Assembly: GCA_031285625.1 (NCBI GenBank)
Contig: JAITVV010000007.1
Span: 1 to 64,000, forward strand
Source of the DNA: Prevotella sp.
GTDB lineage: Bacteria > Bacteroidota > Bacteroidia > Bacteroidales > Dysgonomonadaceae
Length of the DNA stretch: 64,000 bases
Reading direction: 5' to 3'
Made by a program: the position numbers and the translations under genes. Numbering within the stretch: the stretch's first letter is position 1; each line of letters begins with the position of its first letter. The notes beneath the pieces were generated by a model. That model searched no databases and had not been told where the DNA came from. It worked only from the letters and a program-made list of their open reading frames with translations. This document shows, in pieces, positions 1-64,000 of this stretch.

Positions 1-47
1 CCCGAAATCCCTTCTTTAAAGGCTCCCTTTTAGTGGTAAAGCGGGTG

Positions 48-80
48 CAAAGATAAACAAATAATTAATAATATTCCAAA
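48..80 (-). promoter_or_regulatory. Bacteroidetes sigma-70 promoter firing leftward out of the window
   Basis: Minus strand TTTG (77-80), 21 nt, TATCTTTG (48-55), followed by CACCCGC; matches the -33/-7 consensus. Confidence 0.6.
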
Positions 81-316
81 TATTTAAACGCATTTTTTTT
101 AAAAGAAAAATAGAATGAACAACAAACTGCCTAGAACAAAAGACATTGGCGGAAAATAAAAATTAAATAAAAAAATACAGGCTTGAATTTTCGCATTAAT
201 AAAAGGATAATGTAATCAAAATATTTCTGCAAAAGAGATATATCTAAGATTACAATACATATGATTATAATTAATATCTTTGCGCCTAAATTATATTTAC
301 TAATACACATTTATAT

Positions 317-1489
317 ATGAAAACATCTCTTCTGGCTAAGCTTATTCTTATTACGGTTACAATTGTAATGTTTGCATCTTGTAAAAACAAGGGCCCACAT
401 TTTACAGTAGAAGGTAAAATAGCGAATGCAGATACAACAATGTTATATCTGGAAAGACGCTCTTTGAATGAAACAACAATTATTGACTCTGTAAAGTTAG
501 ATACTGACGGGAACTTCAAATTTGAAGAACCAGCTTTGGGCTATCCTGAGTTTTATTTATTAAAAATGGATAAGCAAGCTATAAATCTGGCTATAGATTC
601 CATAGAGACTATTACAGTATATGCTAACAAACCGACTTTTGCAACAGAATATACAGTAGAAGGTTCTGAAAGTACTGTAAAAATAAAAGATATCGTATTT
701 GCTCAACAAAAGCTAAGCCAGAGTGTTTCTGACCTACGCAAAAAATTTGAGAGTAAAGAAATTAATCAGGATCAATATATCGCCGACATACAAATGGCTT
801 TGGATGAATACAAAACAAAAGCTAAAGATTTGATATTATCGGACTATAAGAGTATGGCCAGTTATTTTGCTTTATTTCAGAAAGTAGATGACTACCTTAT
901 CTTCGACCCTTATGATAAAAATGATCTTGTTGCATTCAGAGCTGTAGCCACGGTATGGGATCAGTACAAGTCAAACTCCCCAAGAGCACAGCATTTGAAA
1001 ACATTTACGTTAAGTGCATTGGCCGAACTTAAACAAATGGCTAGCCAGGAAGAAACTATTAAGAAATTAGAGAATACGGAAGCTACCGACCACAGTACTT
1101 TTTACAATATATCGTTGCCTGATATAAATAACAAAGAGATTCCTTTATCTTCATTGAAAGGAAAGGTTATCATTCTTGATTTCACTGCATATCAGACAGA
1201 GTTTTCTCCAGCACATAATATATTAATTAATAATGTGTATAGTAAATATAAAGGTTCGGTTGAAGTATATCAGGTTTCATTTGATACAGATATACATGCA
1301 TGGAAAAATTCAGCGATAAATTTGCCTTGGACATGTGTAAGAGAGAGTAAATACATGAATTCGGAATTGCTTACTAAATTTAATATACAAGGGTTTCCTA
1401 CAACATACCTAATGAACAAAAACGGAGAAATAGTAAAGAGGATACTGGCTTCCGACAACTTAGCAGCTGAAGTTCAAAAATTATTATAA
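317..1489 (+). CDS. DUF4369/TlpA-like thioredoxin-fold lipoprotein (CxxC absent)
   Basis: Lipobox MFASC; C-terminal LKGKVIILDF...QVSFD...FNIQGFPTTYL redoxin fold. Confidence 0.8.
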   Translation: MKTSLLAKLILITVTIVMFASCKNKGPHFTVEGKIANADTTMLYLERRSLNETTIIDSVKLDTDGNFKFEEPALGYPEFYLLKMDKQAINLAIDSIETITVYANKPTFATEYTVEGSESTVKIKDIVFAQQKLSQSVSDLRKKFESKEINQDQYIADIQMALDEYKTKAKDLILSDYKSMASYFALFQKVDDYLIFDPYDKNDLVAFRAVATVWDQYKSNSPRAQHLKTFTLSALAELKQMASQEETIKKLENTEATDHSTFYNISLPDINNKEIPLSSLKGKVIILDFTAYQTEFSPAHNILINNVYSKYKGSVEVYQVSFDTDIHAWKNSAINLPWTCVRESKYMNSELLTKFNIQGFPTTYLMNKNGEIVKRILASDNLAAEVQKLL

Positions 1490-1504
1490 AAGTATACTCA
1501 AATA

Positions 1505-1536
1505 TTTGAAAATACGGAAAATATAATTTATCTTTG
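1505..1536 (+). promoter_or_regulatory. greA promoter (-33/-7)
   Basis: TTTG 1505-1508, 20 nt, TATCTTTG 1529-1536. Confidence 0.65.
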
Positions 1537-1552
1537 TTTTCAATAATAGTAA

Positions 1553-1602
1553 AAAAGGAAAAGGAGTTCTGGCCTATATCGGCAAGGATTCTTTTTCTTT
1601 TT
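1553..1602 (+). terminator. Long hairpin in the greA 5' leader (possible attenuator)
   Basis: About 22-bp stem 1553-1574/1581-1602 with G-U pairs and one mismatch, loop TATATC, U-rich 3' arm. Confidence 0.55.
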
Positions 1603-1656
1603 GTCGCTTTAAAAACAATAAAAAATAGTAGTCACTAATTTTAATTTTTAATTACC

Positions 1657-2127
1657 ATGGCTATCACTTACATGACCGAAGACGGTTACAAAAAGCTGAA
1701 AGAAGAAATAAATTCACTGGAAACCGTAGATAGACCAGCTATCTCAAAACAGATTGCAGAAGCCCGGGACAAGGGTGATCTATCTGAAAATGCTGAATAT
1801 GATGCAGCAAAAGAAGCACAAGGTTTGCTTGAGGCAAAAATAGCGCAAATGAAAAATCTACTGGCAAATGCCCGTTTGATTAATGAAGACGCTATTGGCA
1901 CTGACGTTGTACAGATCCTTAACAAGGTAACAATACGTAACACCAAAAACAATCAACAATTAACATATACCATTGTTGCTGAAAGTGAAGCTAATCTTAA
2001 AGAGAATAAGATGGCCGTGAGTACACCTATAGCACAAGGGCTGATGGGCAAAAAGGTAGGTGATGTTGCTGAAATCAAGGTACCATCGGGTATGATGAGT
2101 TTCGAAATCATGAATATTTCTTTATAA
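1657..2127 (+). CDS. greA: Transcription elongation factor GreA
   Basis: ARDKGDLSENAEYDAAKE signature; STPIAQGLMGKKVGD. Confidence 0.97.
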   Translation: MAITYMTEDGYKKLKEEINSLETVDRPAISKQIAEARDKGDLSENAEYDAAKEAQGLLEAKIAQMKNLLANARLINEDAIGTDVVQILNKVTIRNTKNNQQLTYTIVAESEANLKENKMAVSTPIAQGLMGKKVGDVAEIKVPSGMMSFEIMNISL

Positions 2128-2131
2128 GCCT

Positions 2132-2527
2132 ATGTCAAGCATTTTCACTAAGATTGCTGCCGGGGAAATACCTTCATACAAAGTTGCCGAAGATGACAGG
2201 TTCTTTGCTTTTCTGGATATAAATCCAATGGCAAAAGGGCATACACTTGTGATTCCAAAACAGGAAGTGGACTATATCTTCGACCTTGACGACACAACAT
2301 TGAAAGACATGACTATCTTTTCTAAAAAAATAGCCAAAGCCATCGAAAAGGCTGTTTCGTGTAAACGTGTTGGCATGATGGTAATTGGATTGGAAGTACC
2401 TCATGCGCATATTCACCTGATTCCGATCAATAAAGAATCGGATATGGTCTTATCAAACCCAAGAGTAAAGATGGAACAAGCCGAATTTGAGGAAATCGCA
2501 AAAAAAATAAGAGAATATTTAAGCTAA
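2132..2527 (+). CDS. HIT family protein
   Basis: SIFTKIAAGEIP, AFLDINP, VPHAHIHLIP histidine triad. Confidence 0.95.
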   Translation: MSSIFTKIAAGEIPSYKVAEDDRFFAFLDINPMAKGHTLVIPKQEVDYIFDLDDTTLKDMTIFSKKIAKAIEKAVSCKRVGMMVIGLEVPHAHIHLIPINKESDMVLSNPRVKMEQAEFEEIAKKIREYLS

Positions 2528-2554
2528 AATGCTTAGTATAATATATATTTTATG

Positions 2555-2584
2555 AAGACGGGAGTAGAAACTTCCGTTTTTTTT
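2555..2584 (+). terminator. Intrinsic terminator after greA-HIT
   Basis: GACGGGAG-loop-CTTCCGTT followed by T run. Confidence 0.65.
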
Positions 2585-2671
2585 GTCTTATTCCGTAATA
2601 ATTTATGGAATATCAACCAAAAATAAATCTATCTAATAAATAATGATTATTCATCTAAAAACAGATAGATT

Positions 2672-4465
2672 ATGAAAACTTACAAAACAGCTATCCTGAT
2701 ACTATCCTCTATGTTTTTTTTCTCGTGTGGAAGCAATAAAACTAAAACACAAGACCCTGAAACAGCAGAAAACACATCAACTGAAGCTTACATTCCTCAA
2801 GAAGTATCCACTGAGCCCGAACTTTCCCCTCCACCGCCCAAAATGGCAGAAAAGCAATTTACACCTCCTGTTGTTACTAAAGATTTGGAAGCCTCTGATG
2901 AATATATGAGTTCTCAAGACGAAGTGCTCAACAAAATGCAAGTCTCGGTTGCAGAATTAAGGGAACATAAAGTAATAGTAGAAGAACGGCCTATGGCTGA
3001 TAAAGTGTACACAAGAGTAGAATCTCCACGCTATGACAACTTAAGAAATGAAGAATACAGCCTATTTGCAGAAAATAAATTTCGCATGGCTAAAGAAGAG
3101 CCCTTATCTACATTTTCGGTAGATGTAGATGCAGCATCTTACAGTAATATGCGACGCTTTATCAACCGGGGCACCCTTCCAAACAGGGATGCTGTACGTA
3201 TAGAAGAACTAATCAATTATTTCAGCTATAACTATCCTGAACCGACAGGTAATGATCCTGTGAGAATCACAACCGAAGTAGGAAATTGTCCATGGAATAG
3301 CCAGAATCGTTTGGTTAGAATAGGACTTAAAGCCAGAAGTATGGCAGGAGATAATCTGCCAGCTTCGAATTTTGTATTCCTTATTGATGTTTCTGGTTCG
3401 ATGAATGGCCCTACCCGACTCGATCTGGTAAAATCATCCTTAAAACTACTGGTAAATAATCTGAGGGAAAAAGACCGCGTGGCTATTGTTGTTTATGCTA
3501 GTGCAACCGGAGAGGTTCTTCCTTCAACATCAGGAAGTAATAAACAAAAAATAAAAGAGGCTTTGGAAAACCTGAAAGCAGGTGGCTCAACAGCCGGAGG
3601 CGCAGGTATACAACTAGCTTATAAGATCGCAAAACAAAACTATATACAAGGAGGAAATAATCGGATTATTCTTTGTACAGACGGAGATTTCAATGTAGGA
3701 GTATCGAGCAACGAGGGATTGCAAAAGCTAATCGAAGAACAGCGAAAGAGCGGAGTATTCCTTTCTATATTAGGATATGGAATGGGTAACTATAAAGACA
3801 GCAAGATGCAAACACTGGCTCAAGCAGGTAATGGCAATCATGCTTATATAGATAATCTACAAGAAGCTAACAAGGTACTGGTAAATGAATTTGGAGCTAC
3901 AATGTACACCGTAGCCAAAGATGTGAAGCTACAAATAGAGTTTAATCCAAATAAAGTACAAGCATACAGGTTGGTAGGATACGAAAGCCGCCTGTTGAAT
4001 AAGGAAGATTTTAATGATGATACTAAAGATGCCGGAGAAATGGGTGCCGGTCATACAGTTACAGCATTTTATGAAGTAATTCCGGTAGGAGTGAAAAGTA
4101 ATTTCACCGGAAGTGTAGATCCTCTTAAATATCAGGATGAGCCTAAACAGACCCAGTTTGGAACAAGCCTTCATCCTGATCTGTTAACAGTGAAACTCAG
4201 ATATAAACAGCCAAATAGTGGCACAAGTAAAAAACTGGAAATACCTCTGATAGATAATAATAAGGATAATGTATCCAATGATTTTCGTTTTGCTTCGGCT
4301 GTTGCCATGTTTGGGCAAGTAATAAAAGATTCTGAATATAAAGGAGAGGGTACCTATGACAAAGCTATTGCTCTAGCACAAAAAGGATATGGAGAAGATC
4401 AGCAAGGATATCGCCGCGAATTTGTACGATTGATGGAAACGACAAAAGGACTGGCTAAAAATTAA
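2672..4465 (+). CDS. YfbK-like vWA-domain lipoprotein
   Basis: Lipobox FFSC; PLSTFSVDVDAASY, MIDAS DVSGSM, ILCTDGDFNVG, DAGEMGAGHTVTAFYE. Confidence 0.9.
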   Translation: MKTYKTAILILSSMFFFSCGSNKTKTQDPETAENTSTEAYIPQEVSTEPELSPPPPKMAEKQFTPPVVTKDLEASDEYMSSQDEVLNKMQVSVAELREHKVIVEERPMADKVYTRVESPRYDNLRNEEYSLFAENKFRMAKEEPLSTFSVDVDAASYSNMRRFINRGTLPNRDAVRIEELINYFSYNYPEPTGNDPVRITTEVGNCPWNSQNRLVRIGLKARSMAGDNLPASNFVFLIDVSGSMNGPTRLDLVKSSLKLLVNNLREKDRVAIVVYASATGEVLPSTSGSNKQKIKEALENLKAGGSTAGGAGIQLAYKIAKQNYIQGGNNRIILCTDGDFNVGVSSNEGLQKLIEEQRKSGVFLSILGYGMGNYKDSKMQTLAQAGNGNHAYIDNLQEANKVLVNEFGATMYTVAKDVKLQIEFNPNKVQAYRLVGYESRLLNKEDFNDDTKDAGEMGAGHTVTAFYEVIPVGVKSNFTGSVDPLKYQDEPKQTQFGTSLHPDLLTVKLRYKQPNSGTSKKLEIPLIDNNKDNVSNDFRFASAVAMFGQVIKDSEYKGEGTYDKAIALAQKGYGEDQQGYRREFVRLMETTKGLAKN

Positions 4466-4476
4466 CTATTATGATT

Positions 4477-4520
4477 CCTTTCCAATAAGACTTAGATTTT
4501 ACTGAGCCTTATTGGAGAGG
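4477..4520. terminator. Stem-loop after vWA gene
   Basis: CCTTTCCAATAAG ... CTTATTGGAGAGG inverted repeat. Confidence 0.5.
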
Positions 4521-4673
4521 AATATTGTTGGAATGGATTTATCTTATTATATAGAGAAATGAAAAGAGTAACAACAGAAAAGTAACACACATAAAACTTA
4601 TAAAAGGTGTCACCTTTGTTACCTTTTTCTAAAATTTGAAGTAATATTGTATTTCAACTTAAATGGATCAATT

Positions 4674-5021
4674 ATGGCTATTCAAAGTATTGACGAATAT
4701 ATTTCAGAATTTCCTAAAGATATCCAATCTTTAATGAAAAAATTGAGGGCTACTATTAAGAAGGCCGTACCGGAAGCTACTGAGAAAATTAGTTGGCAAA
4801 TGCCAACATTTTATTTAAAAGGGAACCTCATTCACTTTGCCGGACATAAGAAACACATCGGCTTATACCCCGGAATAGAAGCAATGGAAGCTTTCAAAGA
4901 AGAACTAACATCCTATAAAACAACAAAAGGAGGAATACAGCTACCCTATGACAAACCTTTACCATTAAGCCTGGTCACTAAAATTGTAAAGTTTAATATA
5001 AAAAGGAATAGTAAGAAATAA
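4674..5021 (+). CDS. DUF1801/YdhG-like protein
   Basis: SIDEYIS...EKISWQMPTF...HFAGHKKHIGLYP; ATG at 4674 preferred to upstream TTG. Confidence 0.85.
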   Translation: MAIQSIDEYISEFPKDIQSLMKKLRATIKKAVPEATEKISWQMPTFYLKGNLIHFAGHKKHIGLYPGIEAMEAFKEELTSYKTTKGGIQLPYDKPLPLSLVTKIVKFNIKRNSKK

Positions 5022-5025
5022 GTTG

Positions 5026-6297
5026 TCAGGCTTTTTCTATAAACTTCTTTTTCTGTTCCACTTTTACGAGTTTGAACAGTTTATCGGATGGACGAATCTT
5101 CTCATTTACTTTCATTGAGAACTTTTCGCCTTTTATGGTTTCATCTACAGGTTTCAGATCCACTCTGATTTCGTCTACCACCTGACTAACCGCACCTGTT
5201 GTAGGGCCTGTAATTAATATCTCATCCCCTACCTTTAGCGATTGAGTTTCCATAAGAAACTCGGCTACCCCCAGGTTTGAGAAATATTTAAGGCCTTTAC
5301 CAATATATACTTTGCGCTTGGTTGCTCCTGATCCATAGTTGCTAGACCATTCACCCAACCTTTGCCCCAGATAGTATCCGTCCCAGAAACCCCGGTTGAA
5401 AACAGTAGCAAGACGTTCATCCCAGTTGGCTACCTTTTCTTCTGTAAATGCTCCTCCACAATATGCCTTAACAGCCTCTTTGTAGCATTCTACAACTGTA
5501 CGTACATATTCAGGACCACGGGCACGCCCTTCTATTTTGAATACCCGTACACCTGCATCCATCATCTTATTCATAAAATGAATGGTTTTGAGGTCTTTAG
5601 GCGACATGATGTATTCATTGTCTATCTCCAGTTCTATGTCTGTTTCCTTATCTTTTACAATGTATCCTCTGCGGCATATCTGATTACATGCTCCACGGTT
5701 TGCAGAAAGATCCTTTTCATGAAGGCTCAGGTAACATTTACCCGAAACTGCCATACATAACGCCCCATGCGAGAACATTTCGATACGGATAAGTTCTCCG
5801 CTTGGTCCTTTTATCTGCTGCTCAACAATATCTTTATAAATAGCAGCTACCTGGTCGAGATTCAGCTCGCGTGCCAGTACAACAACATCAGCAAACTGAC
5901 CATAAAATTTGAGGGCCTCGGTATTTGTTATATTTAATTGAGTGGATAAATGAACTTCGACTCCTATGCTACGGGCATACATCATTACCGAAACATCAGA
6001 TGCAATAATAGCAGATAAGTCTGCTTCTTTAGCTGCATTTACAATCTGATGCATCAATGAAATATCATTATCGTAAATAATGGTATTTACTGTCAAATAG
6101 CTTTTTAATCCTTTTTCCCGACAGATAGTAGCTATCTGCTTCAAATCATCAATAGTAAAATTGTTTGAAGACTTAGCGCGCATATTCAATCCCTCTATGC
6201 CAAAGTAAATAGAATCTGCACCACCTTGTATTGCAGCAGCCAGTGAATCGTATGATCCTACCGGTGCCATTATTTCAAAATCTGATATATTATTCAT
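5026..6297 (-). CDS. Peptidase U32 family protein (probably RNA hydroxylation, TrhP/RlhA-like)
   Basis: EIMAPVGS, GADSIYFG, HGALCMAVSGKC, NRGACNQICR, FKIEGR Fe-S motifs. Confidence 0.9.
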   Translation of the reverse strand: MNNISDFEIMAPVGSYDSLAAAIQGGADSIYFGIEGLNMRAKSSNNFTIDDLKQIATICREKGLKSYLTVNTIIYDNDISLMHQIVNAAKEADLSAIIASDVSVMMYARSIGVEVHLSTQLNITNTEALKFYGQFADVVVLARELNLDQVAAIYKDIVEQQIKGPSGELIRIEMFSHGALCMAVSGKCYLSLHEKDLSANRGACNQICRRGYIVKDKETDIELEIDNEYIMSPKDLKTIHFMNKMMDAGVRVFKIEGRARGPEYVRTVVECYKEAVKAYCGGAFTEEKVANWDERLATVFNRGFWDGYYLGQRLGEWSSNYGSGATKRKVYIGKGLKYFSNLGVAEFLMETQSLKVGDEILITGPTTGAVSQVVDEIRVDLKPVDETIKGEKFSMKVNEKIRPSDKLFKLVKVEQKKKFIEKA

Positions 6298-6425
6298 TAT
6301 ATAATTTGTTATCCTGTCTGCTTTTTAGCAGGATGCAAAATTATTGCTTTTAAATGAGAAGGGCAAATGAATGAAGAAAAGATCTGATCTATTTAGAATA
6401 GATTATCTCAATCTCCAGCAATAAA

Positions 6426-7211
6426 TTATAACATTTTCTTTTTCACTATATCAATACTGGCTTCAACTTCTTTCTTTAGATCCGCCTGGCCATTATCATC
6501 GAGTTTTGCCAATACTGTATTATAATCACTCAAAGCTTCAACATACTTTCCAAGTTCATAGTAGGTATTTCCTCTATTATAATAAGCTATTGGGGAACCT
6601 TCGAGTTCTATTGCCTGATCAAAATCGGCAAGAGCTTCATAATAATGCTCCATTTTTTCGTGTACCAGTCCCCGGTTATTGTAAGCACTCGCATAATCCG
6701 GAGCTAATTCAATTGTCTTGTTCAGGTCCTGTAGGGCTTTTTCATACAACCCCATATTACTATATATAGAACCGCGGTTATAATACGGCATACTATCATT
6801 CGGGTCGAGTTCTATTATTTTGGTACAAACATTCATTGTTTGCATCTCGTCTCCCATCTGATAATAGACAATGGCTAAATGCATATAAGTTTTTACAAGA
6901 ACCTTATCACGCCATTCTGTATCCTTCTTATATTTTTCATCATTATTAATTCGCTCAATCAGTGCATTCAGCATATCTACTTTCTGCTGGGGGGTACTCA
7001 GCTTCTTTAAAGACAGATAGACATCATTATTAAATTTCACCAGGCTTTTCTCTCCTTGCTTTTTCCGTCTGGCTATAAGAAAAAACATCAAAGCAAACAA
7101 TAATAACATGAGACCAAAAATTGCAATGATCCCAATTATGCCTATATTTACAACCGAAGATGTACATGATGTGAATAACAAGGCTAAAAACAATAGAGAT
7201 ATATACTTCAT
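6426..7211 (-). CDS. Membrane-anchored TPR protein
   Basis: Hydrophobic N-terminus; repeated YYNRG/AYNNRG TPR units. Confidence 0.85.
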   Translation of the reverse strand: MKYISLLFLALLFTSCTSSVVNIGIIGIIAIFGLMLLLFALMFFLIARRKKQGEKSLVKFNNDVYLSLKKLSTPQQKVDMLNALIERINNDEKYKKDTEWRDKVLVKTYMHLAIVYYQMGDEMQTMNVCTKIIELDPNDSMPYYNRGSIYSNMGLYEKALQDLNKTIELAPDYASAYNNRGLVHEKMEHYYEALADFDQAIELEGSPIAYYNRGNTYYELGKYVEALSDYNTVLAKLDDNGQADLKKEVEASIDIVKKKML

Positions 7212-7378
7212 TTCACTGATAATTTGCTAAATAATACAATAAAGCAAATTTAGGCAAAAAGATTAATTCTAGAAACAGCTTGGTCTGTTAAGGGTAATTG
7301 CTGTTAAACATTTCTTTTTTTGCAATAAAGAATATAAAATTTGTAGCTTTGCAGTGTTAACCTTTCTTAAAAGAAAAT

Positions 7379-7981
7379 ATGTTTTCAAAACCGAAGATTA
7401 GTTTAGATCCACAAACTGACGATTCCTATTTGTTTTCCCTTATACAGAAAGGTAATAAAGAAGCTTTCACAGCCATCTATAATAAATACCACAAGCAATT
7501 ATATGTTCTGGCATTTACATATCTAAAAGACAAATATATGGCTGAAGACGCCATTCAACATGTATTTACCAAACTATGGGAATTTCATCAGGATATAGCA
7601 ATAAAAGTAAGTCTTAAAAATTTTCTATATACCATCACTAAAAACTATATACTGAATCAGATACGTAACGAAAACATGGTCATAAGAAAGAACTATGAGC
7701 TAGCACAAACAATAGAAAACTACGAAGATAACTTACTGCAAACAATCGAGGAAAAAGAACTTATGTCTCTTTTTAACAAAGCACTTTCAATGTTACCTGA
7801 ACAGAAAAGAGCAGTCTGCTTATTAAAATTTGAAGAGAAATTATCGAATCAGGAAATCGCGGACAAAATGCAGATCTCAATAAATACGGTAAAGACACAT
7901 TACGCACAAGCCCTCAAAATTTTAAGAGCCCAACTTGGCAAAATGTTAATAAATATTATTTTAATCATTCTTTCTCAATAG
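7379..7981 (+). CDS. ECF sigma-70 factor
   Basis: AEDAIQHVFTKLWE (region 2), LPEQKRAV...EIADKMQISINTVKTH (region 4). Confidence 0.93.
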   Translation: MFSKPKISLDPQTDDSYLFSLIQKGNKEAFTAIYNKYHKQLYVLAFTYLKDKYMAEDAIQHVFTKLWEFHQDIAIKVSLKNFLYTITKNYILNQIRNENMVIRKNYELAQTIENYEDNLLQTIEEKELMSLFNKALSMLPEQKRAVCLLKFEEKLSNQEIADKMQISINTVKTHYAQALKILRAQLGKMLINIILIILSQ

Positions 7982-8039
7982 ATACGTGTCAATTTTATGA
8001 GTGGGAACTAATGTATACTAAACTTTGATATTTTTATTT

Positions 8040-9026
8040 ATGAACAGACCTTCAGACGAGTCCATCCAAAAAGTAATTGATGGCTTAGCCACACCCGAAG
8101 AAGCCCATATAGTAGCAGAATGGTTTGCTACAGATGAGGGACAGATGTATCTGTCCCACAAAATGGACATACAGGCACTCCAAGCCAAAGATGGTCTTGA
8201 GGAAGTATACATAGATCATGATGTACCATCCGAGAAGATGTACACCGAAATACTAGCACATGAGAACCGTAGAAGAATGCGTCGCATTATTCTACGTGTG
8301 GCAGCAGTTCTTATTCCATTTATTTTTATACTCGGCCTGGGTTGGCAGATCAACAATAAAGTAGACCTTTTTGGTAAGACAGAATATGTAGACATATATG
8401 TACCTAAAGGAGAGAGAATCCAGGTGATGTTTCAGGACGGAACAAAAGCATTTCTAAATTCAGACACACATCTACGTTACCCTAAAAAGTTTAGTTTGTT
8501 TGATCGTAAAGTATATCTTGACGGAGAAGCATATTTCACTGTGGATAAAAACCCCGACCGTCCTTTTATGGTACAAATGAATGAAGATGTTATCAAAATA
8601 TATGGGACAGAATTTAATGTTAAAGCATACTCCTCAAGCAACCTGATCAATATAGCTTTAGATAATGGGGATATAAGCCTTATTCCTTTTTCTAAAGGAA
8701 AATATTGTGTAAAACCTGGCGAAAAGCTTGTATATGATAGAAAGACAGGTGAATGCCGGATTTCGAAGAAACAAGATACGGAGTTTGCCTCATTATGGAA
8801 GAAGGATATCCTCGCATTCAGAAATACTCCTCTAAAGGATGTCATAGACGACCTTAACCGATGGTATAATGTACCTTTCATTGTAGAAGATACCAGAGCA
8901 TATATATATTCTTATACTATTATATCAGAAAACACTTCTCTGGAAAAAGTGCTAGCTGATCTGGAAAAAATATCACCTGTAAAATTTGAATACAAAGATA
9001 ATAAGGTGGTTATCAGTATGAAGTAA
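8040..9026 (+). CDS. FecR-family anti-sigma factor
   Basis: Single TM; DGTKAFLNSDTHLRYP, LDGEAYFTV, GTEFNV; adjacent to ECF sigma. Confidence 0.92.
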   Translation: MNRPSDESIQKVIDGLATPEEAHIVAEWFATDEGQMYLSHKMDIQALQAKDGLEEVYIDHDVPSEKMYTEILAHENRRRMRRIILRVAAVLIPFIFILGLGWQINNKVDLFGKTEYVDIYVPKGERIQVMFQDGTKAFLNSDTHLRYPKKFSLFDRKVYLDGEAYFTVDKNPDRPFMVQMNEDVIKIYGTEFNVKAYSSSNLINIALDNGDISLIPFSKGKYCVKPGEKLVYDRKTGECRISKKQDTEFASLWKKDILAFRNTPLKDVIDDLNRWYNVPFIVEDTRAYIYSYTIISENTSLEKVLADLEKISPVKFEYKDNKVVISMK

Positions 9027-9128
9027 ATATTTTTGAAAGAAAATAAAAAAAATTACACATTCTTATCATCCTTTTTTCATACTGGGGGGTCTATTATACA
9101 AAGACCCTATTTTTTTAACCTTAAAAAA

Positions 9129-12100
9129 ATGTCAACTATGAAACGTGTAATTTTTGCCTTTCTGGTTATATTTATGTGCTCGACAATAACGATGTCGGCT
9201 CAAAGAGTAACTATGAACCTCCAGCAAGTAAAGCTGGAAAAAGTCTTATCAACAATTGCAGAGCAAACAGGTTATACCTTTGCTTATAGCCAACCGGTAG
9301 TAAATATAGACAAGATTGTGAGCATTGAAGTAACAGACACAGAGTTGCCTCAAGTCTTACAAAAAGTTTTTTCCGGTACAAATATCTCATATGAGATAAA
9401 TAATAAAAAGATATTACTTTCAGAAAAGAAAGAAGGAGATCAGGACAATACACCTGTACAACAATCACAAAGAATTACTGTTAAAGGTATTGCTATTGAT
9501 GCAAATGGCGAACCACTGATTGGTGCCAGTGTATCAGAAAAAGGAACTACAAACGGAACAATGACCGGAATTGATGGTGACTATACACTCTCAGTACCGG
9601 CAAATGCTACACTTGTAATCACTTATGTAGGTTACCTTCCTCAAGAGATAGCATTGAATGGACAAACAAGCGTCGATTTTACTTTAAAAGAAGATTCTCA
9701 GATGCTTGATGAAATTGTTGTTACAGCTCTGGGTATTAAAAAGAAAGAAAAATCCCTGACTTACTCTACACAGCAGGTTGGAAATGATGACCTCACTAGA
9801 GTAAAAGATCCGAATATGATCAATGCCCTTGCAGGTAAAACTGCCGGTGTACAAATAAATAAGAGTTCTTCCGGTTTGGGAGGTTCATCTAAAGTTGTTA
9901 TCCGCGGGGGACGCTCTCTATCAGGTAACAATCAACCATTATATGTCATTGATGGTATGCCTATGTCAAATAGTTCGAATGAGCAACCATTAACTGTACT
10001 GGGAGGTACAAATGATGCGGGAGGACGTGATTCAGGAGATGGTATAGCCAATCTTAACCCTGATGATATCGAAAGCATGAACATACTGAAAGGCCCTGCT
10101 GCCGCAGCTCTTTATGGTTCGGAAGCTGCCAATGGTGTTATATTGATTACAACTAAAAAGGGAAAGGCAGGAGCTACAAAAATAGATTTCTCCAGTAACC
10201 TTATGTTAGATTACGCTTTTGAGACACCTGATCTTCAGAAAAAATATAATGGCAACTGGGGTGAAAAACTTTCAGGAGGAGGTCACAACAATGTGAAAGA
10301 TTTCTTTAATACAGGTACCACATTTACCAACTCTATTGCTTTGAGTACAGGCTCGGAGAAAATGCAAACTTACTTCTCTTATGCAAACACGTCCGGACAT
10401 GGTATTGTACCAAATAACTCAATGATGAAACATAATCTGAACTTCAGGGAAACTGCCAAGTTCTTCGATGATAGATTATCACTCGACGCCAATGTGAACC
10501 TAATGAATCAAACTATTAAAAACAGGCCTGTAGCGGGTGGATATTATATGAATCCATTAGTGGGTTTATACAGATTCCCACAAGGACAGAAGCTATCCGA
10601 TTATGAAGGGGACGGCAGATTTATTTTCAATAAAGACAGAAATCTGAATGAGCAAAATTGGTATGATTTCAGTGAGAAAAATCAAAACCCATACTGGCTA
10701 ACATCAATGATACCTAGCAGCGATAAGAGAAATCGTGTTATTGCATCATTAACAGCTAACTTAAAAGTTACCGATTGGCTGGGATTCCAGGCCAGAGGTA
10801 GTGCAGACTTTGCTTCTGACAGATATTGGCAAAAAATGTATGTGGGCACACATACTGCATTAGCAAAGGGTGGTAATGGACGCTATATCAGATATACAGG
10901 TGAGCAGATGATTACATATGGAGACGTTATGGCAACACTTACACCAAACCTGAAAGGACCTTGGGGATTACAAGCCACAATAGGGGCAAGTATTAAAGAT
11001 GAGTACTATAAATCTGAACGTTTCGATTCTAACCCTGGAGGTATGAAATATGCCAATGTATTTACACTTCAAAATCTAATATCTGTTGAAGCTACAGCAA
11101 CTCCTATAGACAATCATTCTCAGATGCAATCGGTATTTGGAACAGCACAACTTAGCTTTAATGATTATCTATTCCTCGATGTTACTGCTCGTAATGACTG
11201 GTCTTCAAATCTGGCATTTACAAATAGTACAAGTTTCTTTTACCCATCAGTAGGTTTAACCGCCGTATTATCTGATATGGTTCAGTTACCTAAAGCAATA
11301 TCTTTTGCTAAATTAAGAGGAGCATGGAGCCAGGTAGGTAATACAGTACCTATTTACTCGCCAGGCCCTGCCGGATCAATGGCATCTGATGGAGGGTACC
11401 TTGAAAGTGAAAATGAACCTTTCGGAGATCTGAAACCGGAAAAAACAACATCGATAGAAGTTGGTACAGAATGGCGTTTTTTACAAAACAGAATAGACTT
11501 TGATTTCACATACTATAAAACCAACACCAAGAATCAGTTCTTCTTAGTTCCGGCTCCGGCAGGATCAGGATACGTATACAGAGGTATTAACGGTGGTGAC
11601 ATTCAAAATCAAGGTATTGAAATTATGATTGGAGGAAGCCCGGTTATGACAGACGCCTTTATGTGGAAAACTTCATTTAATTACTCTTTAAATAAAAATA
11701 AAGTAAAAAAATTACATCCAGACTTGCCTTCATTCATTTTAGGAAATAAAACCCAAACAGGAAACTATCAGATGGTAGTTACAGAAGGAGGATCGGTAGG
11801 TGATATTTACGGCATTGGTTATCAGAGGGATGATAATGGTAATATACTTTACGAAAACGGCCTGCCTCTAAGAACAAGCGCTTTGCAAAAAGTAGGAAAC
11901 TCTGCACCTAAATATAATCTCGGATGGTCAAATACTTTCACGTATAAAAATATTATCCTAAATTTCTTAATTGATATGAGAGTAGGTGGAGATGTATTAT
12001 CAATCACACAAGCAGACCTTGATTATAGAGGCTCTACCCAAGTCACAGCAGATGCCAGAGACCAAGGTTATGTAATGCTGGAAGGCACAAAGATTAATGA

Positions 12101-12416
12101 TGTAAAAGGTTTTTATCAGGCAGTTAGCTCTGAATTCGGCGCAGGATTAACAGAACATTATATGTATGATGCTACAAATATCAGACTTCGTGAATTATCA
12201 ATCGGATATCGCTTTAGTCCAAAACTGTTATTGAAAACGAAAACTATAAAAGGAGCAGAATTGGCATTTGTTGCAAGAAACCTATTCTTCTTCAAAAACA
12301 ATGCACCTTTCGATCCGGATGCAATCTTATCTACAGGAAATGATTTGCAAGGTGTCGACGCATTTGGTATGCCATCTACACGTAGCTTCGGATTTAACCT
12401 AAAACTTAGTTTCTAA
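9129..12416 (+). CDS. SusC/RagA TonB-dependent transporter with N-terminal STN signalling domain
   Basis: LDEIVVTALG, NQPLYVIDG, DIESMNILKGPAAAALYGSEAANGVILITTKKG, C-terminal F; start 9129 or 9138. Confidence 0.95.
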   Translation: MSTMKRVIFAFLVIFMCSTITMSAQRVTMNLQQVKLEKVLSTIAEQTGYTFAYSQPVVNIDKIVSIEVTDTELPQVLQKVFSGTNISYEINNKKILLSEKKEGDQDNTPVQQSQRITVKGIAIDANGEPLIGASVSEKGTTNGTMTGIDGDYTLSVPANATLVITYVGYLPQEIALNGQTSVDFTLKEDSQMLDEIVVTALGIKKKEKSLTYSTQQVGNDDLTRVKDPNMINALAGKTAGVQINKSSSGLGGSSKVVIRGGRSLSGNNQPLYVIDGMPMSNSSNEQPLTVLGGTNDAGGRDSGDGIANLNPDDIESMNILKGPAAAALYGSEAANGVILITTKKGKAGATKIDFSSNLMLDYAFETPDLQKKYNGNWGEKLSGGGHNNVKDFFNTGTTFTNSIALSTGSEKMQTYFSYANTSGHGIVPNNSMMKHNLNFRETAKFFDDRLSLDANVNLMNQTIKNRPVAGGYYMNPLVGLYRFPQGQKLSDYEGDGRFIFNKDRNLNEQNWYDFSEKNQNPYWLTSMIPSSDKRNRVIASLTANLKVTDWLGFQARGSADFASDRYWQKMYVGTHTALAKGGNGRYIRYTGEQMITYGDVMATLTPNLKGPWGLQATIGASIKDEYYKSERFDSNPGGMKYANVFTLQNLISVEATATPIDNHSQMQSVFGTAQLSFNDYLFLDVTARNDWSSNLAFTNSTSFFYPSVGLTAVLSDMVQLPKAISFAKLRGAWSQVGNTVPIYSPGPAGSMASDGGYLESENEPFGDLKPEKTTSIEVGTEWRFLQNRIDFDFTYYKTNTKNQFFLVPAPAGSGYVYRGINGGDIQNQGIEIMIGGSPVMTDAFMWKTSFNYSLNKNKVKKLHPDLPSFILGNKTQTGNYQMVVTEGGSVGDIYGIGYQRDDNGNILYENGLPLRTSALQKVGNSAPKYNLGWSNTFTYKNIILNFLIDMRVGGDVLSITQADLDYRGSTQVTADARDQGYVMLEGTKINDVKGFYQAVSSEFGAGLTEHYMYDATNIRLRELSIGYRFSPKLLLKTKTIKGAELAFVARNLFFFKNNAPFDPDAILSTGNDLQGVDAFGMPSTRSFGFNLKLSF

Positions 12417-12434
12417 TACAATAATAATAACGTT

Positions 12435-14024
12435 ATGAAAAAAATATTCAAATATATTTGCTTATTGGTTTTACCGATAACAATAACATTGATGCCTTCA
12501 TGTACAGATGGATTTGAGGATATGAATAAATCCGGACAAGGTATATATGATGATGATATGCTTCCAGATGACAATCTGGTTGGCGCTTACTTCCCGGGAT
12601 TTCAAGCCAGCGTATACTTCAACTATAACTATGGGGCAGGTACAGATTGGACATTCCAATTATATCAGAATCTGAATTCGGATATGTTCTCGGGATATAT
12701 GTCCTCTCCAAGTTTTGGTGTTTCTTCAAATCTTACCTATGCAATGAACGACGGATGGAATTCATATGCCTGGACCACATCTAATGGTTACACAATGGCC
12801 AACTTCATGAAAATGGAAAGAAAAGCTAAAACCTATGAGAATCTTGATGTATATACAAAATGGGGTAAAATATTAAAGGTTGCTGCGATGCACAGGGTAG
12901 CAGACCTTTACGGACCGATAATATATTCAGATTATGGTAAATCGGACCTCGGAGCGGCTTATGATGATGTAAAAACTTTATATACCCAATTCTTTGCGGA
13001 TTTGGACGAAGGTATTGCAGGACTGGAAGCATATGAAACAGCAAATCCTGAAAATGCAAGATTCGTAAGAGTTGACAATATCTATGGTGCTAGTATGATC
13101 CAATGGGTTAAGTTTGCCAATTCACTTAGGCTAAAACTAGCTATGAATATTGTAAAAGCTGATCCTGCTAAAGCAAAAGAAGAAGCAGAAAAAGCAATCA
13201 ATCATAAATGGGGGGTTCTTGAAGCTCCTTCCGATATTGCAAAAGTATCTAATATGGCGAATCCTGTTGCTACAATAAGCAACTGGGGAGACTGTGCGAT
13301 GAGTGCCGATATGGAATCAATACTAAAAGGATACGAAGACCCTCGTCTTGAAAAATATTTTTTACCGGCAACAAACCCGAAAATCAAAGGTGAGTATAAA
13401 GGTATTCGTTTAGGTACAGGAGTTGATCGTGAAATTTACGCAAATAGTTCAGCACTGAATGTTACTGTAAGTACACCTCCAGTATTACTAAGCCCCGCCG
13501 AAGTATATTTCTTGAGAGCAGAAGGTGCACTTAGAGGCTGGGATATGAAAGGAACGGCTAAAGAGTTGTATGAAAAAGGAGTAACAGCATCATTTGACCA
13601 GTATGGTATCAGTGGCGCTAGCACTTACTTAACATCAACAGCACTCCCGGCAAAATATGAAGATAAGATTGTACCAGCTAATAGTCATGATGCGGTAAAC
13701 TTAGTTACTCCTGCATGGGTTGAAAGTGATAATAATGAGGTGAAACTACAAAAAATAATGACTCAAAAATGGATTGCCATGTTCCCTGATGGAAGTCCGG
13801 CATGGACAGACTATCGCCGCACAGGATATCCTAAACTATTCCCTGTAGTAAAAAATAATAGCCAGGGAATTGTCTCCACAGAATTGGGACCTCGCCGATT
13901 ACCATTCCCTAGTTCGGAAGCAGTAGATAATGCAACAAACTATGCAGATGGTGTAAGCAAACTAGGAGGAGCCGATAATGCAGGTACCCGTTTATGGTGG
14001 GATGTGAATAAAGCCAATTTCTAA
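12435..14024 (+). CDS. SusD/RagB lipoprotein
   Basis: Lipobox MPSC; WVKFANSLRL, EVYFLRAE, QKWIAMFP, AWTDYRRTGYP, RLWWD. Confidence 0.93.
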   Translation: MKKIFKYICLLVLPITITLMPSCTDGFEDMNKSGQGIYDDDMLPDDNLVGAYFPGFQASVYFNYNYGAGTDWTFQLYQNLNSDMFSGYMSSPSFGVSSNLTYAMNDGWNSYAWTTSNGYTMANFMKMERKAKTYENLDVYTKWGKILKVAAMHRVADLYGPIIYSDYGKSDLGAAYDDVKTLYTQFFADLDEGIAGLEAYETANPENARFVRVDNIYGASMIQWVKFANSLRLKLAMNIVKADPAKAKEEAEKAINHKWGVLEAPSDIAKVSNMANPVATISNWGDCAMSADMESILKGYEDPRLEKYFLPATNPKIKGEYKGIRLGTGVDREIYANSSALNVTVSTPPVLLSPAEVYFLRAEGALRGWDMKGTAKELYEKGVTASFDQYGISGASTYLTSTALPAKYEDKIVPANSHDAVNLVTPAWVESDNNEVKLQKIMTQKWIAMFPDGSPAWTDYRRTGYPKLFPVVKNNSQGIVSTELGPRRLPFPSSEAVDNATNYADGVSKLGGADNAGTRLWWDVNKANF

Positions 14025-14036
14025 AATAAAAATAGT

Positions 14037-14076
14037 AAAGGGGAATGTAGGATTCTGTAATCTTACATTCTCTTTT
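14037..14076 (+). terminator. Hairpin between susD and GH2
   Basis: GAATGTAGGATT-CTGT-AATCTTACATTC followed by T-rich tail. Confidence 0.55.
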
Positions 14077-14148
14077 AAGAATTAAATAATTTTCTGTAAG
14101 TTTACATCCTATATCGAATCTACAGATAAATTATTCAAAATTAATACT

Positions 14149-16773
14149 ATGGCTCACAAAAACCTACTTCTTATCTTATCTACCTTATGTATTCTCTTTA
14201 CTATCAGTTCATGTAGCCAAAAGGAGGAGAATATGTATCAAAAAATCAATTTGGCTACTAATTGGAATATCCGGCATACGGATAGTATAAAAAGTACAGG
14301 AGATATAATCTCCACTCCTCAACAGTCAGTTGTAGACTGGTATAAAGCTAGTGTTCCCTCTACAGTAATGGGGACTCTTACAGCAAACGGACTCTATCCT
14401 GATTTATTTACAGGTAATAATATCAAGGATATAGACAGGAGCCTGTTTGACAAATCTTTCTGGTACCGTAATGAGTTTACATTACCTCAGCTAAGTAAAG
14501 ATCAACATGTAACACTAAATTTTGACGGTATATCATACTATGCTAATATCTGGTTAAATGGAAAACTTATCGCTTCCCGCGATTCTGTTTATGGAGCATT
14601 TCGCCATTTTTCTTATGATATAACTCCTCATATACAAGCAAATAATGTTCTGGCTGTCGAAGTCTTCAGAGCTGGAGCTGGCGATCCGAATATCGGATTT
14701 GCAGACTGGAACCCACGTCCCGCTGACGAGAATATGGGTATATACAGAAATGTATCACTTTCTATTACAGGAAATATAAAATTAAAAAACACATACGTAC
14801 AACCAAAAGTAAATACTGCTACTCTGGATGAAGCATGGCTCATGATAGAAACAGAAGTAGAGAATCTTACTGACAGTGAAATTTCGGGAGAGTTGATAGG
14901 AACTATTGAATCAAGAGAATTTTCATATCCAGTAATATTGGCACCTAAAGAAAAGAAGAAAGTAAAAATCACTTCAGAAGAGGCTGCTATACTTCACATG
15001 AAAAATCCACGTCTGTGGTGGTGTAATAATATGGGGAAACCCGAACTGTATAACCTAAGTTTGAAATTCAAATCCGGAGATATAGTTTCAGATAAAGATG
15101 ATGTAACATTCGGCGTCCGGGAAATAGAATCCTATCTTACCGAAAAAGGTTATAGAGGCTTTAAGCTGAATGGAAAAAATGTATTACTAAAATCGGCTGG
15201 TTGGACAGACGATATTTTCTTGCGCGACACGCCCGAAAGTAATGAAATACAGGTACAATATGTGAAAGATATGAATATGAATATGATCCGCTTTGAAAGT
15301 TTTTGGGGAACAAGTTCTAATATCTATGATCTATGTGATAAGTATGGCTTAATGGCTGTTGTAGGATGGAGTTGCCAATGGGAATGGGAAGCATACTATG
15401 GTAAGCCTTGCGATGATATGTACGGGTGCATTCTCACTGATGAAGAAATAGACCTTATTGCAGAATCTTTTGCCACACAGGTGCTATGGCTGCGTAATCA
15501 TCCGAGTATTATATCATGGATGCCCGGAAGCGATATGCTGCCAACCCCAAAACTGGAAGAGAAATACCTGGCTTTCCTTAAAGAATCAGATAACCGAATC
15601 TATGTTGGAGCAGCAAAAGAACGTACTAGTGAACTTTCCGGTAAAACAGGGACTAAAATGGCCGGGCCTTACGAATATGTCGGTCCGAACTATTGGTATA
15701 TAGATACTTTATATGGCGGAGCATTCGGCTACAATACCGAAACAGGTATAGGAGCACAACTACCAGTACTAGAATCCGTAAAAAAATTCATTCCTGAAAA
15801 TAAACTATGGCCAATAAGTGAAGCATGGGATTATCATTGTACAACATCTACAAGTGCAATGAATACACTAAAAGTACTTACTGCTGTTATAAATGATAAA
15901 TATGGGCAAGCAAAGAATCTGGAAGATTATATGATGAAGGCAGATCTTGTAAACTACGATGGCACACGAGCAATGTTTGAGGCTTTTAGAGTAAATCTTG
16001 GTAATACTACAGGTATTGTTCAATGGATGTTAAATTCTGCATGGCCCTCTCTATACTGGCAGATGTATGACTATTACAAAGTACCTACGGCAGCGTATTA
16101 CTCTGTAAAGAAAGGTAACCAACCTTTACAACTTATCTATAATTACGGCAATAACAGTGTATATGTTGTCAATGAATTAGTGGAAGACATTAGTAGCTAC
16201 AAAGTTATTATACAAACGTTCGAGATTAATTCGAAGCTAAAGGAAAAGAAGGAAATTACACTTGATGTTAAAAGTAATAGTTCGGTTCAGATTCTACAAT
16301 TACCAATTCTTACCGAAAATATATTCCTATCATTAGAAATATTGGACAAAGAAGGTAAGGCTATTGCTGATAATTTCTATTGTTTATCATCAAAACAGGA
16401 CGAATACTATTGGGATAAGACAGATTGGGTACACACTCCGGCCAAAAGCTACAGTGATTTCAAAAACCTCTCATCTCTTGAAACTGTAAAATTGAATATA
16501 AAAACATCTAAAGCCGAAACAGATAATGATATAACCTATGCTGTAAGTATTGAAAATCCATCTCAGACAATAGCATTCTTTGTTAATATAAAAATGAAAG
16601 ATAATAAAGGTGAAATGGTTGTTCCTGTTTTCTGGTCTGAAAATTACATCAGTTTATTGCCTGGTCAGAAAAAAATAATTGAATGCAAAATAGATAAAGA
16701 TATCATTAACGGAAAAGGTCTAAAGATCGAAGCTAAAGGCTGGAATAGCCCTTTATCTGAAATTAATTTATAG
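14149..16773 (+). CDS. GH2 glycoside hydrolase, CsxA-like exo-beta-D-glucosaminidase/beta-mannosidase subgroup, lipoprotein
   Basis: FDGISYYANIWLNG, PRLWWCNNMGKPELY, LRNHPSI, GTKMAGPYEYVGPNYWY, WMLNSAWPSLYWQMYDYY. Confidence 0.85.
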   Translation: MAHKNLLLILSTLCILFTISSCSQKEENMYQKINLATNWNIRHTDSIKSTGDIISTPQQSVVDWYKASVPSTVMGTLTANGLYPDLFTGNNIKDIDRSLFDKSFWYRNEFTLPQLSKDQHVTLNFDGISYYANIWLNGKLIASRDSVYGAFRHFSYDITPHIQANNVLAVEVFRAGAGDPNIGFADWNPRPADENMGIYRNVSLSITGNIKLKNTYVQPKVNTATLDEAWLMIETEVENLTDSEISGELIGTIESREFSYPVILAPKEKKKVKITSEEAAILHMKNPRLWWCNNMGKPELYNLSLKFKSGDIVSDKDDVTFGVREIESYLTEKGYRGFKLNGKNVLLKSAGWTDDIFLRDTPESNEIQVQYVKDMNMNMIRFESFWGTSSNIYDLCDKYGLMAVVGWSCQWEWEAYYGKPCDDMYGCILTDEEIDLIAESFATQVLWLRNHPSIISWMPGSDMLPTPKLEEKYLAFLKESDNRIYVGAAKERTSELSGKTGTKMAGPYEYVGPNYWYIDTLYGGAFGYNTETGIGAQLPVLESVKKFIPENKLWPISEAWDYHCTTSTSAMNTLKVLTAVINDKYGQAKNLEDYMMKADLVNYDGTRAMFEAFRVNLGNTTGIVQWMLNSAWPSLYWQMYDYYKVPTAAYYSVKKGNQPLQLIYNYGNNSVYVVNELVEDISSYKVIIQTFEINSKLKEKKEITLDVKSNSSVQILQLPILTENIFLSLEILDKEGKAIADNFYCLSSKQDEYYWDKTDWVHTPAKSYSDFKNLSSLETVKLNIKTSKAETDNDITYAVSIENPSQTIAFFVNIKMKDNKGEMVVPVFWSENYISLLPGQKKIIECKIDKDIINGKGLKIEAKGWNSPLSEINL

Positions 16774-16824
16774 ATTCTGGTTCTACACTTTCAAAGCTAA
16801 CTACTCTTGATGTCAGTAGTTAAA

Positions 16825-16853
16825 AAAGGGATACTTGCGACAAGTATCCCTTT
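16825..16853. terminator. Bidirectional terminator between convergent genes
   Basis: Perfect AAAGGGATACTTG-CGA-CAAGTATCCCTTT. Confidence 0.85.
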
Positions 16854-16878
16854 ATGTATTAAAATCATAAGATTCTCT

Positions 16879-17331
16879 TTATTTAAGGAATTTACCTAAA
16901 ATATCCCCTATAACACCACCTGGTCCTGAATTACCTCCTGTAAAAGACTGAAGTAATGATCCGAAATCGAAGGAATCGTTTGGATCATTTGATTTTTTGG
17001 ACAAGAGAGCCATCAAAGCCGGAACAACCGTAGAAGCAATTGTATTTGCTATAGCAGGACTTAAGCCGACTTTACTACTTAATGCAGAAACAACTGAAGC
17101 CTGAATAGAATTTACAATAGGATTACTGGCTACAGATGAAGATGAAGAGTCGCCTCCAAAAAGGCCCATAATAGAAGATACATTATCCAAACTAAGATTA
17201 TCTTTCAATCCGTCTACGATTGTAGATGCGGTAGTTTCTACTGCTGCATCTTGTTTATCGGCAGGAACGCCTGCATTTGCCACAGCTCCCTGAGCATGAT
17301 CTTTAATTAGATCCAAAATTCCATCTAACAT
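16879..17331 (-). CDS. Conserved hypothetical protein (DUF937-like)
   Basis: ATG at 17331 (MLDGILDLIK); Gly/Ser-rich helical protein ending ILGKFLK. Confidence 0.7.
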   Translation of the reverse strand: MLDGILDLIKDHAQGAVANAGVPADKQDAAVETTASTIVDGLKDNLSLDNVSSIMGLFGGDSSSSSVASNPIVNSIQASVVSALSSKVGLSPAIANTIASTVVPALMALLSKKSNDPNDSFDFGSLLQSFTGGNSGPGGVIGDILGKFLK

Positions 17332-17461
17332 ACTAGTAATAATTAAAGTGTGATTTTTATTTGTGTAATTTATATTTATACGATTATTTAGTTCTAATAA
17401 AACGGTAGCCAAATTGATACTTGGAATAGTATTATAACAAATAAATAAGGAAAACGTTTAG

Positions 17462-18553
17462 TTAATTCGGAGCTTTGGTGTAAAGATATGCAGCGATAAA
17501 GATGAACACTATATTAGGAACCCATACAGCAAGCATTGGAGACATAGTACCTGATACAGCAAAAGAAGAACTTACTGTTTGAAACATGATATATGTTACA
17601 CTCAAACCTAAACCGATACCAATATTCAGTCCCATCCCACCCTTCATTTTCCGGGCTGACAAGGAGGCTCCGATAATGGTAAGGATAAACGCAGAGAAAA
17701 TAGAAGCAAATCGTTTATGAAACTCAATCTCGAATTGAGTAAGACTAACCCCGCCCATATTAGCAAGCCCTTTTGCTTTCTGGCGCTGTATGTATGAATA
17801 GAGTTTTGGGGTTGTCATTTGTTCAAAGTCGTTCACTGATACAAGAAAATCGCTGGGAATAACATTTAATGTGGTATCCAATCTTGCACCTGTCGTTATT
17901 TCTTCTTTCATTCCGTGAAACTCACGTATCGAATAGTTATTCAAAACCCAATGATAAGCTGTATCATATTCAATTGTACTGGCTACTAATCTTGATTTTA
18001 ATTCTTTTTCTTCAAATTTATCAAGTGAAAGATTATAACCTCGCCGTGTTTTATTATCAAAACGTTCTATGTAAAGGATAACCCCTTTGTCAACCTGCAT
18101 CTGTATCCGGCTGGCATAGTCAACACTCTTGTCTTTAATATACTTATTTTGGAATTTAATACGCGTTTCATTCGCTGGCGGGATAATAAAACTGCTCAAT
18201 ATAAAAGAGCATATAGCAATAATTCCAGCCGATATCATGTAAGGTTTCATCAAACGCCTAAAACTCATCCCATTCGATAACATTGCTATAATCTCCGAGT
18301 TATCAGCCAGTTTGGAAGTAAAAAATATAACTGCTATAAATACGAATAAAGCACTGAAAAGATTAGTATAATATGGTACAAAATTTACATAATAATCAAA
18401 TACTATGGCTTTTAAAGGAGCATTATTGCTTAAGAACTTATCTAAGCGTTCATTGATATCAAATACTACCGAGATAGATATAATAAGAGCTATCGAGAAA
18501 ATATAAGTTCCCAAAAACTTCTTGATTATATATTTGTCAAGTATTGATAGCAT
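17462..18553 (-). CDS. LptF/LptG family LPS export permease
   Basis: ILDKYIIKKFL start, SEIIAMLSNGMS, 3+3 TM layout. Confidence 0.92.
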   Translation of the reverse strand: MLSILDKYIIKKFLGTYIFSIALIISISVVFDINERLDKFLSNNAPLKAIVFDYYVNFVPYYTNLFSALFVFIAVIFFTSKLADNSEIIAMLSNGMSFRRLMKPYMISAGIIAICSFILSSFIIPPANETRIKFQNKYIKDKSVDYASRIQMQVDKGVILYIERFDNKTRRGYNLSLDKFEEKELKSRLVASTIEYDTAYHWVLNNYSIREFHGMKEEITTGARLDTTLNVIPSDFLVSVNDFEQMTTPKLYSYIQRQKAKGLANMGGVSLTQFEIEFHKRFASIFSAFILTIIGASLSARKMKGGMGLNIGIGLGLSVTYIMFQTVSSSFAVSGTMSPMLAVWVPNIVFIFIAAYLYTKAPN

Positions 18554-18569
18554 TCTTATTTGTTATTAC

Positions 18570-19700
18570 TTATATTCTTCTCGAAACATTTTCTATCATC
18601 GATTTCTTCCATACAGAGAAGTCACCTTCAACAATATGCTTTCGCGCCTCTCCTACTAACCATAGATAAAATCCCAGATTGTGAATAGAAGCTATTTGCA
18701 AAGCTAATATTTCATTTGTAATAAACAGATGACGAAGGTAGGCTTTTGTATATAAAGTGTCAACAAATGATGCTCCATCCTCTTCGATAGGAGAAAAATC
18801 TGTTGCCCATCTCTTATTACGCATATTCATAATACCATTGCGGGTAAATATCTGACCATTACGACCGTTTCGCGTAGGCATGATACAGTCAAACATATCT
18901 ACTCCCCTTTCGATAGCTTCGAGGATATTAGCCGGAGTACCGACTCCCATCAAATAACGTGGCTTGTCTTTAGGTAGTATTTCGTTTACCACTTCTATCA
19001 TTTCATACATTTTTTCAGTAGGTTCCCCTACTGCTAATCCGCCAATTGCGTTTCCATCAGCATCTTTAGATGCTACGTTTTCTGCTGCGCGACGACGCAA
19101 ATCCGGATATACACAGCCCTGCACTATAGGAAAAAGCGTTTGCTTATAACCATATTGACATTCGGTATTATTAAATTGCTTTATGCACCTGTCGAGCCAT
19201 CTTTCAGTCAGATCAAGAGATTTTTTCGCATAATTGTAGTCTGCATCACCAGGTGTACATTCATCAAAGGCCATAATAATATCAGCACCAATAATCCGTT
19301 GGATATCCATTACGGATTCGGGTGTAAAGAAATGCTTCGAACCATCGATATGTGAACGGAAAATAGCGCCTTCTTCTGTTAATCTTCTATTCTCAGCTAA
19401 TGAGAACACCTGAAATCCCCCACTATCGGTCAATATAGGTCTATTCCAACTATTAAACTGATGCAATCCTCCTGCTTGTTGCAAAATATCCAGTCCCGGT
19501 CGCAGGTACAAGTGGTAAGTATTTCCCAAAATTATTTGAGCATGTATATCATTTTCCAGTTCTGTCATATGAACAGCTTTAACTGCTCCTTGTGTTCCAA
19601 CCGGCATAAATATAGGTGTCTCTATTTGTCCATGATCTGTCGTTATTAAGCCTGCCCTGGCATTAGACTGATCATCTGTATATTGAAGTTCAAAATTCAT
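18570..19700 (-). CDS. tgt: Queuine tRNA-ribosyltransferase
   Basis: TPIFMPVGT, NTYHLYLRPG, TDSGGFQVFSL, DMFDCIMPTRNGRNG. Confidence 0.97.
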   Translation of the reverse strand: MNFELQYTDDQSNARAGLITTDHGQIETPIFMPVGTQGAVKAVHMTELENDIHAQIILGNTYHLYLRPGLDILQQAGGLHQFNSWNRPILTDSGGFQVFSLAENRRLTEEGAIFRSHIDGSKHFFTPESVMDIQRIIGADIIMAFDECTPGDADYNYAKKSLDLTERWLDRCIKQFNNTECQYGYKQTLFPIVQGCVYPDLRRRAAENVASKDADGNAIGGLAVGEPTEKMYEMIEVVNEILPKDKPRYLMGVGTPANILEAIERGVDMFDCIMPTRNGRNGQIFTRNGIMNMRNKRWATDFSPIEEDGASFVDTLYTKAYLRHLFITNEILALQIASIHNLGFYLWLVGEARKHIVEGDFSVWKKSMIENVSRRI

Positions 19701-19711
19701 CGATATAATTT

Positions 19712-21076
19712 TCAGATCTGAGTGGTTCTTGGTTGTTCAGTCTCTTCTGATTCGTCTTTTTGAACCAAATCTTTTAATTGTACTACGACTATAGAAGTCT
19801 TATTTTTCTTCATCACTGTAAATTGATAATCTTCGGCTTCTAACTTATCGTGTGTATTGGGTATACGCCCGAATTTATCAATCAGGTAACCAGCCAGTGT
19901 ATCGTATTGTTTATCCTTATCAATGGGATGAGGTAATTCATCATTAATATCCGATATGGCAGCTGTAGCTATTACAGAGTATGTATCTTCTCCTGTTTGT
20001 TCTACAAAAGGTATTTCATTATCATATTCATCCTGGATCTCACCTACAAGTTCTTCAAGAATATCTTCCATTGAAATAACGCCTTCCACACCTCCGTATT
20101 CATTTAATACCATTGCTATCTGCTGATGTTTCACCTGAAATTCTTTCAGTAATTGACCAATACGTTTCGTTTCAGGGGTGAAAGAGACAGGTCGTATTAT
20201 CGAACGTATATTTACAGTTCCGTTTATACGCATCTTTTTCAAAATATCCTTAAGATGAACAATCCCAATAGTATTATCAATATTATCTTCATAGCACGGG
20301 ATTCGCGAGTATCCTTCTTCAATAACAAACTCTAACGTTTTTTCGTCGTAATCATTTACATCTATAGCCACCACCTGAGTACGGGGCACCATGATCTGAC
20401 GTGCTGTGCGTTCCGAAAAGTCAAATGCATTTTGTATAATATCAAATTCGGCGCTATCTACATTGCCACTCTCTTTAGCCTGATCGACCAAATAGCGTAA
20501 CTCATCACTACTATAGGCTTCCTGTTCAGAAACAGTATGTAACCCTACTAATTTCAAAACTAGGTTAGCAACTCCATTCAGCATCCAGATAAAGGGACGA
20601 CATACCCAATAGAAAGCATGTAACGGATAAGCTACAACCAATGTTGTTTGCTCTGAACGTTGGATAGCTAGTGATTTAGGCGCTAATTCTCCTAATACAA
20701 TGTGTAATGTGGTAATGAGGAAAAATGCAAGCCCTATACTTATAGCTTGAATGGTAATATTTATACCTAATATAGAAAATGACTGGAAGTTTACTCCGAT
20801 AAGTTCAAAAAATCCAATTACCATCTTTGATACTATAGGCTCTCCAATCCAACCTAAAGCTAAACTGGATATTGTAATACCAAACTGTGTAGCAGCCAGA
20901 TATGCATCTAAATGTGTAACAATATGTTTTGAAAGAATGGCAGTTTTACTCCCTGCCTGAGCTTTTAATTCGAGTTGAGAAGATCTTACTTTTACAATTG
21001 CGAACTCAGCCGCAACAAAAAAACCGTTTAGAAATACAAATAAAAGAGTAATAAAAATCGATATGACAATGTCCAT
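19712..21076 (-). CDS. CNNM/CorC (hemolysin-like) CBS-domain transporter
   Basis: NGFFVAAEFA, GELAPKS, CBS pair, EDILEELVGEIQDEYD, CorC domain. Confidence 0.93.
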   Translation of the reverse strand: MDIVISIFITLLFVFLNGFFVAAEFAIVKVRSSQLELKAQAGSKTAILSKHIVTHLDAYLAATQFGITISSLALGWIGEPIVSKMVIGFFELIGVNFQSFSILGINITIQAISIGLAFFLITTLHIVLGELAPKSLAIQRSEQTTLVVAYPLHAFYWVCRPFIWMLNGVANLVLKLVGLHTVSEQEAYSSDELRYLVDQAKESGNVDSAEFDIIQNAFDFSERTARQIMVPRTQVVAIDVNDYDEKTLEFVIEEGYSRIPCYEDNIDNTIGIVHLKDILKKMRINGTVNIRSIIRPVSFTPETKRIGQLLKEFQVKHQQIAMVLNEYGGVEGVISMEDILEELVGEIQDEYDNEIPFVEQTGEDTYSVIATAAISDINDELPHPIDKDKQYDTLAGYLIDKFGRIPNTHDKLEAEDYQFTVMKKNKTSIVVVQLKDLVQKDESEETEQPRTTQI

Positions 21077-21190
21077 ATTTTTATATGAATGATAATAGTT
21101 GCAAATATAATATAATTGTGCTTTCGTTTAACTAAACGAACCAATTCAATAATAATTTATATTATCATTTTAGGTTTAATTATCAAATAT

Positions 21191-21568
21191 TTATTTCAAA
21201 GGCAGTATCTCAATCCAATAATCATCCGGGTCATTGATAAAATAGAGGCCCATATCGTGATTCTCATAACATATGCAATCCATCTCTCTGTGAAATTCAC
21301 GGATCTGATCATAATCTCCTTCAACCCGTATACATAAATGGCTTTCATTTTCACCCAACTCGTATGCTTGAGTATGGTCTTTCAGCCATGTCAACTCAAG
21401 AGAGAATGGAGTGACACCATCACCCAAATACACAAGAATAAACGAACCATTGCTAGATTCTTTACGCCTTATCTCGTTTAAGCCCAAAGCTTTTTTATAA
21501 AAAGCTAGACTTTTATCTAAATCTGTCACATTAATATTGAAATGATCAAATCTTCCTTTAATTTCCAT
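21191..21568 (-). CDS. Lactoylglutathione lyase / VOC family
   Basis: DHFNINVTDLDKSLAFY, LELTW, YFINDPDDYWIEI. Confidence 0.9.
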   Translation of the reverse strand: MEIKGRFDHFNINVTDLDKSLAFYKKALGLNEIRRKESSNGSFILVYLGDGVTPFSLELTWLKDHTQAYELGENESHLCIRVEGDYDQIREFHREMDCICYENHDMGLYFINDPDDYWIEILPLK

Positions 21569-21718
21569 AATAAACTATATTATCTTTTATATTTCTTGAA
21601 GTACAAAGATAATAGGAAAAACAATATTTTGAATTTTGTATTCATATGAAAATATAAAACTTACTATATTCATAACCGCTCACCTTATTTCATTACCTGC
21701 AAACTTTTAATTAATTTA

Positions 21719-21749
21719 TTTGCTAAAAGATGAAAATCTATTATCTTTG
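21719..21749 (+). promoter_or_regulatory. tRNA promoter
   Basis: TTTG, 19 nt, TATCTTTG. Confidence 0.7.
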
Positions 21750-21773
21750 CACTCGCTAAAAAGCAAAAAGGAT

Positions 21774-21847
21774 GGTCCGGTAGCTCAGCTGGATAGAGCA
21801 ACAGCCTTCTAAGCTGTGGGTCGTGGGTTCGAATCCCGCTCGGATCA
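21774..21847 (+). tRNA. tRNA-Arg (anticodon TCT)
   Basis: Acceptor GGTCCGG/TCGGATC, D-arm AGCTCAGCTGGATAGAGC, loop CTTCTAA, T-arm GGTTCGAATCC; no encoded CCA. Confidence 0.96.
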
Positions 21848-21892
21848 CTTTAAGATCAGAAAATAAGTGACTTATTTCTGACAAAACAAGAC

Positions 21893-21928
21893 AAAACTCT
21901 CTAAGATAGATTCTTAGGGAGTTTTTTT
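21893..21928 (+). terminator. Terminator downstream of tRNA/att
   Basis: AAAACTCTCTAAGA-TAGAT-TCTTAGGGAGTTTT plus T run. Confidence 0.7.
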
Positions 21929-21981
21929 ATTCTCTCCCCAAGACATAATCAGTCATCAAAATGCCGATATTGGACAGTCAT

Positions 21982-22030
21982 TCGTTACGGAATCGTTACG
22001 GATTTCACGAAAGACAAAAACCGTAACGAT
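21982..22030. repeat. Putative integrase arm-type sites, left end
   Basis: TCGTTACGGA at 21982 and 21993, inverted CCGTAACGAT at 22021. Confidence 0.7.
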
Positions 22031-22129
22031 TTAGAATCTAAGTTTCTCATTTGTCGATTATTGGCAGTCGCTTGTCTCCCTGACTTCTAACAAATAAATC
22101 TAGTTTTGAACTCTTAAAAATTACGAGTT

Positions 22130-23368
22130 ATGAATGTTATGAAGTCAACTTTTCGTGTGTTGTTTTATCTGCGAAAAAATGAAGTAAACAAATCCGGTAA
22201 TTCTTCCATTATGGTCAGAATTACAGTAAATGGGGAGCAAGTGCAATTTAGCTCCAAGTTGCAAATCAAACCCGAACTCTGGGATACCAAGAATGGAAAA
22301 GCCGTTGGTAAGAGTGCAGGAGCGATGAATACCAATCGTCTATTGGAAGCCATTAGTGCAAAAGCAAATGAATTGTATCATAAGCACCTGAGCGAGTACG
22401 GCTATGTCCTGCCTGAAAAAATAAAGAATATTATTCTCGGTGTTGACTCTGATAGAAGGAAGATGCTGTTGGAGCATTTTACCGAACACAATGAGTTCTA
22501 TGTATTGAAGATTGGCAAGGACACCTCTCAAATAACTGCGAATCGTTATAAGCTGACCAAACTTCGTCTACAAGAATTTCTAAAAGCAGAATATAATCTA
22601 TCGGATATTCCTGTATTTGAATTGACCCCTGTATTTGTGGAGAAGTTCTTTTTGTTTCTTAGGAATACCCATAATTGCAGCAATAATACCGCCTTGAAGT
22701 TTATCCAACGATTCAGAGCCGTATTCTATTACATTAAAAATACCGGAGCAGATATTAAGATTAATCCTTTCGGGAGTTTCAAGTTTCGTACAACCAAAGT
22801 CGTTCGGGAAATACTTACCCAAGAGGAACTTGACATCATTTACAAGAAAGAGTTTCTGACCGAACGGTTGGGACAAGTTAGGGACATTTTTATTTTTATG
22901 TGCTATACCGGGCTTAGTTACATAGATGTAGCTCAACTGACAGAGGATAATATAAAGACAGCCTTTGACGGACATCAATGGGTAATGACTAAACGCCAAA
23001 AGACAAGTGTACCCTCTAATATCCGCCTACTTGAAATTCCATTAGCAATTATAGAGAAGTATAGAGGACAACAAGCTAATGGTAAATTATTCCCAATTTG
23101 TTCCAATCAAAAGATGAATGAATACTTGAAGGAAATCGGTATAATCTGTGGAATAAATAAGGTAATCACCTGCCATGTTGCACGTCATAGCTTCGGAACG
23201 ACCGTTACGCTCGCCAATGGAGTACCTATTGAAACAGTATCGAAAATGCTCGGACATACGGATATTCGGACTACTCAGATTTATGCCAAAATAGTCGATC
23301 AGAAGCTTAGTACAGATATGGATAGCTTGGCGAAAAACTACACAAGGCGAAAATACACTAATAAATAA
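22130..23368 (+). CDS. Tyrosine recombinase, Bacteroidetes IntDOT-like
   Basis: STFRVLFYLRK arm domain; TGLSYID (Ser for Arg I), HVARHS, LGH, TQIYA. Confidence 0.95.
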   Translation: MNVMKSTFRVLFYLRKNEVNKSGNSSIMVRITVNGEQVQFSSKLQIKPELWDTKNGKAVGKSAGAMNTNRLLEAISAKANELYHKHLSEYGYVLPEKIKNIILGVDSDRRKMLLEHFTEHNEFYVLKIGKDTSQITANRYKLTKLRLQEFLKAEYNLSDIPVFELTPVFVEKFFLFLRNTHNCSNNTALKFIQRFRAVFYYIKNTGADIKINPFGSFKFRTTKVVREILTQEELDIIYKKEFLTERLGQVRDIFIFMCYTGLSYIDVAQLTEDNIKTAFDGHQWVMTKRQKTSVPSNIRLLEIPLAIIEKYRGQQANGKLFPICSNQKMNEYLKEIGIICGINKVITCHVARHSFGTTVTLANGVPIETVSKMLGHTDIRTTQIYAKIVDQKLSTDMDSLAKNYTRRKYTNK

Positions 23369-23373
23369 GCTCT

Positions 23374-23793
23374 ATGGAAGCAGGATACATAAAATTCACA
23401 GACGTAGAAACTGATAAACCCATTATTGAAGTAAAAATCATTGATGGTACAGTTTGGATGACAGTAAATGAGATAGCTGATTTGTTCGGGGTATATACTC
23501 CGACAATCAGCAAGCACCTCAAAGCTATCTTTAAGGATAATTTATTGAGAGAAAATGATGTTACAAAGGAGTATAGATATACTCGAAATGAAAAAGAAGA
23601 ATGTATTCGCACCTATTACAATTTGGAAGCGATTATTTTTCTAAGTTTTCGCATTCAGTCTCTCTATACAAAAGCCTTTAGAGAATGGGTGCTTAATGCT
23701 TTTTGTGAATACAGCAAAGAGAATAAGAACCATGAGGTTATTGTGATATTTAATACGAGTACAAAAAAACACTCACTTAAAACCTTGAATTAG
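23374..23793 (+). CDS. RhuM N-terminal-like DNA-binding protein
   Basis: TVWMTVNEIADLFGV...ISKHLKAIF...YYNLEAII...FREW. Confidence 0.75.
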   Translation: MEAGYIKFTDVETDKPIIEVKIIDGTVWMTVNEIADLFGVYTPTISKHLKAIFKDNLLRENDVTKEYRYTRNEKEECIRTYYNLEAIIFLSFRIQSLYTKAFREWVLNAFCEYSKENKNHEVIVIFNTSTKKHSLKTLN

Positions 23794-23794
23794 T

Positions 23795-24308
23795 ATGGAA
23801 TTACAAGTAATACAGAATAAGATATTTGAAGTTCGGGGATGTCGTATAATGATTGATTTCCACTTGGCTGAATTGTATCAGGTTGAAACCAGAGCATTGA
23901 AACAAGCGGTCAGAAGAAATATCGAGCGATTTCATGTTTGAATTGACTAATGAAGAAGCTATTCAATTGATAAACATAGGGGTATCACAATCTGTGATAC
24001 CCTCCGGCTATAATATTGGAGCATCTAAAATATTCGCATTTTCTGAGCAGGGAGTATCTATGCTTTCATCTGTTTTGCGAAGTAAAACTGCTATAGACAT
24101 CAATATTTCGATTATGAGAGCCTTTGTCGCTCTTCGTCAATATGCTTTTGGATATGCCGAACTTAGTCAGAGATTGGAAACTTTTATGCTCGAAACAAAT
24201 ATGCAATTCAATGAGGTATATCAAGCATTGACAGAGTTAGCTAGCATCAAGGAACTGGAGGATAAACCACGAAAGAGAGTCGGATTTGTACAGGATAAGG
24301 AAGAATAG
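23795..24308 (+). pseudogene. ORF6N-domain DNA-binding protein, frameshifted near 23930
   Basis: ATG 23795 gives MELQVIQNKIFEVRG...LAELYQVETRALKQAVRRNIERF; the rest (FMFELT...AFSEQGVSMLSSVLRS) is in another frame. Confidence 0.85.
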
Positions 24309-24331
24309 TTTCCTAATTTACCTTTTATAAT

Positions 24332-24363
24332 AAGCCTTTTACATTCCAATGTAAGAGGCTTTT
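24332..24363 (+). terminator. Terminator after int-rhuM-ORF6N
   Basis: AAGCCTTTTACATT-CC-AATGTAAGAGGCTT plus T. Confidence 0.65.
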
Positions 24364-24582
24364 CTTATTTTTGTTCTTTAATCAAAAGAGAATAATGAAT
24401 CTAAGAAGTAAATTGCTGCAACGCTTGGAGATGGAAGATATTAACGAAATAACACTTCTGTATTTTTGAAACAAATAAGGGGATAAAAATGCCCCGATAT
24501 TATTTCTATCTTGTGACTCTTGCTAATATGATTAAAATTCATAGTAACTTAGAGTGACATATATCTATAATAAAAGAGTTTG

Positions 24583-27348
24583 ATGAATTGTCAGTTTGTA
24601 ATATACTTAAAAAACAAAGCATCACTAAAGTTTGAGTACAAAAGAGATGTTTCCACGGTTGTGCATACCGGCAATGGATATCGTATCACATTTAACAATG
24701 GAAAATCCTATAACTATGGAGCCGATAATGTGAACTACTATCCGCTTATATCAATGCGAGATAATGTGCGTATATATGAAAACGGCAAATTGAACAATAA
24801 ATACAATACTGTTTATAATTATAATCACTATTTGATTTTTGGAGATGAAGACAATTATTCTTATCCAATTGAAAACAACGCTGATATTGAAATATGTGAT
24901 ATAAAGAAAAATACTGCTCGGACAGAATCGGTTATCAATTACTTTAAAGAAATACTGAAAAATACAGGAGAAATTTTGTTTGATGTTCCTGCCGAAGAAA
25001 CAGAAAACAAGAATGTAAATAAAATAAGTTCCGAAATATTGCTCAAAGCCCTTGATAGCATAGATATATTAGAGTCGAGGTCGGTATTATCTAACTATAT
25101 TGACGGAACTAATCCTGCTGTCAAAAACTCTAAAGAAACCATTATATACCCATTCGGATGCAATGAAAGTCAAAAACTGGCGGTTGAAACGACTCTTAGA
25201 AATAGTATAAATATAGTAGAAGGTCCTCCGGGAACGGGCAAAACTCAAACGATCTTAAATATTATAGCCAATCTTATTGTGCAGAACAAAACTGTTGCAA
25301 TTGTATCAAATAATAACTCTGCAGTTTTCAATGTGCAAGAAAAGTTAGAAAAATATGGCTATGGAATGCTTGTGGCATCGCTCGGGAATAATGATAACAA
25401 AGCATCTTTTTTCGAAAACCTTGGAGAACAAACAATAAATAAAGATTTTAAGATATCGGCACAGAGATTAACTAATGCAAAGAATGAGATTGCTGAGTTG
25501 GATAGTATACTAACAACATGCTTTCAGTATAGAAATAAACTAGCTACCCTAAAAACAGAATTGGCAGATGCCAAAATAGAATTTGAACATATAAAAGCAG
25601 AACAGCCACTCGAACCAAATACAAAATATGTACTCGATAAGAAATTTCACCGTGATTGGAGTCTAGACAAAATTTTAAAATTGATCGGTTCATTATCAAA
25701 CGTTAGCATTAAATCTAAACTGTCTTTCATAAACAAATTACGCTTTGCTTTGCAATATGGCTTATTTGACTTTAAAATCATTAGCCAGTATAGTGAAGAG
25801 TTCCCTATTTATGCAAATCACAAATTCTATGAATTATACATCACAAAAATAGAAACTAAAATATTAGACATTGAAAATTGGTTGGTCTCTAATAATGAAG
25901 AAACCAATCTTAAGCATTTTACCGAAACATCCAAAGAAGTATTCAATGGCACACTATTCGAAAAATATAAACGATTAGGAAAATCTATGTTTTCACTTGA
26001 TGATTATCGTAATCAGTTTGATCGTTTTACAAAACACTATCCGGTTATACTAAGCTCTACTCTTTCGCTGCATACAAGTATTCCTAAAGGGTATCTTTTT
26101 GATTATCTGATTATAGATGAATCTTCACAGGTTGACATTATAAAATCTGCAGTATGTTTTTCGTGTTGCAGAAATGTAGTTATCGTAGGAGATAGTATGC
26201 AACTTAATCATATTGTAGACGAACAGAGCAAAGCTGCATCAGAATTATTTAAAACAAAGTACAACATCTCTCCTGCATATGATTATGTAGAACAGAATAT
26301 ATTAAACTCACTAAAAAGCTTGTATGGTAATAGTATAAAGACCGTTTTATTAAAAGAGCATTACAGATGTCATCCCACTATTATTGGATTCTGTAATAAG
26401 AAGTACTATAACAACAGTTTAGTTATTATGACTAATGGTAACAACCACCCGTTTAAAATCATTGAGACAAATATATCTGGCGGGAGAGACAACTACAACC
26501 AAAGACAGATAGATGAAACAGATTTCTACATTCGTCAAAATCATTCAGCAGACTATACTAAAGTCGGAGTTATTGCACCATATAGAAACCATGCAAATAT
26601 TCTACAAAAGCAACTTCCCGATGGTGCAGAAGCAGATACTATACATAAATTTCAAGGACGCGAAAAGGATGTAATCATATTCAATACCGTAAGAAATACA
26701 GTACAACCATTTATAGACAATCCCAATCTGATAAATGTAGCTGTATCAAGAGCTGTTAAAGAATTTATTGTAGTAAAACCTATATCAATGGAGCTTCCTC
26801 ACGGAACAAACATAGGCGATATGATACGCTATATATGTTATACTACCGACCCTAATGAGATAATTATTAAGGGTAGCATATGTTCTGTTTTTGACCTTTT
26901 ATACAAAGAATACAACAATGTTTTCACTTCATTCATTTCATCTAATAAGAACATAAAAGGTTCTGCCGCAGAAATTATAATTCACAAGCTGTTGAGTGAA
27001 AATATATTATTAAACAATTCCAAATTTTCATCTATTGATATGGCCAGAGAGTACAGGCTTAGAGATCTTATTCGAGATTTTAAGCCATTCTCTGAAAATG
27101 AGATTAAGTTCATAAATAGCAATTCAAGAATTGATTTTCTTTTGTATAACAAGATTGACAAAACTCCTGTACTTGCTATTGAGGTGGATGGTGTATCATT
27201 CCACAACAATGAACTGCAACATGAAAGAGACAAAAAGAAGAATAATATTTTAAAGATAATTGGACTGCCATTGCTTAGGCTATCGACAGATGGATACAAT
27301 GAGGAAACAAGGATTGTTGAAAGTTTAGAGTCTGCAATGAGACTATAG
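24583..27348 (+). CDS. SF1 (DNA2/NAM7-like) helicase fused to C-terminal DUF2726/Vsr-like nuclease domain
   Basis: GPPGTGKT, IIDESSQ, VGDSMQL, EHYRC, TIHKFQGRE, NVAVSRA; C-terminal IDFLL...AIEVDGVSFH...RDKKKN...LLRLST. Confidence 0.88.
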   Translation: MNCQFVIYLKNKASLKFEYKRDVSTVVHTGNGYRITFNNGKSYNYGADNVNYYPLISMRDNVRIYENGKLNNKYNTVYNYNHYLIFGDEDNYSYPIENNADIEICDIKKNTARTESVINYFKEILKNTGEILFDVPAEETENKNVNKISSEILLKALDSIDILESRSVLSNYIDGTNPAVKNSKETIIYPFGCNESQKLAVETTLRNSINIVEGPPGTGKTQTILNIIANLIVQNKTVAIVSNNNSAVFNVQEKLEKYGYGMLVASLGNNDNKASFFENLGEQTINKDFKISAQRLTNAKNEIAELDSILTTCFQYRNKLATLKTELADAKIEFEHIKAEQPLEPNTKYVLDKKFHRDWSLDKILKLIGSLSNVSIKSKLSFINKLRFALQYGLFDFKIISQYSEEFPIYANHKFYELYITKIETKILDIENWLVSNNEETNLKHFTETSKEVFNGTLFEKYKRLGKSMFSLDDYRNQFDRFTKHYPVILSSTLSLHTSIPKGYLFDYLIIDESSQVDIIKSAVCFSCCRNVVIVGDSMQLNHIVDEQSKAASELFKTKYNISPAYDYVEQNILNSLKSLYGNSIKTVLLKEHYRCHPTIIGFCNKKYYNNSLVIMTNGNNHPFKIIETNISGGRDNYNQRQIDETDFYIRQNHSADYTKVGVIAPYRNHANILQKQLPDGAEADTIHKFQGREKDVIIFNTVRNTVQPFIDNPNLINVAVSRAVKEFIVVKPISMELPHGTNIGDMIRYICYTTDPNEIIIKGSICSVFDLLYKEYNNVFTSFISSNKNIKGSAAEIIIHKLLSENILLNNSKFSSIDMAREYRLRDLIRDFKPFSENEIKFINSNSRIDFLLYNKIDKTPVLAIEVDGVSFHNNELQHERDKKKNNILKIIGLPLLRLSTDGYNEETRIVESLESAMRL

Positions 27349-27694
27349 GTTTGGTTGAAATACGTTCTCTCCTTTGTGATATTAATTTTTTAGAATACAA
27401 TTGGTAATTTCTTGAGAAGAGCTCCCTTTGTTTATTTTACAAAGACACTTTCTGATAGAATTTGTCTTTTATGTGATAGTTACGATAAACGTGCTATAAC
27501 TTATCCAAGAGCCACTTTCGCTCCCATTCTACTCACGATCAAGGAAGTCTTGGACTCAAAGCAGCAAGAGTACATCTAATTGTGTACACTTGCAAAGAAC
27601 TGATGTGAATCATTTTATTATCAACTATATTTTTAGATTTCTCCTTCCGTTTCTCTTATTATAACTACTCCACATTAGTATATGTCACCACTAC

Positions 27695-27870
27695 TCGGTC
27701 ATTTTGTTCATCGGGCAAAGGTATGAATAGGTTTTAGGACTGTATATTCCAGCCTAGTGGTTTTCTCTAAAATCTTCCTCTTTCCCTGTGGGCGAGCGTA
27801 TTTAGTAGAAAAAATATGCTTTCCTAAAATCTTATACCCTTTTGTTGCCCTTGAAACAAAAAACGACCGA
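27695..27870. promoter_or_regulatory. About 175-nt imperfect fold-back, Frpo/ssi-like single-strand promoter candidate
   Basis: Nested inverted repeats TCGGTC/GACCGA, GGGCAA/TTGCCC, TTTTAGGA/TCCTAAAA, TTTTCT/AGAAAA. Confidence 0.6.
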
Positions 27871-27885
27871 TCCGATAGATGACGC

Positions 27886-28170
27886 ATGAAAAAAAATGTC
27901 GCAGTTATGAGAAACGAAAAAGAAATATTGAAACAAAACTCCCTCACCTCCGGAATCATCATAAAATTGGGCTTGAGGGTCGCAGTTATTGCTCTTTGTG
28001 GGTACTTATTTTATCTGAATGGAATCTCTGTATTTGGTGTTGTTGGTGTGTATATACTTATCCGCAGTATTCTTAAAATCAGACGATTATCTATCAATGT
28101 TGTTTTTTCTCTTCTCTCTATTTTATTTCTGATAATAATAATCTCTCTTATTCTATTATTCATTTTCTAA
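27886..28170 (+). CDS. Small hydrophobic membrane protein
   Basis: 94-aa ORF with hydrophobic segments, first of three tightly spaced genes. Confidence 0.6.
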   Translation: MKKNVAVMRNEKEILKQNSLTSGIIIKLGLRVAVIALCGYLFYLNGISVFGVVGVYILIRSILKIRRLSINVVFSLLSILFLIIIISLILLFIF

Positions 28171-28181
28171 AACCTAAAATC

Positions 28182-28787
28182 ATGGAAAACAATTATAAGA
28201 ATCTCAATAAATACGAAAAATTAGCCGAAATACAAGATTTACGCCTTATGAAAAAAGAACGTTCATATGCAGCTAAGTATCTAAAAGCTTTATGGCAGAA
28301 CGATACAGCCATAATAACGGAATATGAGAGTTTTGGAAACTCTGCCCGACAACTATTAATGAACAGACGAGAATACGATCAGCATCTGTTATTTGGCTTT
28401 ACGGATATTGCATTCAATGAATACGGATGGTTGGAAAGACCTCAGTTCTTAGATGTCGAGCATTTCGAATTTCCACATCGGGACGGATGGGCGGTAAGTA
28501 ATCATATCACTATTGGTAGAGGTATTAATGGCAAATGGTCCTACGGGGCAAGTTATTCATGCAATACCAGTGGAGGTGGTTATGGTTTAGGCGTATGGGG
28601 CAAAATATTTGATGACAGAAAAAGTTGCTTAATATCTGCCTTACAAGAACTAATGGGTAAATTAAAGAAAGTAGACCAAGATAAATATACCGCTCGTGTA
28701 TTGAAGCAAGCAAAAGAGTTATTTGACACGGTTACAGGAAGAAAGGTTATACAGTTGGAATTATTTAAAACGGATAGATATGTATAG
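28182..28787 (+). CDS. Hypothetical protein (Bacteroidetes conjugative-element type)
   Basis: 201-aa ORF, A-rich initiation region, overlaps next start. Confidence 0.75.
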   Translation: MENNYKNLNKYEKLAEIQDLRLMKKERSYAAKYLKALWQNDTAIITEYESFGNSARQLLMNRREYDQHLLFGFTDIAFNEYGWLERPQFLDVEHFEFPHRDGWAVSNHITIGRGINGKWSYGASYSCNTSGGGYGLGVWGKIFDDRKSCLISALQELMGKLKKVDQDKYTARVLKQAKELFDTVTGRKVIQLELFKTDRYV

Positions 28788-28956
28788 GTTATATTTAGGA
28801 TTCAAACTATTAGGCAAATTTGATAGTATATTGGAAGCTAAACAGTTTGCAGAAAAAAGTGGATTGAGTGGGGCATTCAATCTGATTGGGGATAAGTATC
28901 GGGATGGTTGGTATGTGATGATATTTAGAGAACGTAATACTTCGAATCCTTTTTAG
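28780..28956 (+). CDS. Small hypothetical protein (58 aa)
   Basis: ATG 28780 overlaps upstream gene end; MYRLYLGFKLLGKFDSILEAKQFA. Confidence 0.65.
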   Translation: MYRLYLGFKLLGKFDSILEAKQFAEKSGLSGAFNLIGDKYRDGWYVMIFRERNTSNPF

Positions 28957-29876
28957 CGGGCCTGATATGGAGAAAAGAGGAAAAACCCATAGGGTGAACC
29001 TATATTCATATATCTCAATTTCGTAGCGATAATACAATTTTGTTTTATAATTATGAAATTAGTTTTTAAAATTTCTCAAATAACAAGCACCGTGTTTAAC
29101 TATTAATTTTCTTAATTTAGAATTAGGGCTTTCTGCTATACTAATCGGGAGCAATCATATCGGGATCACCTAGTTCTATTTGCTGCATTGATAGAAAAAT
29201 ACATATTTTTTAACAACTTACGACCGATAAAAATTAAATCACATTTTTCGGATTCTAAGAGTTCTTCCATTTGTTAAGTTTCTGTTAAAAGACCAACAAC
29301 TCCTGTTATTAAATCACTTTCTTGTTTGAAATGGATTATTTACGGTAGTGGCTAGGTGGGTATGCCATAGTATTCTTTAAAAATGTGAGAAAAATATGAG
29401 AAGTTTTCAAAGCCAATAGAAAAACATATTTCATTAGCAGGAAGAGATGTGATTCCAAGCATTTATTTTGCTTTATTCAAATCTGTATCTCTCTGATCCA
29501 CATAGCTAATTTTTCGTTGAAAATAAACAAAAAATCATGGTTAAGACCAGATTATTGAAATATGGTTTAGGGGAAGGGAATGAGCAAATGAGATGAGGCA
29601 GTTACTCATTGGATTAACAGTAGTCTTTATTTTTTCATCGGAACGAAGAACAGTAATTTCCGCTTTGGTCAAAAACTCTTTTAAGATATCGTCTTTTAGA
29701 CAAAACATCAAGCTGTCATATATAGTCATTTTCAGAGTTTCCTTTTTCCTCATATTTGATCAGCTGTTGGAAAAACTCCGATCTACTTAAACAACCAGGA
29801 GCGGATATGTTGATTATAAAACTCAAGACTTTGAAACGATTCCTCAAAGATTATATTTAGTCATTAATAGTCAAGC

Positions 29877-29996
29877 CTAGGAGATTTCTATCATACATTT
29901 CTTGAAATATGGGAACGTAAAGGAAGTCGCACTTTGTTTTTAGATAGATTGATTAAACTTCTTGAGGAAACAATGGACGGGTTGGACAATAAATAA
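29877..29996 (+). pseudogene. rteC: C-terminal remnant of an RteC-family regulator
   Basis: Translates LGDFYHTFLEIWERKGSRTLFLDRLIKLLEETMDGLDNK*, resembling the RteC C-terminus; no intact 5' part. Confidence 0.7.
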
Positions 29997-30123
29997 TAGG
30001 AGAATAAACTTTTACTAAAATATACTTGTGAAGAGATTTAGATTAGATAAATAATACCTATATTTGAACCTAGAAGTTAGGCAGATAGAGGTCTGCCAAC
30101 ACAAGACAAAAAGGCATCATTTT

Positions 30124-30146
30124 AATCGTTACGAATTCGTTACGGA
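30124..30146. repeat. Putative integrase arm-type sites, right end of unit 1
   Basis: TCGTTACG at 30126 and 30137, same motif as at 21982/21993. Confidence 0.7.
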
Positions 30147-30231
30147 CTAGCCTTTTGAAAAAGATAAACGATTGATTATTACATCTATTACGAGATAAAA
30201 AAGTGTTCCCGCTCGGATCACTGTAAAACAT

Positions 30232-30266
30232 AAAACTCTGTAAATTAATTATTTACAGAGTTTTTT
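30232..30266 (+). terminator. Terminator after second att site
   Basis: AAAACTCTGTAAAT-TAATT-ATTTACAGAGTTTT. Confidence 0.75.
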
Positions 30267-30471
30267 ATTGATCCTGCAGAATCAGAACCTGAAATTACAT
30301 ATCGAATAGCACTCTTATTATCAGCAATATACTGAAATATCATTTTTACCTTTTAAAACAATAAAAGAAAAAACAATACTAAATCGTTACTGTTACTGTT
30401 TGTCTGTCCTATTTTTTGTTTTCAACAGCCAAGTGAAAACTTCAAACAATCTTATTTAATCTATACTTCTA

Positions 30472-30541
30472 TTCTAATGGTTTTCTAATAATATTCTAAC
30501 AGTTTTCTAACAGCTTGCCATCTATCATAGGCCTACTTTTG
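30472..30541 (+). promoter_or_regulatory. mgtA promoter: 4 x TTCTAA (11-bp period) plus -7 box
   Basis: TTCTAA at 30472, 30483, 30494, 30505; TACTTTTG at 30534. Confidence 0.8.
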
Positions 30542-30576
30542 TGGCAAAAATAATAAACCATTAAAAGTATAAGATT

Positions 30577-33231
30577 ATGAAGCTTTTCAAATGGAAGAGG
30601 AAAAAGAATGCTGCGTATCAGTTCAATAGTGAGAAGCTATTTCTGGCTGCGTCACAATCCAATAAACACATATACTCTTTGCTGAATTCACGAAGGGAAG
30701 GATTATATACAGCCGAAGCTGTGGATAGATTAAAAGACTGTGGCAAAAATGAAATAATATCAGAGAAAAATAACAAGTGGTTTATTCTGCTGATAAAAGC
30801 TTTCATCAACCCGTTTATCGGGATACTGATGTTTTTAGCCGTAATATCCATTATCCTCGATGTCGTTATGGCCGCACCGGACGAAAGGGAGTGGAAGACT
30901 GTAGTTATAATAACTACTATGGTAACTCTTAGCGGCCTGATCCGTTTCTATCAGGAATGGAAATCCAACAGGGCGAGCGAAGCCCTGAAGAAGATGGTAA
31001 ACAATAAGGTATCTGTCTTCCGCAAAGGGATTGATGCTTTTATTGATATACATATAACAAAACTTGTTCCCGGGGATGTTGTATTTCTTTCAGCGGGTGA
31101 TATGATTCCTGCCGATCTGCGTATTACAGAGGCAAAGGATTTGTTTGTAAGCCAGTCCTCTCTTACCGGAGAATCCGATGCTGTAGAAAAGACTCCTAAT
31201 CTCTTAGAACATTCTCCAAAAACAGGAAGCGTCATCGAACTGAACAATATATGCTTCATGGGATCAAATGTCATAAGCGGTTCGGCCAAAGCCATTGTTG
31301 TCAATACAGGAAATGATACATATCTGGGAACCATCGCCAAAAATATTGTAGGTAAAAGGGCCCAGACCAGTTTCGACAGGGGCATCAACAATGTCAGCCT
31401 TCTACTTATACGGTTTATGCTCGTTATGGTGCCTTTTGTTTTCTTTATCAACGGGTTTACAAAGGGGGATTGGTTCGAAGCCTTTCTTTTTGCCATCTCT
31501 GTAGCCGTGGGATTGACCCCTGAAATGCTTCCGATGATCGTTACCTCAAATCTGGCAAAGGGAGCCGTGAAAATGGCAAAGCATAAAACGATTGTCAAGA
31601 ACCTTAATTCCATCCAGAATTTCGGCGCTATGAATATCCTTTGTACGGATAAGACAGGTACGTTAACTCAGGACAAGATAGTACTGGAAAGGTATCTCGA
31701 TGCCGAAGGGAATGATAGTGTAAGAGTATTGCGCCATGCTTATTTCAACAGCTATTTCCAGACGGGCCTGAAAAACCTGATGGATAAGGCCATACTTGCC
31801 CATTGCGAAGAACTTCAATTTCAAAATCTGGGACATGAATATACTAAGGTAGACGAAATCCCTTTCGACTTTAATCGACGGCGCATGTCTGTAGTGATTG
31901 AAGATAAGCGGGGTAAACGACAGATTATAACAAAAGGGGCTATTGAAGAAACAGTGTCTATCTGTAAATATGCCGAGATCGGAGGAGAAGCTGTTCCTAT
32001 AACTGAAAAACTGAAGGAAAAACTTACAGCTATCGGTACCGATCTGAATATGAAAGGTATGAGAGTATTAGGAGTCGCTCAAAAGAGCTGGGTGGAGAAA
32101 GAGCATTCTTTTGCAGTCGAAGACGAATCGGAAATGGTGCTGATTGGTTATCTGGCTTTCCTCGATCCACCAAAAGCTTCTGCCTCGGAAGCTATTAAAG
32201 CCCTGTATGAACATGGAGTGGAAGTAAAAGTGCTCTCGGGGGATAATGCGCTGATAACTAAAAATGTCTGTCAACAAGTCGGTATCAATATTGAAAAAAT
32301 ATTGTTGGGAAACCAAATAGAAGAGATGAGCAGTGAGGAACTTGAAAGGGAAGTTTCCGGGACCAATATTTTCGCTAAACTGACTCCCTTGCAGAAGTCG
32401 AGAATAATACAGATTCTTCAATCGCAGGACAATACGGTCGGCTTTTTAGGTGACGGGATTAATGATGCAGCCGCACTTCGTCAGTCAGATATAGGTATTT
32501 CGGTAGATACCGCAGTGGATATAGCCAAAGAATCGGCGGATATTATCCTGCTCGAAAAAGACTTGATGGTACTGGAAAGAGGGGTTATAGAAGGACGTAA
32601 AATATTTGGAAATATTACCAAATACATCAAGATGACTGCCAGTTCCAACTTTGGAAATATGTTCAGTGTTTTAGTGGCCAGCGCGTTCCTGCCTTTCCTT
32701 CCCATGCTGCCGATACACTTATTAATACAGAATCTGCTTTATGATATTTCACAGATAACCATACCGTTCGACAATGTAGATAAAGAATATTTGCAAAAAC
32801 CGCGCAAATGGGATGCTTCCGACCTCAAACGCTTTATGATACGAATAGGGCCTATCAGTTCCATATTCGATATTGCGACCTATCTGGTGATGTGGTATGT
32901 ATTTAAATGCACTATGCCCGAAGACCAGTCTCTGTTCCAGTCTGGTTGGTTTATCGAAGGGTTACTTTCTCAGACACTCATTGTGCATATGATACGTACA
33001 CGTAAAATACCATTCATACAAAGCCGGGCTTCTCTGCCGGTAATGATAACCACTTTTTCTATCATGGCAATAGGCATCATCATTCCGTTTACAGCTCTTG
33101 GGGCATCTATCGGCTTTACTCCGCTGCCTTGGTCGTACTTCCCGTGGCTGGTAGGAATACTTATGAGCTATTGTTTCCTCATTCAGTTTATCAAGAACTG
33201 GTACGTGCGCAAGTTTCAAAGATGGTTATAA
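30577..33231 (+). CDS. mgtA: Magnesium-translocating P-type ATPase
   Basis: GLTPEMLPMIV, DKTGTLT, DEIPFDFNRRRMSV, GDGIND, KYIKMTASSNFGN. Confidence 0.96.
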   Translation: MKLFKWKRKKNAAYQFNSEKLFLAASQSNKHIYSLLNSRREGLYTAEAVDRLKDCGKNEIISEKNNKWFILLIKAFINPFIGILMFLAVISIILDVVMAAPDEREWKTVVIITTMVTLSGLIRFYQEWKSNRASEALKKMVNNKVSVFRKGIDAFIDIHITKLVPGDVVFLSAGDMIPADLRITEAKDLFVSQSSLTGESDAVEKTPNLLEHSPKTGSVIELNNICFMGSNVISGSAKAIVVNTGNDTYLGTIAKNIVGKRAQTSFDRGINNVSLLLIRFMLVMVPFVFFINGFTKGDWFEAFLFAISVAVGLTPEMLPMIVTSNLAKGAVKMAKHKTIVKNLNSIQNFGAMNILCTDKTGTLTQDKIVLERYLDAEGNDSVRVLRHAYFNSYFQTGLKNLMDKAILAHCEELQFQNLGHEYTKVDEIPFDFNRRRMSVVIEDKRGKRQIITKGAIEETVSICKYAEIGGEAVPITEKLKEKLTAIGTDLNMKGMRVLGVAQKSWVEKEHSFAVEDESEMVLIGYLAFLDPPKASASEAIKALYEHGVEVKVLSGDNALITKNVCQQVGINIEKILLGNQIEEMSSEELEREVSGTNIFAKLTPLQKSRIIQILQSQDNTVGFLGDGINDAAALRQSDIGISVDTAVDIAKESADIILLEKDLMVLERGVIEGRKIFGNITKYIKMTASSNFGNMFSVLVASAFLPFLPMLPIHLLIQNLLYDISQITIPFDNVDKEYLQKPRKWDASDLKRFMIRIGPISSIFDIATYLVMWYVFKCTMPEDQSLFQSGWFIEGLLSQTLIVHMIRTRKIPFIQSRASLPVMITTFSIMAIGIIIPFTALGASIGFTPLPWSYFPWLVGILMSYCFLIQFIKNWYVRKFQRWL

Positions 33232-33245
33232 GAAGATGAATAACA

Positions 33246-33947
33246 ATGATCTCATTCACTATTAACATAGGATTGGCCCTTCTGCTGGGTATGTGCATAG
33301 GGCTCGAACGCCAGTTGCGCCAACGGGTGGCGGGGTTACGCACCAATACGCTGGTATCTCTGGGAGCAGCCATATTTATGGTCATTGCCTGCAAAATAGG
33401 TGGGGATGCACAGGGACGCATCGCATCTTATATCATAAGTGGCATGGGCTTTCTGGGAGCAGGCGTCATTATTAAAGATGGAGCAACAATAAGAGGGCTT
33501 AATACAGCCGCAACCCTTTGGTGTACGGCTGCTATCGGGGCATTCTGTGGACTCGGTTATATCTACGAACCTTTGATAGGAACAGCTTTTATTATTACAG
33601 TGCATCTCATTTTACGCCCCTTATCGAATAGGATAATGAAGTCTACAGCTTTTGTCGATAAGGAAACCGAAGAATATCGCTATAAGTTCGTCACCTGCTG
33701 TAAAGAAAATGTAGAAAACCACATACGAGTATTATTTATCCAGTATATCGGAAACACCAACGACCTGATGCTGAGTTCCCTTACGAGCTACAATGCAGAT
33801 ACTCCTACATCGGCTGTGATAGAGGCAGATATTATCAGCTTCTCTAAACAAGATGCCGCAATAGAAAAGATTGCTTCTTTCCTCACTCTGGAAAGTGGTG
33901 TAACTTCTATTAAGTGGGAAGTAAGCAGCATGGATGCACATTCATGA
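33246..33947 (+). CDS. mgtC: MgtC/SapB family protein
   Basis: IGLERQ, AGLRTNTLV, GMGFLGAGVI, GLNTAATLWC. Confidence 0.93.
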   Translation: MISFTINIGLALLLGMCIGLERQLRQRVAGLRTNTLVSLGAAIFMVIACKIGGDAQGRIASYIISGMGFLGAGVIIKDGATIRGLNTAATLWCTAAIGAFCGLGYIYEPLIGTAFIITVHLILRPLSNRIMKSTAFVDKETEEYRYKFVTCCKENVENHIRVLFIQYIGNTNDLMLSSLTSYNADTPTSAVIEADIISFSKQDAAIEKIASFLTLESGVTSIKWEVSSMDAHS

Positions 33948-33953
33948 AATATA

Positions 33954-34025
33954 GGATTAAGAAAGTCGCAGGTGTGAGAAATTATTAACTCCTACTCATC
34001 GCTTCCCGCTTTCTTAATCCTTTTT
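33954..34025 (+). terminator. Hairpin after mgtC
   Basis: GGATTAAGAAAG ... CTTTCTTAATCC followed by TTTTT. Confidence 0.6.
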
Positions 34026-34093
34026 CTAATAGTTTTCTAATAACTTTCTAAGACTTCTCTAACAGGCTGAAAAGAATCAACTCCCTACTTTTG
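34024..34093 (+). promoter_or_regulatory. RND-1 promoter: 4 x (T/C)TCTAA (11-bp period) plus -7 box
   Basis: TTCTAA at 34024, 34035, 34046, CTCTAA at 34057; TACTTTTG at 34086. Confidence 0.8.
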
Positions 34094-34124
34094 CCGCAAA
34101 AAATAATTCTAAAAACAGAAAAAT

Positions 34125-35234
34125 ATGAAGAACAGGAAACCATTACAGCTCATATTGCTATTGTCGGTAATATGCCTTGCCGCTTGTAAAAGCAAAGATG
34201 TAGAAAATGAAGCGAATGCTTATCAGATAAAGGGAGATACAGTGTATGTAGATAATAACAACATTCTTATTTCGAAAATAAAACTATCAGAGGTAGAAGT
34301 TGAACCCTATTCAAAAGAAGTAATAACGGCAGGAACCGTTCAACCCATCCCTACACAATTTGCTTACGTAGCACCGCCTTTCTCGGGAAGAATTATAAAG
34401 TCATATATTAAATTAGGGCAACGGATTGCGAAAGATACTCCTTTATTTGAAATAAATTCCCCCGATTTTACTGCTGCTCAGAAAGATTTCTATCAGGCTC
34501 AATCGTCGAGGGAACTCGCTCAAAAGGAACTCAAACGTAAAGAGGATTTAATAGAAAACGGAGTCAGCTCGCAAAAAGAACTGGAAGAGGCTTTAAGCGC
34601 CTTACAGATTGCGGAGAAAGAATATGAGAATGCTCATGCGGCTTTGCTGGTCTATCAGGTAAACCCCGAAGATATGGTATTGGGACAATCGCTTATAGTG
34701 CGTTCCCCGATTTCGGGCAATGTAATAGAAAATAACATTGTTACGGGTCAATATATCAAAAACGATTCGGAACCGATTGCCACTATTGCCGACCTTTCGC
34801 AGGTATGGGTTACGGCACAGGTAAAAGAAAAAGATATCCGCTTTATACACGAAGGCGACAGCATAGAAATGTTTATGTCGGCTTATCCCGAAGAAATCAT
34901 CAACGGGAAAGTTTTCCATGTCGAAGAAGCGGTAGACGAAGCTACCCGCTCGATAAAAGTGCTGTCTGTCTGTGATAACAAAGAAGAACTCCTCAAGATA
35001 GGCATGTATACTACCGTGCACTTTCTGGACAAATCGTCCGACTTTGTCCATGTCCCCGAAAAAGCATTGCTGCAAGGAGAGAAAGACAGCTACGTATACG
35101 TGGAATCGGCGCCTAATACATATATCCGCACTCCTGTAGAAGTCGAAAGTTCAAAAAATGGGAAAGCCGTAATCGCAAAAGGACTCAGGGCTGATTGTAA
35201 AATCATTAGTGAAGGAGGGTACTATTTAAAGTAA
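34125..35234 (+). CDS. RND periplasmic adaptor (CzcB/CusB-like) lipoprotein
   Basis: Lipobox LAAC; VRSPISG, IADLSQVWV, VPEKALL. Confidence 0.9.
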   Translation: MKNRKPLQLILLLSVICLAACKSKDVENEANAYQIKGDTVYVDNNNILISKIKLSEVEVEPYSKEVITAGTVQPIPTQFAYVAPPFSGRIIKSYIKLGQRIAKDTPLFEINSPDFTAAQKDFYQAQSSRELAQKELKRKEDLIENGVSSQKELEEALSALQIAEKEYENAHAALLVYQVNPEDMVLGQSLIVRSPISGNVIENNIVTGQYIKNDSEPIATIADLSQVWVTAQVKEKDIRFIHEGDSIEMFMSAYPEEIINGKVFHVEEAVDEATRSIKVLSVCDNKEELLKIGMYTTVHFLDKSSDFVHVPEKALLQGEKDSYVYVESAPNTYIRTPVEVESSKNGKAVIAKGLRADCKIISEGGYYLK

Positions 35235-35332
35235 AAGTCGCAGACCTTTTTATTTACCCGAGAAGTCAAACCACAGGCATGTTGTAATCAGAAAATATGC
35301 CATTTAATTCCAACTTTCATTCAAGTTATATT

Positions 35333-38300
35333 ATGAAAAAAGATTTAATGTTGACGGTTATACAAAAAAGATGGGTGCTGCTGTGCCTATTCATTATACT
35401 CTGTTTCTTCGGTTATTACTCGTGGAAACAACTATCCATCGAAGCTTATCCTGATATTGCGGATGTTACTTCACAGGTGGTTACCCAAGTGCCAGGATTG
35501 GCTGCCGAAGAGGTGGAGCAACAAATAACGATTCCTCTCGAAAGGGCTTTAAACGGGTTGCCGGGTATGCACGTTATGCGAAGCAAAAGCACTTTCGGGC
35601 TATCGATGATAACTATCGTTTTCGAAGATGGTACAGAAGATTATTGGAGTCGCCAGAGAGTACAGGAAAGGCTCGACGAGGTGGAACTACCTTATGATGC
35701 CGTACCAGGACTAGACCCGTTAACCTCTCCTACAGGAGAGATTTACCGCTATATTATCGAAAGTGACAAACACTCGTTAAGGGAACTAACCGATTTGCAG
35801 AACTGGGTAATTATTCCACGTATCAAGCAGGTTTCGGGAGTAACTGATGTCAGCAATTTCGGAGGGATAACTACACAATATCAGGTAGAAATTGACCCAC
35901 AAAAACTTGAACAATATCATATCTCATTAGACCAAGTCATGGAAGCCATCGAGAACAATAATTCCAATGTCGGAGGCAGTGTTCTCAATCGGGGTGACCT
36001 CGGATATGTGGTAAGGGGAATCGGGCTTATTTCCGATTTGGAAGACTTAGGCAAAATTGTTGTCAGTTCCGAAAACGGAGTACCTGTTTTTCTTAATGAT
36101 ATAGGTAAACTAAAATACGGAAATCTCGAACGTAAAGGTGTTTTCGGATATACCGACCGCAAACGTGAGTATTCGGAAAGTATAGAGGGTATTGTCCTTT
36201 TATTGAAGCATGAAAATCCTTCTATTGTGTTGGAGGGTATCAAAAATGCAGTGGATGAACTGAACAGCGAAACACTTCCCGAAGGTGTGAATATTCACGT
36301 ATTTCTCGACCGTACCCAGCTGGTCGATACAACACTCCACACTGTATCGCGTACACTGCTCGAAGGTATGATTCTGGTTATTATCGTACTCATTGTTTTT
36401 CTCGGAAGTTGGCGCGGGGCACTGCTCGTAGCCGTTACGATTCCCATATCGTTACTTATTGCATTCATACTGATGCATCTCACGAATATTCCTGCAAACC
36501 TTTTATCACTGGGGGCTATCGATTTCGGTATCATAGTAGATGGTGCCATTGTGATGATGGAAACCATACTAAAGAAGAGGGAAGACCATCCGCAGGAATA
36601 TCTGGAAGAAAAAAGTATTTCGAAACGTGTAATAGAAGTTGCTAAACCGATTGCATTTGCCACTATAATTATCATCACGGCCTATTTGCCTCTTTTCGCA
36701 TTCGAACGTGTCGAACGTAAATTGTTCACTCCGATGGCATTTACGGTAAGTTATGCTTTAATCGGCGCTTTGCTGGTAGCCTTGTTTCTCATTCCGGGAA
36801 TCGGATATGCGCTTTACCGCAAACCGAAAAAGATATATCATAATAAATGGCTCGAAAAACTGACCTTGAAATATTCGGACGCAGTAAGCAAAATACTGAA
36901 AAAACCGAAAAAAGTAATCGTATCCGTCGCTGTCATTTTTGTTTGTGCCATCGGACTGTCTGTCTTTGTTGGAAAAGATTTCCTACCTGTGTTGGACGAA
37001 GGTTCTATCTGGATGCAGGTAAATCTCCCACCGGGAATATCAGTGGAAAAATCGAGGGAGCTATCCGATACACTACGGCAACGGACTATGAAGCATGGTG
37101 AAGTCACCTACATTGCCGTTCAGGCAGGGCGTAACGATGACGGTACAGACCCTTTCACTCCATCACATTTCGAGGTTTCCATCGGTATCAAGCCGTACAG
37201 TGAATGGCCGAGCGGAAAAACCAAGAACGATCTGATAGACGAATTAGCAAAAGAATATGAGTCACTGGCAGGCTTCCGTGTCGGATTCAGTCAGCCGATG
37301 ATCGACGGAGTGATGGATAAGATTGCAGGTGCGCATAGTGAACTGGTAATCAAAGTGTATGGCGACGAATTCAAAGAAACCCGACGGATTGCCGAAGATA
37401 TTATGAATACCCTGAAAAACGTGGAAGGTGCCGTCGATTTGGATATCGACCAGGAACCGCCCCTGCCTCAATTGCAGGTACATATGAACAGGGATGCCAT
37501 TGCGCGTTACGGGTTGAATGTTTCGGATGTGAGTAACCTGATTGAGGTGGCAATAGGAGGCAAAGCCATATCCCAGATTTATCAGAACGACAGAGTATAT
37601 GATATTACCTGCAAGTACGATGAAAATTCGCGCAACACCCCCGAAAAGATTGCTGCGCTGATGCTGACCTCCGCTACAGGAGCTAAGATACCGTTATCAC
37701 AGGTAGCCGATATAAAATTAAGTACAGGTGAAAGTACCATCACACGCGAAATGAACAAACGCCATCTGACCGTAAAGTTAAATCTTCGTGGGCGTGACCT
37801 CGGTTCTTTTCTTGAAGATGCCCAACATTCAATAGAAAAAAAATATAAAATACGACCACGAAAAATATCATATAAAGTGGGGCGGACAGTTTGAAAATCA
37901 ACACCGCGCCTATTCACGCTTAGCTGTTATTGTTCCTTTGGCTCTGGCAATTATGTTTATCTTGCTGTATGCCGCTTTCGGAAAATTCCGTCAGGCAGGA
38001 TTGGTTTTGACCATTGTTCCGTTGGCTTTGTTCGGCGGCATGCTCGCCCTCAATCTAAGAGGAATGACGCTGAACGTATCTTCTGCAGTCGGTTTTATCG
38101 CTTTGTTCGGTGTCGCCATTCAAAACGGCGTGATTATGATTTCGCATATCAATGGTTTACGCAAAGACGGAATGCCATTACTAAAAGCGGTTTCTGATGG
38201 TACACGTCATCGTTTCCGCCCGATACTGATGACTGCGACAGTTGCTATATTGGGATTATTGCCTGCTTCTCTTGCTACGGGTATAGGTTCTGATGTACAG

Positions 38301-38438
38301 CGTCCCCTTGCCACCGTTATCGTATACGGTCTGATGTTTTCGACTATTATTACCCTGTTTGCCTTACCTGTCTTTTATTACATGATAGAAAATAAAGCAG
38401 AAAAATCAAAAAAAGAATCGGAATATGAAAATAAATAA
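35333..38438 (+). pseudogene. CusA/CzcA heavy-metal RND transporter with one extra A in run 37836-37843
   Basis: Two ORFs join if one A is removed (IEKNIKYDHEKYHIKWGGQFENQ); DFGIIVDGAIVMME, RPILMT. Confidence 0.85.
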
Positions 38439-39678
38439 AGTACAATCCATAATAGTAATGAGTATTCTCATCCTGATGAATTTTGCGGCCTTTGCACAGT
38501 CGCAGAATTCTATGGATGGAATGAATCCAATTTTATCTTTCCACGAATATTTAAATCAGGTGGGAAAAAAGAACCTCAATTTTCTGGCTGAAAAATACAA
38601 TGTAGATATTGCCGAAGCCGAAATGATTGCACAAAAAGTGCTTCCCGACCCCGATTTGGAGTTTGAAGCGGCGGACGAAACTTTTACTCTGGGATTAGCT
38701 TATAACCTTGAACTGGGTAATAAACGCGGTGCGAGAGTACGTCTTGCCAAAAGCCAGTCGGAATTAGAAAAGCTGGTTCTCGAATATTATTATCAGGAAT
38801 TGCGTGCCGAGGCTGCCAATTTGTTTCTGGATGCCATACAACAGCGGGAGCTGCTGACTGTGAAGAAAAGCTCTTATGAATATATGCTGCAATTGAGCCA
38901 TTCGGACAGTATCCGTTTTCGTTTGGGAGAAATAACCGAAACCGATGCCCGTCAATCGAAACTGGAAGCAGCCACTTTACTCAATGATGTTTTTGAACAG
39001 GAAGCTGTATATAAATCGACATTGGTGTTACTCAATCAATTTATGGGCAGAACCTCTGATACCCTGAATATTCCTTCTGGAAAGTGGGATACATTGAATA
39101 GGGAATATATACTTCCTGAGCTTACGTCCTTAGGACTAACTACTCGTATAGATTTGTTTGCTGCAAACAAAAACATTGAAGTGGTAACGAACCAACATAA
39201 ACTGGTAAAAGCCGAACGAAAAATGGATTTAGGTTTGTCACTTAATTACGAACGGGATTGGCATGGATTCCTTCCGCCATCCCGTTCATTTACGGCAGGT
39301 ATTTCTATTCCGCTTAAGTTCTCCAACCTGAATAAAGGCGCAGTGAAAGCGGCACAATTCGGGATAGAACAATCGAAAATCCAGCAACAGAATATGGAGT
39401 TGCAAATCAAATCCGAAATATCACAGGCATTTTTTCATTTCGAGGCTGCCAAGAAAAAATTAAGGCAGTACCAGTCAGGACTATTAGACGAATCCCATAA
39501 AATACTGGATGGTATGGTTTATAAATACAAACGCGGCGAAACAAGCATTATGGAAGTCCTGATTGCTCAACGTACCTATAATGAAGTTCAGGAGCAATAT
39601 CTGGAAACCATGAAAGGATATGTTTCGTCTTTAGTCGAACTGCAAAAAACATGTGGTATATGGGACATTGAGTTCTAA
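38425..39678 (+). CDS. TolC/CzcC outer membrane efflux protein
   Basis: Signal peptide, coiled-coil OEP repeats, YKRGETSIMEVL. Confidence 0.88.
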   Translation: MKINKVQSIIVMSILILMNFAAFAQSQNSMDGMNPILSFHEYLNQVGKKNLNFLAEKYNVDIAEAEMIAQKVLPDPDLEFEAADETFTLGLAYNLELGNKRGARVRLAKSQSELEKLVLEYYYQELRAEAANLFLDAIQQRELLTVKKSSYEYMLQLSHSDSIRFRLGEITETDARQSKLEAATLLNDVFEQEAVYKSTLVLLNQFMGRTSDTLNIPSGKWDTLNREYILPELTSLGLTTRIDLFAANKNIEVVTNQHKLVKAERKMDLGLSLNYERDWHGFLPPSRSFTAGISIPLKFSNLNKGAVKAAQFGIEQSKIQQQNMELQIKSEISQAFFHFEAAKKKLRQYQSGLLDESHKILDGMVYKYKRGETSIMEVLIAQRTYNEVQEQYLETMKGYVSSLVELQKTCGIWDIEF

Positions 39679-39717
39679 AAAGTTTATCTTTGCTTTATAG
39701 CCTTTATTCTATTTGGT

Positions 39718-40407
39718 ATGAAAAAAATATTGGTCATAGAAGATGAAAAACGGATAGCCGAAATTTTGCAGAAAGGCCTTTATGAATTCGGCTTCGAAGT
39801 TAGTGTCGCTTTCGATGGAGATACAGGTAAAAGACTCATTAATTCGAATTCTTACGACCTCATCATTACGGACATCATTCTTCCTCATCACAATGGCTTT
39901 GAACTGACAAAGGTAATTAAGGATAAGAACCCTCATACGCCTGTAATCATGCTGACGGCACTCGGTGCGACAGACGATAAGCTGGACGGATTCGATGCTG
40001 GAGCCGACGATTATATGGTAAAACCGTTTGACTTACGGGAATTGAATGCACGGATAAATGTGCTGTTGAAAAGACATCCAAACCAGAACGAAAATGTTGT
40101 AATGAATGAACTGAAGTATGATAGTTTAACTATGCAACTGGACACCAGAAAGGTCTTTCGTTCAGGAAAAGAAATAAAACTAACCCCCAAAGAATTTAAC
40201 CTGCTGAAATACCTGCTCGAAAATCCCGAAAGGGTTTTGCCCCGTTCCGAAATAGCCGAAAAAGTATGGGACACGCATTTCGATACGGGTACTAATTTTA
40301 TAGATGTGTATATCAATTACCTGAGAGGAAAAATTGATAAGGCTTTCGATAAGAAACTCATTCATACTAGTCCCGGCATCGGATTTATTCTAAAATCGGA
40401 AGAATGA
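39718..40407 (+). CDS. OmpR-family response regulator (CusR/CzcR-like)
   Basis: VIEDE, DIILP, GADDYMVKPF, IDVYINYLRGKID; TATCTTTG at 39685. Confidence 0.93.
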   Translation: MKKILVIEDEKRIAEILQKGLYEFGFEVSVAFDGDTGKRLINSNSYDLIITDIILPHHNGFELTKVIKDKNPHTPVIMLTALGATDDKLDGFDAGADDYMVKPFDLRELNARINVLLKRHPNQNENVVMNELKYDSLTMQLDTRKVFRSGKEIKLTPKEFNLLKYLLENPERVLPRSEIAEKVWDTHFDTGTNFIDVYINYLRGKIDKAFDKKLIHTSPGIGFILKSEE

Positions 40408-41774
40408 AGATAAAGACCAAAATAGCGCTTCGATACTCGATTGTCACCGCCATATTAATGGCGGTTTTCGCTACTATTGTCTATTTTGTTTCAGCTCACG
40501 ACAGGGAAATCGAATTTTATGATGACCTCTACAAAGAAGGCGTATCGAAAGCTAATTTATATTTCGAAGCGAAAGCCAGTCCCGAAACCATGCATTCCAT
40601 CTATAAGAACAACATAGAATATATCGACGAAGTGGAAGTCGCCATTTACAATACGCAGTTCAGCCTTTTGTATCATGACGCAAAAGATATAGATATTGTA
40701 AAGGAAACGCCTGACCTTATCACAAGAGTTATCAATTCAAAAAAGAACATTGATTTTTATGTGGAGAAATATCAGGCAGTCGGTTTTATCTTTCATCACA
40801 ATAATTCTCAGTATATAGTTACGGCAGCAGCTTTTGACGGTTACGGTTATAATAAATTGCACAGGCTTTTTGTCAATTTACTTATCCTTACCCTCCTTTC
40901 TATAATTACTTCTTTTATTGTCGGTTACTATCTGGCAAAGAGAGCCCTGAAACCTGTATCGGAAATCTCAAACAAGATGAAAGAGATAACCGCCAATAAT
41001 CTGGATTTAAGATTACTCAGCTACAATGAGAAAGACGAATTCGGAGAATTGGCGACTTCCTTCAACAAAGCTCTGGATATTATAGAATCTTCTTTCGAAT
41101 CGCAGAAAATGTTTGTCAGTAATGTGTCGCATGAATTGCGGACTCCGCTGGCTACCTTAATCGGTGAAATTGATTATGCTTTGTTGAAAAAGCGTACCAT
41201 TGAAGAATATATCCATACACTCCAAACATCGAAGCAAGATACTGTACGCCTGATAAAATTGGTGAACGGTTTACTCGATTTGGCCAAAGCAAGTTATGAT
41301 GAAAGCAAAATATCGATGGGAGAAGTACGTATAGACGAGATACTCCTCGATGCGAGGGAAGAGGTTTTAAGGTTGAATCCTGATTACAAAATCGATTTAC
41401 AATTTACACATCCTACAGAAAACGATTCCGAATTAATTGTTTCAGGTAATGAATACCTTTTGAAAACCGCTTTCTCTAACCTAATGGAGAATAATTGCAA
41501 ATTTTCTGCCAATAGAACATCGACCGTGAAAATATATTCAGTGGAAAACTCATTGCATATAAGCTTCTCCGATACGGGTATTGGTATCCCGTCTGAAGAT
41601 TTGGAGAATATCTTTAAACCATTCTACAGGGGAAGAAACAAAGAATTCATTGATGGCAACGGTATAGGTCTGGCTCTGGTCGATAAAGTTATCAAGATTC
41701 ATAAAGGAAAGATAGGAATAGATTCAGTTATTGGCGTCGGCACGGTTTTTAATATTGAATTCTTTGTCCTTTGA
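40404..41774 (+). CDS. HAMP sensor histidine kinase
   Basis: SHELRTP, NLMENNCKF, DTGIGI, GIGLAL; ATGA overlap with regulator. Confidence 0.93.
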   Translation: MKIKTKIALRYSIVTAILMAVFATIVYFVSAHDREIEFYDDLYKEGVSKANLYFEAKASPETMHSIYKNNIEYIDEVEVAIYNTQFSLLYHDAKDIDIVKETPDLITRVINSKKNIDFYVEKYQAVGFIFHHNNSQYIVTAAAFDGYGYNKLHRLFVNLLILTLLSIITSFIVGYYLAKRALKPVSEISNKMKEITANNLDLRLLSYNEKDEFGELATSFNKALDIIESSFESQKMFVSNVSHELRTPLATLIGEIDYALLKKRTIEEYIHTLQTSKQDTVRLIKLVNGLLDLAKASYDESKISMGEVRIDEILLDAREEVLRLNPDYKIDLQFTHPTENDSELIVSGNEYLLKTAFSNLMENNCKFSANRTSTVKIYSVENSLHISFSDTGIGIPSEDLENIFKPFYRGRNKEFIDGNGIGLALVDKVIKIHKGKIGIDSVIGVGTVFNIEFFVL

Positions 41775-41860
41775 ATATAAAGTAGTAAATTATATTCCAA
41801 AGAATACAAGTCAACTCTAAGCCAAAAGTGGCATTTTGAGAGACAATCCAAAGACAGAAA

Positions 41861-42200
41861 CTGTTACTAAATCGTTACTATTTGGATTGCATATATTAAG
41901 TAAATGACTGACAATTATCAATTTAAAATATAAATTGGTTGATCCATATGGGATCACTAGGCGAACCGAACCTTCGGGGACAGTTCAAAGCCAAAAGCAC
42001 AGGAAAGTCTTCTAAAGTATTAGTTTAGAAGACCTTTTTATTTAATAAATTCTCCTGAGAGACTTCACCAAGACATAAAAAGCCTTCAAAAAATCGAAAA
42101 TAACTACTAAATCACTACTGCTTTAGTTTCGAGTAAAAACAGTAGTTGTCTTTGGATAAAAACTCTCATTTACTGCTCGTTTTGACAGTCAAGAGAAAGA
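41861..42200. repeat. Degenerate att junction (arm-like sites, core, hairpin)
   Basis: CTGTTAC/TCGTTAC 41861/41872, core 41940-41958, hairpin 42004-42037, CCAAGACATAA 42068 identical to 21938. Confidence 0.65.
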
Positions 42201-42219
42201 CATAAGTCTTTATTTAATT

Positions 42220-42286
42220 TTCTAATCTATTTTTAATCTACCTATAATCCTCATCTAATATAACTCAAAGAAACGTCTAATCTTTG
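42220..42286 (+). promoter_or_regulatory. RND-2 promoter with 11-bp-periodic TAATC repeats
   Basis: TAATC at 42223, 42234, 42245, TAATA at 42256; imperfect -7 AATCTTTG at 42279. Confidence 0.55.
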
Positions 42287-42323
42287 GGAAATATATTTGC
42301 ATCATAAAAATTGTATGCGTGCA

Positions 42324-43613
42324 ATGAAAAAATATTCTCTTTTTATTCTTTTGTTTTTCAATATACTAGCCGGATATTCCCAAGAACAGCAGTCACAGTC
42401 ACTGAAATTGAGTCGTGAAGAAATCGAGGTACTATTTCTGAAAAACAATCTCCAGCTTATAGCCGAAAAATTTAATATAGACATAGCCGATGCAGCCATA
42501 GTACAGGCTAGACTATGGGACAACCCCACTTTATCAATAGAAGGAATGAACCTATGGAGTACAAAATCGCAACGAGATGAAATAGAAGATATGGTAACCT
42601 CATCTTTTGTTAAAAACACAGAGTTCAGCATTGAACTAAGCCAGTTAATCCTAACTGCCAATAAACGAGGGAAACTGATTAGGCGGGAGAAAGTCTCGAA
42701 AGAAATCGCCAGACAAGAATTTGAGAAGATATTGCGCGGGCTGAAAGCCGAACTGAGAAAATCAATTTACGAAACACAATATTTACAAGCCTATCTCAAT
42801 ATACTGATGAATCAGCGTCAATCAGTAAACCAATTAGTCGAATCTCATAGAAAACAAGTTCTGCAGGGAAACATTGCAAAAAGCGAACTGCTTCGTCTGC
42901 AATCGTCCCTTCTCGATCTGGAAAACGAAATAAATGACACTCAACTCGATTTGGAAGAGCAGAGAAAAACTTTAAAAATCTTATTGAATATAGACCCGTT
43001 TACTCATATTGAGGTTGCAGATGATCCGGATACTGAAAAAAATCCTGATAATATCATACTTTCAGATTTATTGTATATAGCGGACGAATCACGCCCCGAT
43101 ATGAAACAATACAAACTTCAAACGCAATATTATCAAAGATCACTGGATTATGAAAAATCACAAAGAATCCCCAATATAAACATCAGTGCCAGCTATGACC
43201 GTTACGGGGGAGTATGGAAAGACTTTGTAGGGTTTGGAGTAAGCATAGACCTTCCTTTTTTCAATCGGAACCAAGGAAATATCAAAGCAGCAAAATTAAG
43301 TATAGACCAAAGCCAGTATTTATCACAACAGCAGCACAGCATTATCCGCCACGAAATTACTACCGCTTATAACAGCTATCTCCATACATACAATTTCTAT
43401 AAGAAAATAGAGAACAACAGTTTGTTTTCCGAATTAGACGGCATGCTGGACGTATATACCAAAAATCTTCAGTACAGGAATATCGGTATGCTCGAATATG
43501 TAGATTTTATGGATACATACAAATCAAGTAAGCAGACGATGCTTACCGCTAAAAAGAATGTAAGTATACAGTTCGAAGAATTACAATATACAGTAGGAAC
43601 AGATATAAAATAA
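42324..43613 (+). CDS. TolC/CzcC outer membrane efflux protein
   Basis: Signal peptide MKKYSLF..., ARLWDNP, DLPFFNRNQGNI. Confidence 0.88.
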   Translation: MKKYSLFILLFFNILAGYSQEQQSQSLKLSREEIEVLFLKNNLQLIAEKFNIDIADAAIVQARLWDNPTLSIEGMNLWSTKSQRDEIEDMVTSSFVKNTEFSIELSQLILTANKRGKLIRREKVSKEIARQEFEKILRGLKAELRKSIYETQYLQAYLNILMNQRQSVNQLVESHRKQVLQGNIAKSELLRLQSSLLDLENEINDTQLDLEEQRKTLKILLNIDPFTHIEVADDPDTEKNPDNIILSDLLYIADESRPDMKQYKLQTQYYQRSLDYEKSQRIPNINISASYDRYGGVWKDFVGFGVSIDLPFFNRNQGNIKAAKLSIDQSQYLSQQQHSIIRHEITTAYNSYLHTYNFYKKIENNSLFSELDGMLDVYTKNLQYRNIGMLEYVDFMDTYKSSKQTMLTAKKNVSIQFEELQYTVGTDIK

Positions 43614-43616
43614 GCC

Positions 43617-44714
43617 ATGATTAAAAAACATATCATAAAAACATTCTGGATTATGGGTACTATCTCCATGATATCCTGTTTGGGAGGCGATACCCCAAAA
43701 GAAGAAGATATAGAAGCGGGTAAAATCAATGAGACATTTCTCAAAAGTGTAAAAACAACAAAAGCCATATTAAGCAACCGAAATGAAGAGCTTACCCTCA
43801 CTGGTAAAGTCGAATATGATCCCGATAAGATTATTAATTATGTGTCTTTGGTAAACGGTATTGCAGCCCGCACATATTTTTCTTTGGGAGACAAAGTACA
43901 GAAAGGTCAGACCTTACTTGATATAAGGAGTGCTGACCTGAGCTCCTTGCAATCGGAAGCTGTCACCTCCGAATCGGAAGTAAAGATTGCACAACGCGAA
44001 TTACAGACGTCCCAATCCATGTACGAAGACAATATATTATCCGAAAAGGAATTGCTGGAAGCTCAGGCTAAACTGAAACAGGCTCAGGCAACACACAACA
44101 AGATACAGAATGACATCTCTGTACTTGGTACCAATAAAGGAAATGGAGCATTTTCTATCAAATCGCCCATGACTGGATATATCGTAGCTAAAAACGTTTC
44201 TTCAGGAAGTACTATATCCACCGACAGTGACCCGCTTTTCACGGTAGCCGACCTAAGTACCGTATGGATAACAGCCAATATATATGCCAGCAACCTGCAA
44301 TTTGTAAAGGAAGGCATGGAGGTTGCGATAACTACTTTGTCTTACCCCGGCGAGATATTTCAAGGCAGAATAAATGTACTTTCGCAAGTCTTTGATCCCG
44401 AAGAAAAAGTATTGAAGGCACGTATTGTCATGAGTAATAAAGAGCTAAAGTTCAAACCCGAAATGTCGGTTGTAATCCGACTGAAAAACGAAACGAATGC
44501 TCAATTTGTCTCAGTACCTTCCGATGCCATCGTTTTTGATGATGACCGCTATTTTGTCATAGTACAGGATGCAACTGGTAATTTCAAAATAAAGGAAATC
44601 AAACTGGAGGGGCACAATAATAAAACTACCTATATCGCTTCCGGTTTGTTGGAGGGCGAAGAGGTAGTAACAAAGAATCAATTACTCATATACTCAGGCT
44701 TAAAAGAAGATTAA
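43617..44714 (+). CDS. RND periplasmic adaptor
   Basis: Lipobox MISC; IKSPMTG, VADLSTVWI, FKPEM. Confidence 0.9.
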   Translation: MIKKHIIKTFWIMGTISMISCLGGDTPKEEDIEAGKINETFLKSVKTTKAILSNRNEELTLTGKVEYDPDKIINYVSLVNGIAARTYFSLGDKVQKGQTLLDIRSADLSSLQSEAVTSESEVKIAQRELQTSQSMYEDNILSEKELLEAQAKLKQAQATHNKIQNDISVLGTNKGNGAFSIKSPMTGYIVAKNVSSGSTISTDSDPLFTVADLSTVWITANIYASNLQFVKEGMEVAITTLSYPGEIFQGRINVLSQVFDPEEKVLKARIVMSNKELKFKPEMSVVIRLKNETNAQFVSVPSDAIVFDDDRYFVIVQDATGNFKIKEIKLEGHNNKTTYIASGLLEGEEVVTKNQLLIYSGLKED

Positions 44715-44717
44715 TCC

Positions 44718-47700
44718 ATGCATAAGTTTGTCGAAAATATTATTGCATTCTCATTACGGAATCACATACTTGTACTTTTTCTTAGTGCCCTTCTGTTTAT
44801 TACCGGAATCATTTGTTATCTATATACCCCCATTGAGGCATATCCGGATGTGACAAATACACGTGTACGGATCATTACTCAATGGCCGGGAAGAAGTGCA
44901 GAGGAAGTTGAGAAATTTGTAACCCTTCCTATAATGCGGGAAATGAACACAATTCCCCGTAAGACAGATGTCCGCTCTACTTCTCTGTTTGGCCTATCGG
45001 TAGTTACTGTAGTTTTTGAAGATGGCGTCGACGACTTTTTTGCACAGCAATATTCATCCAACAGAATGCAAGGTCTTGACCTTCCCGAAGGCGCTGATCC
45101 ATCTATTGAGCCACCTTCGGGAGCTACCGGTGAAATATATCGCTATGTATTGAAGAGCGAATTACCGATCAGAGAAGTAGCAGCTATAAACGAATGGGTT
45201 GTAGAACGTGAGTTACTTTCGGTACCGGGTGTTGCTAGCATTGCAAGTTTTGGTGGAGAAGAAAAAATGTTTGAGATAAAAGTCAATCCTGCCGAATTGA
45301 GCAATTATGACTTATCTCCATTAGAAGTATTCGATGCAGTATCGAAAAGTAATATCAATGTAGGTGGAGATATTATTCAGAAAGGGAGTCAGGCTTATGT
45401 TGTAAGAGGGATAGGCCTGCTCGAAAGTATCGAAGATATCGAAAACATACTGATAGAAGTAAAAGGTGGAACACCCATCAGGGTAAAGCAGGTAGCAACT
45501 GTTAGCATCTCATCTAAACCGAGATTAGGGCAAGTAGGATTAGACGATGAAGATGATATAGTACAAGGAATCGTCATTATGCTACGGGGGCAGAATCCGA
45601 GTGAAGTCATTAACAACCTGAAAGAAAAAATAGGAGAACTCAACAACCGGATTTTACCCGAAGATGTTAAGATAGAACCTTTTCTCGACCGCACAACGTT
45701 AGTGGATTCGACAGTGCACACAGTAATGAAAAATTTGCTTGAAGGCATCTTATTAGTTTCCATAGTAGTCTTCATTTTTCTTTTCAATTGGCGTACAACG
45801 GTAATTGTAGCCACTGTGATTCCACTATCGTTTTTGTTTGCAATTATTATGTTACGGATACAGGGACTGCCTGCAAATCTCATTTCGATGGGTGCACTCG
45901 ACTTTGGTCTTTTACTGGAAGGTACCCTGGTCATAGTTGAAGTTATATTTGTAGCAATGGTAAAACGTTCCGGAAAACTGGGGACACGCTTTACAAATAT
46001 CTCAAAAAATGGTATAATAAAGAAAAGTGCGGGGAGTGTAGCATCTCATATCTTTTTTGCACAAATTATCCTTGTAGTAGCATTATTTCCTATCTTCTCA
46101 TTTCAGAAAGTAGAAGGGAAAATGTTTTCACCATTGGCTTTCACACTCGGATATGCATTGCTTGGCTCACTTATGCTTTCCCTCACTTATGTACCTGTAA
46201 TGTGTAAGGTTTTACTGATCAAGCCAGTCAAAGAGAAAAGTAATTTTATCAGCAGATTTTTCATAGAGATACTCAACAAAATATATCGGTTCAGTTCACA
46301 TTACAGAAAGGGTACGATTATTGCATTTTGTGTATTACTGGTAATTTGTATTGTACGGTTTGGATTCTGGGGAACAGAATTTATCCCGAGTATGAACGAA
46401 GGCGCAATATATATACGTGCTACATTGCCCAACAGCGTTAATTTGGACGAATCGATGAGGATTACACGACAAATGAAACAAAAGCTCCGTAAGTTCGATG
46501 AAATTCAATTTATCCTGTCCCAAACCGGGCGCCCGAATGATGGAACAGATCCGACAGGGTTTTTCAATATAGAGTTTCACGCCCAGCTAAAACCCGAAAA
46601 AGAATGGAAACGTAAAGTAAAAAAAGATGACTTGATTGCTGAAATCAAAGATTCACTTGACATTTATCCCGGAGTTATTCTTGGCTTCAGTCAACCGATA
46701 CAAGACAATGTAGAAGAATATGTTGCCGGAGTAAAAAGCTCACTTGTTATCAAAATATATGGGAACGATCTGCATCAACTCGAAGACTTGGCTGATCAGA
46801 CTGCTGCTACAATAAAAAATATACGTGGGGTAGAAGATATTAATGTTTTCCGAAGCATCGGCTTGCCTGAACTACAAATCAAACTGGAAGAGTCAAAAAT
46901 GGCCCGTTATGCTGTTTCGATGGCAGATGCACAGGCTGTAGTAGAGATGGCAATCGGTGGAAAAGCTGCTACCAAATTTTATGAAGAAGAACGTACTTTT
47001 GATGTACAAATACGTTTTCAGAAGGAATATAGAGATAATGAAGACAAGATTGGTAACATACTAATTCCTACGATGGACGGAAAATATGTACCTCTTAAAG
47101 AAATAGCAGACATAAAGTTCATCTCCGGACCTACATTTATTTATAGAGATGGGAGTAGCCGCTATGTAGGAATCGGGTTTAGTATTCGCGACAGGGACTT
47201 AGGTTCCACTATTGCCGAAGCTCAAGCCAAAGTAAAAGAAAAAGTACAACTCAAAACAGAAAACAAAATGGTATGGGCAGGTGAATTTGAGAGCCAGCAA
47301 CGTGCAACTAGCAGATTAATGGTTATTGTTCCTGCTGTATTATTACTTATTTTATTTTTATTGTATCTGAACTTCGGGACAGTGAAAGACACGCTTATTG
47401 CTGCAAGTGCCATTCCTTACGCTTTTATAGGAGGTTTTATATCGTTGTGGGCAACAGGTACGGTATTCGGAATATCAGCCGGAATAGGCTTCATTATTTT
47501 ATTCGGTATCACAGCTATAAATAGTATATTGCTCATTGTCCTTATGAAAGAGAGAATGCAACGTACCAAAAACCTCCGTCTGGCTATAGATGATGCTGTA
47601 ACCAATCGTATAAGACCTGTCTTAATGATTGCCCTAATGGGCTCGATGGGACTGCTTCCCGCAGCTCTATCGCACGGCATGGGCTCGGAGATACAAAAAC

Positions 47701-47816
47701 CTTTGGCTATTATGATCGTAGGAGGAATACTTATTTGTATGATACTCTCATTTACTGTATTACCACAGGTGTTTTATTTTGCTTACAGAAGAGACAAGCG
47801 ATTGAAAGATAAGTAA
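44718..47816 (+). CDS. CusA/CzcA heavy-metal RND transporter
   Basis: PIEAYPDVTN, GLPANLISMGALDFG, RIRPVLM, EIQKPLA. Confidence 0.94.
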   Translation: MHKFVENIIAFSLRNHILVLFLSALLFITGIICYLYTPIEAYPDVTNTRVRIITQWPGRSAEEVEKFVTLPIMREMNTIPRKTDVRSTSLFGLSVVTVVFEDGVDDFFAQQYSSNRMQGLDLPEGADPSIEPPSGATGEIYRYVLKSELPIREVAAINEWVVERELLSVPGVASIASFGGEEKMFEIKVNPAELSNYDLSPLEVFDAVSKSNINVGGDIIQKGSQAYVVRGIGLLESIEDIENILIEVKGGTPIRVKQVATVSISSKPRLGQVGLDDEDDIVQGIVIMLRGQNPSEVINNLKEKIGELNNRILPEDVKIEPFLDRTTLVDSTVHTVMKNLLEGILLVSIVVFIFLFNWRTTVIVATVIPLSFLFAIIMLRIQGLPANLISMGALDFGLLLEGTLVIVEVIFVAMVKRSGKLGTRFTNISKNGIIKKSAGSVASHIFFAQIILVVALFPIFSFQKVEGKMFSPLAFTLGYALLGSLMLSLTYVPVMCKVLLIKPVKEKSNFISRFFIEILNKIYRFSSHYRKGTIIAFCVLLVICIVRFGFWGTEFIPSMNEGAIYIRATLPNSVNLDESMRITRQMKQKLRKFDEIQFILSQTGRPNDGTDPTGFFNIEFHAQLKPEKEWKRKVKKDDLIAEIKDSLDIYPGVILGFSQPIQDNVEEYVAGVKSSLVIKIYGNDLHQLEDLADQTAATIKNIRGVEDINVFRSIGLPELQIKLEESKMARYAVSMADAQAVVEMAIGGKAATKFYEEERTFDVQIRFQKEYRDNEDKIGNILIPTMDGKYVPLKEIADIKFISGPTFIYRDGSSRYVGIGFSIRDRDLGSTIAEAQAKVKEKVQLKTENKMVWAGEFESQQRATSRLMVIVPAVLLLILFLLYLNFGTVKDTLIAASAIPYAFIGGFISLWATGTVFGISAGIGFIILFGITAINSILLIVLMKERMQRTKNLRLAIDDAVTNRIRPVLMIALMGSMGLLPAALSHGMGSEIQKPLAIMIVGGILICMILSFTVLPQVFYFAYRRDKRLKDK

Positions 47817-47854
47817 TCCAAAATTCTTATCTTTATAATTCGAATATTCTTATT

Positions 47855-48538
47855 ATGGAATTATTATTAATAGAAGATAATAGCCGGATCAGCGAATTCG
47901 TTATAAAGGGACTGGAAGAAAGTGGTTTCGCTGTGGTTTTGGCCGATAACGGAGTTGAAGCCCGTAGACTTATCGGACAGAAAGAATGGGATCTTATCTT
48001 GTTGGATATAATGTTGCCTGATATTGATGGCATAGAATTATTACAATATACCCGTTATAAAAAGATCCAGACTCCTATACTTGTTATCAGTGCTCTGGGT
48101 GATCCCGATGATAAGATAAAAGCTCTCGATTATGGGGCTGATGATTATCTGACTAAACCCTTTTTATTACGCGAATTGATTGCTCATATAAATGCCCTTA
48201 CACGTAGGGCAAAGCTAAAATATGACGAATCTTCCGATATTCTGGAATGTGATAACCTAAAAATTTATCTGGACAGGCATCGCGTTGAAAGAGGAGGAAA
48301 AGAGATAAGACTCACATTACAAGAATTTAAGCTACTCAGACTACTGATAGAGAATGAGAATAAAGTATTATCTCGCACACAGATTTTGGATACGGTATGG
48401 GGGGTAAACTATGATACCAATACCAATGTAGTGGATGTGTATATTTCTTATCTGAGAAATAAGATAGATACGGAAGGATATACAAAGTTGATAAAGACTA
48501 TAAAAGGACGTGGTTATATGATACAATCTCAAGAATAG
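47855..48538 (+). CDS. OmpR-family response regulator
   Basis: LLDIMLP, GADDYLTKPF, NVVDVYISYLRNKID. Confidence 0.93.
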   Translation: MELLLIEDNSRISEFVIKGLEESGFAVVLADNGVEARRLIGQKEWDLILLDIMLPDIDGIELLQYTRYKKIQTPILVISALGDPDDKIKALDYGADDYLTKPFLLRELIAHINALTRRAKLKYDESSDILECDNLKIYLDRHRVERGGKEIRLTLQEFKLLRLLIENENKVLSRTQILDTVWGVNYDTNTNVVDVYISYLRNKIDTEGYTKLIKTIKGRGYMIQSQE

Positions 48539-48546
48539 TTTCTATA

Positions 48547-49893
48547 ATGAAAGTAAAAACCCGTCTTAGTTTATACTGCTCCCTGATATTCGGAATTGTT
48601 TTCGCTGTTGTATCATTCCTGATATATAGCTTATTTTATAAGAATACTGAAAAGGCCATCTTTAGCGATTTAGAAAAGACCGCATACATTTCCGCTCTGT
48701 TTTATCTGGAAGAGGACGAACTTAGTGCAAAGGAATTTTATAAGATTAGGATGCAATTTGAGGAAATTGTATCCGATTCATCTTACCAGGTCTATAATTC
48801 AGAAAATAGAATTATTTATGGAATACAGTCGTTTGATGTACCTGTATCTATTTTGGAAAAAACACGAGAAAATGGCCATTTATCCTTTTCCACAGACCAT
48901 TTTTTATGTTATGGTATATTTTATGTCGACAATCAGGGTGATTTCGTAGTTATAGCCAAAGAAGATAAAGCTGTATTGGATGGTCAGATGAATATATTAT
49001 TATGGATATTGATCCCTCTATTTATAATAGCACTCACTGCTATTGTCTTCTTGAGCAGATGGGTTGCCAACATTGCTTATAGTCCTTTCAGCGAGGCCAT
49101 ATCAGAGGTAAACAATATATCTACGAACAATCTGGATGTCCAGATCAAGTCTCCTCAGACCAATGATGAACTACAAGACCTCATCGATACATTCAATAGT
49201 TTGCTGACAAAAATATCGGAAACCGTAATCATTCAGAAAAATTTTGTCAGGTACATATCACACGAATTTAAAACCCCTCTAGCCTCTATGATTGGAAATC
49301 TGGATTTATTTTCCTTGAAAGATCGGAGTCCGGCCGAATATCATCAACTTTCGGTAAAGCTTATGCAACAGATATTTCAGATGGAAGAAATATTGGATAC
49401 TCTTATTATTATATCCGACCTGAGAAAAGATGAAAGAAAAACAGGAGAAACCCGTATAGATGAACTAATTTGGGAAATAATAAACAAAATCAAGGATATC
49501 CATCCTTCTTCAAAAATTCTGGTGAATATTAATATTGCTCCCGAAGATGAGTCATTAATGCTCGTAAATATAGACCGCACCCAACTACTTATCGCTTTAT
49601 TGAACCTGATTGAAAACGCAGTAAAATATTCACAAAAGGAAAACATTGAAATCGACCTTATAAAAAAAGAGAATATTCTTTGTTTATCTATTATGGATAG
49701 AGGTATTGGAATTCCGAAAGAACAATTATCGTATATAAGCAAGCCGTTCTACCGGGCTGATAATACTGACAGAATACAGGGTAATGGGATCGGTTTGTCT
49801 TTGGCCTTACGTATTTTTGATAAAAACAATATCAACTACAAAATTGAATCTGAACTAAATAAGGGTACTAAGATCATGATATATTTTGTGTAA
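48547..49893 (+). CDS. Sensor histidine kinase
   Basis: SHEFKTP, NLIENAVKYS, DRGIGI, GIGLSL. Confidence 0.93.
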   Translation: MKVKTRLSLYCSLIFGIVFAVVSFLIYSLFYKNTEKAIFSDLEKTAYISALFYLEEDELSAKEFYKIRMQFEEIVSDSSYQVYNSENRIIYGIQSFDVPVSILEKTRENGHLSFSTDHFLCYGIFYVDNQGDFVVIAKEDKAVLDGQMNILLWILIPLFIIALTAIVFLSRWVANIAYSPFSEAISEVNNISTNNLDVQIKSPQTNDELQDLIDTFNSLLTKISETVIIQKNFVRYISHEFKTPLASMIGNLDLFSLKDRSPAEYHQLSVKLMQQIFQMEEILDTLIIISDLRKDERKTGETRIDELIWEIINKIKDIHPSSKILVNINIAPEDESLMLVNIDRTQLLIALLNLIENAVKYSQKENIEIDLIKKENILCLSIMDRGIGIPKEQLSYISKPFYRADNTDRIQGNGIGLSLALRIFDKNNINYKIESELNKGTKIMIYFV

Positions 49894-49917
49894 TTGTCTT
49901 GTATTATAAAAGATATT

Positions 49918-51054
49918 TCAAATCACATCATATACTCCTTTAGTCAAAACTTTAGTATCAGAATTAAACTCTTCACCAGGAATAATTTCGATCCAGTCAC
50001 CGTTTCGTTCTCCGGTCTTTATTAAAGTCTTGCGGAAAGTATAAAGTCCCTCTTTTTCCGATTCCAGAACCAAGAGGAAGTTATTGCCTTCTTCTGTTGT
50101 GACAGCATCAAAAGGTACGCTCAGGGCATTTCGTGAGTCGGCTACAAGCTGAGCTTCTACAAACATACCCGTCAATAGTTTTTGCTTTGTACTGGCATCT
50201 AAAGAGGCATAAACATTAATAACGCGGTCGTTCCCTCCAACTGATTTTCCAATCTGTGAAACCTTTGCTTCAAACTCATCCGAACCTACCTGTGGAACCA
50301 TAAACTTTATTTTTTGTCCGTTTTTTAAATTGAATATATCTTTTTCGAATACGGCTAATTCCAGATGCATAGCCTGTGTTTCTACAACTTCCATGATAAC
50401 ATCGACAGGGGAAATTGCTATTCCCACATTAGCATTGATAGCTGTAATATCGCCAGAGATAGGAGAATAGACAGTAATATAGGAGGAGAATTTGCCCTGC
50501 TCCACCTGTGACGGGTTGATGCGAAGCATATTCAGTTTTTGACGGAGGCTTTCATAAGTTGCTTTCGCACGTTTATAACCGCTCTCTGCTTCAAGGTACT
50601 TTTTTTTGGAAGATATTTTTTCATCGAATAGTGTCTTTTGTCTTTCATATTCCGATTTCAGATATTCCATTTGACCTGCTATTTCCAGATATGATTGTTG
50701 GAGGTCAATATATTCAGGACTTTCGAGAGTAATGAGTGGCTGCCCTTTAGAGACCTTATCGCCTACAAGTAAAGAAATGGATTTGACATATCCTCCCACA
50801 AATGAAGTCACTTTCGCCCTGTTTTTGGGTGGTACATCTATTCTACCCGATGCTTTTATAGTATTGTCAAATTCTCTTTCCTGTAAAGGGCTAATCTCCA
50901 TTTTCATAGAGTTGAACTGCTCTTGTGTAATCTCTACTAAAGAGGCATCTTCCTGTTTGGCGTTTTCCCCCTCCGAAGGTTTGTTTTCTCCTCCACAAGA
51001 ACTTAAAAAACTAATTATCAATGTAAACAGTATATAATAAGAATATCTTTTCAT
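49918..51054 (-). CDS. RND periplasmic adaptor lipoprotein
   Basis: Lipobox LSSC; VYSPISG, ELAVFEKD, GMFVEA. Confidence 0.9.
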   Translation of the reverse strand: MKRYSYYILFTLIISFLSSCGGENKPSEGENAKQEDASLVEITQEQFNSMKMEISPLQEREFDNTIKASGRIDVPPKNRAKVTSFVGGYVKSISLLVGDKVSKGQPLITLESPEYIDLQQSYLEIAGQMEYLKSEYERQKTLFDEKISSKKKYLEAESGYKRAKATYESLRQKLNMLRINPSQVEQGKFSSYITVYSPISGDITAINANVGIAISPVDVIMEVVETQAMHLELAVFEKDIFNLKNGQKIKFMVPQVGSDEFEAKVSQIGKSVGGNDRVINVYASLDASTKQKLLTGMFVEAQLVADSRNALSVPFDAVTTEEGNNFLLVLESEKEGLYTFRKTLIKTGERNGDWIEIIPGEEFNSDTKVLTKGVYDVI

Positions 51055-51057
51055 CGC

Positions 51058-52260
51058 TTATTCGTTAAAATTGAAGTAATGTAACTCTAAATAGGATTTA
51101 TTGTAAGAAAGAACATTATCCAGATAATCGGATTCTATGCTGATAGCATTCTCCATACTCTGGATATACTGGAAAAAGTCTATCTCTCCGTTTTTATAAC
51201 TCATATCGGCGGTCTTTATGATTTCTTTCGAAAGTATCTGTCCGTTTTCTGTATAGTATTTAATCATCTCCTTATGCTGGTTCAGTTCGGCCTGCTTTTG
51301 CATATAGAAACTTTCCATCTGTATCTCACGGTTACTCCGCATAGCTTCCCAACTTTGTTGTTCCAGTTTCGCAGTTTTTCTTTTCGATATATTTCCGCTA
51401 AAGAATAAAGGGATGGCTACCCCTATCTGAAAACCGTTCTGCCTGTATCCCAAACCTTTATTTGTTCCTGTGAATAATTCAACACTCAGGTCGGGCAGCC
51501 AGTTCTGATTCTGTAATTTTAGTTGGGAAGAATAAGTGTTGCTGACAGTCTCCATATAATTTTTCTGCAATTCCTTACCTATACTGACATTATCGAGGTA
51601 CAACAGATTCAGTTGATTGTTAGATACCTGAAAGTCTTCCTCACTTTGTACCAGTGATTTCAGTTGTTCATATAAAGCCTGTCTCTGACTTTTTAGTTGA
51701 ACCAGTGTTGTATAAATCTGTTTTGATTTGGCTTCCGCTGTAATTTTTTCCAGATAATTGGATTCGCCTAACTCAAACTTACGGCTTCCTGCCTTCGAAA
51801 AAGCGGAATAAAGGCTATCCAGTTGAGCATATAAGACTTCTTTATTTTGTGTATAAACAATCTGTTCATATACAAGGGAAATTGCGAGTATAAGCTTGTT
51901 TTTTTGAATTTCGAACAATGCCTTATTTTGCTCCCATTGCGATTTATATACTTTTTTCTGAGCACCATAAACAGTAGGAAACGAAAATGTCTGTTCAATA
52001 CCAAATACCCTTAATGCCTTGTCATTGGGTGCGACATTATTTTCATCATATCCGTAATAAACAGTCGTTTTATCAAAATCGAAGGCTGTATTGATATTCG
52101 CCTTAGAGGCCTGTGTCTGCAATTGATACGAACTAAGTTCTTTATTGTTGGCAAGTGCTGTCGCTATCAGTCTGTTCAGCTCAGGGTTGTTTTGCGAGCA
52201 GACAACCGGACTAAATGCCAATAACGAGACGAACCATATATTTTTAAATATCTTCTTCAT
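51058..52260 (-). CDS. TolC-family outer membrane protein
   Basis: Signal peptide; EQTFSFPTVY, GVAIPLF, YKNGEIDFFQY; 17-bp overlap with CusA. Confidence 0.85.
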   Translation of the reverse strand: MKKIFKNIWFVSLLAFSPVVCSQNNPELNRLIATALANNKELSSYQLQTQASKANINTAFDFDKTTVYYGYDENNVAPNDKALRVFGIEQTFSFPTVYGAQKKVYKSQWEQNKALFEIQKNKLILAISLVYEQIVYTQNKEVLYAQLDSLYSAFSKAGSRKFELGESNYLEKITAEAKSKQIYTTLVQLKSQRQALYEQLKSLVQSEEDFQVSNNQLNLLYLDNVSIGKELQKNYMETVSNTYSSQLKLQNQNWLPDLSVELFTGTNKGLGYRQNGFQIGVAIPLFFSGNISKRKTAKLEQQSWEAMRSNREIQMESFYMQKQAELNQHKEMIKYYTENGQILSKEIIKTADMSYKNGEIDFFQYIQSMENAISIESDYLDNVLSYNKSYLELHYFNFNE

Positions 52261-55200
52261 CCTGAGTCAGATTTTTGTCAAACATTTTAAATAAGATAGG
52301 CAAAACTACCATTGTAAGAAGGGTTGCTGTAAATAAGCCGCCAATGACTACCGTTGCCAGAGGACGTTGTACTTCCGCTCCTGCCGAAGAAGAAATTGCC
52401 ATAGGAAGGAAACCGAGTGCTGCGGCTGCGGCTGTCAGCGTAACAGGGCGAAGCCTGTCGGTAGTACCTTTCAGTATCAGTTCATCTACATTTTTCATTC
52501 CTCTGTGTTTTAATTCTTTCAGATGCTCTACCAATACAATTCCGTTCAATACAGCAATACCAAACAGAGCAATAAAACCCACTCCTGCCGAAATACTAAA
52601 TGGCATTCCTCTCATCCAGAGCAATAACACACCACCCACAGCCGAAAGAGGTATCGCCGTGAAAACAAGCATCGTCTCTCTCATTGAGCCAAAAGCAAAA
52701 TACAAAAGGATAAAAATGAGGCATAACGCAACAGGAACAGCTATCTTTAAACGGATTATTGCGTTTTGCATATTTTCGAACTGCCCACCGTAAGTCACAT
52801 AGTATCCCGGAGGAAGATTTATTTTCTCAGTAATAATTGCTGAAACATCTTTTACCACACTTTCCATATCGCGGTTACGCACATTCACTCCAATGACAAC
52901 CCGGCGTTTGGTATCGTCACGGGAGATTTTGGCAGGTCCTTCGGTATATTCCACCTTCGCCAGTTCCCGAAGAGGAATTTGTCCACCATTCGGTAGCGGG
53001 ACATACAGATTACGTAAGTCTTCGATATCATTCCGAAGATTTTCTTCCAGACGTATTACCAGATCGAAACGGCGTTCTCCTTCAAATACATTTCCTACAG
53101 TTGTCCCTGCGAAAGATAATGCTACAATATCATTGATGTCGGATATATTCAGGCCGTATTGCGCAATGCGTGTGCGGTTATATTCGACAGTCATTTGCGG
53201 AAGTCCGTCTATTTTTTCTACTATAATGTCGGCAGCACCATCTACATGAGCTATCGCTAACTTAATTTGCTCAGCTTTTTCAGCCAATACGCCTAAATCT
53301 TCTCCGAAAATTTTAATGGCTACATCGGAACGTGTACCCGAGATAAGTTCGTTGAAGCGCATCTCGATAGGTTGGGTAAACTCAATTTCCATGTTTGGGA
53401 TAGTAGCTTCCAGTTCTTCTTTTATCTTGTCGGCTAACTCGTCTTTCGAACTTGCCGATACCCATTCGCTTTTTGGCTTTACTTTTACGATGATGTCGCT
53501 TTCCTCCATCGACATAGGATCGGTAGGTACTTCGGCTGCACCGATACGGCTTACTATTTGCTCTACTTCAGGGAATTTATCCAGAATTGTCTTTTCTATT
53601 AATGTAGTTGTCTCAATTGTCTTTGCTAAAGAAGTCCCTGTTTTGAGAACAGGTTGAATTACAAAATCGCCTTCGTCCAATTGAGGTATAAACTCTCCTC
53701 CCATCCGAGAAAATATAACGAGTGCCAAAATAAGCAAACCAACTGCTCCTGCCAATGTTTTCTTAGTATGCTTTAGAGCCCATGTGATAACAGGTAAATA
53801 AGAACGGGTCAGTAACCTCATTATACGGACTGTTATTCCGTTTCTTTTTTGTACCTGCGGTTTTATAATGAGAGATGAAGCTACGGGAACATAGGTAAGG
53901 CAAAGCAACATTGCCCCTATAAGTGCAAAGCTGAAAGTGAGCGCCATAGGGCGGAACATTTTCCCTTCCACACCCGAAAGAGAGAGTATAGGAATAAATA
54001 CTATTAAGATTATAAATTGTCCGAAGATGGCCGAGTTCATCATTGTAGATGAACTGCTTAGCGTTATCCTGTCAGTTTCTTTCTTTCTGTCGGATATGGG
54101 CAGATGGCTAAGTTTAGAAGCATTTGCCGTCATTTGGGCTGAGACAAATTCTACGATGATGACCGCACCGTCTATAATGATACCGAAATCAATTGCGCCC
54201 AGACTCATCAGGTTGGCGTCTATACCGAATATCCTCATCAGGGAGATGGCGAACAAGAGTGAAAGCGGTATAACTGATGCGACAACAATTCCCGAACGGA
54301 AATTACCAAGTAAAAGCACTACCACAAATACCACAATCAGACATCCCAGAATAAGGTTTTCGGCAACTGTGAAAGTTGTTTTAGCTACCAACTCACTACG
54401 TTCAAGGAATGCATTAATATATACACCTTCGGGAAGGACTTTCTGTACTTCCTCTACACGTTCTTTTACGGCATTGATGGTTTCTTTTGAGTCTGCCCCT
54501 TTGAGCATCATTATCTGACCAAGCACTTTTTCGCCTTCGCCATTGCCTGTGATTGCTCCAAAGCGGTTAGCACTGCCAAAACGTACTGTGGCAATATCTT
54601 TAACTAAGACGGGAATACCATTTTTGACTACAATATTTTCAATATCCGCAATGGAACTTATTTTTCCTTCGCCACGAATGAAATAACTTTGGTTGACTTT
54701 TTCGATATATGCTCCACCAGCAATACTGTTATTCTTCTCTAAAGCATTTACTAAATCGCTGGTAGTTATAGACATTGCCTTCAATCGGGACGGATTGATA
54801 GCGACTTCATATTGTTTAAGATAGCCTCCCCACGTATTGATTTCGACTACTCCGGGAATACCTGACAGTTGTCGTTTTACTATCCAGTCCTGTATAGTGC
54901 GCAGGTCGGCAACGGAATACCTGTCTTTATATTCAGGTTTTACATCTAAAACATATTGATAAATTTCGCCCAATCCTGTTGAAATAGGCCCCATTTCAGG
55001 AGAACCGAAACCTTCGGGTATGAGTTCGGATGCGGTTTTTATCTTTTCGGCTATTAGTTGCCGTGGAAGGTAAGTACCCATACCTTCATCGAAAACAATA
55101 GTTACTACCGACAGCCCGAATTTGGAAACAGAACGTATTTCCTGTACACCTGGCAGGTTAGCCATTTCCATTTCGATGGGGTAAGTAATAAACTGCTCGA

Positions 55201-55381
55201 TATCTTCGGTAGAAAGGTTAGTGGAAGTAGTAATAACCTGTACCTGATTGTTTGTAATATCGGGCACAGCCCCGATGGGTATATGGAATACGGAATAAAT
55301 GCCATACATAAATATGGCTGAAGTAAACAATAAGACAATAAGCTTGCGGTTGAGACTGAACCGTATAATCTTTTCTAACAT
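52244..55381 (-). CDS. CusA/CzcA heavy-metal RND transporter
   Basis: PIGAVPDITNNQVQV, DFGIIIDGAVIIVE, RLRPV, EVQRPLATVV. Confidence 0.94.
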   Translation of the reverse strand: MLEKIIRFSLNRKLIVLLFTSAIFMYGIYSVFHIPIGAVPDITNNQVQVITTSTNLSTEDIEQFITYPIEMEMANLPGVQEIRSVSKFGLSVVTIVFDEGMGTYLPRQLIAEKIKTASELIPEGFGSPEMGPISTGLGEIYQYVLDVKPEYKDRYSVADLRTIQDWIVKRQLSGIPGVVEINTWGGYLKQYEVAINPSRLKAMSITTSDLVNALEKNNSIAGGAYIEKVNQSYFIRGEGKISSIADIENIVVKNGIPVLVKDIATVRFGSANRFGAITGNGEGEKVLGQIMMLKGADSKETINAVKERVEEVQKVLPEGVYINAFLERSELVAKTTFTVAENLILGCLIVVFVVVLLLGNFRSGIVVASVIPLSLLFAISLMRIFGIDANLMSLGAIDFGIIIDGAVIIVEFVSAQMTANASKLSHLPISDRKKETDRITLSSSSTMMNSAIFGQFIILIVFIPILSLSGVEGKMFRPMALTFSFALIGAMLLCLTYVPVASSLIIKPQVQKRNGITVRIMRLLTRSYLPVITWALKHTKKTLAGAVGLLILALVIFSRMGGEFIPQLDEGDFVIQPVLKTGTSLAKTIETTTLIEKTILDKFPEVEQIVSRIGAAEVPTDPMSMEESDIIVKVKPKSEWVSASSKDELADKIKEELEATIPNMEIEFTQPIEMRFNELISGTRSDVAIKIFGEDLGVLAEKAEQIKLAIAHVDGAADIIVEKIDGLPQMTVEYNRTRIAQYGLNISDINDIVALSFAGTTVGNVFEGERRFDLVIRLEENLRNDIEDLRNLYVPLPNGGQIPLRELAKVEYTEGPAKISRDDTKRRVVIGVNVRNRDMESVVKDVSAIITEKINLPPGYYVTYGGQFENMQNAIIRLKIAVPVALCLIFILLYFAFGSMRETMLVFTAIPLSAVGGVLLLWMRGMPFSISAGVGFIALFGIAVLNGIVLVEHLKELKHRGMKNVDELILKGTTDRLRPVTLTAAAAALGFLPMAISSSAGAEVQRPLATVVIGGLFTATLLTMVVLPILFKMFDKNLTQDEEDI

Positions 55382-55413
55382 TTACCTTTTCTTTTACCTG
55401 TTTTAATAACAAA

Positions 55414-55460
55414 CAAAATTAGAGGTATGTTAAAATAGTTTGCTTAAGATTTGCTTAAGA
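55414..55460 (-). promoter_or_regulatory. RND-3 promoter: perfect 11-bp tandem repeat plus -7 box
   Basis: Minus strand TCTTAAGCAAA x2 (55439-55460), TAATTTTG at 55414-55421. Confidence 0.65.
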
Positions 55461-56840
55461 TTGGGGAATCTTTAGTTTGACTGTAGTCCCGTCACCCTCT
55501 TTGCTGAACAGTTCTATCTGAATATTGAGAAGTGAACAGAATCTTTTCACGATGGATAATCCTAAGCCAAAGCCTTTGATGTCAGCGTGATCGGTAGAAC
55601 GGTAAAACTTATCGAAAATCTTTCCCTTGTCTTTTTCGGGAATACCTATGCCGTTATCCTTAATTTCGCAGAAAATATATTTATCCTGTTCTTTGACCTT
55701 AATCTCGATTTCTCCATCCTGATGCGAATACTTAATAGCATTGGAAAGAATATTATTGATGATGGTAGATAACAGGTATACATCAGTTTTCAATAAGATG
55801 TTCTCAGGTAAAATATCAGTTTTTATATGGATATTTTTCTGTTGTATATTTTCAGAGAAAAACTTAATAATTTCATCGATAGTCTGCTTAATATTTATAT
55901 CTTCTGGCTTTAAAGTTTGCTTTTGGTTTTCATACCGGGTAAGGATAAGCAATTCATCTACCAGATGATTTAAGCGGTCAATTTCTTTAACACAATATCT
56001 TACTTTTTTTTCGTATTCTTCCTGTTGACGCGGTTTCCGAATAAGTACTTCAAGAGTCCCTTTCAGTACAGCCAAAGGTGTGCGGAATTCGTGCGAAGCA
56101 TACGATGTAAAAGATTTTTCCCGTTCTATTGCTTTTTCTATACGGTCGAGAAGCTGATTGATAGTATCCGAAAGAATATACAACTCGTCTTTGTTGTGAG
56201 GTAGAGGAATACGCTCTGTCAGGTTATCCCGTGTGATTTTATTGGACGTATTTATTATTTCATTGATTGGCTTGATACTTCTGCCGGCAATAAAACGGGC
56301 CACGAAAAACAATATTATGAGAATTACAGGAAAGGTGATAAGCATAATATGCCTTAACGTTTCCAAAACGACCTCCGAACCTTCACGGGCAACTGCCACT
56401 AAAAGATGGCCTACACGTTTTCCGTTCTCATCCAAAATCGGAACCTGTACCTGCCTTATTCGCTTTTCGGCAAGTTCGCCATTAAAAAAGACATTATCTT
56501 TTTGGGTCGAATCATATAATAAATGGCTTTCTTTCAGGTTGGGAGATTTATCTATAAGATTGCCATCTATATCGAGGAACTCAATAAATACAGGATCAAC
56601 GCCAACTGTATTATGTTCTCTTTCCATCCATTCCTTATGTCTCTTCAAAGCGATTTTCCCATCTTTGACTTCTACCTCCTGCGAATGACGGTCTACTTCG
56701 CGTTGCAAATCTTCATTCAGATGACCTGACACACTAAATTCCACAACCAGATATATAGTGACAAATACAAAACCAATCAGCAAAGCCGTTGTGATTATGT
56801 AATTGAGAGCGATCCTATTCCTAAATGAAAAATTCTGCAT
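55455..56840 (-). CDS. HAMP sensor histidine kinase
   Basis: SHEFRTP, NILSNAIKYS, DNGIGI, GFGLGL. Confidence 0.93.
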   Translation of the reverse strand: MQNFSFRNRIALNYIITTALLIGFVFVTIYLVVEFSVSGHLNEDLQREVDRHSQEVEVKDGKIALKRHKEWMEREHNTVGVDPVFIEFLDIDGNLIDKSPNLKESHLLYDSTQKDNVFFNGELAEKRIRQVQVPILDENGKRVGHLLVAVAREGSEVVLETLRHIMLITFPVILIILFFVARFIAGRSIKPINEIINTSNKITRDNLTERIPLPHNKDELYILSDTINQLLDRIEKAIEREKSFTSYASHEFRTPLAVLKGTLEVLIRKPRQQEEYEKKVRYCVKEIDRLNHLVDELLILTRYENQKQTLKPEDINIKQTIDEIIKFFSENIQQKNIHIKTDILPENILLKTDVYLLSTIINNILSNAIKYSHQDGEIEIKVKEQDKYIFCEIKDNGIGIPEKDKGKIFDKFYRSTDHADIKGFGLGLSIVKRFCSLLNIQIELFSKEGDGTTVKLKIPQS

Positions 56841-56842
56841 AT

Positions 56843-57508
56843 CTAATCGTTAGCTATATATCCTACTCCTCTGATGGTTTTGATATATCCGTTGTCTTTA
56901 TCCAAATTGAGTTTCTTACGTATGGCATTAATAAATACGTCTATTACACCAGTGTCATATTCAAAATTAATACCCCATACTTTCTCTATAATTTCATCCC
57001 TTTTGCACACACTTCCCTTATTTTTAATAAGGAATTCCAACAATTCAAACTCTCGCTGCGTAAGGGCAACATCCAGAGAATCGACCTTTACTTCATATGT
57101 TTTTAGGTTAAGAGAAATATTACCCAAAGTAAGGTTTGATCTTCCTTTATAATTTCGAAAATGAATTTTTATTCTTTCCAGCAATTCTTCAAAGCTAAAC
57201 GGCTTTTTGATATAATCATTTGCACCCGACTGTAACCCTTCTATTGTTTCCTGTATTGTATCTTTAGCAGTCAAAAACAGAATAGGTACCTCAGCATCTA
57301 TTTCACGGATCGATTTACACACTTCAATCCCTGTCATTTGGGGTAACATCCAGTCAAGAAGAATAAGGTCAGGCTTCTCCGATTGGAAAAGTTCGATCCC
57401 TTGTTTACCGTTCGTGGCAATAGCTACCCTGTAACCTTCTTCTTCAAGTCCCTGCTTCAGAAAATTCCAGATTCCCGGCTCATCTTCTATGATAATGATA
57501 TACTGCAT
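56843..57508 (-). CDS. OmpR-family response regulator
   Basis: IIEDE, LLDWMLP, GANDYIKKPF, IKTIRGVGY; ATG at 57508. Confidence 0.92.
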   Translation of the reverse strand: MQYIIIIEDEPGIWNFLKQGLEEEGYRVAIATNGKQGIELFQSEKPDLILLDWMLPQMTGIEVCKSIREIDAEVPILFLTAKDTIQETIEGLQSGANDYIKKPFSFEELLERIKIHFRNYKGRSNLTLGNISLNLKTYEVKVDSLDVALTQREFELLEFLIKNKGSVCKRDEIIEKVWGINFEYDTGVIDVFINAIRKKLNLDKDNGYIKTIRGVGYIAND

Positions 57509-57585
57509 AATGTGCAAAGATATGATAAATATGTTTTATAATTTAATCTTCTTGATAAGATAGAAGGTTAAGACAATCATGAGTA

Positions 57586-57921
57586 CTATAAATTAAAAGT
57601 CTCATCTATAGCCTTTACAATTTCTACATGTATATCAATTTTATCTCCTATAAAACGAGGTACATTATCTATTGTTTTTTTAAATAAAGTAGATGCAAAA
57701 TCCGGGCAATTCTTCAATTCACTTGATGTAATTTTATAAGAACCTCTCAGCCTATTATTATTCCATCTGTAAATTGAAATAAAATACAATTTCATATTTC
57801 TCTCTATAAAGCAAATTAGCTCCACATTACCAACAATTTTGTTATATACACAACTAGTATTCTTTTCTTCTTTTTTAAAATCATGAAGAGCTAATTCGTG
57901 TTCTATATACCGAATGATCAT
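57586..57921 (-). CDS. Hypothetical protein
   Basis: 111-aa ORF in AT-rich DNA; no motif recognised. Confidence 0.5.
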   Translation of the reverse strand: MIIRYIEHELALHDFKKEEKNTSCVYNKIVGNVELICFIERNMKLYFISIYRWNNNRLRGSYKITSSELKNCPDFASTLFKKTIDNVPRFIGDKIDIHVEIVKAIDETFNL

Positions 57922-58763
57922 ATCTAATATAATTTTATGTAATCAGGGAAATATATTATATTAACAAATAAACAACTCCTCTTGTTCATAGCCCTTTCAA
58001 GAGAACATCATATATCATACATATTATCAATAAATTAGATTACACCACAATGAATTAACAAATTTATCACTCGATAAAAAACTGTGAATAATAATAACTA
58101 TTAATTTGTTATAAATAGTTAATTGCATCTTTTTATCAAAGATTATTTACCAAAATTTTATCAAAAAATGTACTGTTGTTAACATTAAGGTATTAAAAAC
58201 CTATACAATTTTATCAAATTTAACATTATTTAATATTTAAAACCGTATAAAAATAGGTCTCTTTCATATTAATTAACATATTTATAGCTAATAAATCATA
58301 CACTATTGCAACCTCCTTATTCGCAAATTATTTCACTTAATATACAACTATACACAAATGATTTATTCTTTGAGAAATCACTGTTCCAGCGCTTATTCTT
58401 TCTCTCTTACTAAATATTTCCTGAAATTAAATATTCACAACATCTATCTTTATTTACGAAGAATAGAGCATATTTATTTTTTTTATAGATGAAAAAATTT
58501 ACATAAAACACTGTTGAGATATAAAAAGTTCAAGTTAAACACAACTAAATATTCCATAAACAATACACTGAAAAATACTGTTAAAAACTACGAAAATCAA
58601 ATGTGATTAGAATCAAAAAAACGTAAGAAAGATATAAAATCATCTTATCATATTTTTCTATCTGAGTATTTCAGGTATAAACTATTTTGTGCCTAATTTG
58701 ATTAAGAGCATTCACAAACACAAAATAAACAACTGATTTTAAATCATTTAATATAAATAAATT

Positions 58764-59027
58764 ATGGAAGGATTAGGTATTATTTGGTCGATTATAATCG
58801 GCATTCTGGCTGGAGCTATTGCAGGCTGGCTAATGAAAGGGAGCGGTTTCGGATGGATTATGAATCTGGTTGTGGGACTGGTAGGCAGTGTGCTTGGTGG
58901 CTGGATTTACGGTTTACTTGGATTTCACACAGATAGTATATTAGGTGTACTCCTAATGTCGATAGTAGGTGCTGTAGTATTATTAGGTATACTATCGTTG
59001 TTTATGAGAATTAGAAATAGAGATTAA
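58764..59027 (+). CDS. GlsB/YeaQ/YmgE (transglycosylase-associated) membrane protein
   Basis: IIIGILAGAIAGWLM...GLVGSVLGGWI...IVGAVVLL. Confidence 0.9.
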   Translation: MEGLGIIWSIIIGILAGAIAGWLMKGSGFGWIMNLVVGLVGSVLGGWIYGLLGFHTDSILGVLLMSIVGAVVLLGILSLFMRIRNRD

Positions 59028-59047
59028 ATAACTAAAAAAATTAAATT

Positions 59048-59257
59048 ATGAAAAAAGTAATTATGGGTACGGTTGCCGGTATAGCTACTGGATATTTTCT
59101 TCGCAAAATTCAGGAAAGAGCATATTTTCATGAAATGTGTGATGATATAAGCGGATTAGGGTTTAAGGCAAAAAAGAAGTTCAAAAATGCAATGGACAGA
59201 GGAATGAATGAGGCTGAATATATAAAGGATCAAGTCGAAAGTAAAGCAAACAAATAA
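59048..59257 (+). CDS. Small YtxH-like hypothetical protein
   Basis: Short N-terminal hydrophobic GxxxG helix then charged helix. Confidence 0.6.
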   Translation: MKKVIMGTVAGIATGYFLRKIQERAYFHEMCDDISGLGFKAKKKFKNAMDRGMNEAEYIKDQVESKANK

Positions 59258-59309
59258 CTAAAATCAAGAGGTGGGGAAAGTTTAATATTAATAATAAAAA
59301 AAAACAGAA

Positions 59310-60494
59310 ATGAAGACTTCACTTACTATTATTTTCATGGTATTCGTAGGTTTATTAATGACTGCCTGCCAAAGTGAGAATGATGATTTAAACATCGGTA
59401 CTGATACTGGAATAGAAGGTAAAACATCAGTAAAATTTGAATTAGATGCAAGTGCAATTGGTTATGAAGTATCAACTAAAGCAGCACAATTTTCCCCAAC
59501 CTATACGAAAGATGGATTTAGTATTTATGCCTTCAGGCAAGGAGTTGGAGGAACAGATTATGTATATGAAAAAACAATTAGCCTGACTAATCTAAGTTAC
59601 TCTTCTTCAACAAAAAAATTAACGGGTAGCGATTTATTACCTATCGGTACGTACAAATTTTTGCCTGTCTATGGACTAGCTAATCAATCAACTCTGCTGA
59701 CTATACCTACATGGAGCACTCAAACATTAAGTAACGATTTTACAATCAAATATAGTGGAGGCAGAGGCTTAACAGAAATATTTCTGCCTATCACCATAGG
59801 AAACATCGACGCACTAACCTCATATGATATGGGATTAACAAGTACTGCTAACGAAACAGTTACAGCCTCTTTACAAAGGGCAGTATCACGTGTGGATGTT
59901 ATGTTTATCAAAGCTACAAAAGCCGATGATGGTACATATACAGAAACTGCTTATCCTACCGGCAAAGACGTATTTGGTCAAAAAGCCATAAAAACATTGC
60001 AAATGCGTTATAAAGGGCTAAATAATCTGATGAGTTTCTTTGGGACAAACCTCACTACTACTGTTTTCAATGCAAACATAAACCTCGACCTTTCAAAGAA
60101 TATTATTCTTAAAGGAGAGCATCCGACAGAAACAGCTATAGGTAAAGGGTCTTATCTGAGCTATGATAACATTAGTTCTAATGACTTGATATTCGGAGGA
60201 GCACACATATTTGGAAATTATTTATTCCCTAATAGTACTGCAGATAAAACAACTTCCTTAGAAATATATATTGAGCCGGAAGGTGGGATTGGAAGAACAA
60301 TAAATGTAAGTTATGACAATGATCATAAATTGCCAATAGAACGAAACAAAGTAACAATTGTGAAAATCTATGTATTAGACAGTGATCCTGATAATCCAAA
60401 TCCACCGACAGTATTTGATACCACAGTTAATTTTGAGGTAGAAATCGAAACAGTTTGGAATGGTAGTAATGAAGTTACAGGAGAGATAAACTAA
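59310..60494 (+). CDS. FimB/Mfa2-like fimbrial lipoprotein
   Basis: Lipobox MTAC; STKA processing-like site; GTYKFL, LQRAVSRVDV, LPIERNKVT. Confidence 0.72.
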   Translation: MKTSLTIIFMVFVGLLMTACQSENDDLNIGTDTGIEGKTSVKFELDASAIGYEVSTKAAQFSPTYTKDGFSIYAFRQGVGGTDYVYEKTISLTNLSYSSSTKKLTGSDLLPIGTYKFLPVYGLANQSTLLTIPTWSTQTLSNDFTIKYSGGRGLTEIFLPITIGNIDALTSYDMGLTSTANETVTASLQRAVSRVDVMFIKATKADDGTYTETAYPTGKDVFGQKAIKTLQMRYKGLNNLMSFFGTNLTTTVFNANINLDLSKNIILKGEHPTETAIGKGSYLSYDNISSNDLIFGGAHIFGNYLFPNSTADKTTSLEIYIEPEGGIGRTINVSYDNDHKLPIERNKVTIVKIYVLDSDPDNPNPPTVFDTTVNFEVEIETVWNGSNEVTGEIN

Positions 60495-60558
60495 TATCAC
60501 TTTCCGAAATAGATAAATGTATTAATAAGTTTTTACAAGAGATTAAAACCGAAACAAC

Positions 60559-61518
60559 ATGAAAAAACGCTATTATATAATATGGATGTGGATGTTGATT
60601 GTCTTGCTAACAGCATGTAGCAATAAAGATGAAGATGTGTTTGATCATGGTAATCCTACACTGGATCACAAAAGTGAGGCCATAACTTTTTCCCAGGAAA
60701 TGGGAGGTGTTTCGGTTTTAATTTTCAATGAAAGCAATGATAACTTTAAATATCTGAGAAGTATTGTTTCCGGCTGGTCTACTGATGGTAAAGTCTCGAC
60801 TCGATTAAATTTAGGTAAATATAAGTTTTTGTTCTTAAAGTCAGCCGGAACAAGTACTTCTCTATATCCTGCTTCATTTGATGATAACACATCCTTTGAT
60901 GACATAAAAATCATAGCTAAAACTGATACCCAAAATGAAAATTATGTTCTACCTGTTGACGAAATATGGTTGCCTGAAACGGAGGAGTTAGCCAAAACCA
61001 TTTATACAATAGTAGATGAAACCACTGTTCAGAATAAACTGACCCGTGCAGTAAGCCAAATAATAGTTCATGTAAAACGTGTAGCGAACGAAAGTGGAAA
61101 GATAACAGAACTTCCATTTCCTCCCGGAAAAAACATTACAGATGATATTAAAGAAATAAAACTTGATATAAATGGTGTCGGAGAAGCTGTAAATATCAGA
61201 GGAGGAATAGGATCTACAAAAACAAAAGATATCTTAGATGAAGTAACTGATATTGATGATTACGGATTTGCGACATATAATGGTCCATTTGTTTTTCCTA
61301 AAGAAACAGCCGGACAAAGTACAATAAATATATCAGTTATACCTTCTGAAGACAGTGTATTTCCAGATATGAATACTTCTGTAAACGGCCGGCTCGAAAG
61401 AAATAAGAAGCTGGAAATTACACTCTTGGTAACTGCAACATATCAACTCATAGATATTACTGTGGACACAAATCCTATGAAAGAAATAGCCCAGGGTGAT
61501 TCTGGAATATGGGAATAA
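60559..61518 (+). CDS. FimB/Mfa2-like lipoprotein
   Basis: Lipobox LTAC; GKYKFLF, LTRAVSQI, LERNKKLEI. Confidence 0.72.
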   Translation: MKKRYYIIWMWMLIVLLTACSNKDEDVFDHGNPTLDHKSEAITFSQEMGGVSVLIFNESNDNFKYLRSIVSGWSTDGKVSTRLNLGKYKFLFLKSAGTSTSLYPASFDDNTSFDDIKIIAKTDTQNENYVLPVDEIWLPETEELAKTIYTIVDETTVQNKLTRAVSQIIVHVKRVANESGKITELPFPPGKNITDDIKEIKLDINGVGEAVNIRGGIGSTKTKDILDEVTDIDDYGFATYNGPFVFPKETAGQSTINISVIPSEDSVFPDMNTSVNGRLERNKKLEITLLVTATYQLIDITVDTNPMKEIAQGDSGIWE

Positions 61519-61538
61519 TAAAGCTTAAAAGAAAAAGG

Positions 61539-62861
61539 ATGAAAAATAGATTTATAAGATATGCTATCTTCTTCTTTGCAAGCCTGGCCTTGTTTTCATG
61601 CTCTAATAATGAGTACGAAGAAGACTATAATACCAATGTTGATATAGCCGAGGGTATACCGGTTATTACAGCCTTAGCAAGCAAACCATTGCCTGAAAAT
61701 TTGCAATGTACTATGTACATTTTCTGGAAATCGGCAACTGATACAGAAAATGAATATGCCTTAAAAGAAATAAAAATACTGGAAAATACAGCACAGAATA
61801 AGCTTAAATTTATGAATAATGAATTGGAGAACAAAACATATCGTTTTCTATTCGTTGCTACCCCTTCCAGCACTAAAGAAATTGAATTAGTGAAATCGGA
61901 TGAAAATAACCTACAAATTGGGGATAAATGGGAAGATCTGATGATAAGATCATTTGACCCAATAGTATCAGCAGATAACTATCAAGGATTTGTTGATAAA
62001 ACCGGAACAGAAATATTGAACGGAAAGACAATAAATTGTACTCTGAGCAGACTGGTCGGTCAAATAATATTCGATATATATAAAATATTAAAGGAAGGAA
62101 ATACAACTGTCAGCCAGGATGTTTCTTTACCACATTTCACAGTTTTAGACCGTGTGTATAAAATTGAGATAGAGTATAGTGACCTTACAAAAGGTGTTGT
62201 TTACAATAACGATAATGAAATAATACATCAAAGCTTGTGGAACGATTCATATAAACAAACCATAGAACCTAAACTATATGAAAATGAAATTCCATGGTTC
62301 CGGAATTTTAAGGTAAATGCTTCTCAACCTGTTACTAATCTTACATTTTCGGAAGAGAAGAATGGAAGTGCCCACATAAAAGGAATTTATTGTATGCCCT
62401 CTAACGAGAATCTGAAAATAAAAATGACATTCTATTATTATGATACAACTCCACTGTGTGAAAACACAGAACATATACATTCAAAGTACTGCTACACCTA
62501 TCTGGATACATATAACAATACACAGTTTCTACCCTCAATATGTGGTATAGCTGAACATACCCATATGAATAGCTGCTATAAAGACGGCGTATTGATCTGT
62601 ACCAAAGAAGTTCATATACACAGAGTAGGGTGCTACGATATAGATCCGGTATGCGGAATGAATGAATATGTTTACACCAGCGATTGTTTTACAAAGAAAT
62701 TCATTGTACTTAATCTACCGAAGAAGGATGCAACTCCATTAAGTGTTATTCCTAATCACTATACCCTAAATACAGCTAAGATCAGATATGATAGGATTAT
62801 AGATGTTGGCGCTAATTTCTCCTTTGAATTTGATACAGCTTGGAAAAATGATAATAACTAA
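61539..62861 (+). CDS. Fimbrial-type lipoprotein with Cys/His repeat insert
   Basis: Lipobox LFSC; YRFLFVA, LSRLVGQI, VIPNHYT, terminal FDTAW. Confidence 0.68.
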   Translation: MKNRFIRYAIFFFASLALFSCSNNEYEEDYNTNVDIAEGIPVITALASKPLPENLQCTMYIFWKSATDTENEYALKEIKILENTAQNKLKFMNNELENKTYRFLFVATPSSTKEIELVKSDENNLQIGDKWEDLMIRSFDPIVSADNYQGFVDKTGTEILNGKTINCTLSRLVGQIIFDIYKILKEGNTTVSQDVSLPHFTVLDRVYKIEIEYSDLTKGVVYNNDNEIIHQSLWNDSYKQTIEPKLYENEIPWFRNFKVNASQPVTNLTFSEEKNGSAHIKGIYCMPSNENLKIKMTFYYYDTTPLCENTEHIHSKYCYTYLDTYNNTQFLPSICGIAEHTHMNSCYKDGVLICTKEVHIHRVGCYDIDPVCGMNEYVYTSDCFTKKFIVLNLPKKDATPLSVIPNHYTLNTAKIRYDRIIDVGANFSFEFDTAWKNDNN

Positions 62862-62876
62862 TAAAACCGCACTATT

Positions 62877-64000
62877 ATGATACGTAAAATAATTTTGCTA
62901 TTGGGCATAGCCATGTGGATAATATCTTGCCAGCAGGATGATCAGGAACTTGATATGAGTGGCGGTAACACAAATAATGGGGATGGTATTCCAGTAAAAA
63001 TATCATTATCAATAGAGGATGGAATAGACAATCAAACCGGGTATATTCCGATGAAAGTAGGTACTGAGGATGAAGTTAAATTAAAGATATCCAATTTATA
63101 CCGGATCATTATTATGAAGAAAATCGGAAATAAAATAATAATAGACTCTTTAGCTACAGGTATTGCTGATAATTCTTTAAGAGAATGGGATGCCGCCAGT
63201 TTCAAAAAAGGAGATAATCTTAGCGACCTTTCATTAGTTCTCACTCCCGGAGAGTATTATTTATCCATTTTTACCGGATTTAATAAGCTAATGTGGAATT
63301 CCCACATTAAAAAAGGAGGAGTTGTAGCTGATGATTCATCCGATGGAACCCATGACTACGCCTGTACATACGGAATCGGAGCAACAAGCTACTCTAATGT
63401 AGGTGTAAAGTACGTTTCGGAAGAAATATTCAGTGGGACAACACATTTTATAGTAAATAAGACCGAGGATCTACATTCCAATCCTGATCCCGTACTAGAG
63501 AATATAAAAGTGACCTTGAAACGCAATGTTACCAAATACAGGATGGTACTGCATGATTACGATGGAGTTGATCCTAACGATGCTTTTGAAAGCAATTTTT
63601 CTGAACCGATAATTAGAGGTAATATGACGGCCCTTAATGGGACTAAATTCGTAGATGGACTTGATATCTGGGGAGATCCATGGTATGATCAGGATACACC
63701 AACAACTGAAATGGAGTATTGTACTGAAACAAAGAGTTCAATGATTACCTTCGGAAATGAAAGATATTACTTCAGTACACATGGAACGAGAGTACACGCT
63801 CCTTACTTCTTCTCAAAAGAAGGGGATGAAGTAGAAGTACGCTTTTCAAATTTAAGAGTCTATTTTGGTTCCAACTCAAGATATTACAGATACAATGAGA
63901 CCATTGATGCAACACTGATGCATAACAATGTAGATGGCATAATATTCACTCCCGGGAGTGAAACCGACGATAATGTCTGGCCTCCTGTAACCAATATGAA
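62877..64000 (+). CDS. Fimbrial-type lipoprotein, truncated by window end (absent from ORF track)
   Basis: MIRKIILLLGIAMWIISCQQDD lipobox; PGEYYL and LKRNVTKYR motifs; appears open to the edge. Confidence 0.7.
   Translation, partial: MIRKIILLLGIAMWIISCQQDDQELDMSGGNTNNGDGIPVKISLSIEDGIDNQTGYIPMKVGTEDEVKLKISNLYRIIIMKKIGNKIIIDSLATGIADNSLREWDAASFKKGDNLSDLSLVLTPGEYYLSIFTGFNKLMWNSHIKKGGVVADDSSDGTHDYACTYGIGATSYSNVGVKYVSEEIFSGTTHFIVNKTEDLHSNPDPVLENIKVTLKRNVTKYRMVLHDYDGVDPNDAFESNFSEPIIRGNMTALNGTKFVDGLDIWGDPWYDQDTPTTEMEYCTETKSSMITFGNERYYFSTHGTRVHAPYFFSKEGDEVEVRFSNLRVYFGSNSRYYRYNETIDATLMHNNVDGIIFTPGSETDDNVWPPVTNM

Follow-up and report, generated by a model that had tools for sequence, protein, structure and literature searches.

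The analysed window is a 64,000-nt stretch of a Prevotella sp. genome (GCA_031285625.1, JAITVV010000007.1:1-64000). In it, an intact tRNA-Arg gene is followed by three units: unit 1, which carries an integrase; unit 2, a metal-homeostasis cluster; and unit 3, an efflux operon to the right of the third att-like junction (Table 1).

Table 1. Features of the tRNA-Arg locus (positions counted from the first letter of the window).
Feature	Position	Strand	Remark
tRNA-Arg(tct), integration target, intact	21774..21848	+	ARAGORN; Rfam RF00005, 65.4 bits
Junction 1 core, attL of unit 1; 16-bp TCCCGCTCGGATCACT at tRNA 3' end	21834..21849	+	exact direct repeat with 30207-30222
Terminator-like hairpin behind tRNA, supplied by unit 1	21893..21925	+	colinear with L025, L040, L080 and L081 left-end hairpins
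AAGACATAA box of left-end module	21935..21961	+	81% match to 42065-42091; AAAGACAT box at same place in L025 and L040
Unit 1 left arm-type sites, tandem TCGTTACGGA x2 (21982-22002) and one inverted copy (22021-22032)	21982..22032	+	
Tyrosine integrase, Bacteroidales-type, apparently intact	22130..23368	+	Arm-DNA-bind_5, SAM_5 and catalytic domain (Pfam)
Unit 1 cargo	23374..29790	.	RhuM-N/HTH-like protein 23374-23793; ORF6N fragment 23934-24308
SF1 helicase with C-terminal DUF2726 (unit 1 cargo)	24580-27348		MkoA/MkoC-like (1e-42)
Unit 1 right arm-type sites, TCGTTACGAAT-TCGTTACGGA	30126..30146	+	
Junction 2 core, attR of unit 1 / attL of unit 2; AGTGTTCC-CGCTC-GGATCACT	30202..30222	+	imperfect inverted repeat
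Terminator-like hairpin, unit 2 left end	30232..30264	+	aligns with junction 1 hairpin
Unit 2 left-end arm-type repeats, TACTAAATCGTTACTGTTACTG, GTTACT variant	30377..30398	+	similar motifs upstream of D. gadei cluster
Unit 2 interior: mgtA, mgtC, CzcB-like adaptor, CzcA-like RND pump, outer-membrane factor	30577..41774	+	
Unit 2 interior, continued: heavy-metal-type response regulator, histidine kinase	within 30577..41774	+	
Unit 2 right-end arm-type repeats, CTGTTACTAAATCGTTACT	41861..41879	+	
Junction 3 core, TGATCC-ATATG-GGATCACT	41940..41958	+	half-sites kept; central 5 bp unlike junctions 1 and 2
Putative third-element left-end scar	41959..42190	+	hairpin 42007-42033; AAGACATAA box 42065-42091
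Arms of putative scar, tandem ACTACT-N5-ACTACT 42103-42119, inverted AGTAGT 42141-42146	within 41959..42190	+	
End of putative scar, TCTCATTT...GACAGTC	up to 42190	+	no integrase after
Unit 3 genes: outer-membrane factor, adaptor, CzcA-like RND pump, response regulator, kinase	42297..49893	+	

Unit 1 (21850-30222, 8373 bp) has matching arm-type sites at both ends and is bounded by a perfect 16-bp repeat. Exactly two exact copies of this repeat occur in the window (21834-21849 and 30207-30222), and a search at up to three mismatches returned the same two only (0.17 expected; 0 of 100 shuffles gave two). The integrase matched Phage_integrase (E = 5.2e-15), Arm-DNA-bind_5 (9.6e-18) and SAM_5 (3.2e-10), and its residues R352, H353, H376 and Y385 were invariant in a six-sequence alignment; the PDB gave distant Xer/IntI matches only, the best at 4.7e-11 over 58 residues. 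When six integrases of its own and neighbouring families were compared with the window by tblastn, only 22130-23368 was matched (next best E = 0.83), and a Pfam scan of 27 + 21 window ORFs revealed no second integrase. The preliminary description had proposed a single integrase, and this holds by both searches. The remaining cargo consists of small ORFs without a family, and no transfer or mobilisation genes, relaxase, oriT or excision factor were recognised in unit 1. Having both a tyrosine recombinase with the catalytic signature and a direct repeat of the target 3' end at its two boundaries, unit 1 is, judged by its sequence, a bona fide integrated element.

Every feature quoted in the preliminary description, the three cores included, lies at the position given there, which supports a single tRNA-Arg with three in-register junctions of att type. 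In the window, TCC-N5-GGATCACT was found exactly at the three junctions only; GGATCACT by itself is weak evidence (four matches against 1.48 expected, a count reached in 9 of 100 shuffles). The junction 3 core agrees with the tRNA end at 12 of 16 positions. The differences cluster in the centre, where CC + ATATG stands against CC + CGCTC, with 5 differing central bp next to two unchanged flanking bases.

The arm-type repeats are also non-random. GTTAC-N6-GTTAC had three matches (21984, 30128 and 41863) against 0.08 expected, and AATCGTTAC had six against 0.49, five of them at junctions. The combined pattern GTTAC-N6-GTTAC-N{55,85}-GGATCACT occurred twice in the window, at 30128-30222 (95 nt) and 41863-41958 (96 nt), and never in 100 shuffles. 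The previously given GTTAC spacings of 78 and 79 bp are right if TCGTTAC is taken as the starting point; with the G of GTTAC as origin, they become 76 and 77. A terminator-like hairpin was located after each junction, as had been proposed, and the reported recurrence of CCAAGACATAA was confirmed as exact copies at 21938 and 42068, inside a 27-nt match of 81% identity. CCAAGACATAA by itself was not significant, with two matches at up to one mismatch against 1.7 expected.

Junctions 2 and 3 are each followed on the right by a left-end module of the same element family, with terminator, AAGACA box and arm repeats. The right side of junction 3 is colinear with the unit 1 left end over ~130 nt (21935-22069 vs 42065-42190), and this colinearity breaks off at the expected start of the integrase gene. 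Three arm variants were distinguished: GTTACGGA in unit 1, GTTACT right of junction 2 and ACTACT right of junction 3. The last change is the same in all three arm copies there, and suggests that the specificity differs, not that the sites have decayed. Similarity between flanks was modest: the observed score was reached by 4 of 300 dinucleotide shuffles for junction 1-right vs junction 2-right, by 8 of 300 both for junction 1-right vs junction 3-right and for junction 2-left vs junction 3-left, and by 17 of 300 for junction 2-right vs junction 3-right.

Unit 2 (30223-41958, 11736 bp) has a left end of the family type (hairpin and arm repeats, 30232-30398) and a right end in which arm tandem and core stand at family spacing. 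All eight of its ORFs had Pfam and NCBIfam matches for transport or regulation only, and its CzcA-like RND pump is frameshifted (35297-37894 and 37938-38438). With the six integrase queries, tblastn detected no integrase or integrase fragment either in unit 2 or after junction 3. Unit 2 thus has the composition of a CIME, with attL and attR kept and no integration or transfer genes. The earlier proposal that metal operons sit where integrases once were stands in so far as unit 2 has both family ends without an integrase and the sequence right of junction 3 stops at the integrase start. TTCTAAT repeats upstream of mgtA were kept in eight of eight aligned loci and recur upstream of the adaptor gene; they are likely regulator boxes, distinct from the arm-type repeats.

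Relatives have integrases of this family, about 50-52% identical, beside tRNA-Ser and tRNA-Lys, where the left-end layout is the same. The tRNA-Ser element (L025) has an integrase 49.5% identical to that of unit 1 and the same layout of arm-type sites upstream. Its left end showed strong homology to the right side of junction 1 (z = 18; 0 of 300 shuffles) and no similarity to the right side of junction 3 (90 of 300). The order of hairpin, AAGACA box, tandem arm sites, inverted arm site and integrase is common to L025, L040, L080 and L081, each with one arm variant (GTTACA, GTGACC or GTACCCC). The last two, L080 (B. finegoldii, NZ_OY725919.1) and L081 (a B. ovatus ICE, NZ_CP081918.1), are both at tRNA-Lys; their integrases are 51-52% identical, and the tRNA end finishes in CGGATCAC. 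They differ from the unit 1 array in the Tra genes of L081, the two integrases of L080 and the arm motifs GTACCCC and GTGACC; in neither did the fetched stretch include a unit without integrase. In L080, two elements, each with an integrase, form a true tandem, and the tRNA end, which finishes in GGCGGATCACT, is duplicated. In L040, the family integrase is reduced to its N-terminal arm-binding domain beside a retained left end. The L080 tandem and the truncated L040 integrase are precedents among relatives. Among the 79 fetched loci, none had the left flank of the window (TGT, CNNM, glyoxalase) or, response-regulator paralogues excepted, the unit 3 genes at >45% identity.

The Mg/metal cluster of unit 2 recurs as a conserved block in differing neighbourhoods: beside tRNA-Pro/proS in D. 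termitidis, an integrase and tRNA-Asp in D. gadei, and IS1595 and toxin-antitoxin genes in Massilibacteroides. The 30.2-42 kb region is conserved as a block without synteny, as opposed to the fixed, syntenic segment that the preliminary description had set against its own proposal. In D. gadei, both flanks match unit 2 arm segments; the observed scores were reached by 4 and 0 of 1000 shuffles upstream and by 13 and 23 of 1000 downstream. The right flank leads to a C-terminal integrase fragment (aa 332-401, 53% identity), and beyond it lies a RhuM-like gene that shares 73% identity with its unit 1 counterpart. The cluster has the same gene order in L001, L002, L004 and L015, with arm-like motifs in one of the four. 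No arm-like motifs were found at L001 (87%) or L015 (85%), the two closest same-order relatives by sequence, which means that the cluster can also occur where att ends are missing.

These junctions have a non-random architecture with homology to family left ends elsewhere, and we consider it probable that a tandem accretion array arose here as related Bacteroidales elements integrated, site-specifically and repeatedly, at the tRNA-Arg(TCT) 3' end. The elements would carry a tyrosine integrase of IntDOT architecture, and each arrival would recombine with the tRNA end regenerated by the previous occupant. Because newcomers use this regenerated end, we infer that the newest element adjoins the tRNA and that older ones were pushed outward, where they would decay. 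Decay does rise with distance from the tRNA, as the accretion model predicts. Unit 2 would be a CIME-like remnant that lost its integrase, presumably by deletion, and kept its left and right modules, with Mg2+/heavy-metal homeostasis content that may have come with the element; the D. gadei flanks lend indirect support to such an origin. Of the third element, ~230 bp of left end (41959-42190) would be left, joined to the promoter of the next efflux operon. The different central 5 bp of junction 3 might reflect either an exchange tolerating overlap heterology, as in IntDOT, or a crossover limited to GGATCAC(T).

The accretion reading demands two independent, clean losses of an integrase gene that spared the arm sites. 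Counting against it are the marginal flank similarity outside the motifs (4-17 of 300 shuffles), the lack of a copy of the tRNA end at junction 3 and the lack of a right end of unit 3 in the window.

A three-step model for CIMEs is described in PMC5704250: integration at a gene end, decay that keeps attL and attR, and further integration to yield a tandem. In the CIME/ICESt1/ICESt3 system of Streptococcus thermophilus, as is proposed here, a decayed unit keeps its att ends and a new element integrates at the regenerated site. That system belongs to another phylum, has another integrase family and targets fda rather than a tRNA gene, whereas the array proposed here has three layers with a distinct arm-site variant each and an internal right core that differs in its central 5 bp. 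The original Streptococcus papers are reportedly Pavlovic 2004 and Bellanger 2011. Unit 1 also resembles NBU1 and NBU2 of Bacteroides, small elements with a tyrosine integrase beside attL, tRNA 3'-end insertion and a short identical core, but unit 1 has no recognised relaxase, oriT or mobilisation gene, and its target tRNA is different. NBU1 targets tRNA-Leu with a 14-bp core. It is named as an IME in PMC5704250.

The integrase is likened to IntDOT of CTnDOT by its domains (N-terminal arm-binding, SAM-like, catalytic; Pfam), and both systems have a core of imperfect inverted repeats around a short centre. CTnDOT uses GTANNTTTGC-type sites and, to our knowledge, does not target tRNA genes, whereas junctions 1 and 2 share 16 bp of identity, as in tRNA-targeting elements. 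According to PMC2817482, the 7-bp IntDOT overlap comprises 2 identical bp and a 5-bp coupling sequence that may differ; the tolerance of five mismatched overlap bp invoked earlier is thus in the literature. The junction 3 pattern fits this 'GC + 5-bp coupling sequence' logic (PMC2817482), and a similar tolerance may operate here.

No right-hand junction for unit 3 was found within the window, and its operon may therefore be native DNA beside a deletion scar. Extending such an origin to the whole locus gives a possible but rather unlikely alternative, in which unit 1 is the sole element, long-dead elements left their scars at junction 2-right, junction 3-left and junction 3-right, and the metal operons belong to the ordinary chromosomal gene set and came to lie between scars via deletion, homologous replacement or gene capture; nothing except unit 1 could then move. 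Three of the four same-order relatives have the cluster without att-like flanks, and three similar RND/two-component operons are adjacent in the window, as might be seen in any chromosomal region for metal resistance. Unit 3 without a right end and the lack of leftover integrase fragments fit as well, and L040 indicates that deletion can join a left end straight to native genes. However, with respect to the tRNA, unit 2 has its left-type and right-type ends in the right order and correctly oriented, and therefore, by integration logic, its content would have been inside a former element. Furthermore, the D. gadei copy, which lies at a different place in the chromosome, is flanked on both sides by matching motifs, with a similar distance from arm motif to promoter (about 66 nt vs 74 nt in unit 2).

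It is still less likely that the unit 1 integrase actively excises and re-inserts the integrase-less units, singly or in blocks, tolerating a differing 5-bp centre as IntDOT does (PMC2817482). The AATCGTTAC arm-site core is common to units 1 and 2, half-sites are kept at all three cores, and the D. gadei order 'unit 2 then Int-RhuM' is the permutation expected of a composite circle that re-integrated via the internal junction. Cis-mobilisation of CIME-ICE tandems is documented in PMC5704250. Against this, the arm variants differ beside the shared core, unit 1 yielded no recognisable excision factor or transfer function, and the integrase is only about 50% identical to the nearest relatives examined.

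Very improbable is a reading of junction 3 and the GTTACT/ACTACT repeats as chance matches in AT-rich intergenic DNA or as transcription-factor sites (e.g. of an OmpR-type regulator) that look like integrase arm sites: GGATCACT and CCAAGACATAA are not significant alone, flank alignments are marginal and the 11-bp-period direct repeats fit OmpR-family operators, of which such repeats are typical, but the combined arm and core pattern and the AATCGTTAC counts exceed chance, the 41861-41879 repeats lie downstream of the kinase gene, outside any promoter, and the likely regulator boxes are a different motif.

The 'cassette-like' wording of the preliminary description proved loose. An integron or gene cassette system was rejected: the NCBIfam integron-integrase model scored 54.5 bits vs a cut-off of 265, and integron cassettes are attC-bounded and promoterless, whereas the units here are operons of several genes that bring their own promoters and regulators. 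The locus follows the known accretion/CIME pattern, an established route of genomic-island growth that involves no new mechanism. We think it doubtful that Bacteroidales have a cassette-like exchange layer at tRNA genes, with integrase-less operon units moved by any resident family integrase. If they do, units with family-specific arm and core sites would be shuffled and permuted, and would pass from one tRNA locus or species to another; the exchange would be IntDOT-like, ignoring the central 5 bp, and the D. gadei arrangement would be a permutation that arose when a composite circle re-integrated via its internal junction.

The tRNA-Arg gene ends in TCCCGCTCGGATCACT, its last 16 bases (including two beyond the ARAGORN end), and an exact second copy lies at 30207-30222. 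The two copies enclose unit 1, a segment of 8373 bp, and no further match was found in the 64 kb at up to 3 mismatches (0.17 expected). Unit 1 encodes a 412-aa tyrosine integrase with the Arm-DNA-bind_5, SAM_5, and catalytic domains of the Bacteroidales architecture. ARH, H376, and Y385 did not vary when this integrase was aligned with five relatives, and serine occupies the Arg-I position (TGLSYID), which we take to be a trait of IntDOT, the CTnDOT integrase of Bacteroides. Both ends of unit 1 share one arm-type motif, and GTTAC-N6-GTTAC matched three times in the window, against 0.08 expected. The cargo also includes small ORFs without a family; no transfer genes were recognised in unit 1. 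When 21700-42300 was compared with plasmids by megablast, the tRNA alone was matched. Judged from its sequence, unit 1 qualifies as a tRNA-targeting integrative element.

Coordinates of the features discussed (in the window unless a relative's locus is named)
Feature	Coordinates	Source or remark
tRNA-Arg(tct)	21774-21848	ARAGORN, Rfam
Junction 1 core	21834-21849	
Unit 1	21850-30222	with integrase
TCGTTACGGA tandem (two copies) and one inverted copy	21982-22032	left end of unit 1
RhuM-N/HTH-like protein and ORF6N fragment	23374-24308	unit 1 cargo
SF1 helicase, C-terminal DUF2726	24580-27348	unit 1 cargo; MkoA/MkoC-like (1e-42)
TCGTTACGAAT-TCGTTACGGA	30126-30146	right end of unit 1
Junction 2 core	30202-30222	
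Unit 2	30223-41958	mgtA/metal cluster
Phased TTCTAAT/TTCTAAC repeats	30472-30550	upstream of mgtA
Phased TTCTAAT/TTCTAAC repeats	34024-34102	upstream of adaptor gene
CzcA-like RND pump	35297-38438	frameshift at ~37840-37940
Junction 3 core	41940-41958	
Junction 3-right: hairpin, AAGACATAA box, tandem ACTACT-N5-ACTACT, inverted AGTAGT, TCTCATTT...GACAGTC		
Two CzcCBA-type RND operons	42297-57508	
AT-rich region	57900-58750	GC 0.27, no long ORFs
Truncated integrase, B. mediterraneensis (L040)	17672-20689	minus strand
Two-integrase tandem at tRNA-Lys, B. finegoldii (L080)	1666-1739 and 11540-11735	
mgtC remnant, D. termitidis (L001)	8290-8600	

Separately, the RhuM-N-like and ORF6N proteins match the PADLOC candidate family PDC-S05, and the helicase, with its nuclease-like C-terminus, matches the Mokosh MkoA/MkoC models. 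Unit 1 thus looks like a small defence island.

The third GTTAC-N6-GTTAC match lies at 41863, downstream of the last unit 2 gene. GGATCACT follows the arm tandem at the same distance at junctions 2 and 3, giving an arm-plus-core composite of 95 and 96 nt, respectively, which 0 of 100 shuffles contained. In the junction 3 core, TGATCC-ATATG-GGATCACT, TCC and both inverted half-sites are retained, but the 5-bp centre is ATATG instead of CGCTC. Exact TCC-N5-GGATCACT is confined to the three junctions in the window, and five of the six occurrences of AATCGTTAC (0.49 expected) are at junctions. The junction features of the preliminary description therefore held up as a non-random architecture, whereas some were weak when taken singly: GGATCACT alone matched four times (1.48 expected), CCAAGACATAA alone was not significant, and ungapped flank similarity was marginal, its local scores being equalled or exceeded in 4-17 of 300 shuffles. 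Thus, the case stands on architecture, not on overall similarity. No convincing fourth junction emerged past 42190 from searches for CTACT-N6-CTACT and, with at most 2 mismatches allowed, TCC-N5-GGATCACT, and no arm or core motifs were seen by eye in the AT-rich 57.5-59.3 kb. At the gathering threshold, Rfam matched the tRNA alone in the whole window and thus yielded no RNA gene for junction 3. The idea that this junction derives from the decayed 3′ end of a tRNA was rejected on inspection: no pairing of a T-arm is present, and ARAGORN and Rfam were both negative there.

Relatives of the unit 1 integrase clarified what lies to the right of each junction. In a Parabacteroides MAG (L025), an integrase of 49.5% identity adjoins tRNA-Ser(tga), and upstream of it are, in order, a terminator hairpin, a AAAGACAT box, tandem CGTTACA sites, and one inverted copy. 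The right flank of junction 1 aligned with this left end at z = 18. The same module is present in Bacteroides mediterraneensis (L040), and at tRNA-Lys in B. finegoldii (L080) and B. ovatus (L081), whose integrases are 51-52% identical and whose arm variants are GTGACC and GTACCCC. Together, these four relatives define the left-end module for the element family of unit 1. Within the window, the right flanks of junctions 1 and 3 are colinear (21935-22069 and 42065-42190). At junction 3, an identical GT-to-AC change appears in all three arm copies, suggesting that they form the arm set of another integrase and did not arise by random decay. The right flank of junction 2 has GTTACT repeats and a hairpin similar to the one at junction 1. 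At both junctions 2 and 3, the module ends at the expected integrase start and an operon promoter comes next. A tblastn search with six integrases detected no integrase fragment elsewhere in the window, in agreement with the single integrase described at the outset.

Two of these relatives were informative in their own right. In B. mediterraneensis, the tRNA-Ser-site integrase of this family is cut to its N-terminal arm-binding domain, which reads on in frame into an ORF of 1005 aa adjoining a SusD gene; the left-end arm sites are intact. No directly repeated copy of the tRNA-Ser end, which would have marked a right end, was detected there. The internal junction of the B. finegoldii tandem combines GTGTAAACC arm repeats from the first element with a disrupted partial tRNA copy of ~55 nt.

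The history of unit 2 was approached through 79 loci from an MgtA search. The host of the window is Dysgonomonas-like (Bacteroidales), its closest MgtA among these loci being that of D. termitidis (87% identity), and none came from an identical genome. The mgtA-(mgtC)-adaptor-RND-OMF-RR-HK block is conserved among relatives, and its neighbourhood varies. Its neighbours are tRNA-Pro on one side and proS on the other in D. termitidis, tRNA-Asp and an integrase of 35% identity in D. gadei, and, in Massilibacteroides, two HigBA pairs together with an IS1595 transposase and DUF1847; other genera have upstream regulators or a divergent pump. The tRNA-Arg flank of the window, which encodes a CNNM protein (19712-21076) and a glyoxalase (21191-21568), was found in 0 of the 79 loci, which likewise included no empty site. 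A fixed and syntenic 30.2-42 kb, which would have spoken against the array, is therefore not what the relatives display.

The upstream flank of the D. gadei block matched the unit 2 arm segments at scores reached by 4 and 0 of 1000 shuffles, and the downstream flank at scores reached by 13 and 23 of 1000, although these arm matches are looser and apparent by alignment only. Exact GTTAC-N6-GTTAC and TACTAAATC[GA][TC]TACT were absent from the loci of 10 relatives. In D. gadei, the right flank passes directly into a C-terminal remnant of an integrase (aa 332-401, 53% identity), and next comes a RhuM-like gene that shares 73% identity with the one in unit 1. The flanks of D. termitidis and two further relatives (L002 and L015) gave no match to the arm segments (all at least 139 of 1000 shuffles). 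Thus, one of four same-order relatives supports a block that may travel with its att ends, and three have the block without them. MgtA tblastn against plasmids returned no close Bacteroidales copy, the best matches (~55-56% identity) being from enterobacteria and Brevibacillus. The GC content of unit 2 (0.37-0.46 versus ~0.32-0.40 around it) was not taken as a sign of foreign origin, since the remaining RND genes of the window show a comparable GC enrichment. Unit 2 has the sequence attributes of a putative cis-mobilisable element (CIME).

Several other features of the cluster were observed. The CzcA-like gene is frameshifted near an A-rich run into ORFs of 865 and 166 aa, while its orthologues are single ORFs (1033 aa in D. 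termitidis, 1037 aa in D. gadei); either the gene is a pseudogene or the frameshift reflects a sequencing error in the homopolymer. The two TTCTAAT/TTCTAAC repeat arrays are 76% identical over 79 nt, and the mgtA-upstream copy is conserved in 8 of 8 aligned loci. They probably serve as the operator for the response regulator that the cluster encodes. The unit 3 promoter has a similar sequence, TTTCTAATC, near 42227. Only a remnant of mgtC is left in D. termitidis, and four GTAAC sites are crowded next to it, with AGTTACGAGTTAC occurring twice in a span of 40 nt. Beyond unit 2, the two CzcCBA-type operons each have their own two-component system and lie on opposite strands only 25 bp apart (49893/49918), making three paralogous metal-efflux modules in 27 kb. 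The AT-rich region separates the efflux region from a fimbrial (Mfa2-like/DUF5031) gene cluster.

The best reading of the locus is tandem accretion at tRNA-Arg. Each element would integrate into the tRNA end regenerated by the previous attL, and age and decay would therefore rise away from the tRNA. The units would form such a series: unit 1 complete, unit 2 with both ends and no integrase, and unit 3 with a left end only. Two accounts fit the ATATG of junction 3. An IntDOT-like exchange with 5-bp heterology would leave CGCTC at the tRNA-side junction and the element's ATATG at the far one; as outlined in PMC2817482, IntDOT needs a match at 1-2 bp of the first cleavage site only, and the 5-bp coupling sequence may differ. 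Alternatively, crossover may have been limited to GGATCAC(T). The unit 1 integrase is itself a candidate for acting on junctions 2 and 3, which share the AATCGTTAC core, but the 3′ parts of the arm sites differ and no excision factor was recognised. An integron was ruled out, since the integron-integrase model scored 54.5 bits against a cut-off of 265.

The proposed tandem accretion at tRNA-Arg matches the three-step CIME model outlined for other phyla in PMC5704250. In functional terms, the array is a putative CIME-type accretion array. Within the integrase family of unit 1, the B. finegoldii tandem is a precedent for two integrases in tandem, and the truncated B. mediterraneensis integrase for decay. 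A few keyword searches, which were not exhaustive, brought up the general concept, but neither this integrase family nor Dysgonomonas arrays were described in the material returned. The locus does not reveal a new mechanism, being of a kind already known. It is a clean example of a chromosomal metal-homeostasis region that would have been put together as one mobile element after another inserted at a single tRNA gene, before loss of the integrases fixed it. Its interest lies mainly in a natural set of variants within one integrase family, with three arm sites (GTTACGGA, GTTACT, and ACTACT) and two core centres (CGCTC and ATATG). These may serve as ready-made substrates for studying arm specificity and overlap heterology in tRNA-targeting Bacteroidales integrases.

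Follow-up and report, generated by a model that had tools for sequence, protein, structure and literature searches.

The 64,000-nucleotide stretch of DNA analyzed here (the window) carries a gene for a Mg2+ importer and, next to it, an operon for a metal efflux pump, and both appear to be preceded by the same control element. This raises the question of whether magnesium uptake and metal export are switched by one regulator and, if so, on which signal. According to the original prediction, mgtA and the RND adaptor gene are each preceded by four hexamers spaced exactly 11 bp apart, with the same -7 box, TACTTTTG, 29 bp past the start of the last hexamer. These paired arrays were confirmed at both promoters (Table 1). 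In box 1, TTCTAA starts at 30472, 30483, 30494, and 30505 (4/4 exact), and in box 2 it starts at 34024, 34035, and 34046; the fourth hexamer at 34057 had to be corrected to CTCTAA (23/24 bases). The conserved repeat unit is the heptamer (T/C)TCTAAT, which gives an array of (T/C)TCTAAT-N4 x4. The gene calls made beforehand also hold, comprising mgtA, an MgtC-family gene, an RND adaptor, a CusA/CzcA-family RND permease, an outer-membrane factor, an OmpR-type regulator, and a HAMP histidine kinase.

Table 1. Genes, predicted promoter elements, and predicted terminators of the mgtA and efflux pump region (window positions)
Feature	Coordinates	Strand	Basis
Box 1, four TTCTAA at 11-bp period, upstream of mgtA	30472..30510	+	Matrix, 50.0 bits
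-7 box TACTTTTG of mgtA, 29 nt past last hexamer start	30534..30541	+	Invariant in 12/12 promoters
mgtA, magnesium-translocating P-type ATPase, 884 aa	30577..33231	+	TIGR01524 and Pfam P-type ATPase domains
MgtC-family gene, 233 aa	33246..33947	+	PF02308, PF21770 above cut-off
Long hairpin then T run, likely terminator between mgtA-mgtC and pump promoter	33953..34021	+	Fold energy
Box 2, TTCTAA x3 and CTCTAA at 11-bp period, upstream of RND adaptor gene	34024..34062	+	Matrix, 56.1 bits
-7 box TACTTTTG of pump operon, 29 nt past last hexamer start	34086..34093	+	Same spacing across loci
RND periplasmic adaptor (membrane fusion protein)	34125..35234	+	PF16576; TIGR01730, 158 bits
ZneA-like HME-RND permease, two ORFs (35297-37894 and 37938-38438)	35297..38438	+	TIGR00914; ZneA 4k0e
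Outer-membrane efflux factor, TolC family	38425..39678	+	PF02321
TATCTTTG in 39-nt gap upstream of regulator gene, possible basal internal promoter	39685..39692	+	Kept in 3/3 Dysgonomonas-type loci
OmpR/PhoB-type response regulator, proposed box reader	39718..40407	+	PF00072, PF00486
Membrane histidine kinase (periplasmic PDC/Cache-like sensor, HAMP, HisKA, HATPase)	40404..41774	+	
Terminator-like hairpin downstream of kinase gene, likely end of pump/two-component operon	42007..42033	+	

A two-repeat pattern with one mismatch allowed was found seven times in the window, compared to 1.47 times on average and 5 times at most after shuffling; the count of 7 was reached in none of 100 shuffles. 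A 40-bp weight matrix was then trained solely on 10 sites from related loci, with the window sites excluded. Apart from register-shifted copies of the two boxes, nothing else in the 64 kb scored 8 bits or more, and the top score on 20 shuffles was 8.9. Eight related loci were compared (Dysgonomonas L001 and L002 and six from Bacteroides/Bacteroidaceae; 152,746 bp in total), whose adaptor proteins showed 57 to 83% identity; L001 is the locus of the D. termitidis type strain. With identical spacing, the array precedes the orthologous adaptor gene in all eight loci and mgtA in the two Dysgonomonas relatives; the proposed motif is thus conserved in homologous loci. All 10 high-scoring sites of the eight loci (36.6 to 63.3 bits) precede an adaptor gene or mgtA, and the next best matrix position scored below 0, register shifts aside. 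Altogether, 13 box sites were found in 10 loci. When 12 promoters were aligned, TCTAA was kept in 47 to 48 of the 48 units and TACTTTTG in every promoter at identical spacing, while the upstream flank and the spacer were not conserved (mean column identity, 38%). The agreement between box 1 and box 2 is likewise confined to the cores of the repeats and to the -7 box, whereas spacers and flanks differ. Judged by its sequence, the shared box is a conserved cis-element and not a product of chance.

The connection between mgtA and the pump is conserved as well, and it comes in two different gene arrangements. mgtA is linked to the box-bearing pump locus in 4 of the 10 box-bearing loci. The three Dysgonomonas-type loci (window, L001, and L002) have a separate box-bearing promoter for mgtA. 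In L008, mgtA-mgtC directly follow the outer-membrane gene with no box, TAnnTTTG, or hairpin in between, which places mgtA in the same operon as the pump and constitutes a second kind of linkage. The mgtC gene, originally regarded as a regulon partner, turned out not to be a stable member; it is intact in the window and L008 only, a remnant in L001, and absent from L002. A plasmid collection was also searched. The adaptor query returned a P. distasonis record (L009) with a paralogous pump and no box, and the MgtA query (203 records) returned no Bacteroidota among the 25 matches listed or the 10 commonest of 55 genera.

The mgtA product scored 1304.8 bits with TIGR01524, above the cut-off of 610.75. 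The MgtC-family protein stayed under the cut-off of NF011912 (186.9 versus 255 bits) and was above those of PF02308 and PF21770. Housekeeping-type promoters of Bacteroidetes consist of a -7 element, TAnnTTTG, and a -33 element, TTTG. The -7 element reads TACTTTTG in all 12 Bacteroidales promoters and TAATTTTG in Emticicia, at an equal distance from the box. By itself, TAnnTTTG is not enriched in the window (79 found versus 76 expected), and the weight of the -7 box therefore lies in its invariance and fixed spacing across loci, not in its abundance. Only partial matches to the -33 TTTG were found (e.g., CTTG at 30514), and the spacer was not conserved; such a weak -33 region fits an activator-dependent promoter. 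A scan for sigma-70-type promoters gave 41 matches versus 33 expected, this motif being uninformative for the phylum. Between the mgtA -7 box and the ATG lie 35 nt, which leaves a leader of about 30 nt. The short leader noted originally was thereby confirmed, and no riboswitch in Rfam matched between 28000 and 44000 at an E value of ≤1. At this threshold, a weak sRNA match on the opposite strand was the only one obtained. The hairpin downstream of mgtC had a fold energy of -27.4 kcal/mol (z-score, -5.57), and none of 200 shuffles was equally stable. The divergent gene upstream of mgtA was rejected as a source of AraC-type control, as it is in pieces here and is absent at that position in L001.

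The efflux system had been described as Czc/Cus type. A CusA/CzcA-family RND permease is indeed encoded, but it is ZneA-like and not Cus-like, with 1,095.7 bits to ZneA (4k0e) versus about 448 bits to CusA. Its TM4 motif DFG..DGA aligned with that of ZneA, and at the acidic proximal and distal site positions (in the presumed ZneA numbering) the alignment shows E136, D172, D602, E610, D654, and D658 unchanged, with D in place of E599. In its sequence, the pump resembles a ZneA-like divalent-cation exporter with B-A-C gene order, and export is its predicted function. The N-terminal piece of the permease reached 715.3 bits with TIGR00914 (cut-off, 701.45) and the C-terminal piece 181.2 bits. Alignment with L001 and L002 places the change of frame within a run of eight A (37836 to 37843). 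The gene is uninterrupted (about 1,030 aa) in L001, L002, L005, and L008, in contrast to the window copy. Possibly, the efflux half does not function in the window; alternatively, the frame change may be a homopolymer error in the assembly.

We consider it fairly probable that the 39718 regulator binds the array and activates mgtA-mgtC and the ZneBAC-like pump upon divalent-metal excess. OmpR/PhoB-family regulators bind direct repeats arranged in tandem at intervals of about one helical turn, and the site architecture (11-bp period, four units) suits predicted binding by this family. The array (T/C)TCTAAT-N4 x4 would be the binding site of the regulator, with one helical turn per monomer and two tandem dimers filling the array, which ends about 7 bp upstream of the expected position of the -33 element. 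Since the array adjoins a promoter with an invariant -7 box and a nonconserved -33 region, the phosphorylated regulator would most likely be an activator recruiting RNA polymerase; PhoB activates at pho boxes by such recruitment. Transcription is predicted to start at 30546 to 30550 and at 34098 to 34102. The first promoter would drive mgtA-mgtC, closed by the hairpin terminator, and the second would drive the genes of the ZneBAC-like RND pump for divalent metals and, behind them, those of the regulator and the kinase. The latter genes would thus lie in their own target operon, giving positive feedback atop a possible basal internal promoter. As one conserved box is shared, the mgtA operon and the pump operon very probably switch on together.

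The kinase may sense a periplasmic cue via its PDC/Cache-like domain. Because the outputs of the regulator family are always heavy-metal-type RND pumps, this cue is most likely an excess of a divalent transition metal, with Zn2+ as a first guess. Under metal stress, the cell would expel the metal and raise Mg2+ import together, and the raised import would offset the competition of Zn, Co, and Ni with Mg2+ at transporters and Mg2+ sites. Protection against mismetallation, which the original prediction had named as one option, would be a putative benefit of such co-induction. Passages of two papers describe MgtA as inhibited by Zn2+ and Co2+ and as interacting with zinc homeostasis (PMC12041740; PMC5069749), and a passage of the former states that it can let in Ni2+ (PMC12041740).

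The same wiring could also answer to Mg2+ limitation or envelope cation depletion in a PhoPQ-like manner, with MgtA as the primary output and the pump as a proofreader expelling leaked-in Zn, Co, and Ni. We regard this as unlikely, although several observations would suit it. mgtA has its own full box in the three Dysgonomonas-type loci and lies inside the pump operon in L008, and the periplasmic sensor domain contains conserved acidic residues (E76, E78, D92, D97, E101, and D145). Apart from the admission of Ni2+ by MgtA, cobalt tolerance gained in P. putida mgtA mutants is mentioned in a passage of the same report (PMC12041740), and C. metallidurans MgtA/MgtB appear in an excerpt as part of a metal-uptake network (PMC5069749). 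In an excerpt on B. thetaiotaomicron, mgtA (BT0988) and the adaptor-RND-TolC operon BT4693-95, a candidate counterpart of the pump, change together in low iron, both dropping (PMC10434189); BT4693-95 also falls upon small-RNA addition. However, mgtA is missing nearby in 6 of the 10 box-bearing loci, and the sole adjacent output in Emticicia is the pump, which makes the pump look like the ancestral output. The mgtA gene also lacks a long Mg2+-sensing leader, and the box differs in sequence from the PhoP box.

No PhoQ sensor appeared among the sequence and fold matches listed for the sensor of the kinase, and these matches point to no particular ligand. No PDB sequence match covers residues 1 to 180 of the kinase, and in a comparison with PhoQ the catalytic domain alone matched, weakly (E = 3e-4). 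The sensor alignment comprised 62 homologues with the sensor part of the query (63 rows). Residues 1 to 230 folded with a pLDDT of 86.5, and the PDB matches listed for this model included a WalK integrative model and Cache/PAS/KinD-type sensors, which is a generic result; none of the CusS, CzcS, and PhoQ sensors was among the fold matches listed. The PhoQ sensor also has a PDC-type fold. A suspected H-x4-E motif near TM1 was discarded for lack of conservation in the family. The original prediction had offered a PhoPQ-like response as an option, and none of the results marks the system as one of that type.

The reading of excess metal as the signal assigns the box to the adjacent two-component system. 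The 39718 regulator matched PF00072 (95.9 bits) and PF00486 (85.3 bits) above the cut-offs, and E8, D9, D52 (presumably the phospho-acceptor, judging by the family), and K102 are invariant in the three regulators of the window and the L001 and L002 orthologues. Catalytic residues are retained in regulator and kinase. TIGR01387 (CztR/SilR/CopR) was the best-scoring model of the regulator, yet at 222.1 bits it stayed under the cut-off of 279.2; the kinase reached 194.2 bits with TIGR01386 (CztS/SilS/CopS), under the cut-off of 292.55. The recognition helix, TGTNFIDVYINYLR, is near-invariant among the 120 best homologues of the regulator. In Emticicia pEMTOL01 (L010, Cytophagales), the regulator is 60% identical with an identical helix, HFDTGTNFIDVYINYLR, and the kinase is 45% identical. 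Its kinase gene overlaps a box of 39.5 bits with TAATTTTG 29 nt past the start of the last hexamer; the pump that follows has C-B-A order and is otherwise unrelated (RND only 42% identical to that of the window). Three loci with regulator homologues of 48 to 54% identity and altered helices (L011 to L013) showed no box within 9 kb, the best site having 16/24 bases and ≤0.6 bits. In this sample of four loci with a box (window, L001, L002, and L010) versus three without, the box thus co-occurred with the identical helix and was absent beside altered helices, which makes the adjacent system, on the sequences compared, the best candidate for the reader of the box.

This part of the original prediction did not carry over to all loci. 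No response regulator was found within 10 kb in any of the six box-bearing Bacteroides/Bacteroidaceae loci (tblastn, E ≤ 0.001), so the reader would be encoded elsewhere there or would be another protein. Pfam, run on 41 of the 76 listed ORFs (omitting pump, mgtA, and mgtC ORFs and those repeating the L004 synteny by size), recovered only an orphan PAS kinase (L006 and L007) and a LuxR-type protein (L003). These loci would suit an unlinked reader, e.g., a global OmpR/PhoB-type regulator, with the local two-component system being a passenger or a regulon member, as would the 7+4 x4 architecture in place of a -35/-33 element, which pho boxes also have. We nevertheless judge this quite improbable, given that in a different taxonomic order, Cytophagales, the box abuts the genes of an identical-helix regulator, that this helix hardly varies in the closest homologues and the box is missing where it is altered, and that the 39718 regulator scored 178.7 bits with the Bacteroidetes PhoB model (cut-off, 270).

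That the arrays have no regulatory role, being chance repeats in an AT-rich window (36.8% G+C, with 48 copies of TTCTAA counting both strands) or a promoter cassette that is mobile or arose by recent duplication, is scarcely credible and already contradicted by the conservation pattern, as neither the repeat count nor the matrix scores were reached by shuffles and as the restriction of conservation to cores and -7 box across all sites speaks against duplication.

Among known systems, the module with 39718 as its regulator comes close to ZneSR-ZneBAC of Cupriavidus metallidurans CH34 (HME3a RND) in its permease score, DFG..DGA motif, and acidic site residues. In zneSRBAC, according to an excerpt, the genes stand in the unusual order B-A-C and are accompanied by a two-component system (PMC7060636), and this combination is found here too. 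In contrast to zne, the present module belongs to another phylum, its two-component genes follow those of the pump within one operon, and its regulator and kinase score below the NCBIfam heavy-metal subfamily cut-offs. A Mg2+ importer shares the operator here; for zne, this was not found described in the literature searched. As in CzcRS-CzcCBA (Pseudomonas aeruginosa and Cupriavidus) and CusRS-CusCFBA (E. coli), an OmpR-type two-component system adjoins, and presumably activates, a heavy-metal RND pump, and the 39718 regulator shares about 45% identity with CzcR, CusR, and SilR. Unlike these systems, the module has B-A-C instead of C-B-A order, a Bacteroidetes-type promoter, and mgtA in the predicted regulon. 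CusR/CopR-type boxes are palindromic, whereas the operator here consists of four direct heptamers.

The likeness to PhoP/PhoQ (mgtA and mgtCB; Salmonella and E. coli) is that an OmpR-family regulator would activate mgtA/mgtC via direct repeats of one helical turn and that the two-component genes are predicted to be autoregulated. The differences are that no PhoQ sensor similarity was found in the matches listed, that the short leader has no riboswitch or leader peptide, and that the output conserved across loci is the efflux pump and not Mg2+ uptake. The pho boxes of E. coli consist of 7-bp units with a 4-bp spacer, four in tandem, abutting the core promoter in place of an upstream element. 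Four 7+4 units abut the core promoter here as well, implying polymerase recruitment, but the regulator and the repeat sequence are different and the promoter, with its -7 box, belongs to the sigma-ABfr type.

That a two-component system controls a heavy-metal RND pump by way of direct repeats in tandem is textbook knowledge. The module would be a CzcRS/ZneRS-like circuit into which MgtA has been recruited, so that a single unusual member would have joined an otherwise ordinary type of regulon. It was not found in a search of open-access papers and bioRxiv; a TTCTAAT in a paper on P. gingivalis RprY proved to be a primer and not a box. To our knowledge, there is essentially no description of how Bacteroidota regulate Mg2+ uptake, and we know of no PhoPQ-type control of mgtA in this phylum. 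More tentatively, and with the odds against it, there may be a Bacteroidota-wide sensor-regulator family with a fixed helix and a fixed TCTAAT x4 operator that, in Dysgonomonas and some Bacteroidaceae, hard-wires a Mg2+ importer and a divalent-metal exporter to one common signal. If this were true, Mg2+ import and transition-metal export would be one act for the cell, with Mg2+ serving as the antidote under metal stress or the pump proofreading a leaky Mg2+ importer. Either option would amount to a genetically encoded "flow equilibrium" of uptake and efflux and would be a functional stand-in for PhoPQ-type control of mgtA. The analysis offers a precise operator, with a matrix picking out the 13 sites, a named candidate regulator with predicted transcription start sites, and the physiological hypothesis that Mg2+ import is co-induced with Zn-type efflux. 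It also offers a way of predicting the regulons of one two-component family in Bacteroidales and Cytophagales, gut Bacteroides included.

By the matrix, the paralogous pumps that the window also carries (modules 2 and 3) lack the four-repeat box. A possible third box at 42220, upstream of the second pump operon, agreed in 20/24 bases by hexamer counting and was rejected because it scored below 8 bits with the conserved-site matrix; the nearest TAnnTTTG, at 42292, lies at an unsuitable distance. We treat this site as a related box of a paralogous regulator or as chance. Module 3 has its own repeat, TCTTAAGCAAA x2, 28 nt upstream of TAATTTTG, and this separate repeat type fits one box type per regulator.

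The arrays before mgtA and before the RND adaptor gene, repeats of the (T/C)TCTAAT type with an 11-bp period, are real and conserved. The original prediction of four TTCTAA hexamers was exact at mgtA, whereas the fourth unit of the adaptor array differed by one base. The hexamers and the TACTTTTG box at its fixed distance were present ahead of both operons, and the repeats exceeded chance. A two-repeat pattern occurred seven times in the window (1.47 expected), and none of 100 shuffled sequences reached this count. A 40-bp weight matrix, trained solely on sites from other genomes without the window sites, scored the two arrays at 56.1 and 50.0 bits; register shifts aside, no other position in the 64 kb exceeded 8 bits, and the top score of 20 shuffles was 8.9. 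The features are collected in the table.

Features of the metal locus and its neighborhood in the window
Feature	Position	Strand	Remarks
CNNM/CorC-type gene	19712-21076	-	CBS and CorC_HlyC domains; 9 kb upstream of mgtA
Putative island	21774-27348		tRNA-Arg(TCT), then integrase and helicase genes
Tyrosine integrase	22130-23368		within island
Large helicase	24583-27348		DUF2726 nuclease-like end
Short-ORF string	29340-30343	-	divergent from mgtA; includes AraC-type HTH C-terminus
Hairpin	30232-30264		perfect 14-bp stem; terminator-like on both strands
Array 1, before mgtA	30472, 30483, 30494, 30505	+	TTCTAA starts
TACTTTTG	30534 and 34086	+	both 29 nt past last hexamer start
MgtA equivalog	30577-33231	+	TIGR01524, 1305 bits
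MgtC-family protein	33246-33947	+	domain search
Array 2, before RND adaptor gene	34024, 34035, 34046, 34057	+	TTCTAA starts; CTCTAA at 34057
RND permease	35297-38438		between adaptor and outer-membrane factor genes; split over two frames
Eight-A run	37836-37843		frame switch in permease
OmpR-type regulator	39718-40407		39-nt gap after outer-membrane factor gene
HAMP histidine kinase	40404-41774		follows regulator
Terminator-like hairpin	42007-42033		after kinase gene
11-bp repeats containing TAAT	42220-42262		module 2
Module 2	42297-49893	+	RND pump and OmpR/kinase
Module 3	49918-57508	-	RND pump and OmpR/kinase, in tandem with module 2
TCTTAAGCAAA x2	55441-55462		module 3; 28 nt before TAATTTTG

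A search of genome contigs with the adaptor protein yielded eight related loci: L001 (D. termitidis), L002 (a Dysgonomonas MAG), L003 to L007 (five Bacteroides sp. records), and L008 (a Bacteroidaceae MAG). The array and TACTTTTG preceded the adaptor gene in all eight with identical, ungapped spacing, so the proposed check of the motif in orthologous loci was borne out; both also preceded mgtA in L001 and L002. Among 48 repeat units, the core TCTAA was retained in 47 to 48, and T at position 7 in 33. Conservation did not extend to the spacers, upstream flanks, or leaders, which rules out a recent duplication of the array. Judged from the alignment, the pattern is a classic phylogenetic footprint, and its regulatory reading is a well-founded prediction.

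Between the MgtC-family gene and array 2 lies a strong hairpin (-27.4 kcal/mol, z = -5.6) followed by a T run. The window proteins were 79 to 92% identical to their L001 and L002 counterparts (window G+C, 36.8%), which assigns the window to a Dysgonomonas-like organism, and TATCTTTG, inside the gap before the regulator gene, was kept in all three Dysgonomonas-type loci. By sequence, the permease is a ZneA-like member of the CusA/CzcA family: it scored 1095.7 bits against ZneA of Cupriavidus but only about 448 bits against CusA. Within the Czc/Cus-type efflux first proposed, the pump is ZneA-like rather than Cus-like. It also has acidic residues aligned to ZneA positions that we take to be metal ligands. 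The pump operon has the B-A-C gene order that PMC7060636 reports for zneSRBAC. At the break in the permease gene, the two closest relatives (L001 and L002) carry a shorter, interrupted A run; either the pump is truly inactivated, or the frame change is a sequencing error in the homopolymer.

The adjacent two-component system had been proposed to read the box. In the window, L001, and L002, its genes stand last in the pump operon. The main point against this assignment is that the six Bacteroides/Bacteroidaceae loci had no response regulator within 10 kb (tblastn, E <= 0.001). In L006 (8158-9687) and L007 (8355-9863), an orphan PAS-HisKA-HATPase kinase gene lies directly upstream of the box; it is missing in the other four. 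Helix TGTNFIDVYINYLR of the regulator was almost unchanged in the best 120 homologues (64 to 100% identity), whose few named sources were Dysgonomonas, Prevotella, Azobacteroides, Alistipes, and Parabacteroides. A regulator with an identical helix (60% overall identity; kinase, 45%) was found in a plasmid collection, on pEMTOL01 of Emticicia oligotrophica (Cytophagales). There the kinase gene end runs into TTCTAAT / TTCTAAT / TTTTAAA / CTCTAAC, with TAATTTTG 29 nt past the last hexamer start, ahead of a C-B-A pump; its permease shares just 42% identity with that of the window. This array scored 39.5 bits with the Bacteroidales-trained matrix. The pair is the only one of four with this helix type and a TCTAAT box. 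The conjugative region (1-28675) that carries these four OmpR-type pairs also encodes at least two RND pumps. Homologues with altered helices (Spirosoma, Persicobacter, and Hymenobacter; 48 to 54% identity) had no array within 9 kb (best match 16/24, at most 0.6 bits), and none was found at the paralogous B-A-C pump of P. distasonis or, by matrix scan, at window modules 2 and 3. This co-occurrence, in a small sample (box present at four loci, absent at three), suggests that sensor, regulator, and box travel as a unit with exchangeable outputs. The adjacent system is the best candidate reader of the box; at the six regulator-less loci, the reader would be encoded elsewhere or be another protein.

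The array ends about 7 bp upstream of the expected -33 element; the -33 region is unconserved and the -7 box invariant. The layout of the operator resembles that of pho boxes, where PhoB provides a model for activator sites. By this analogy, two tandem dimers would recruit polymerase, and the two-component genes inside the activated operon would create positive feedback. The module would work like CzcRS/ZneRS-type circuits. As originally noted, the mgtA leader is short, at about 30 nt; it matched nothing in Rfam, which suggests control at initiation, unlike in enterobacterial mgtA. Pump leaders elsewhere are also about 30 nt, except for a shorter insert in L008 and about three tandem copies of a roughly 24-nt unit between -7 box and start codon in L006 (9790-9950).

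The proposed link of MgtA and MgtC to efflux was seen in the gene and box layout of several loci for mgtA but less consistently for mgtC. In L008, mgtA-mgtC immediately follows the outer-membrane gene, with no box, TAnnTTTG, or hairpin in the interval. Given separate arrays in the window, L001, and L002, two independent layouts tie mgtA to the pump. The less stable partner is mgtC, which is complete in L008 and the window but reduced to a remnant in L001 and missing from L002. Inspection of the L008 interval by eye showed a 46-codon ORF (15528-15668) that ends on the start codon of mgtA, the two overlapping. Its N-terminal half is hydrophobic and its tail strongly basic, so that it may encode a small membrane protein or serve as a coupling ORF.

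Because a heavy-metal-type pump was always the conserved output and mgtA was linked in only 4 of the 10 box-bearing loci, we favor transition-metal excess as the signal; Mg2+ import would be an added protection. According to PMC12041740 and PMC5069749, Zn and Co interfere with MgtA, and MgtA-type pumps share in transition-metal traffic. The two-component proteins are OmpR and HAMP-kinase members whose nearest NCBIfam models were heavy-metal ones, with scores below the curated subfamily cut-offs. The predicted sensor model was confident (pLDDT 86.5), but the matches listed for it were only generic extracytoplasmic PAS/Cache-type sensors. A PhoPQ-like response, with low Mg2+ as the signal and the pump as proofreader, is a less likely alternative; no feature that could be tested placed the system with PhoPQ. 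The open-access and bioRxiv full texts searched contained no description of the module; new are the operator sequence, its spread over two Bacteroidota orders, and the fact that mgtA has been recruited.

What looks like an integrated island lies just upstream of the metal locus; the different L001 neighborhood indicates that the mgtA, pump, and sensor genes move together as one block. The short-ORF string resembles a broken AraC-family gene, with no ORF of at least 80 aa in 28788-30576. The hairpin at 30232-30264 overlaps a weak Rfam match to the Bacteroides sRNA BTnc005 (23 bits, gathering score 175; E = 0.1). CNNM/CorC proteins are linked to Mg2+/Co2+ efflux; the matrix scan placed no box near this window gene. 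Compared with the first regulator, those of modules 2 and 3 show 46% and 36% identity, and module 3 has a repeat of its own. In L006 (11088-15461) and L007 (11114-15487), no stop separates the RND ORF from the outer-membrane factor ORF, and the two read through as one of 1457 aa. Where L004 and L008 have the stop region, these two records carry a G+C-rich palindromic insert; the outer-membrane factor retains its lipoprotein-like start in frame.
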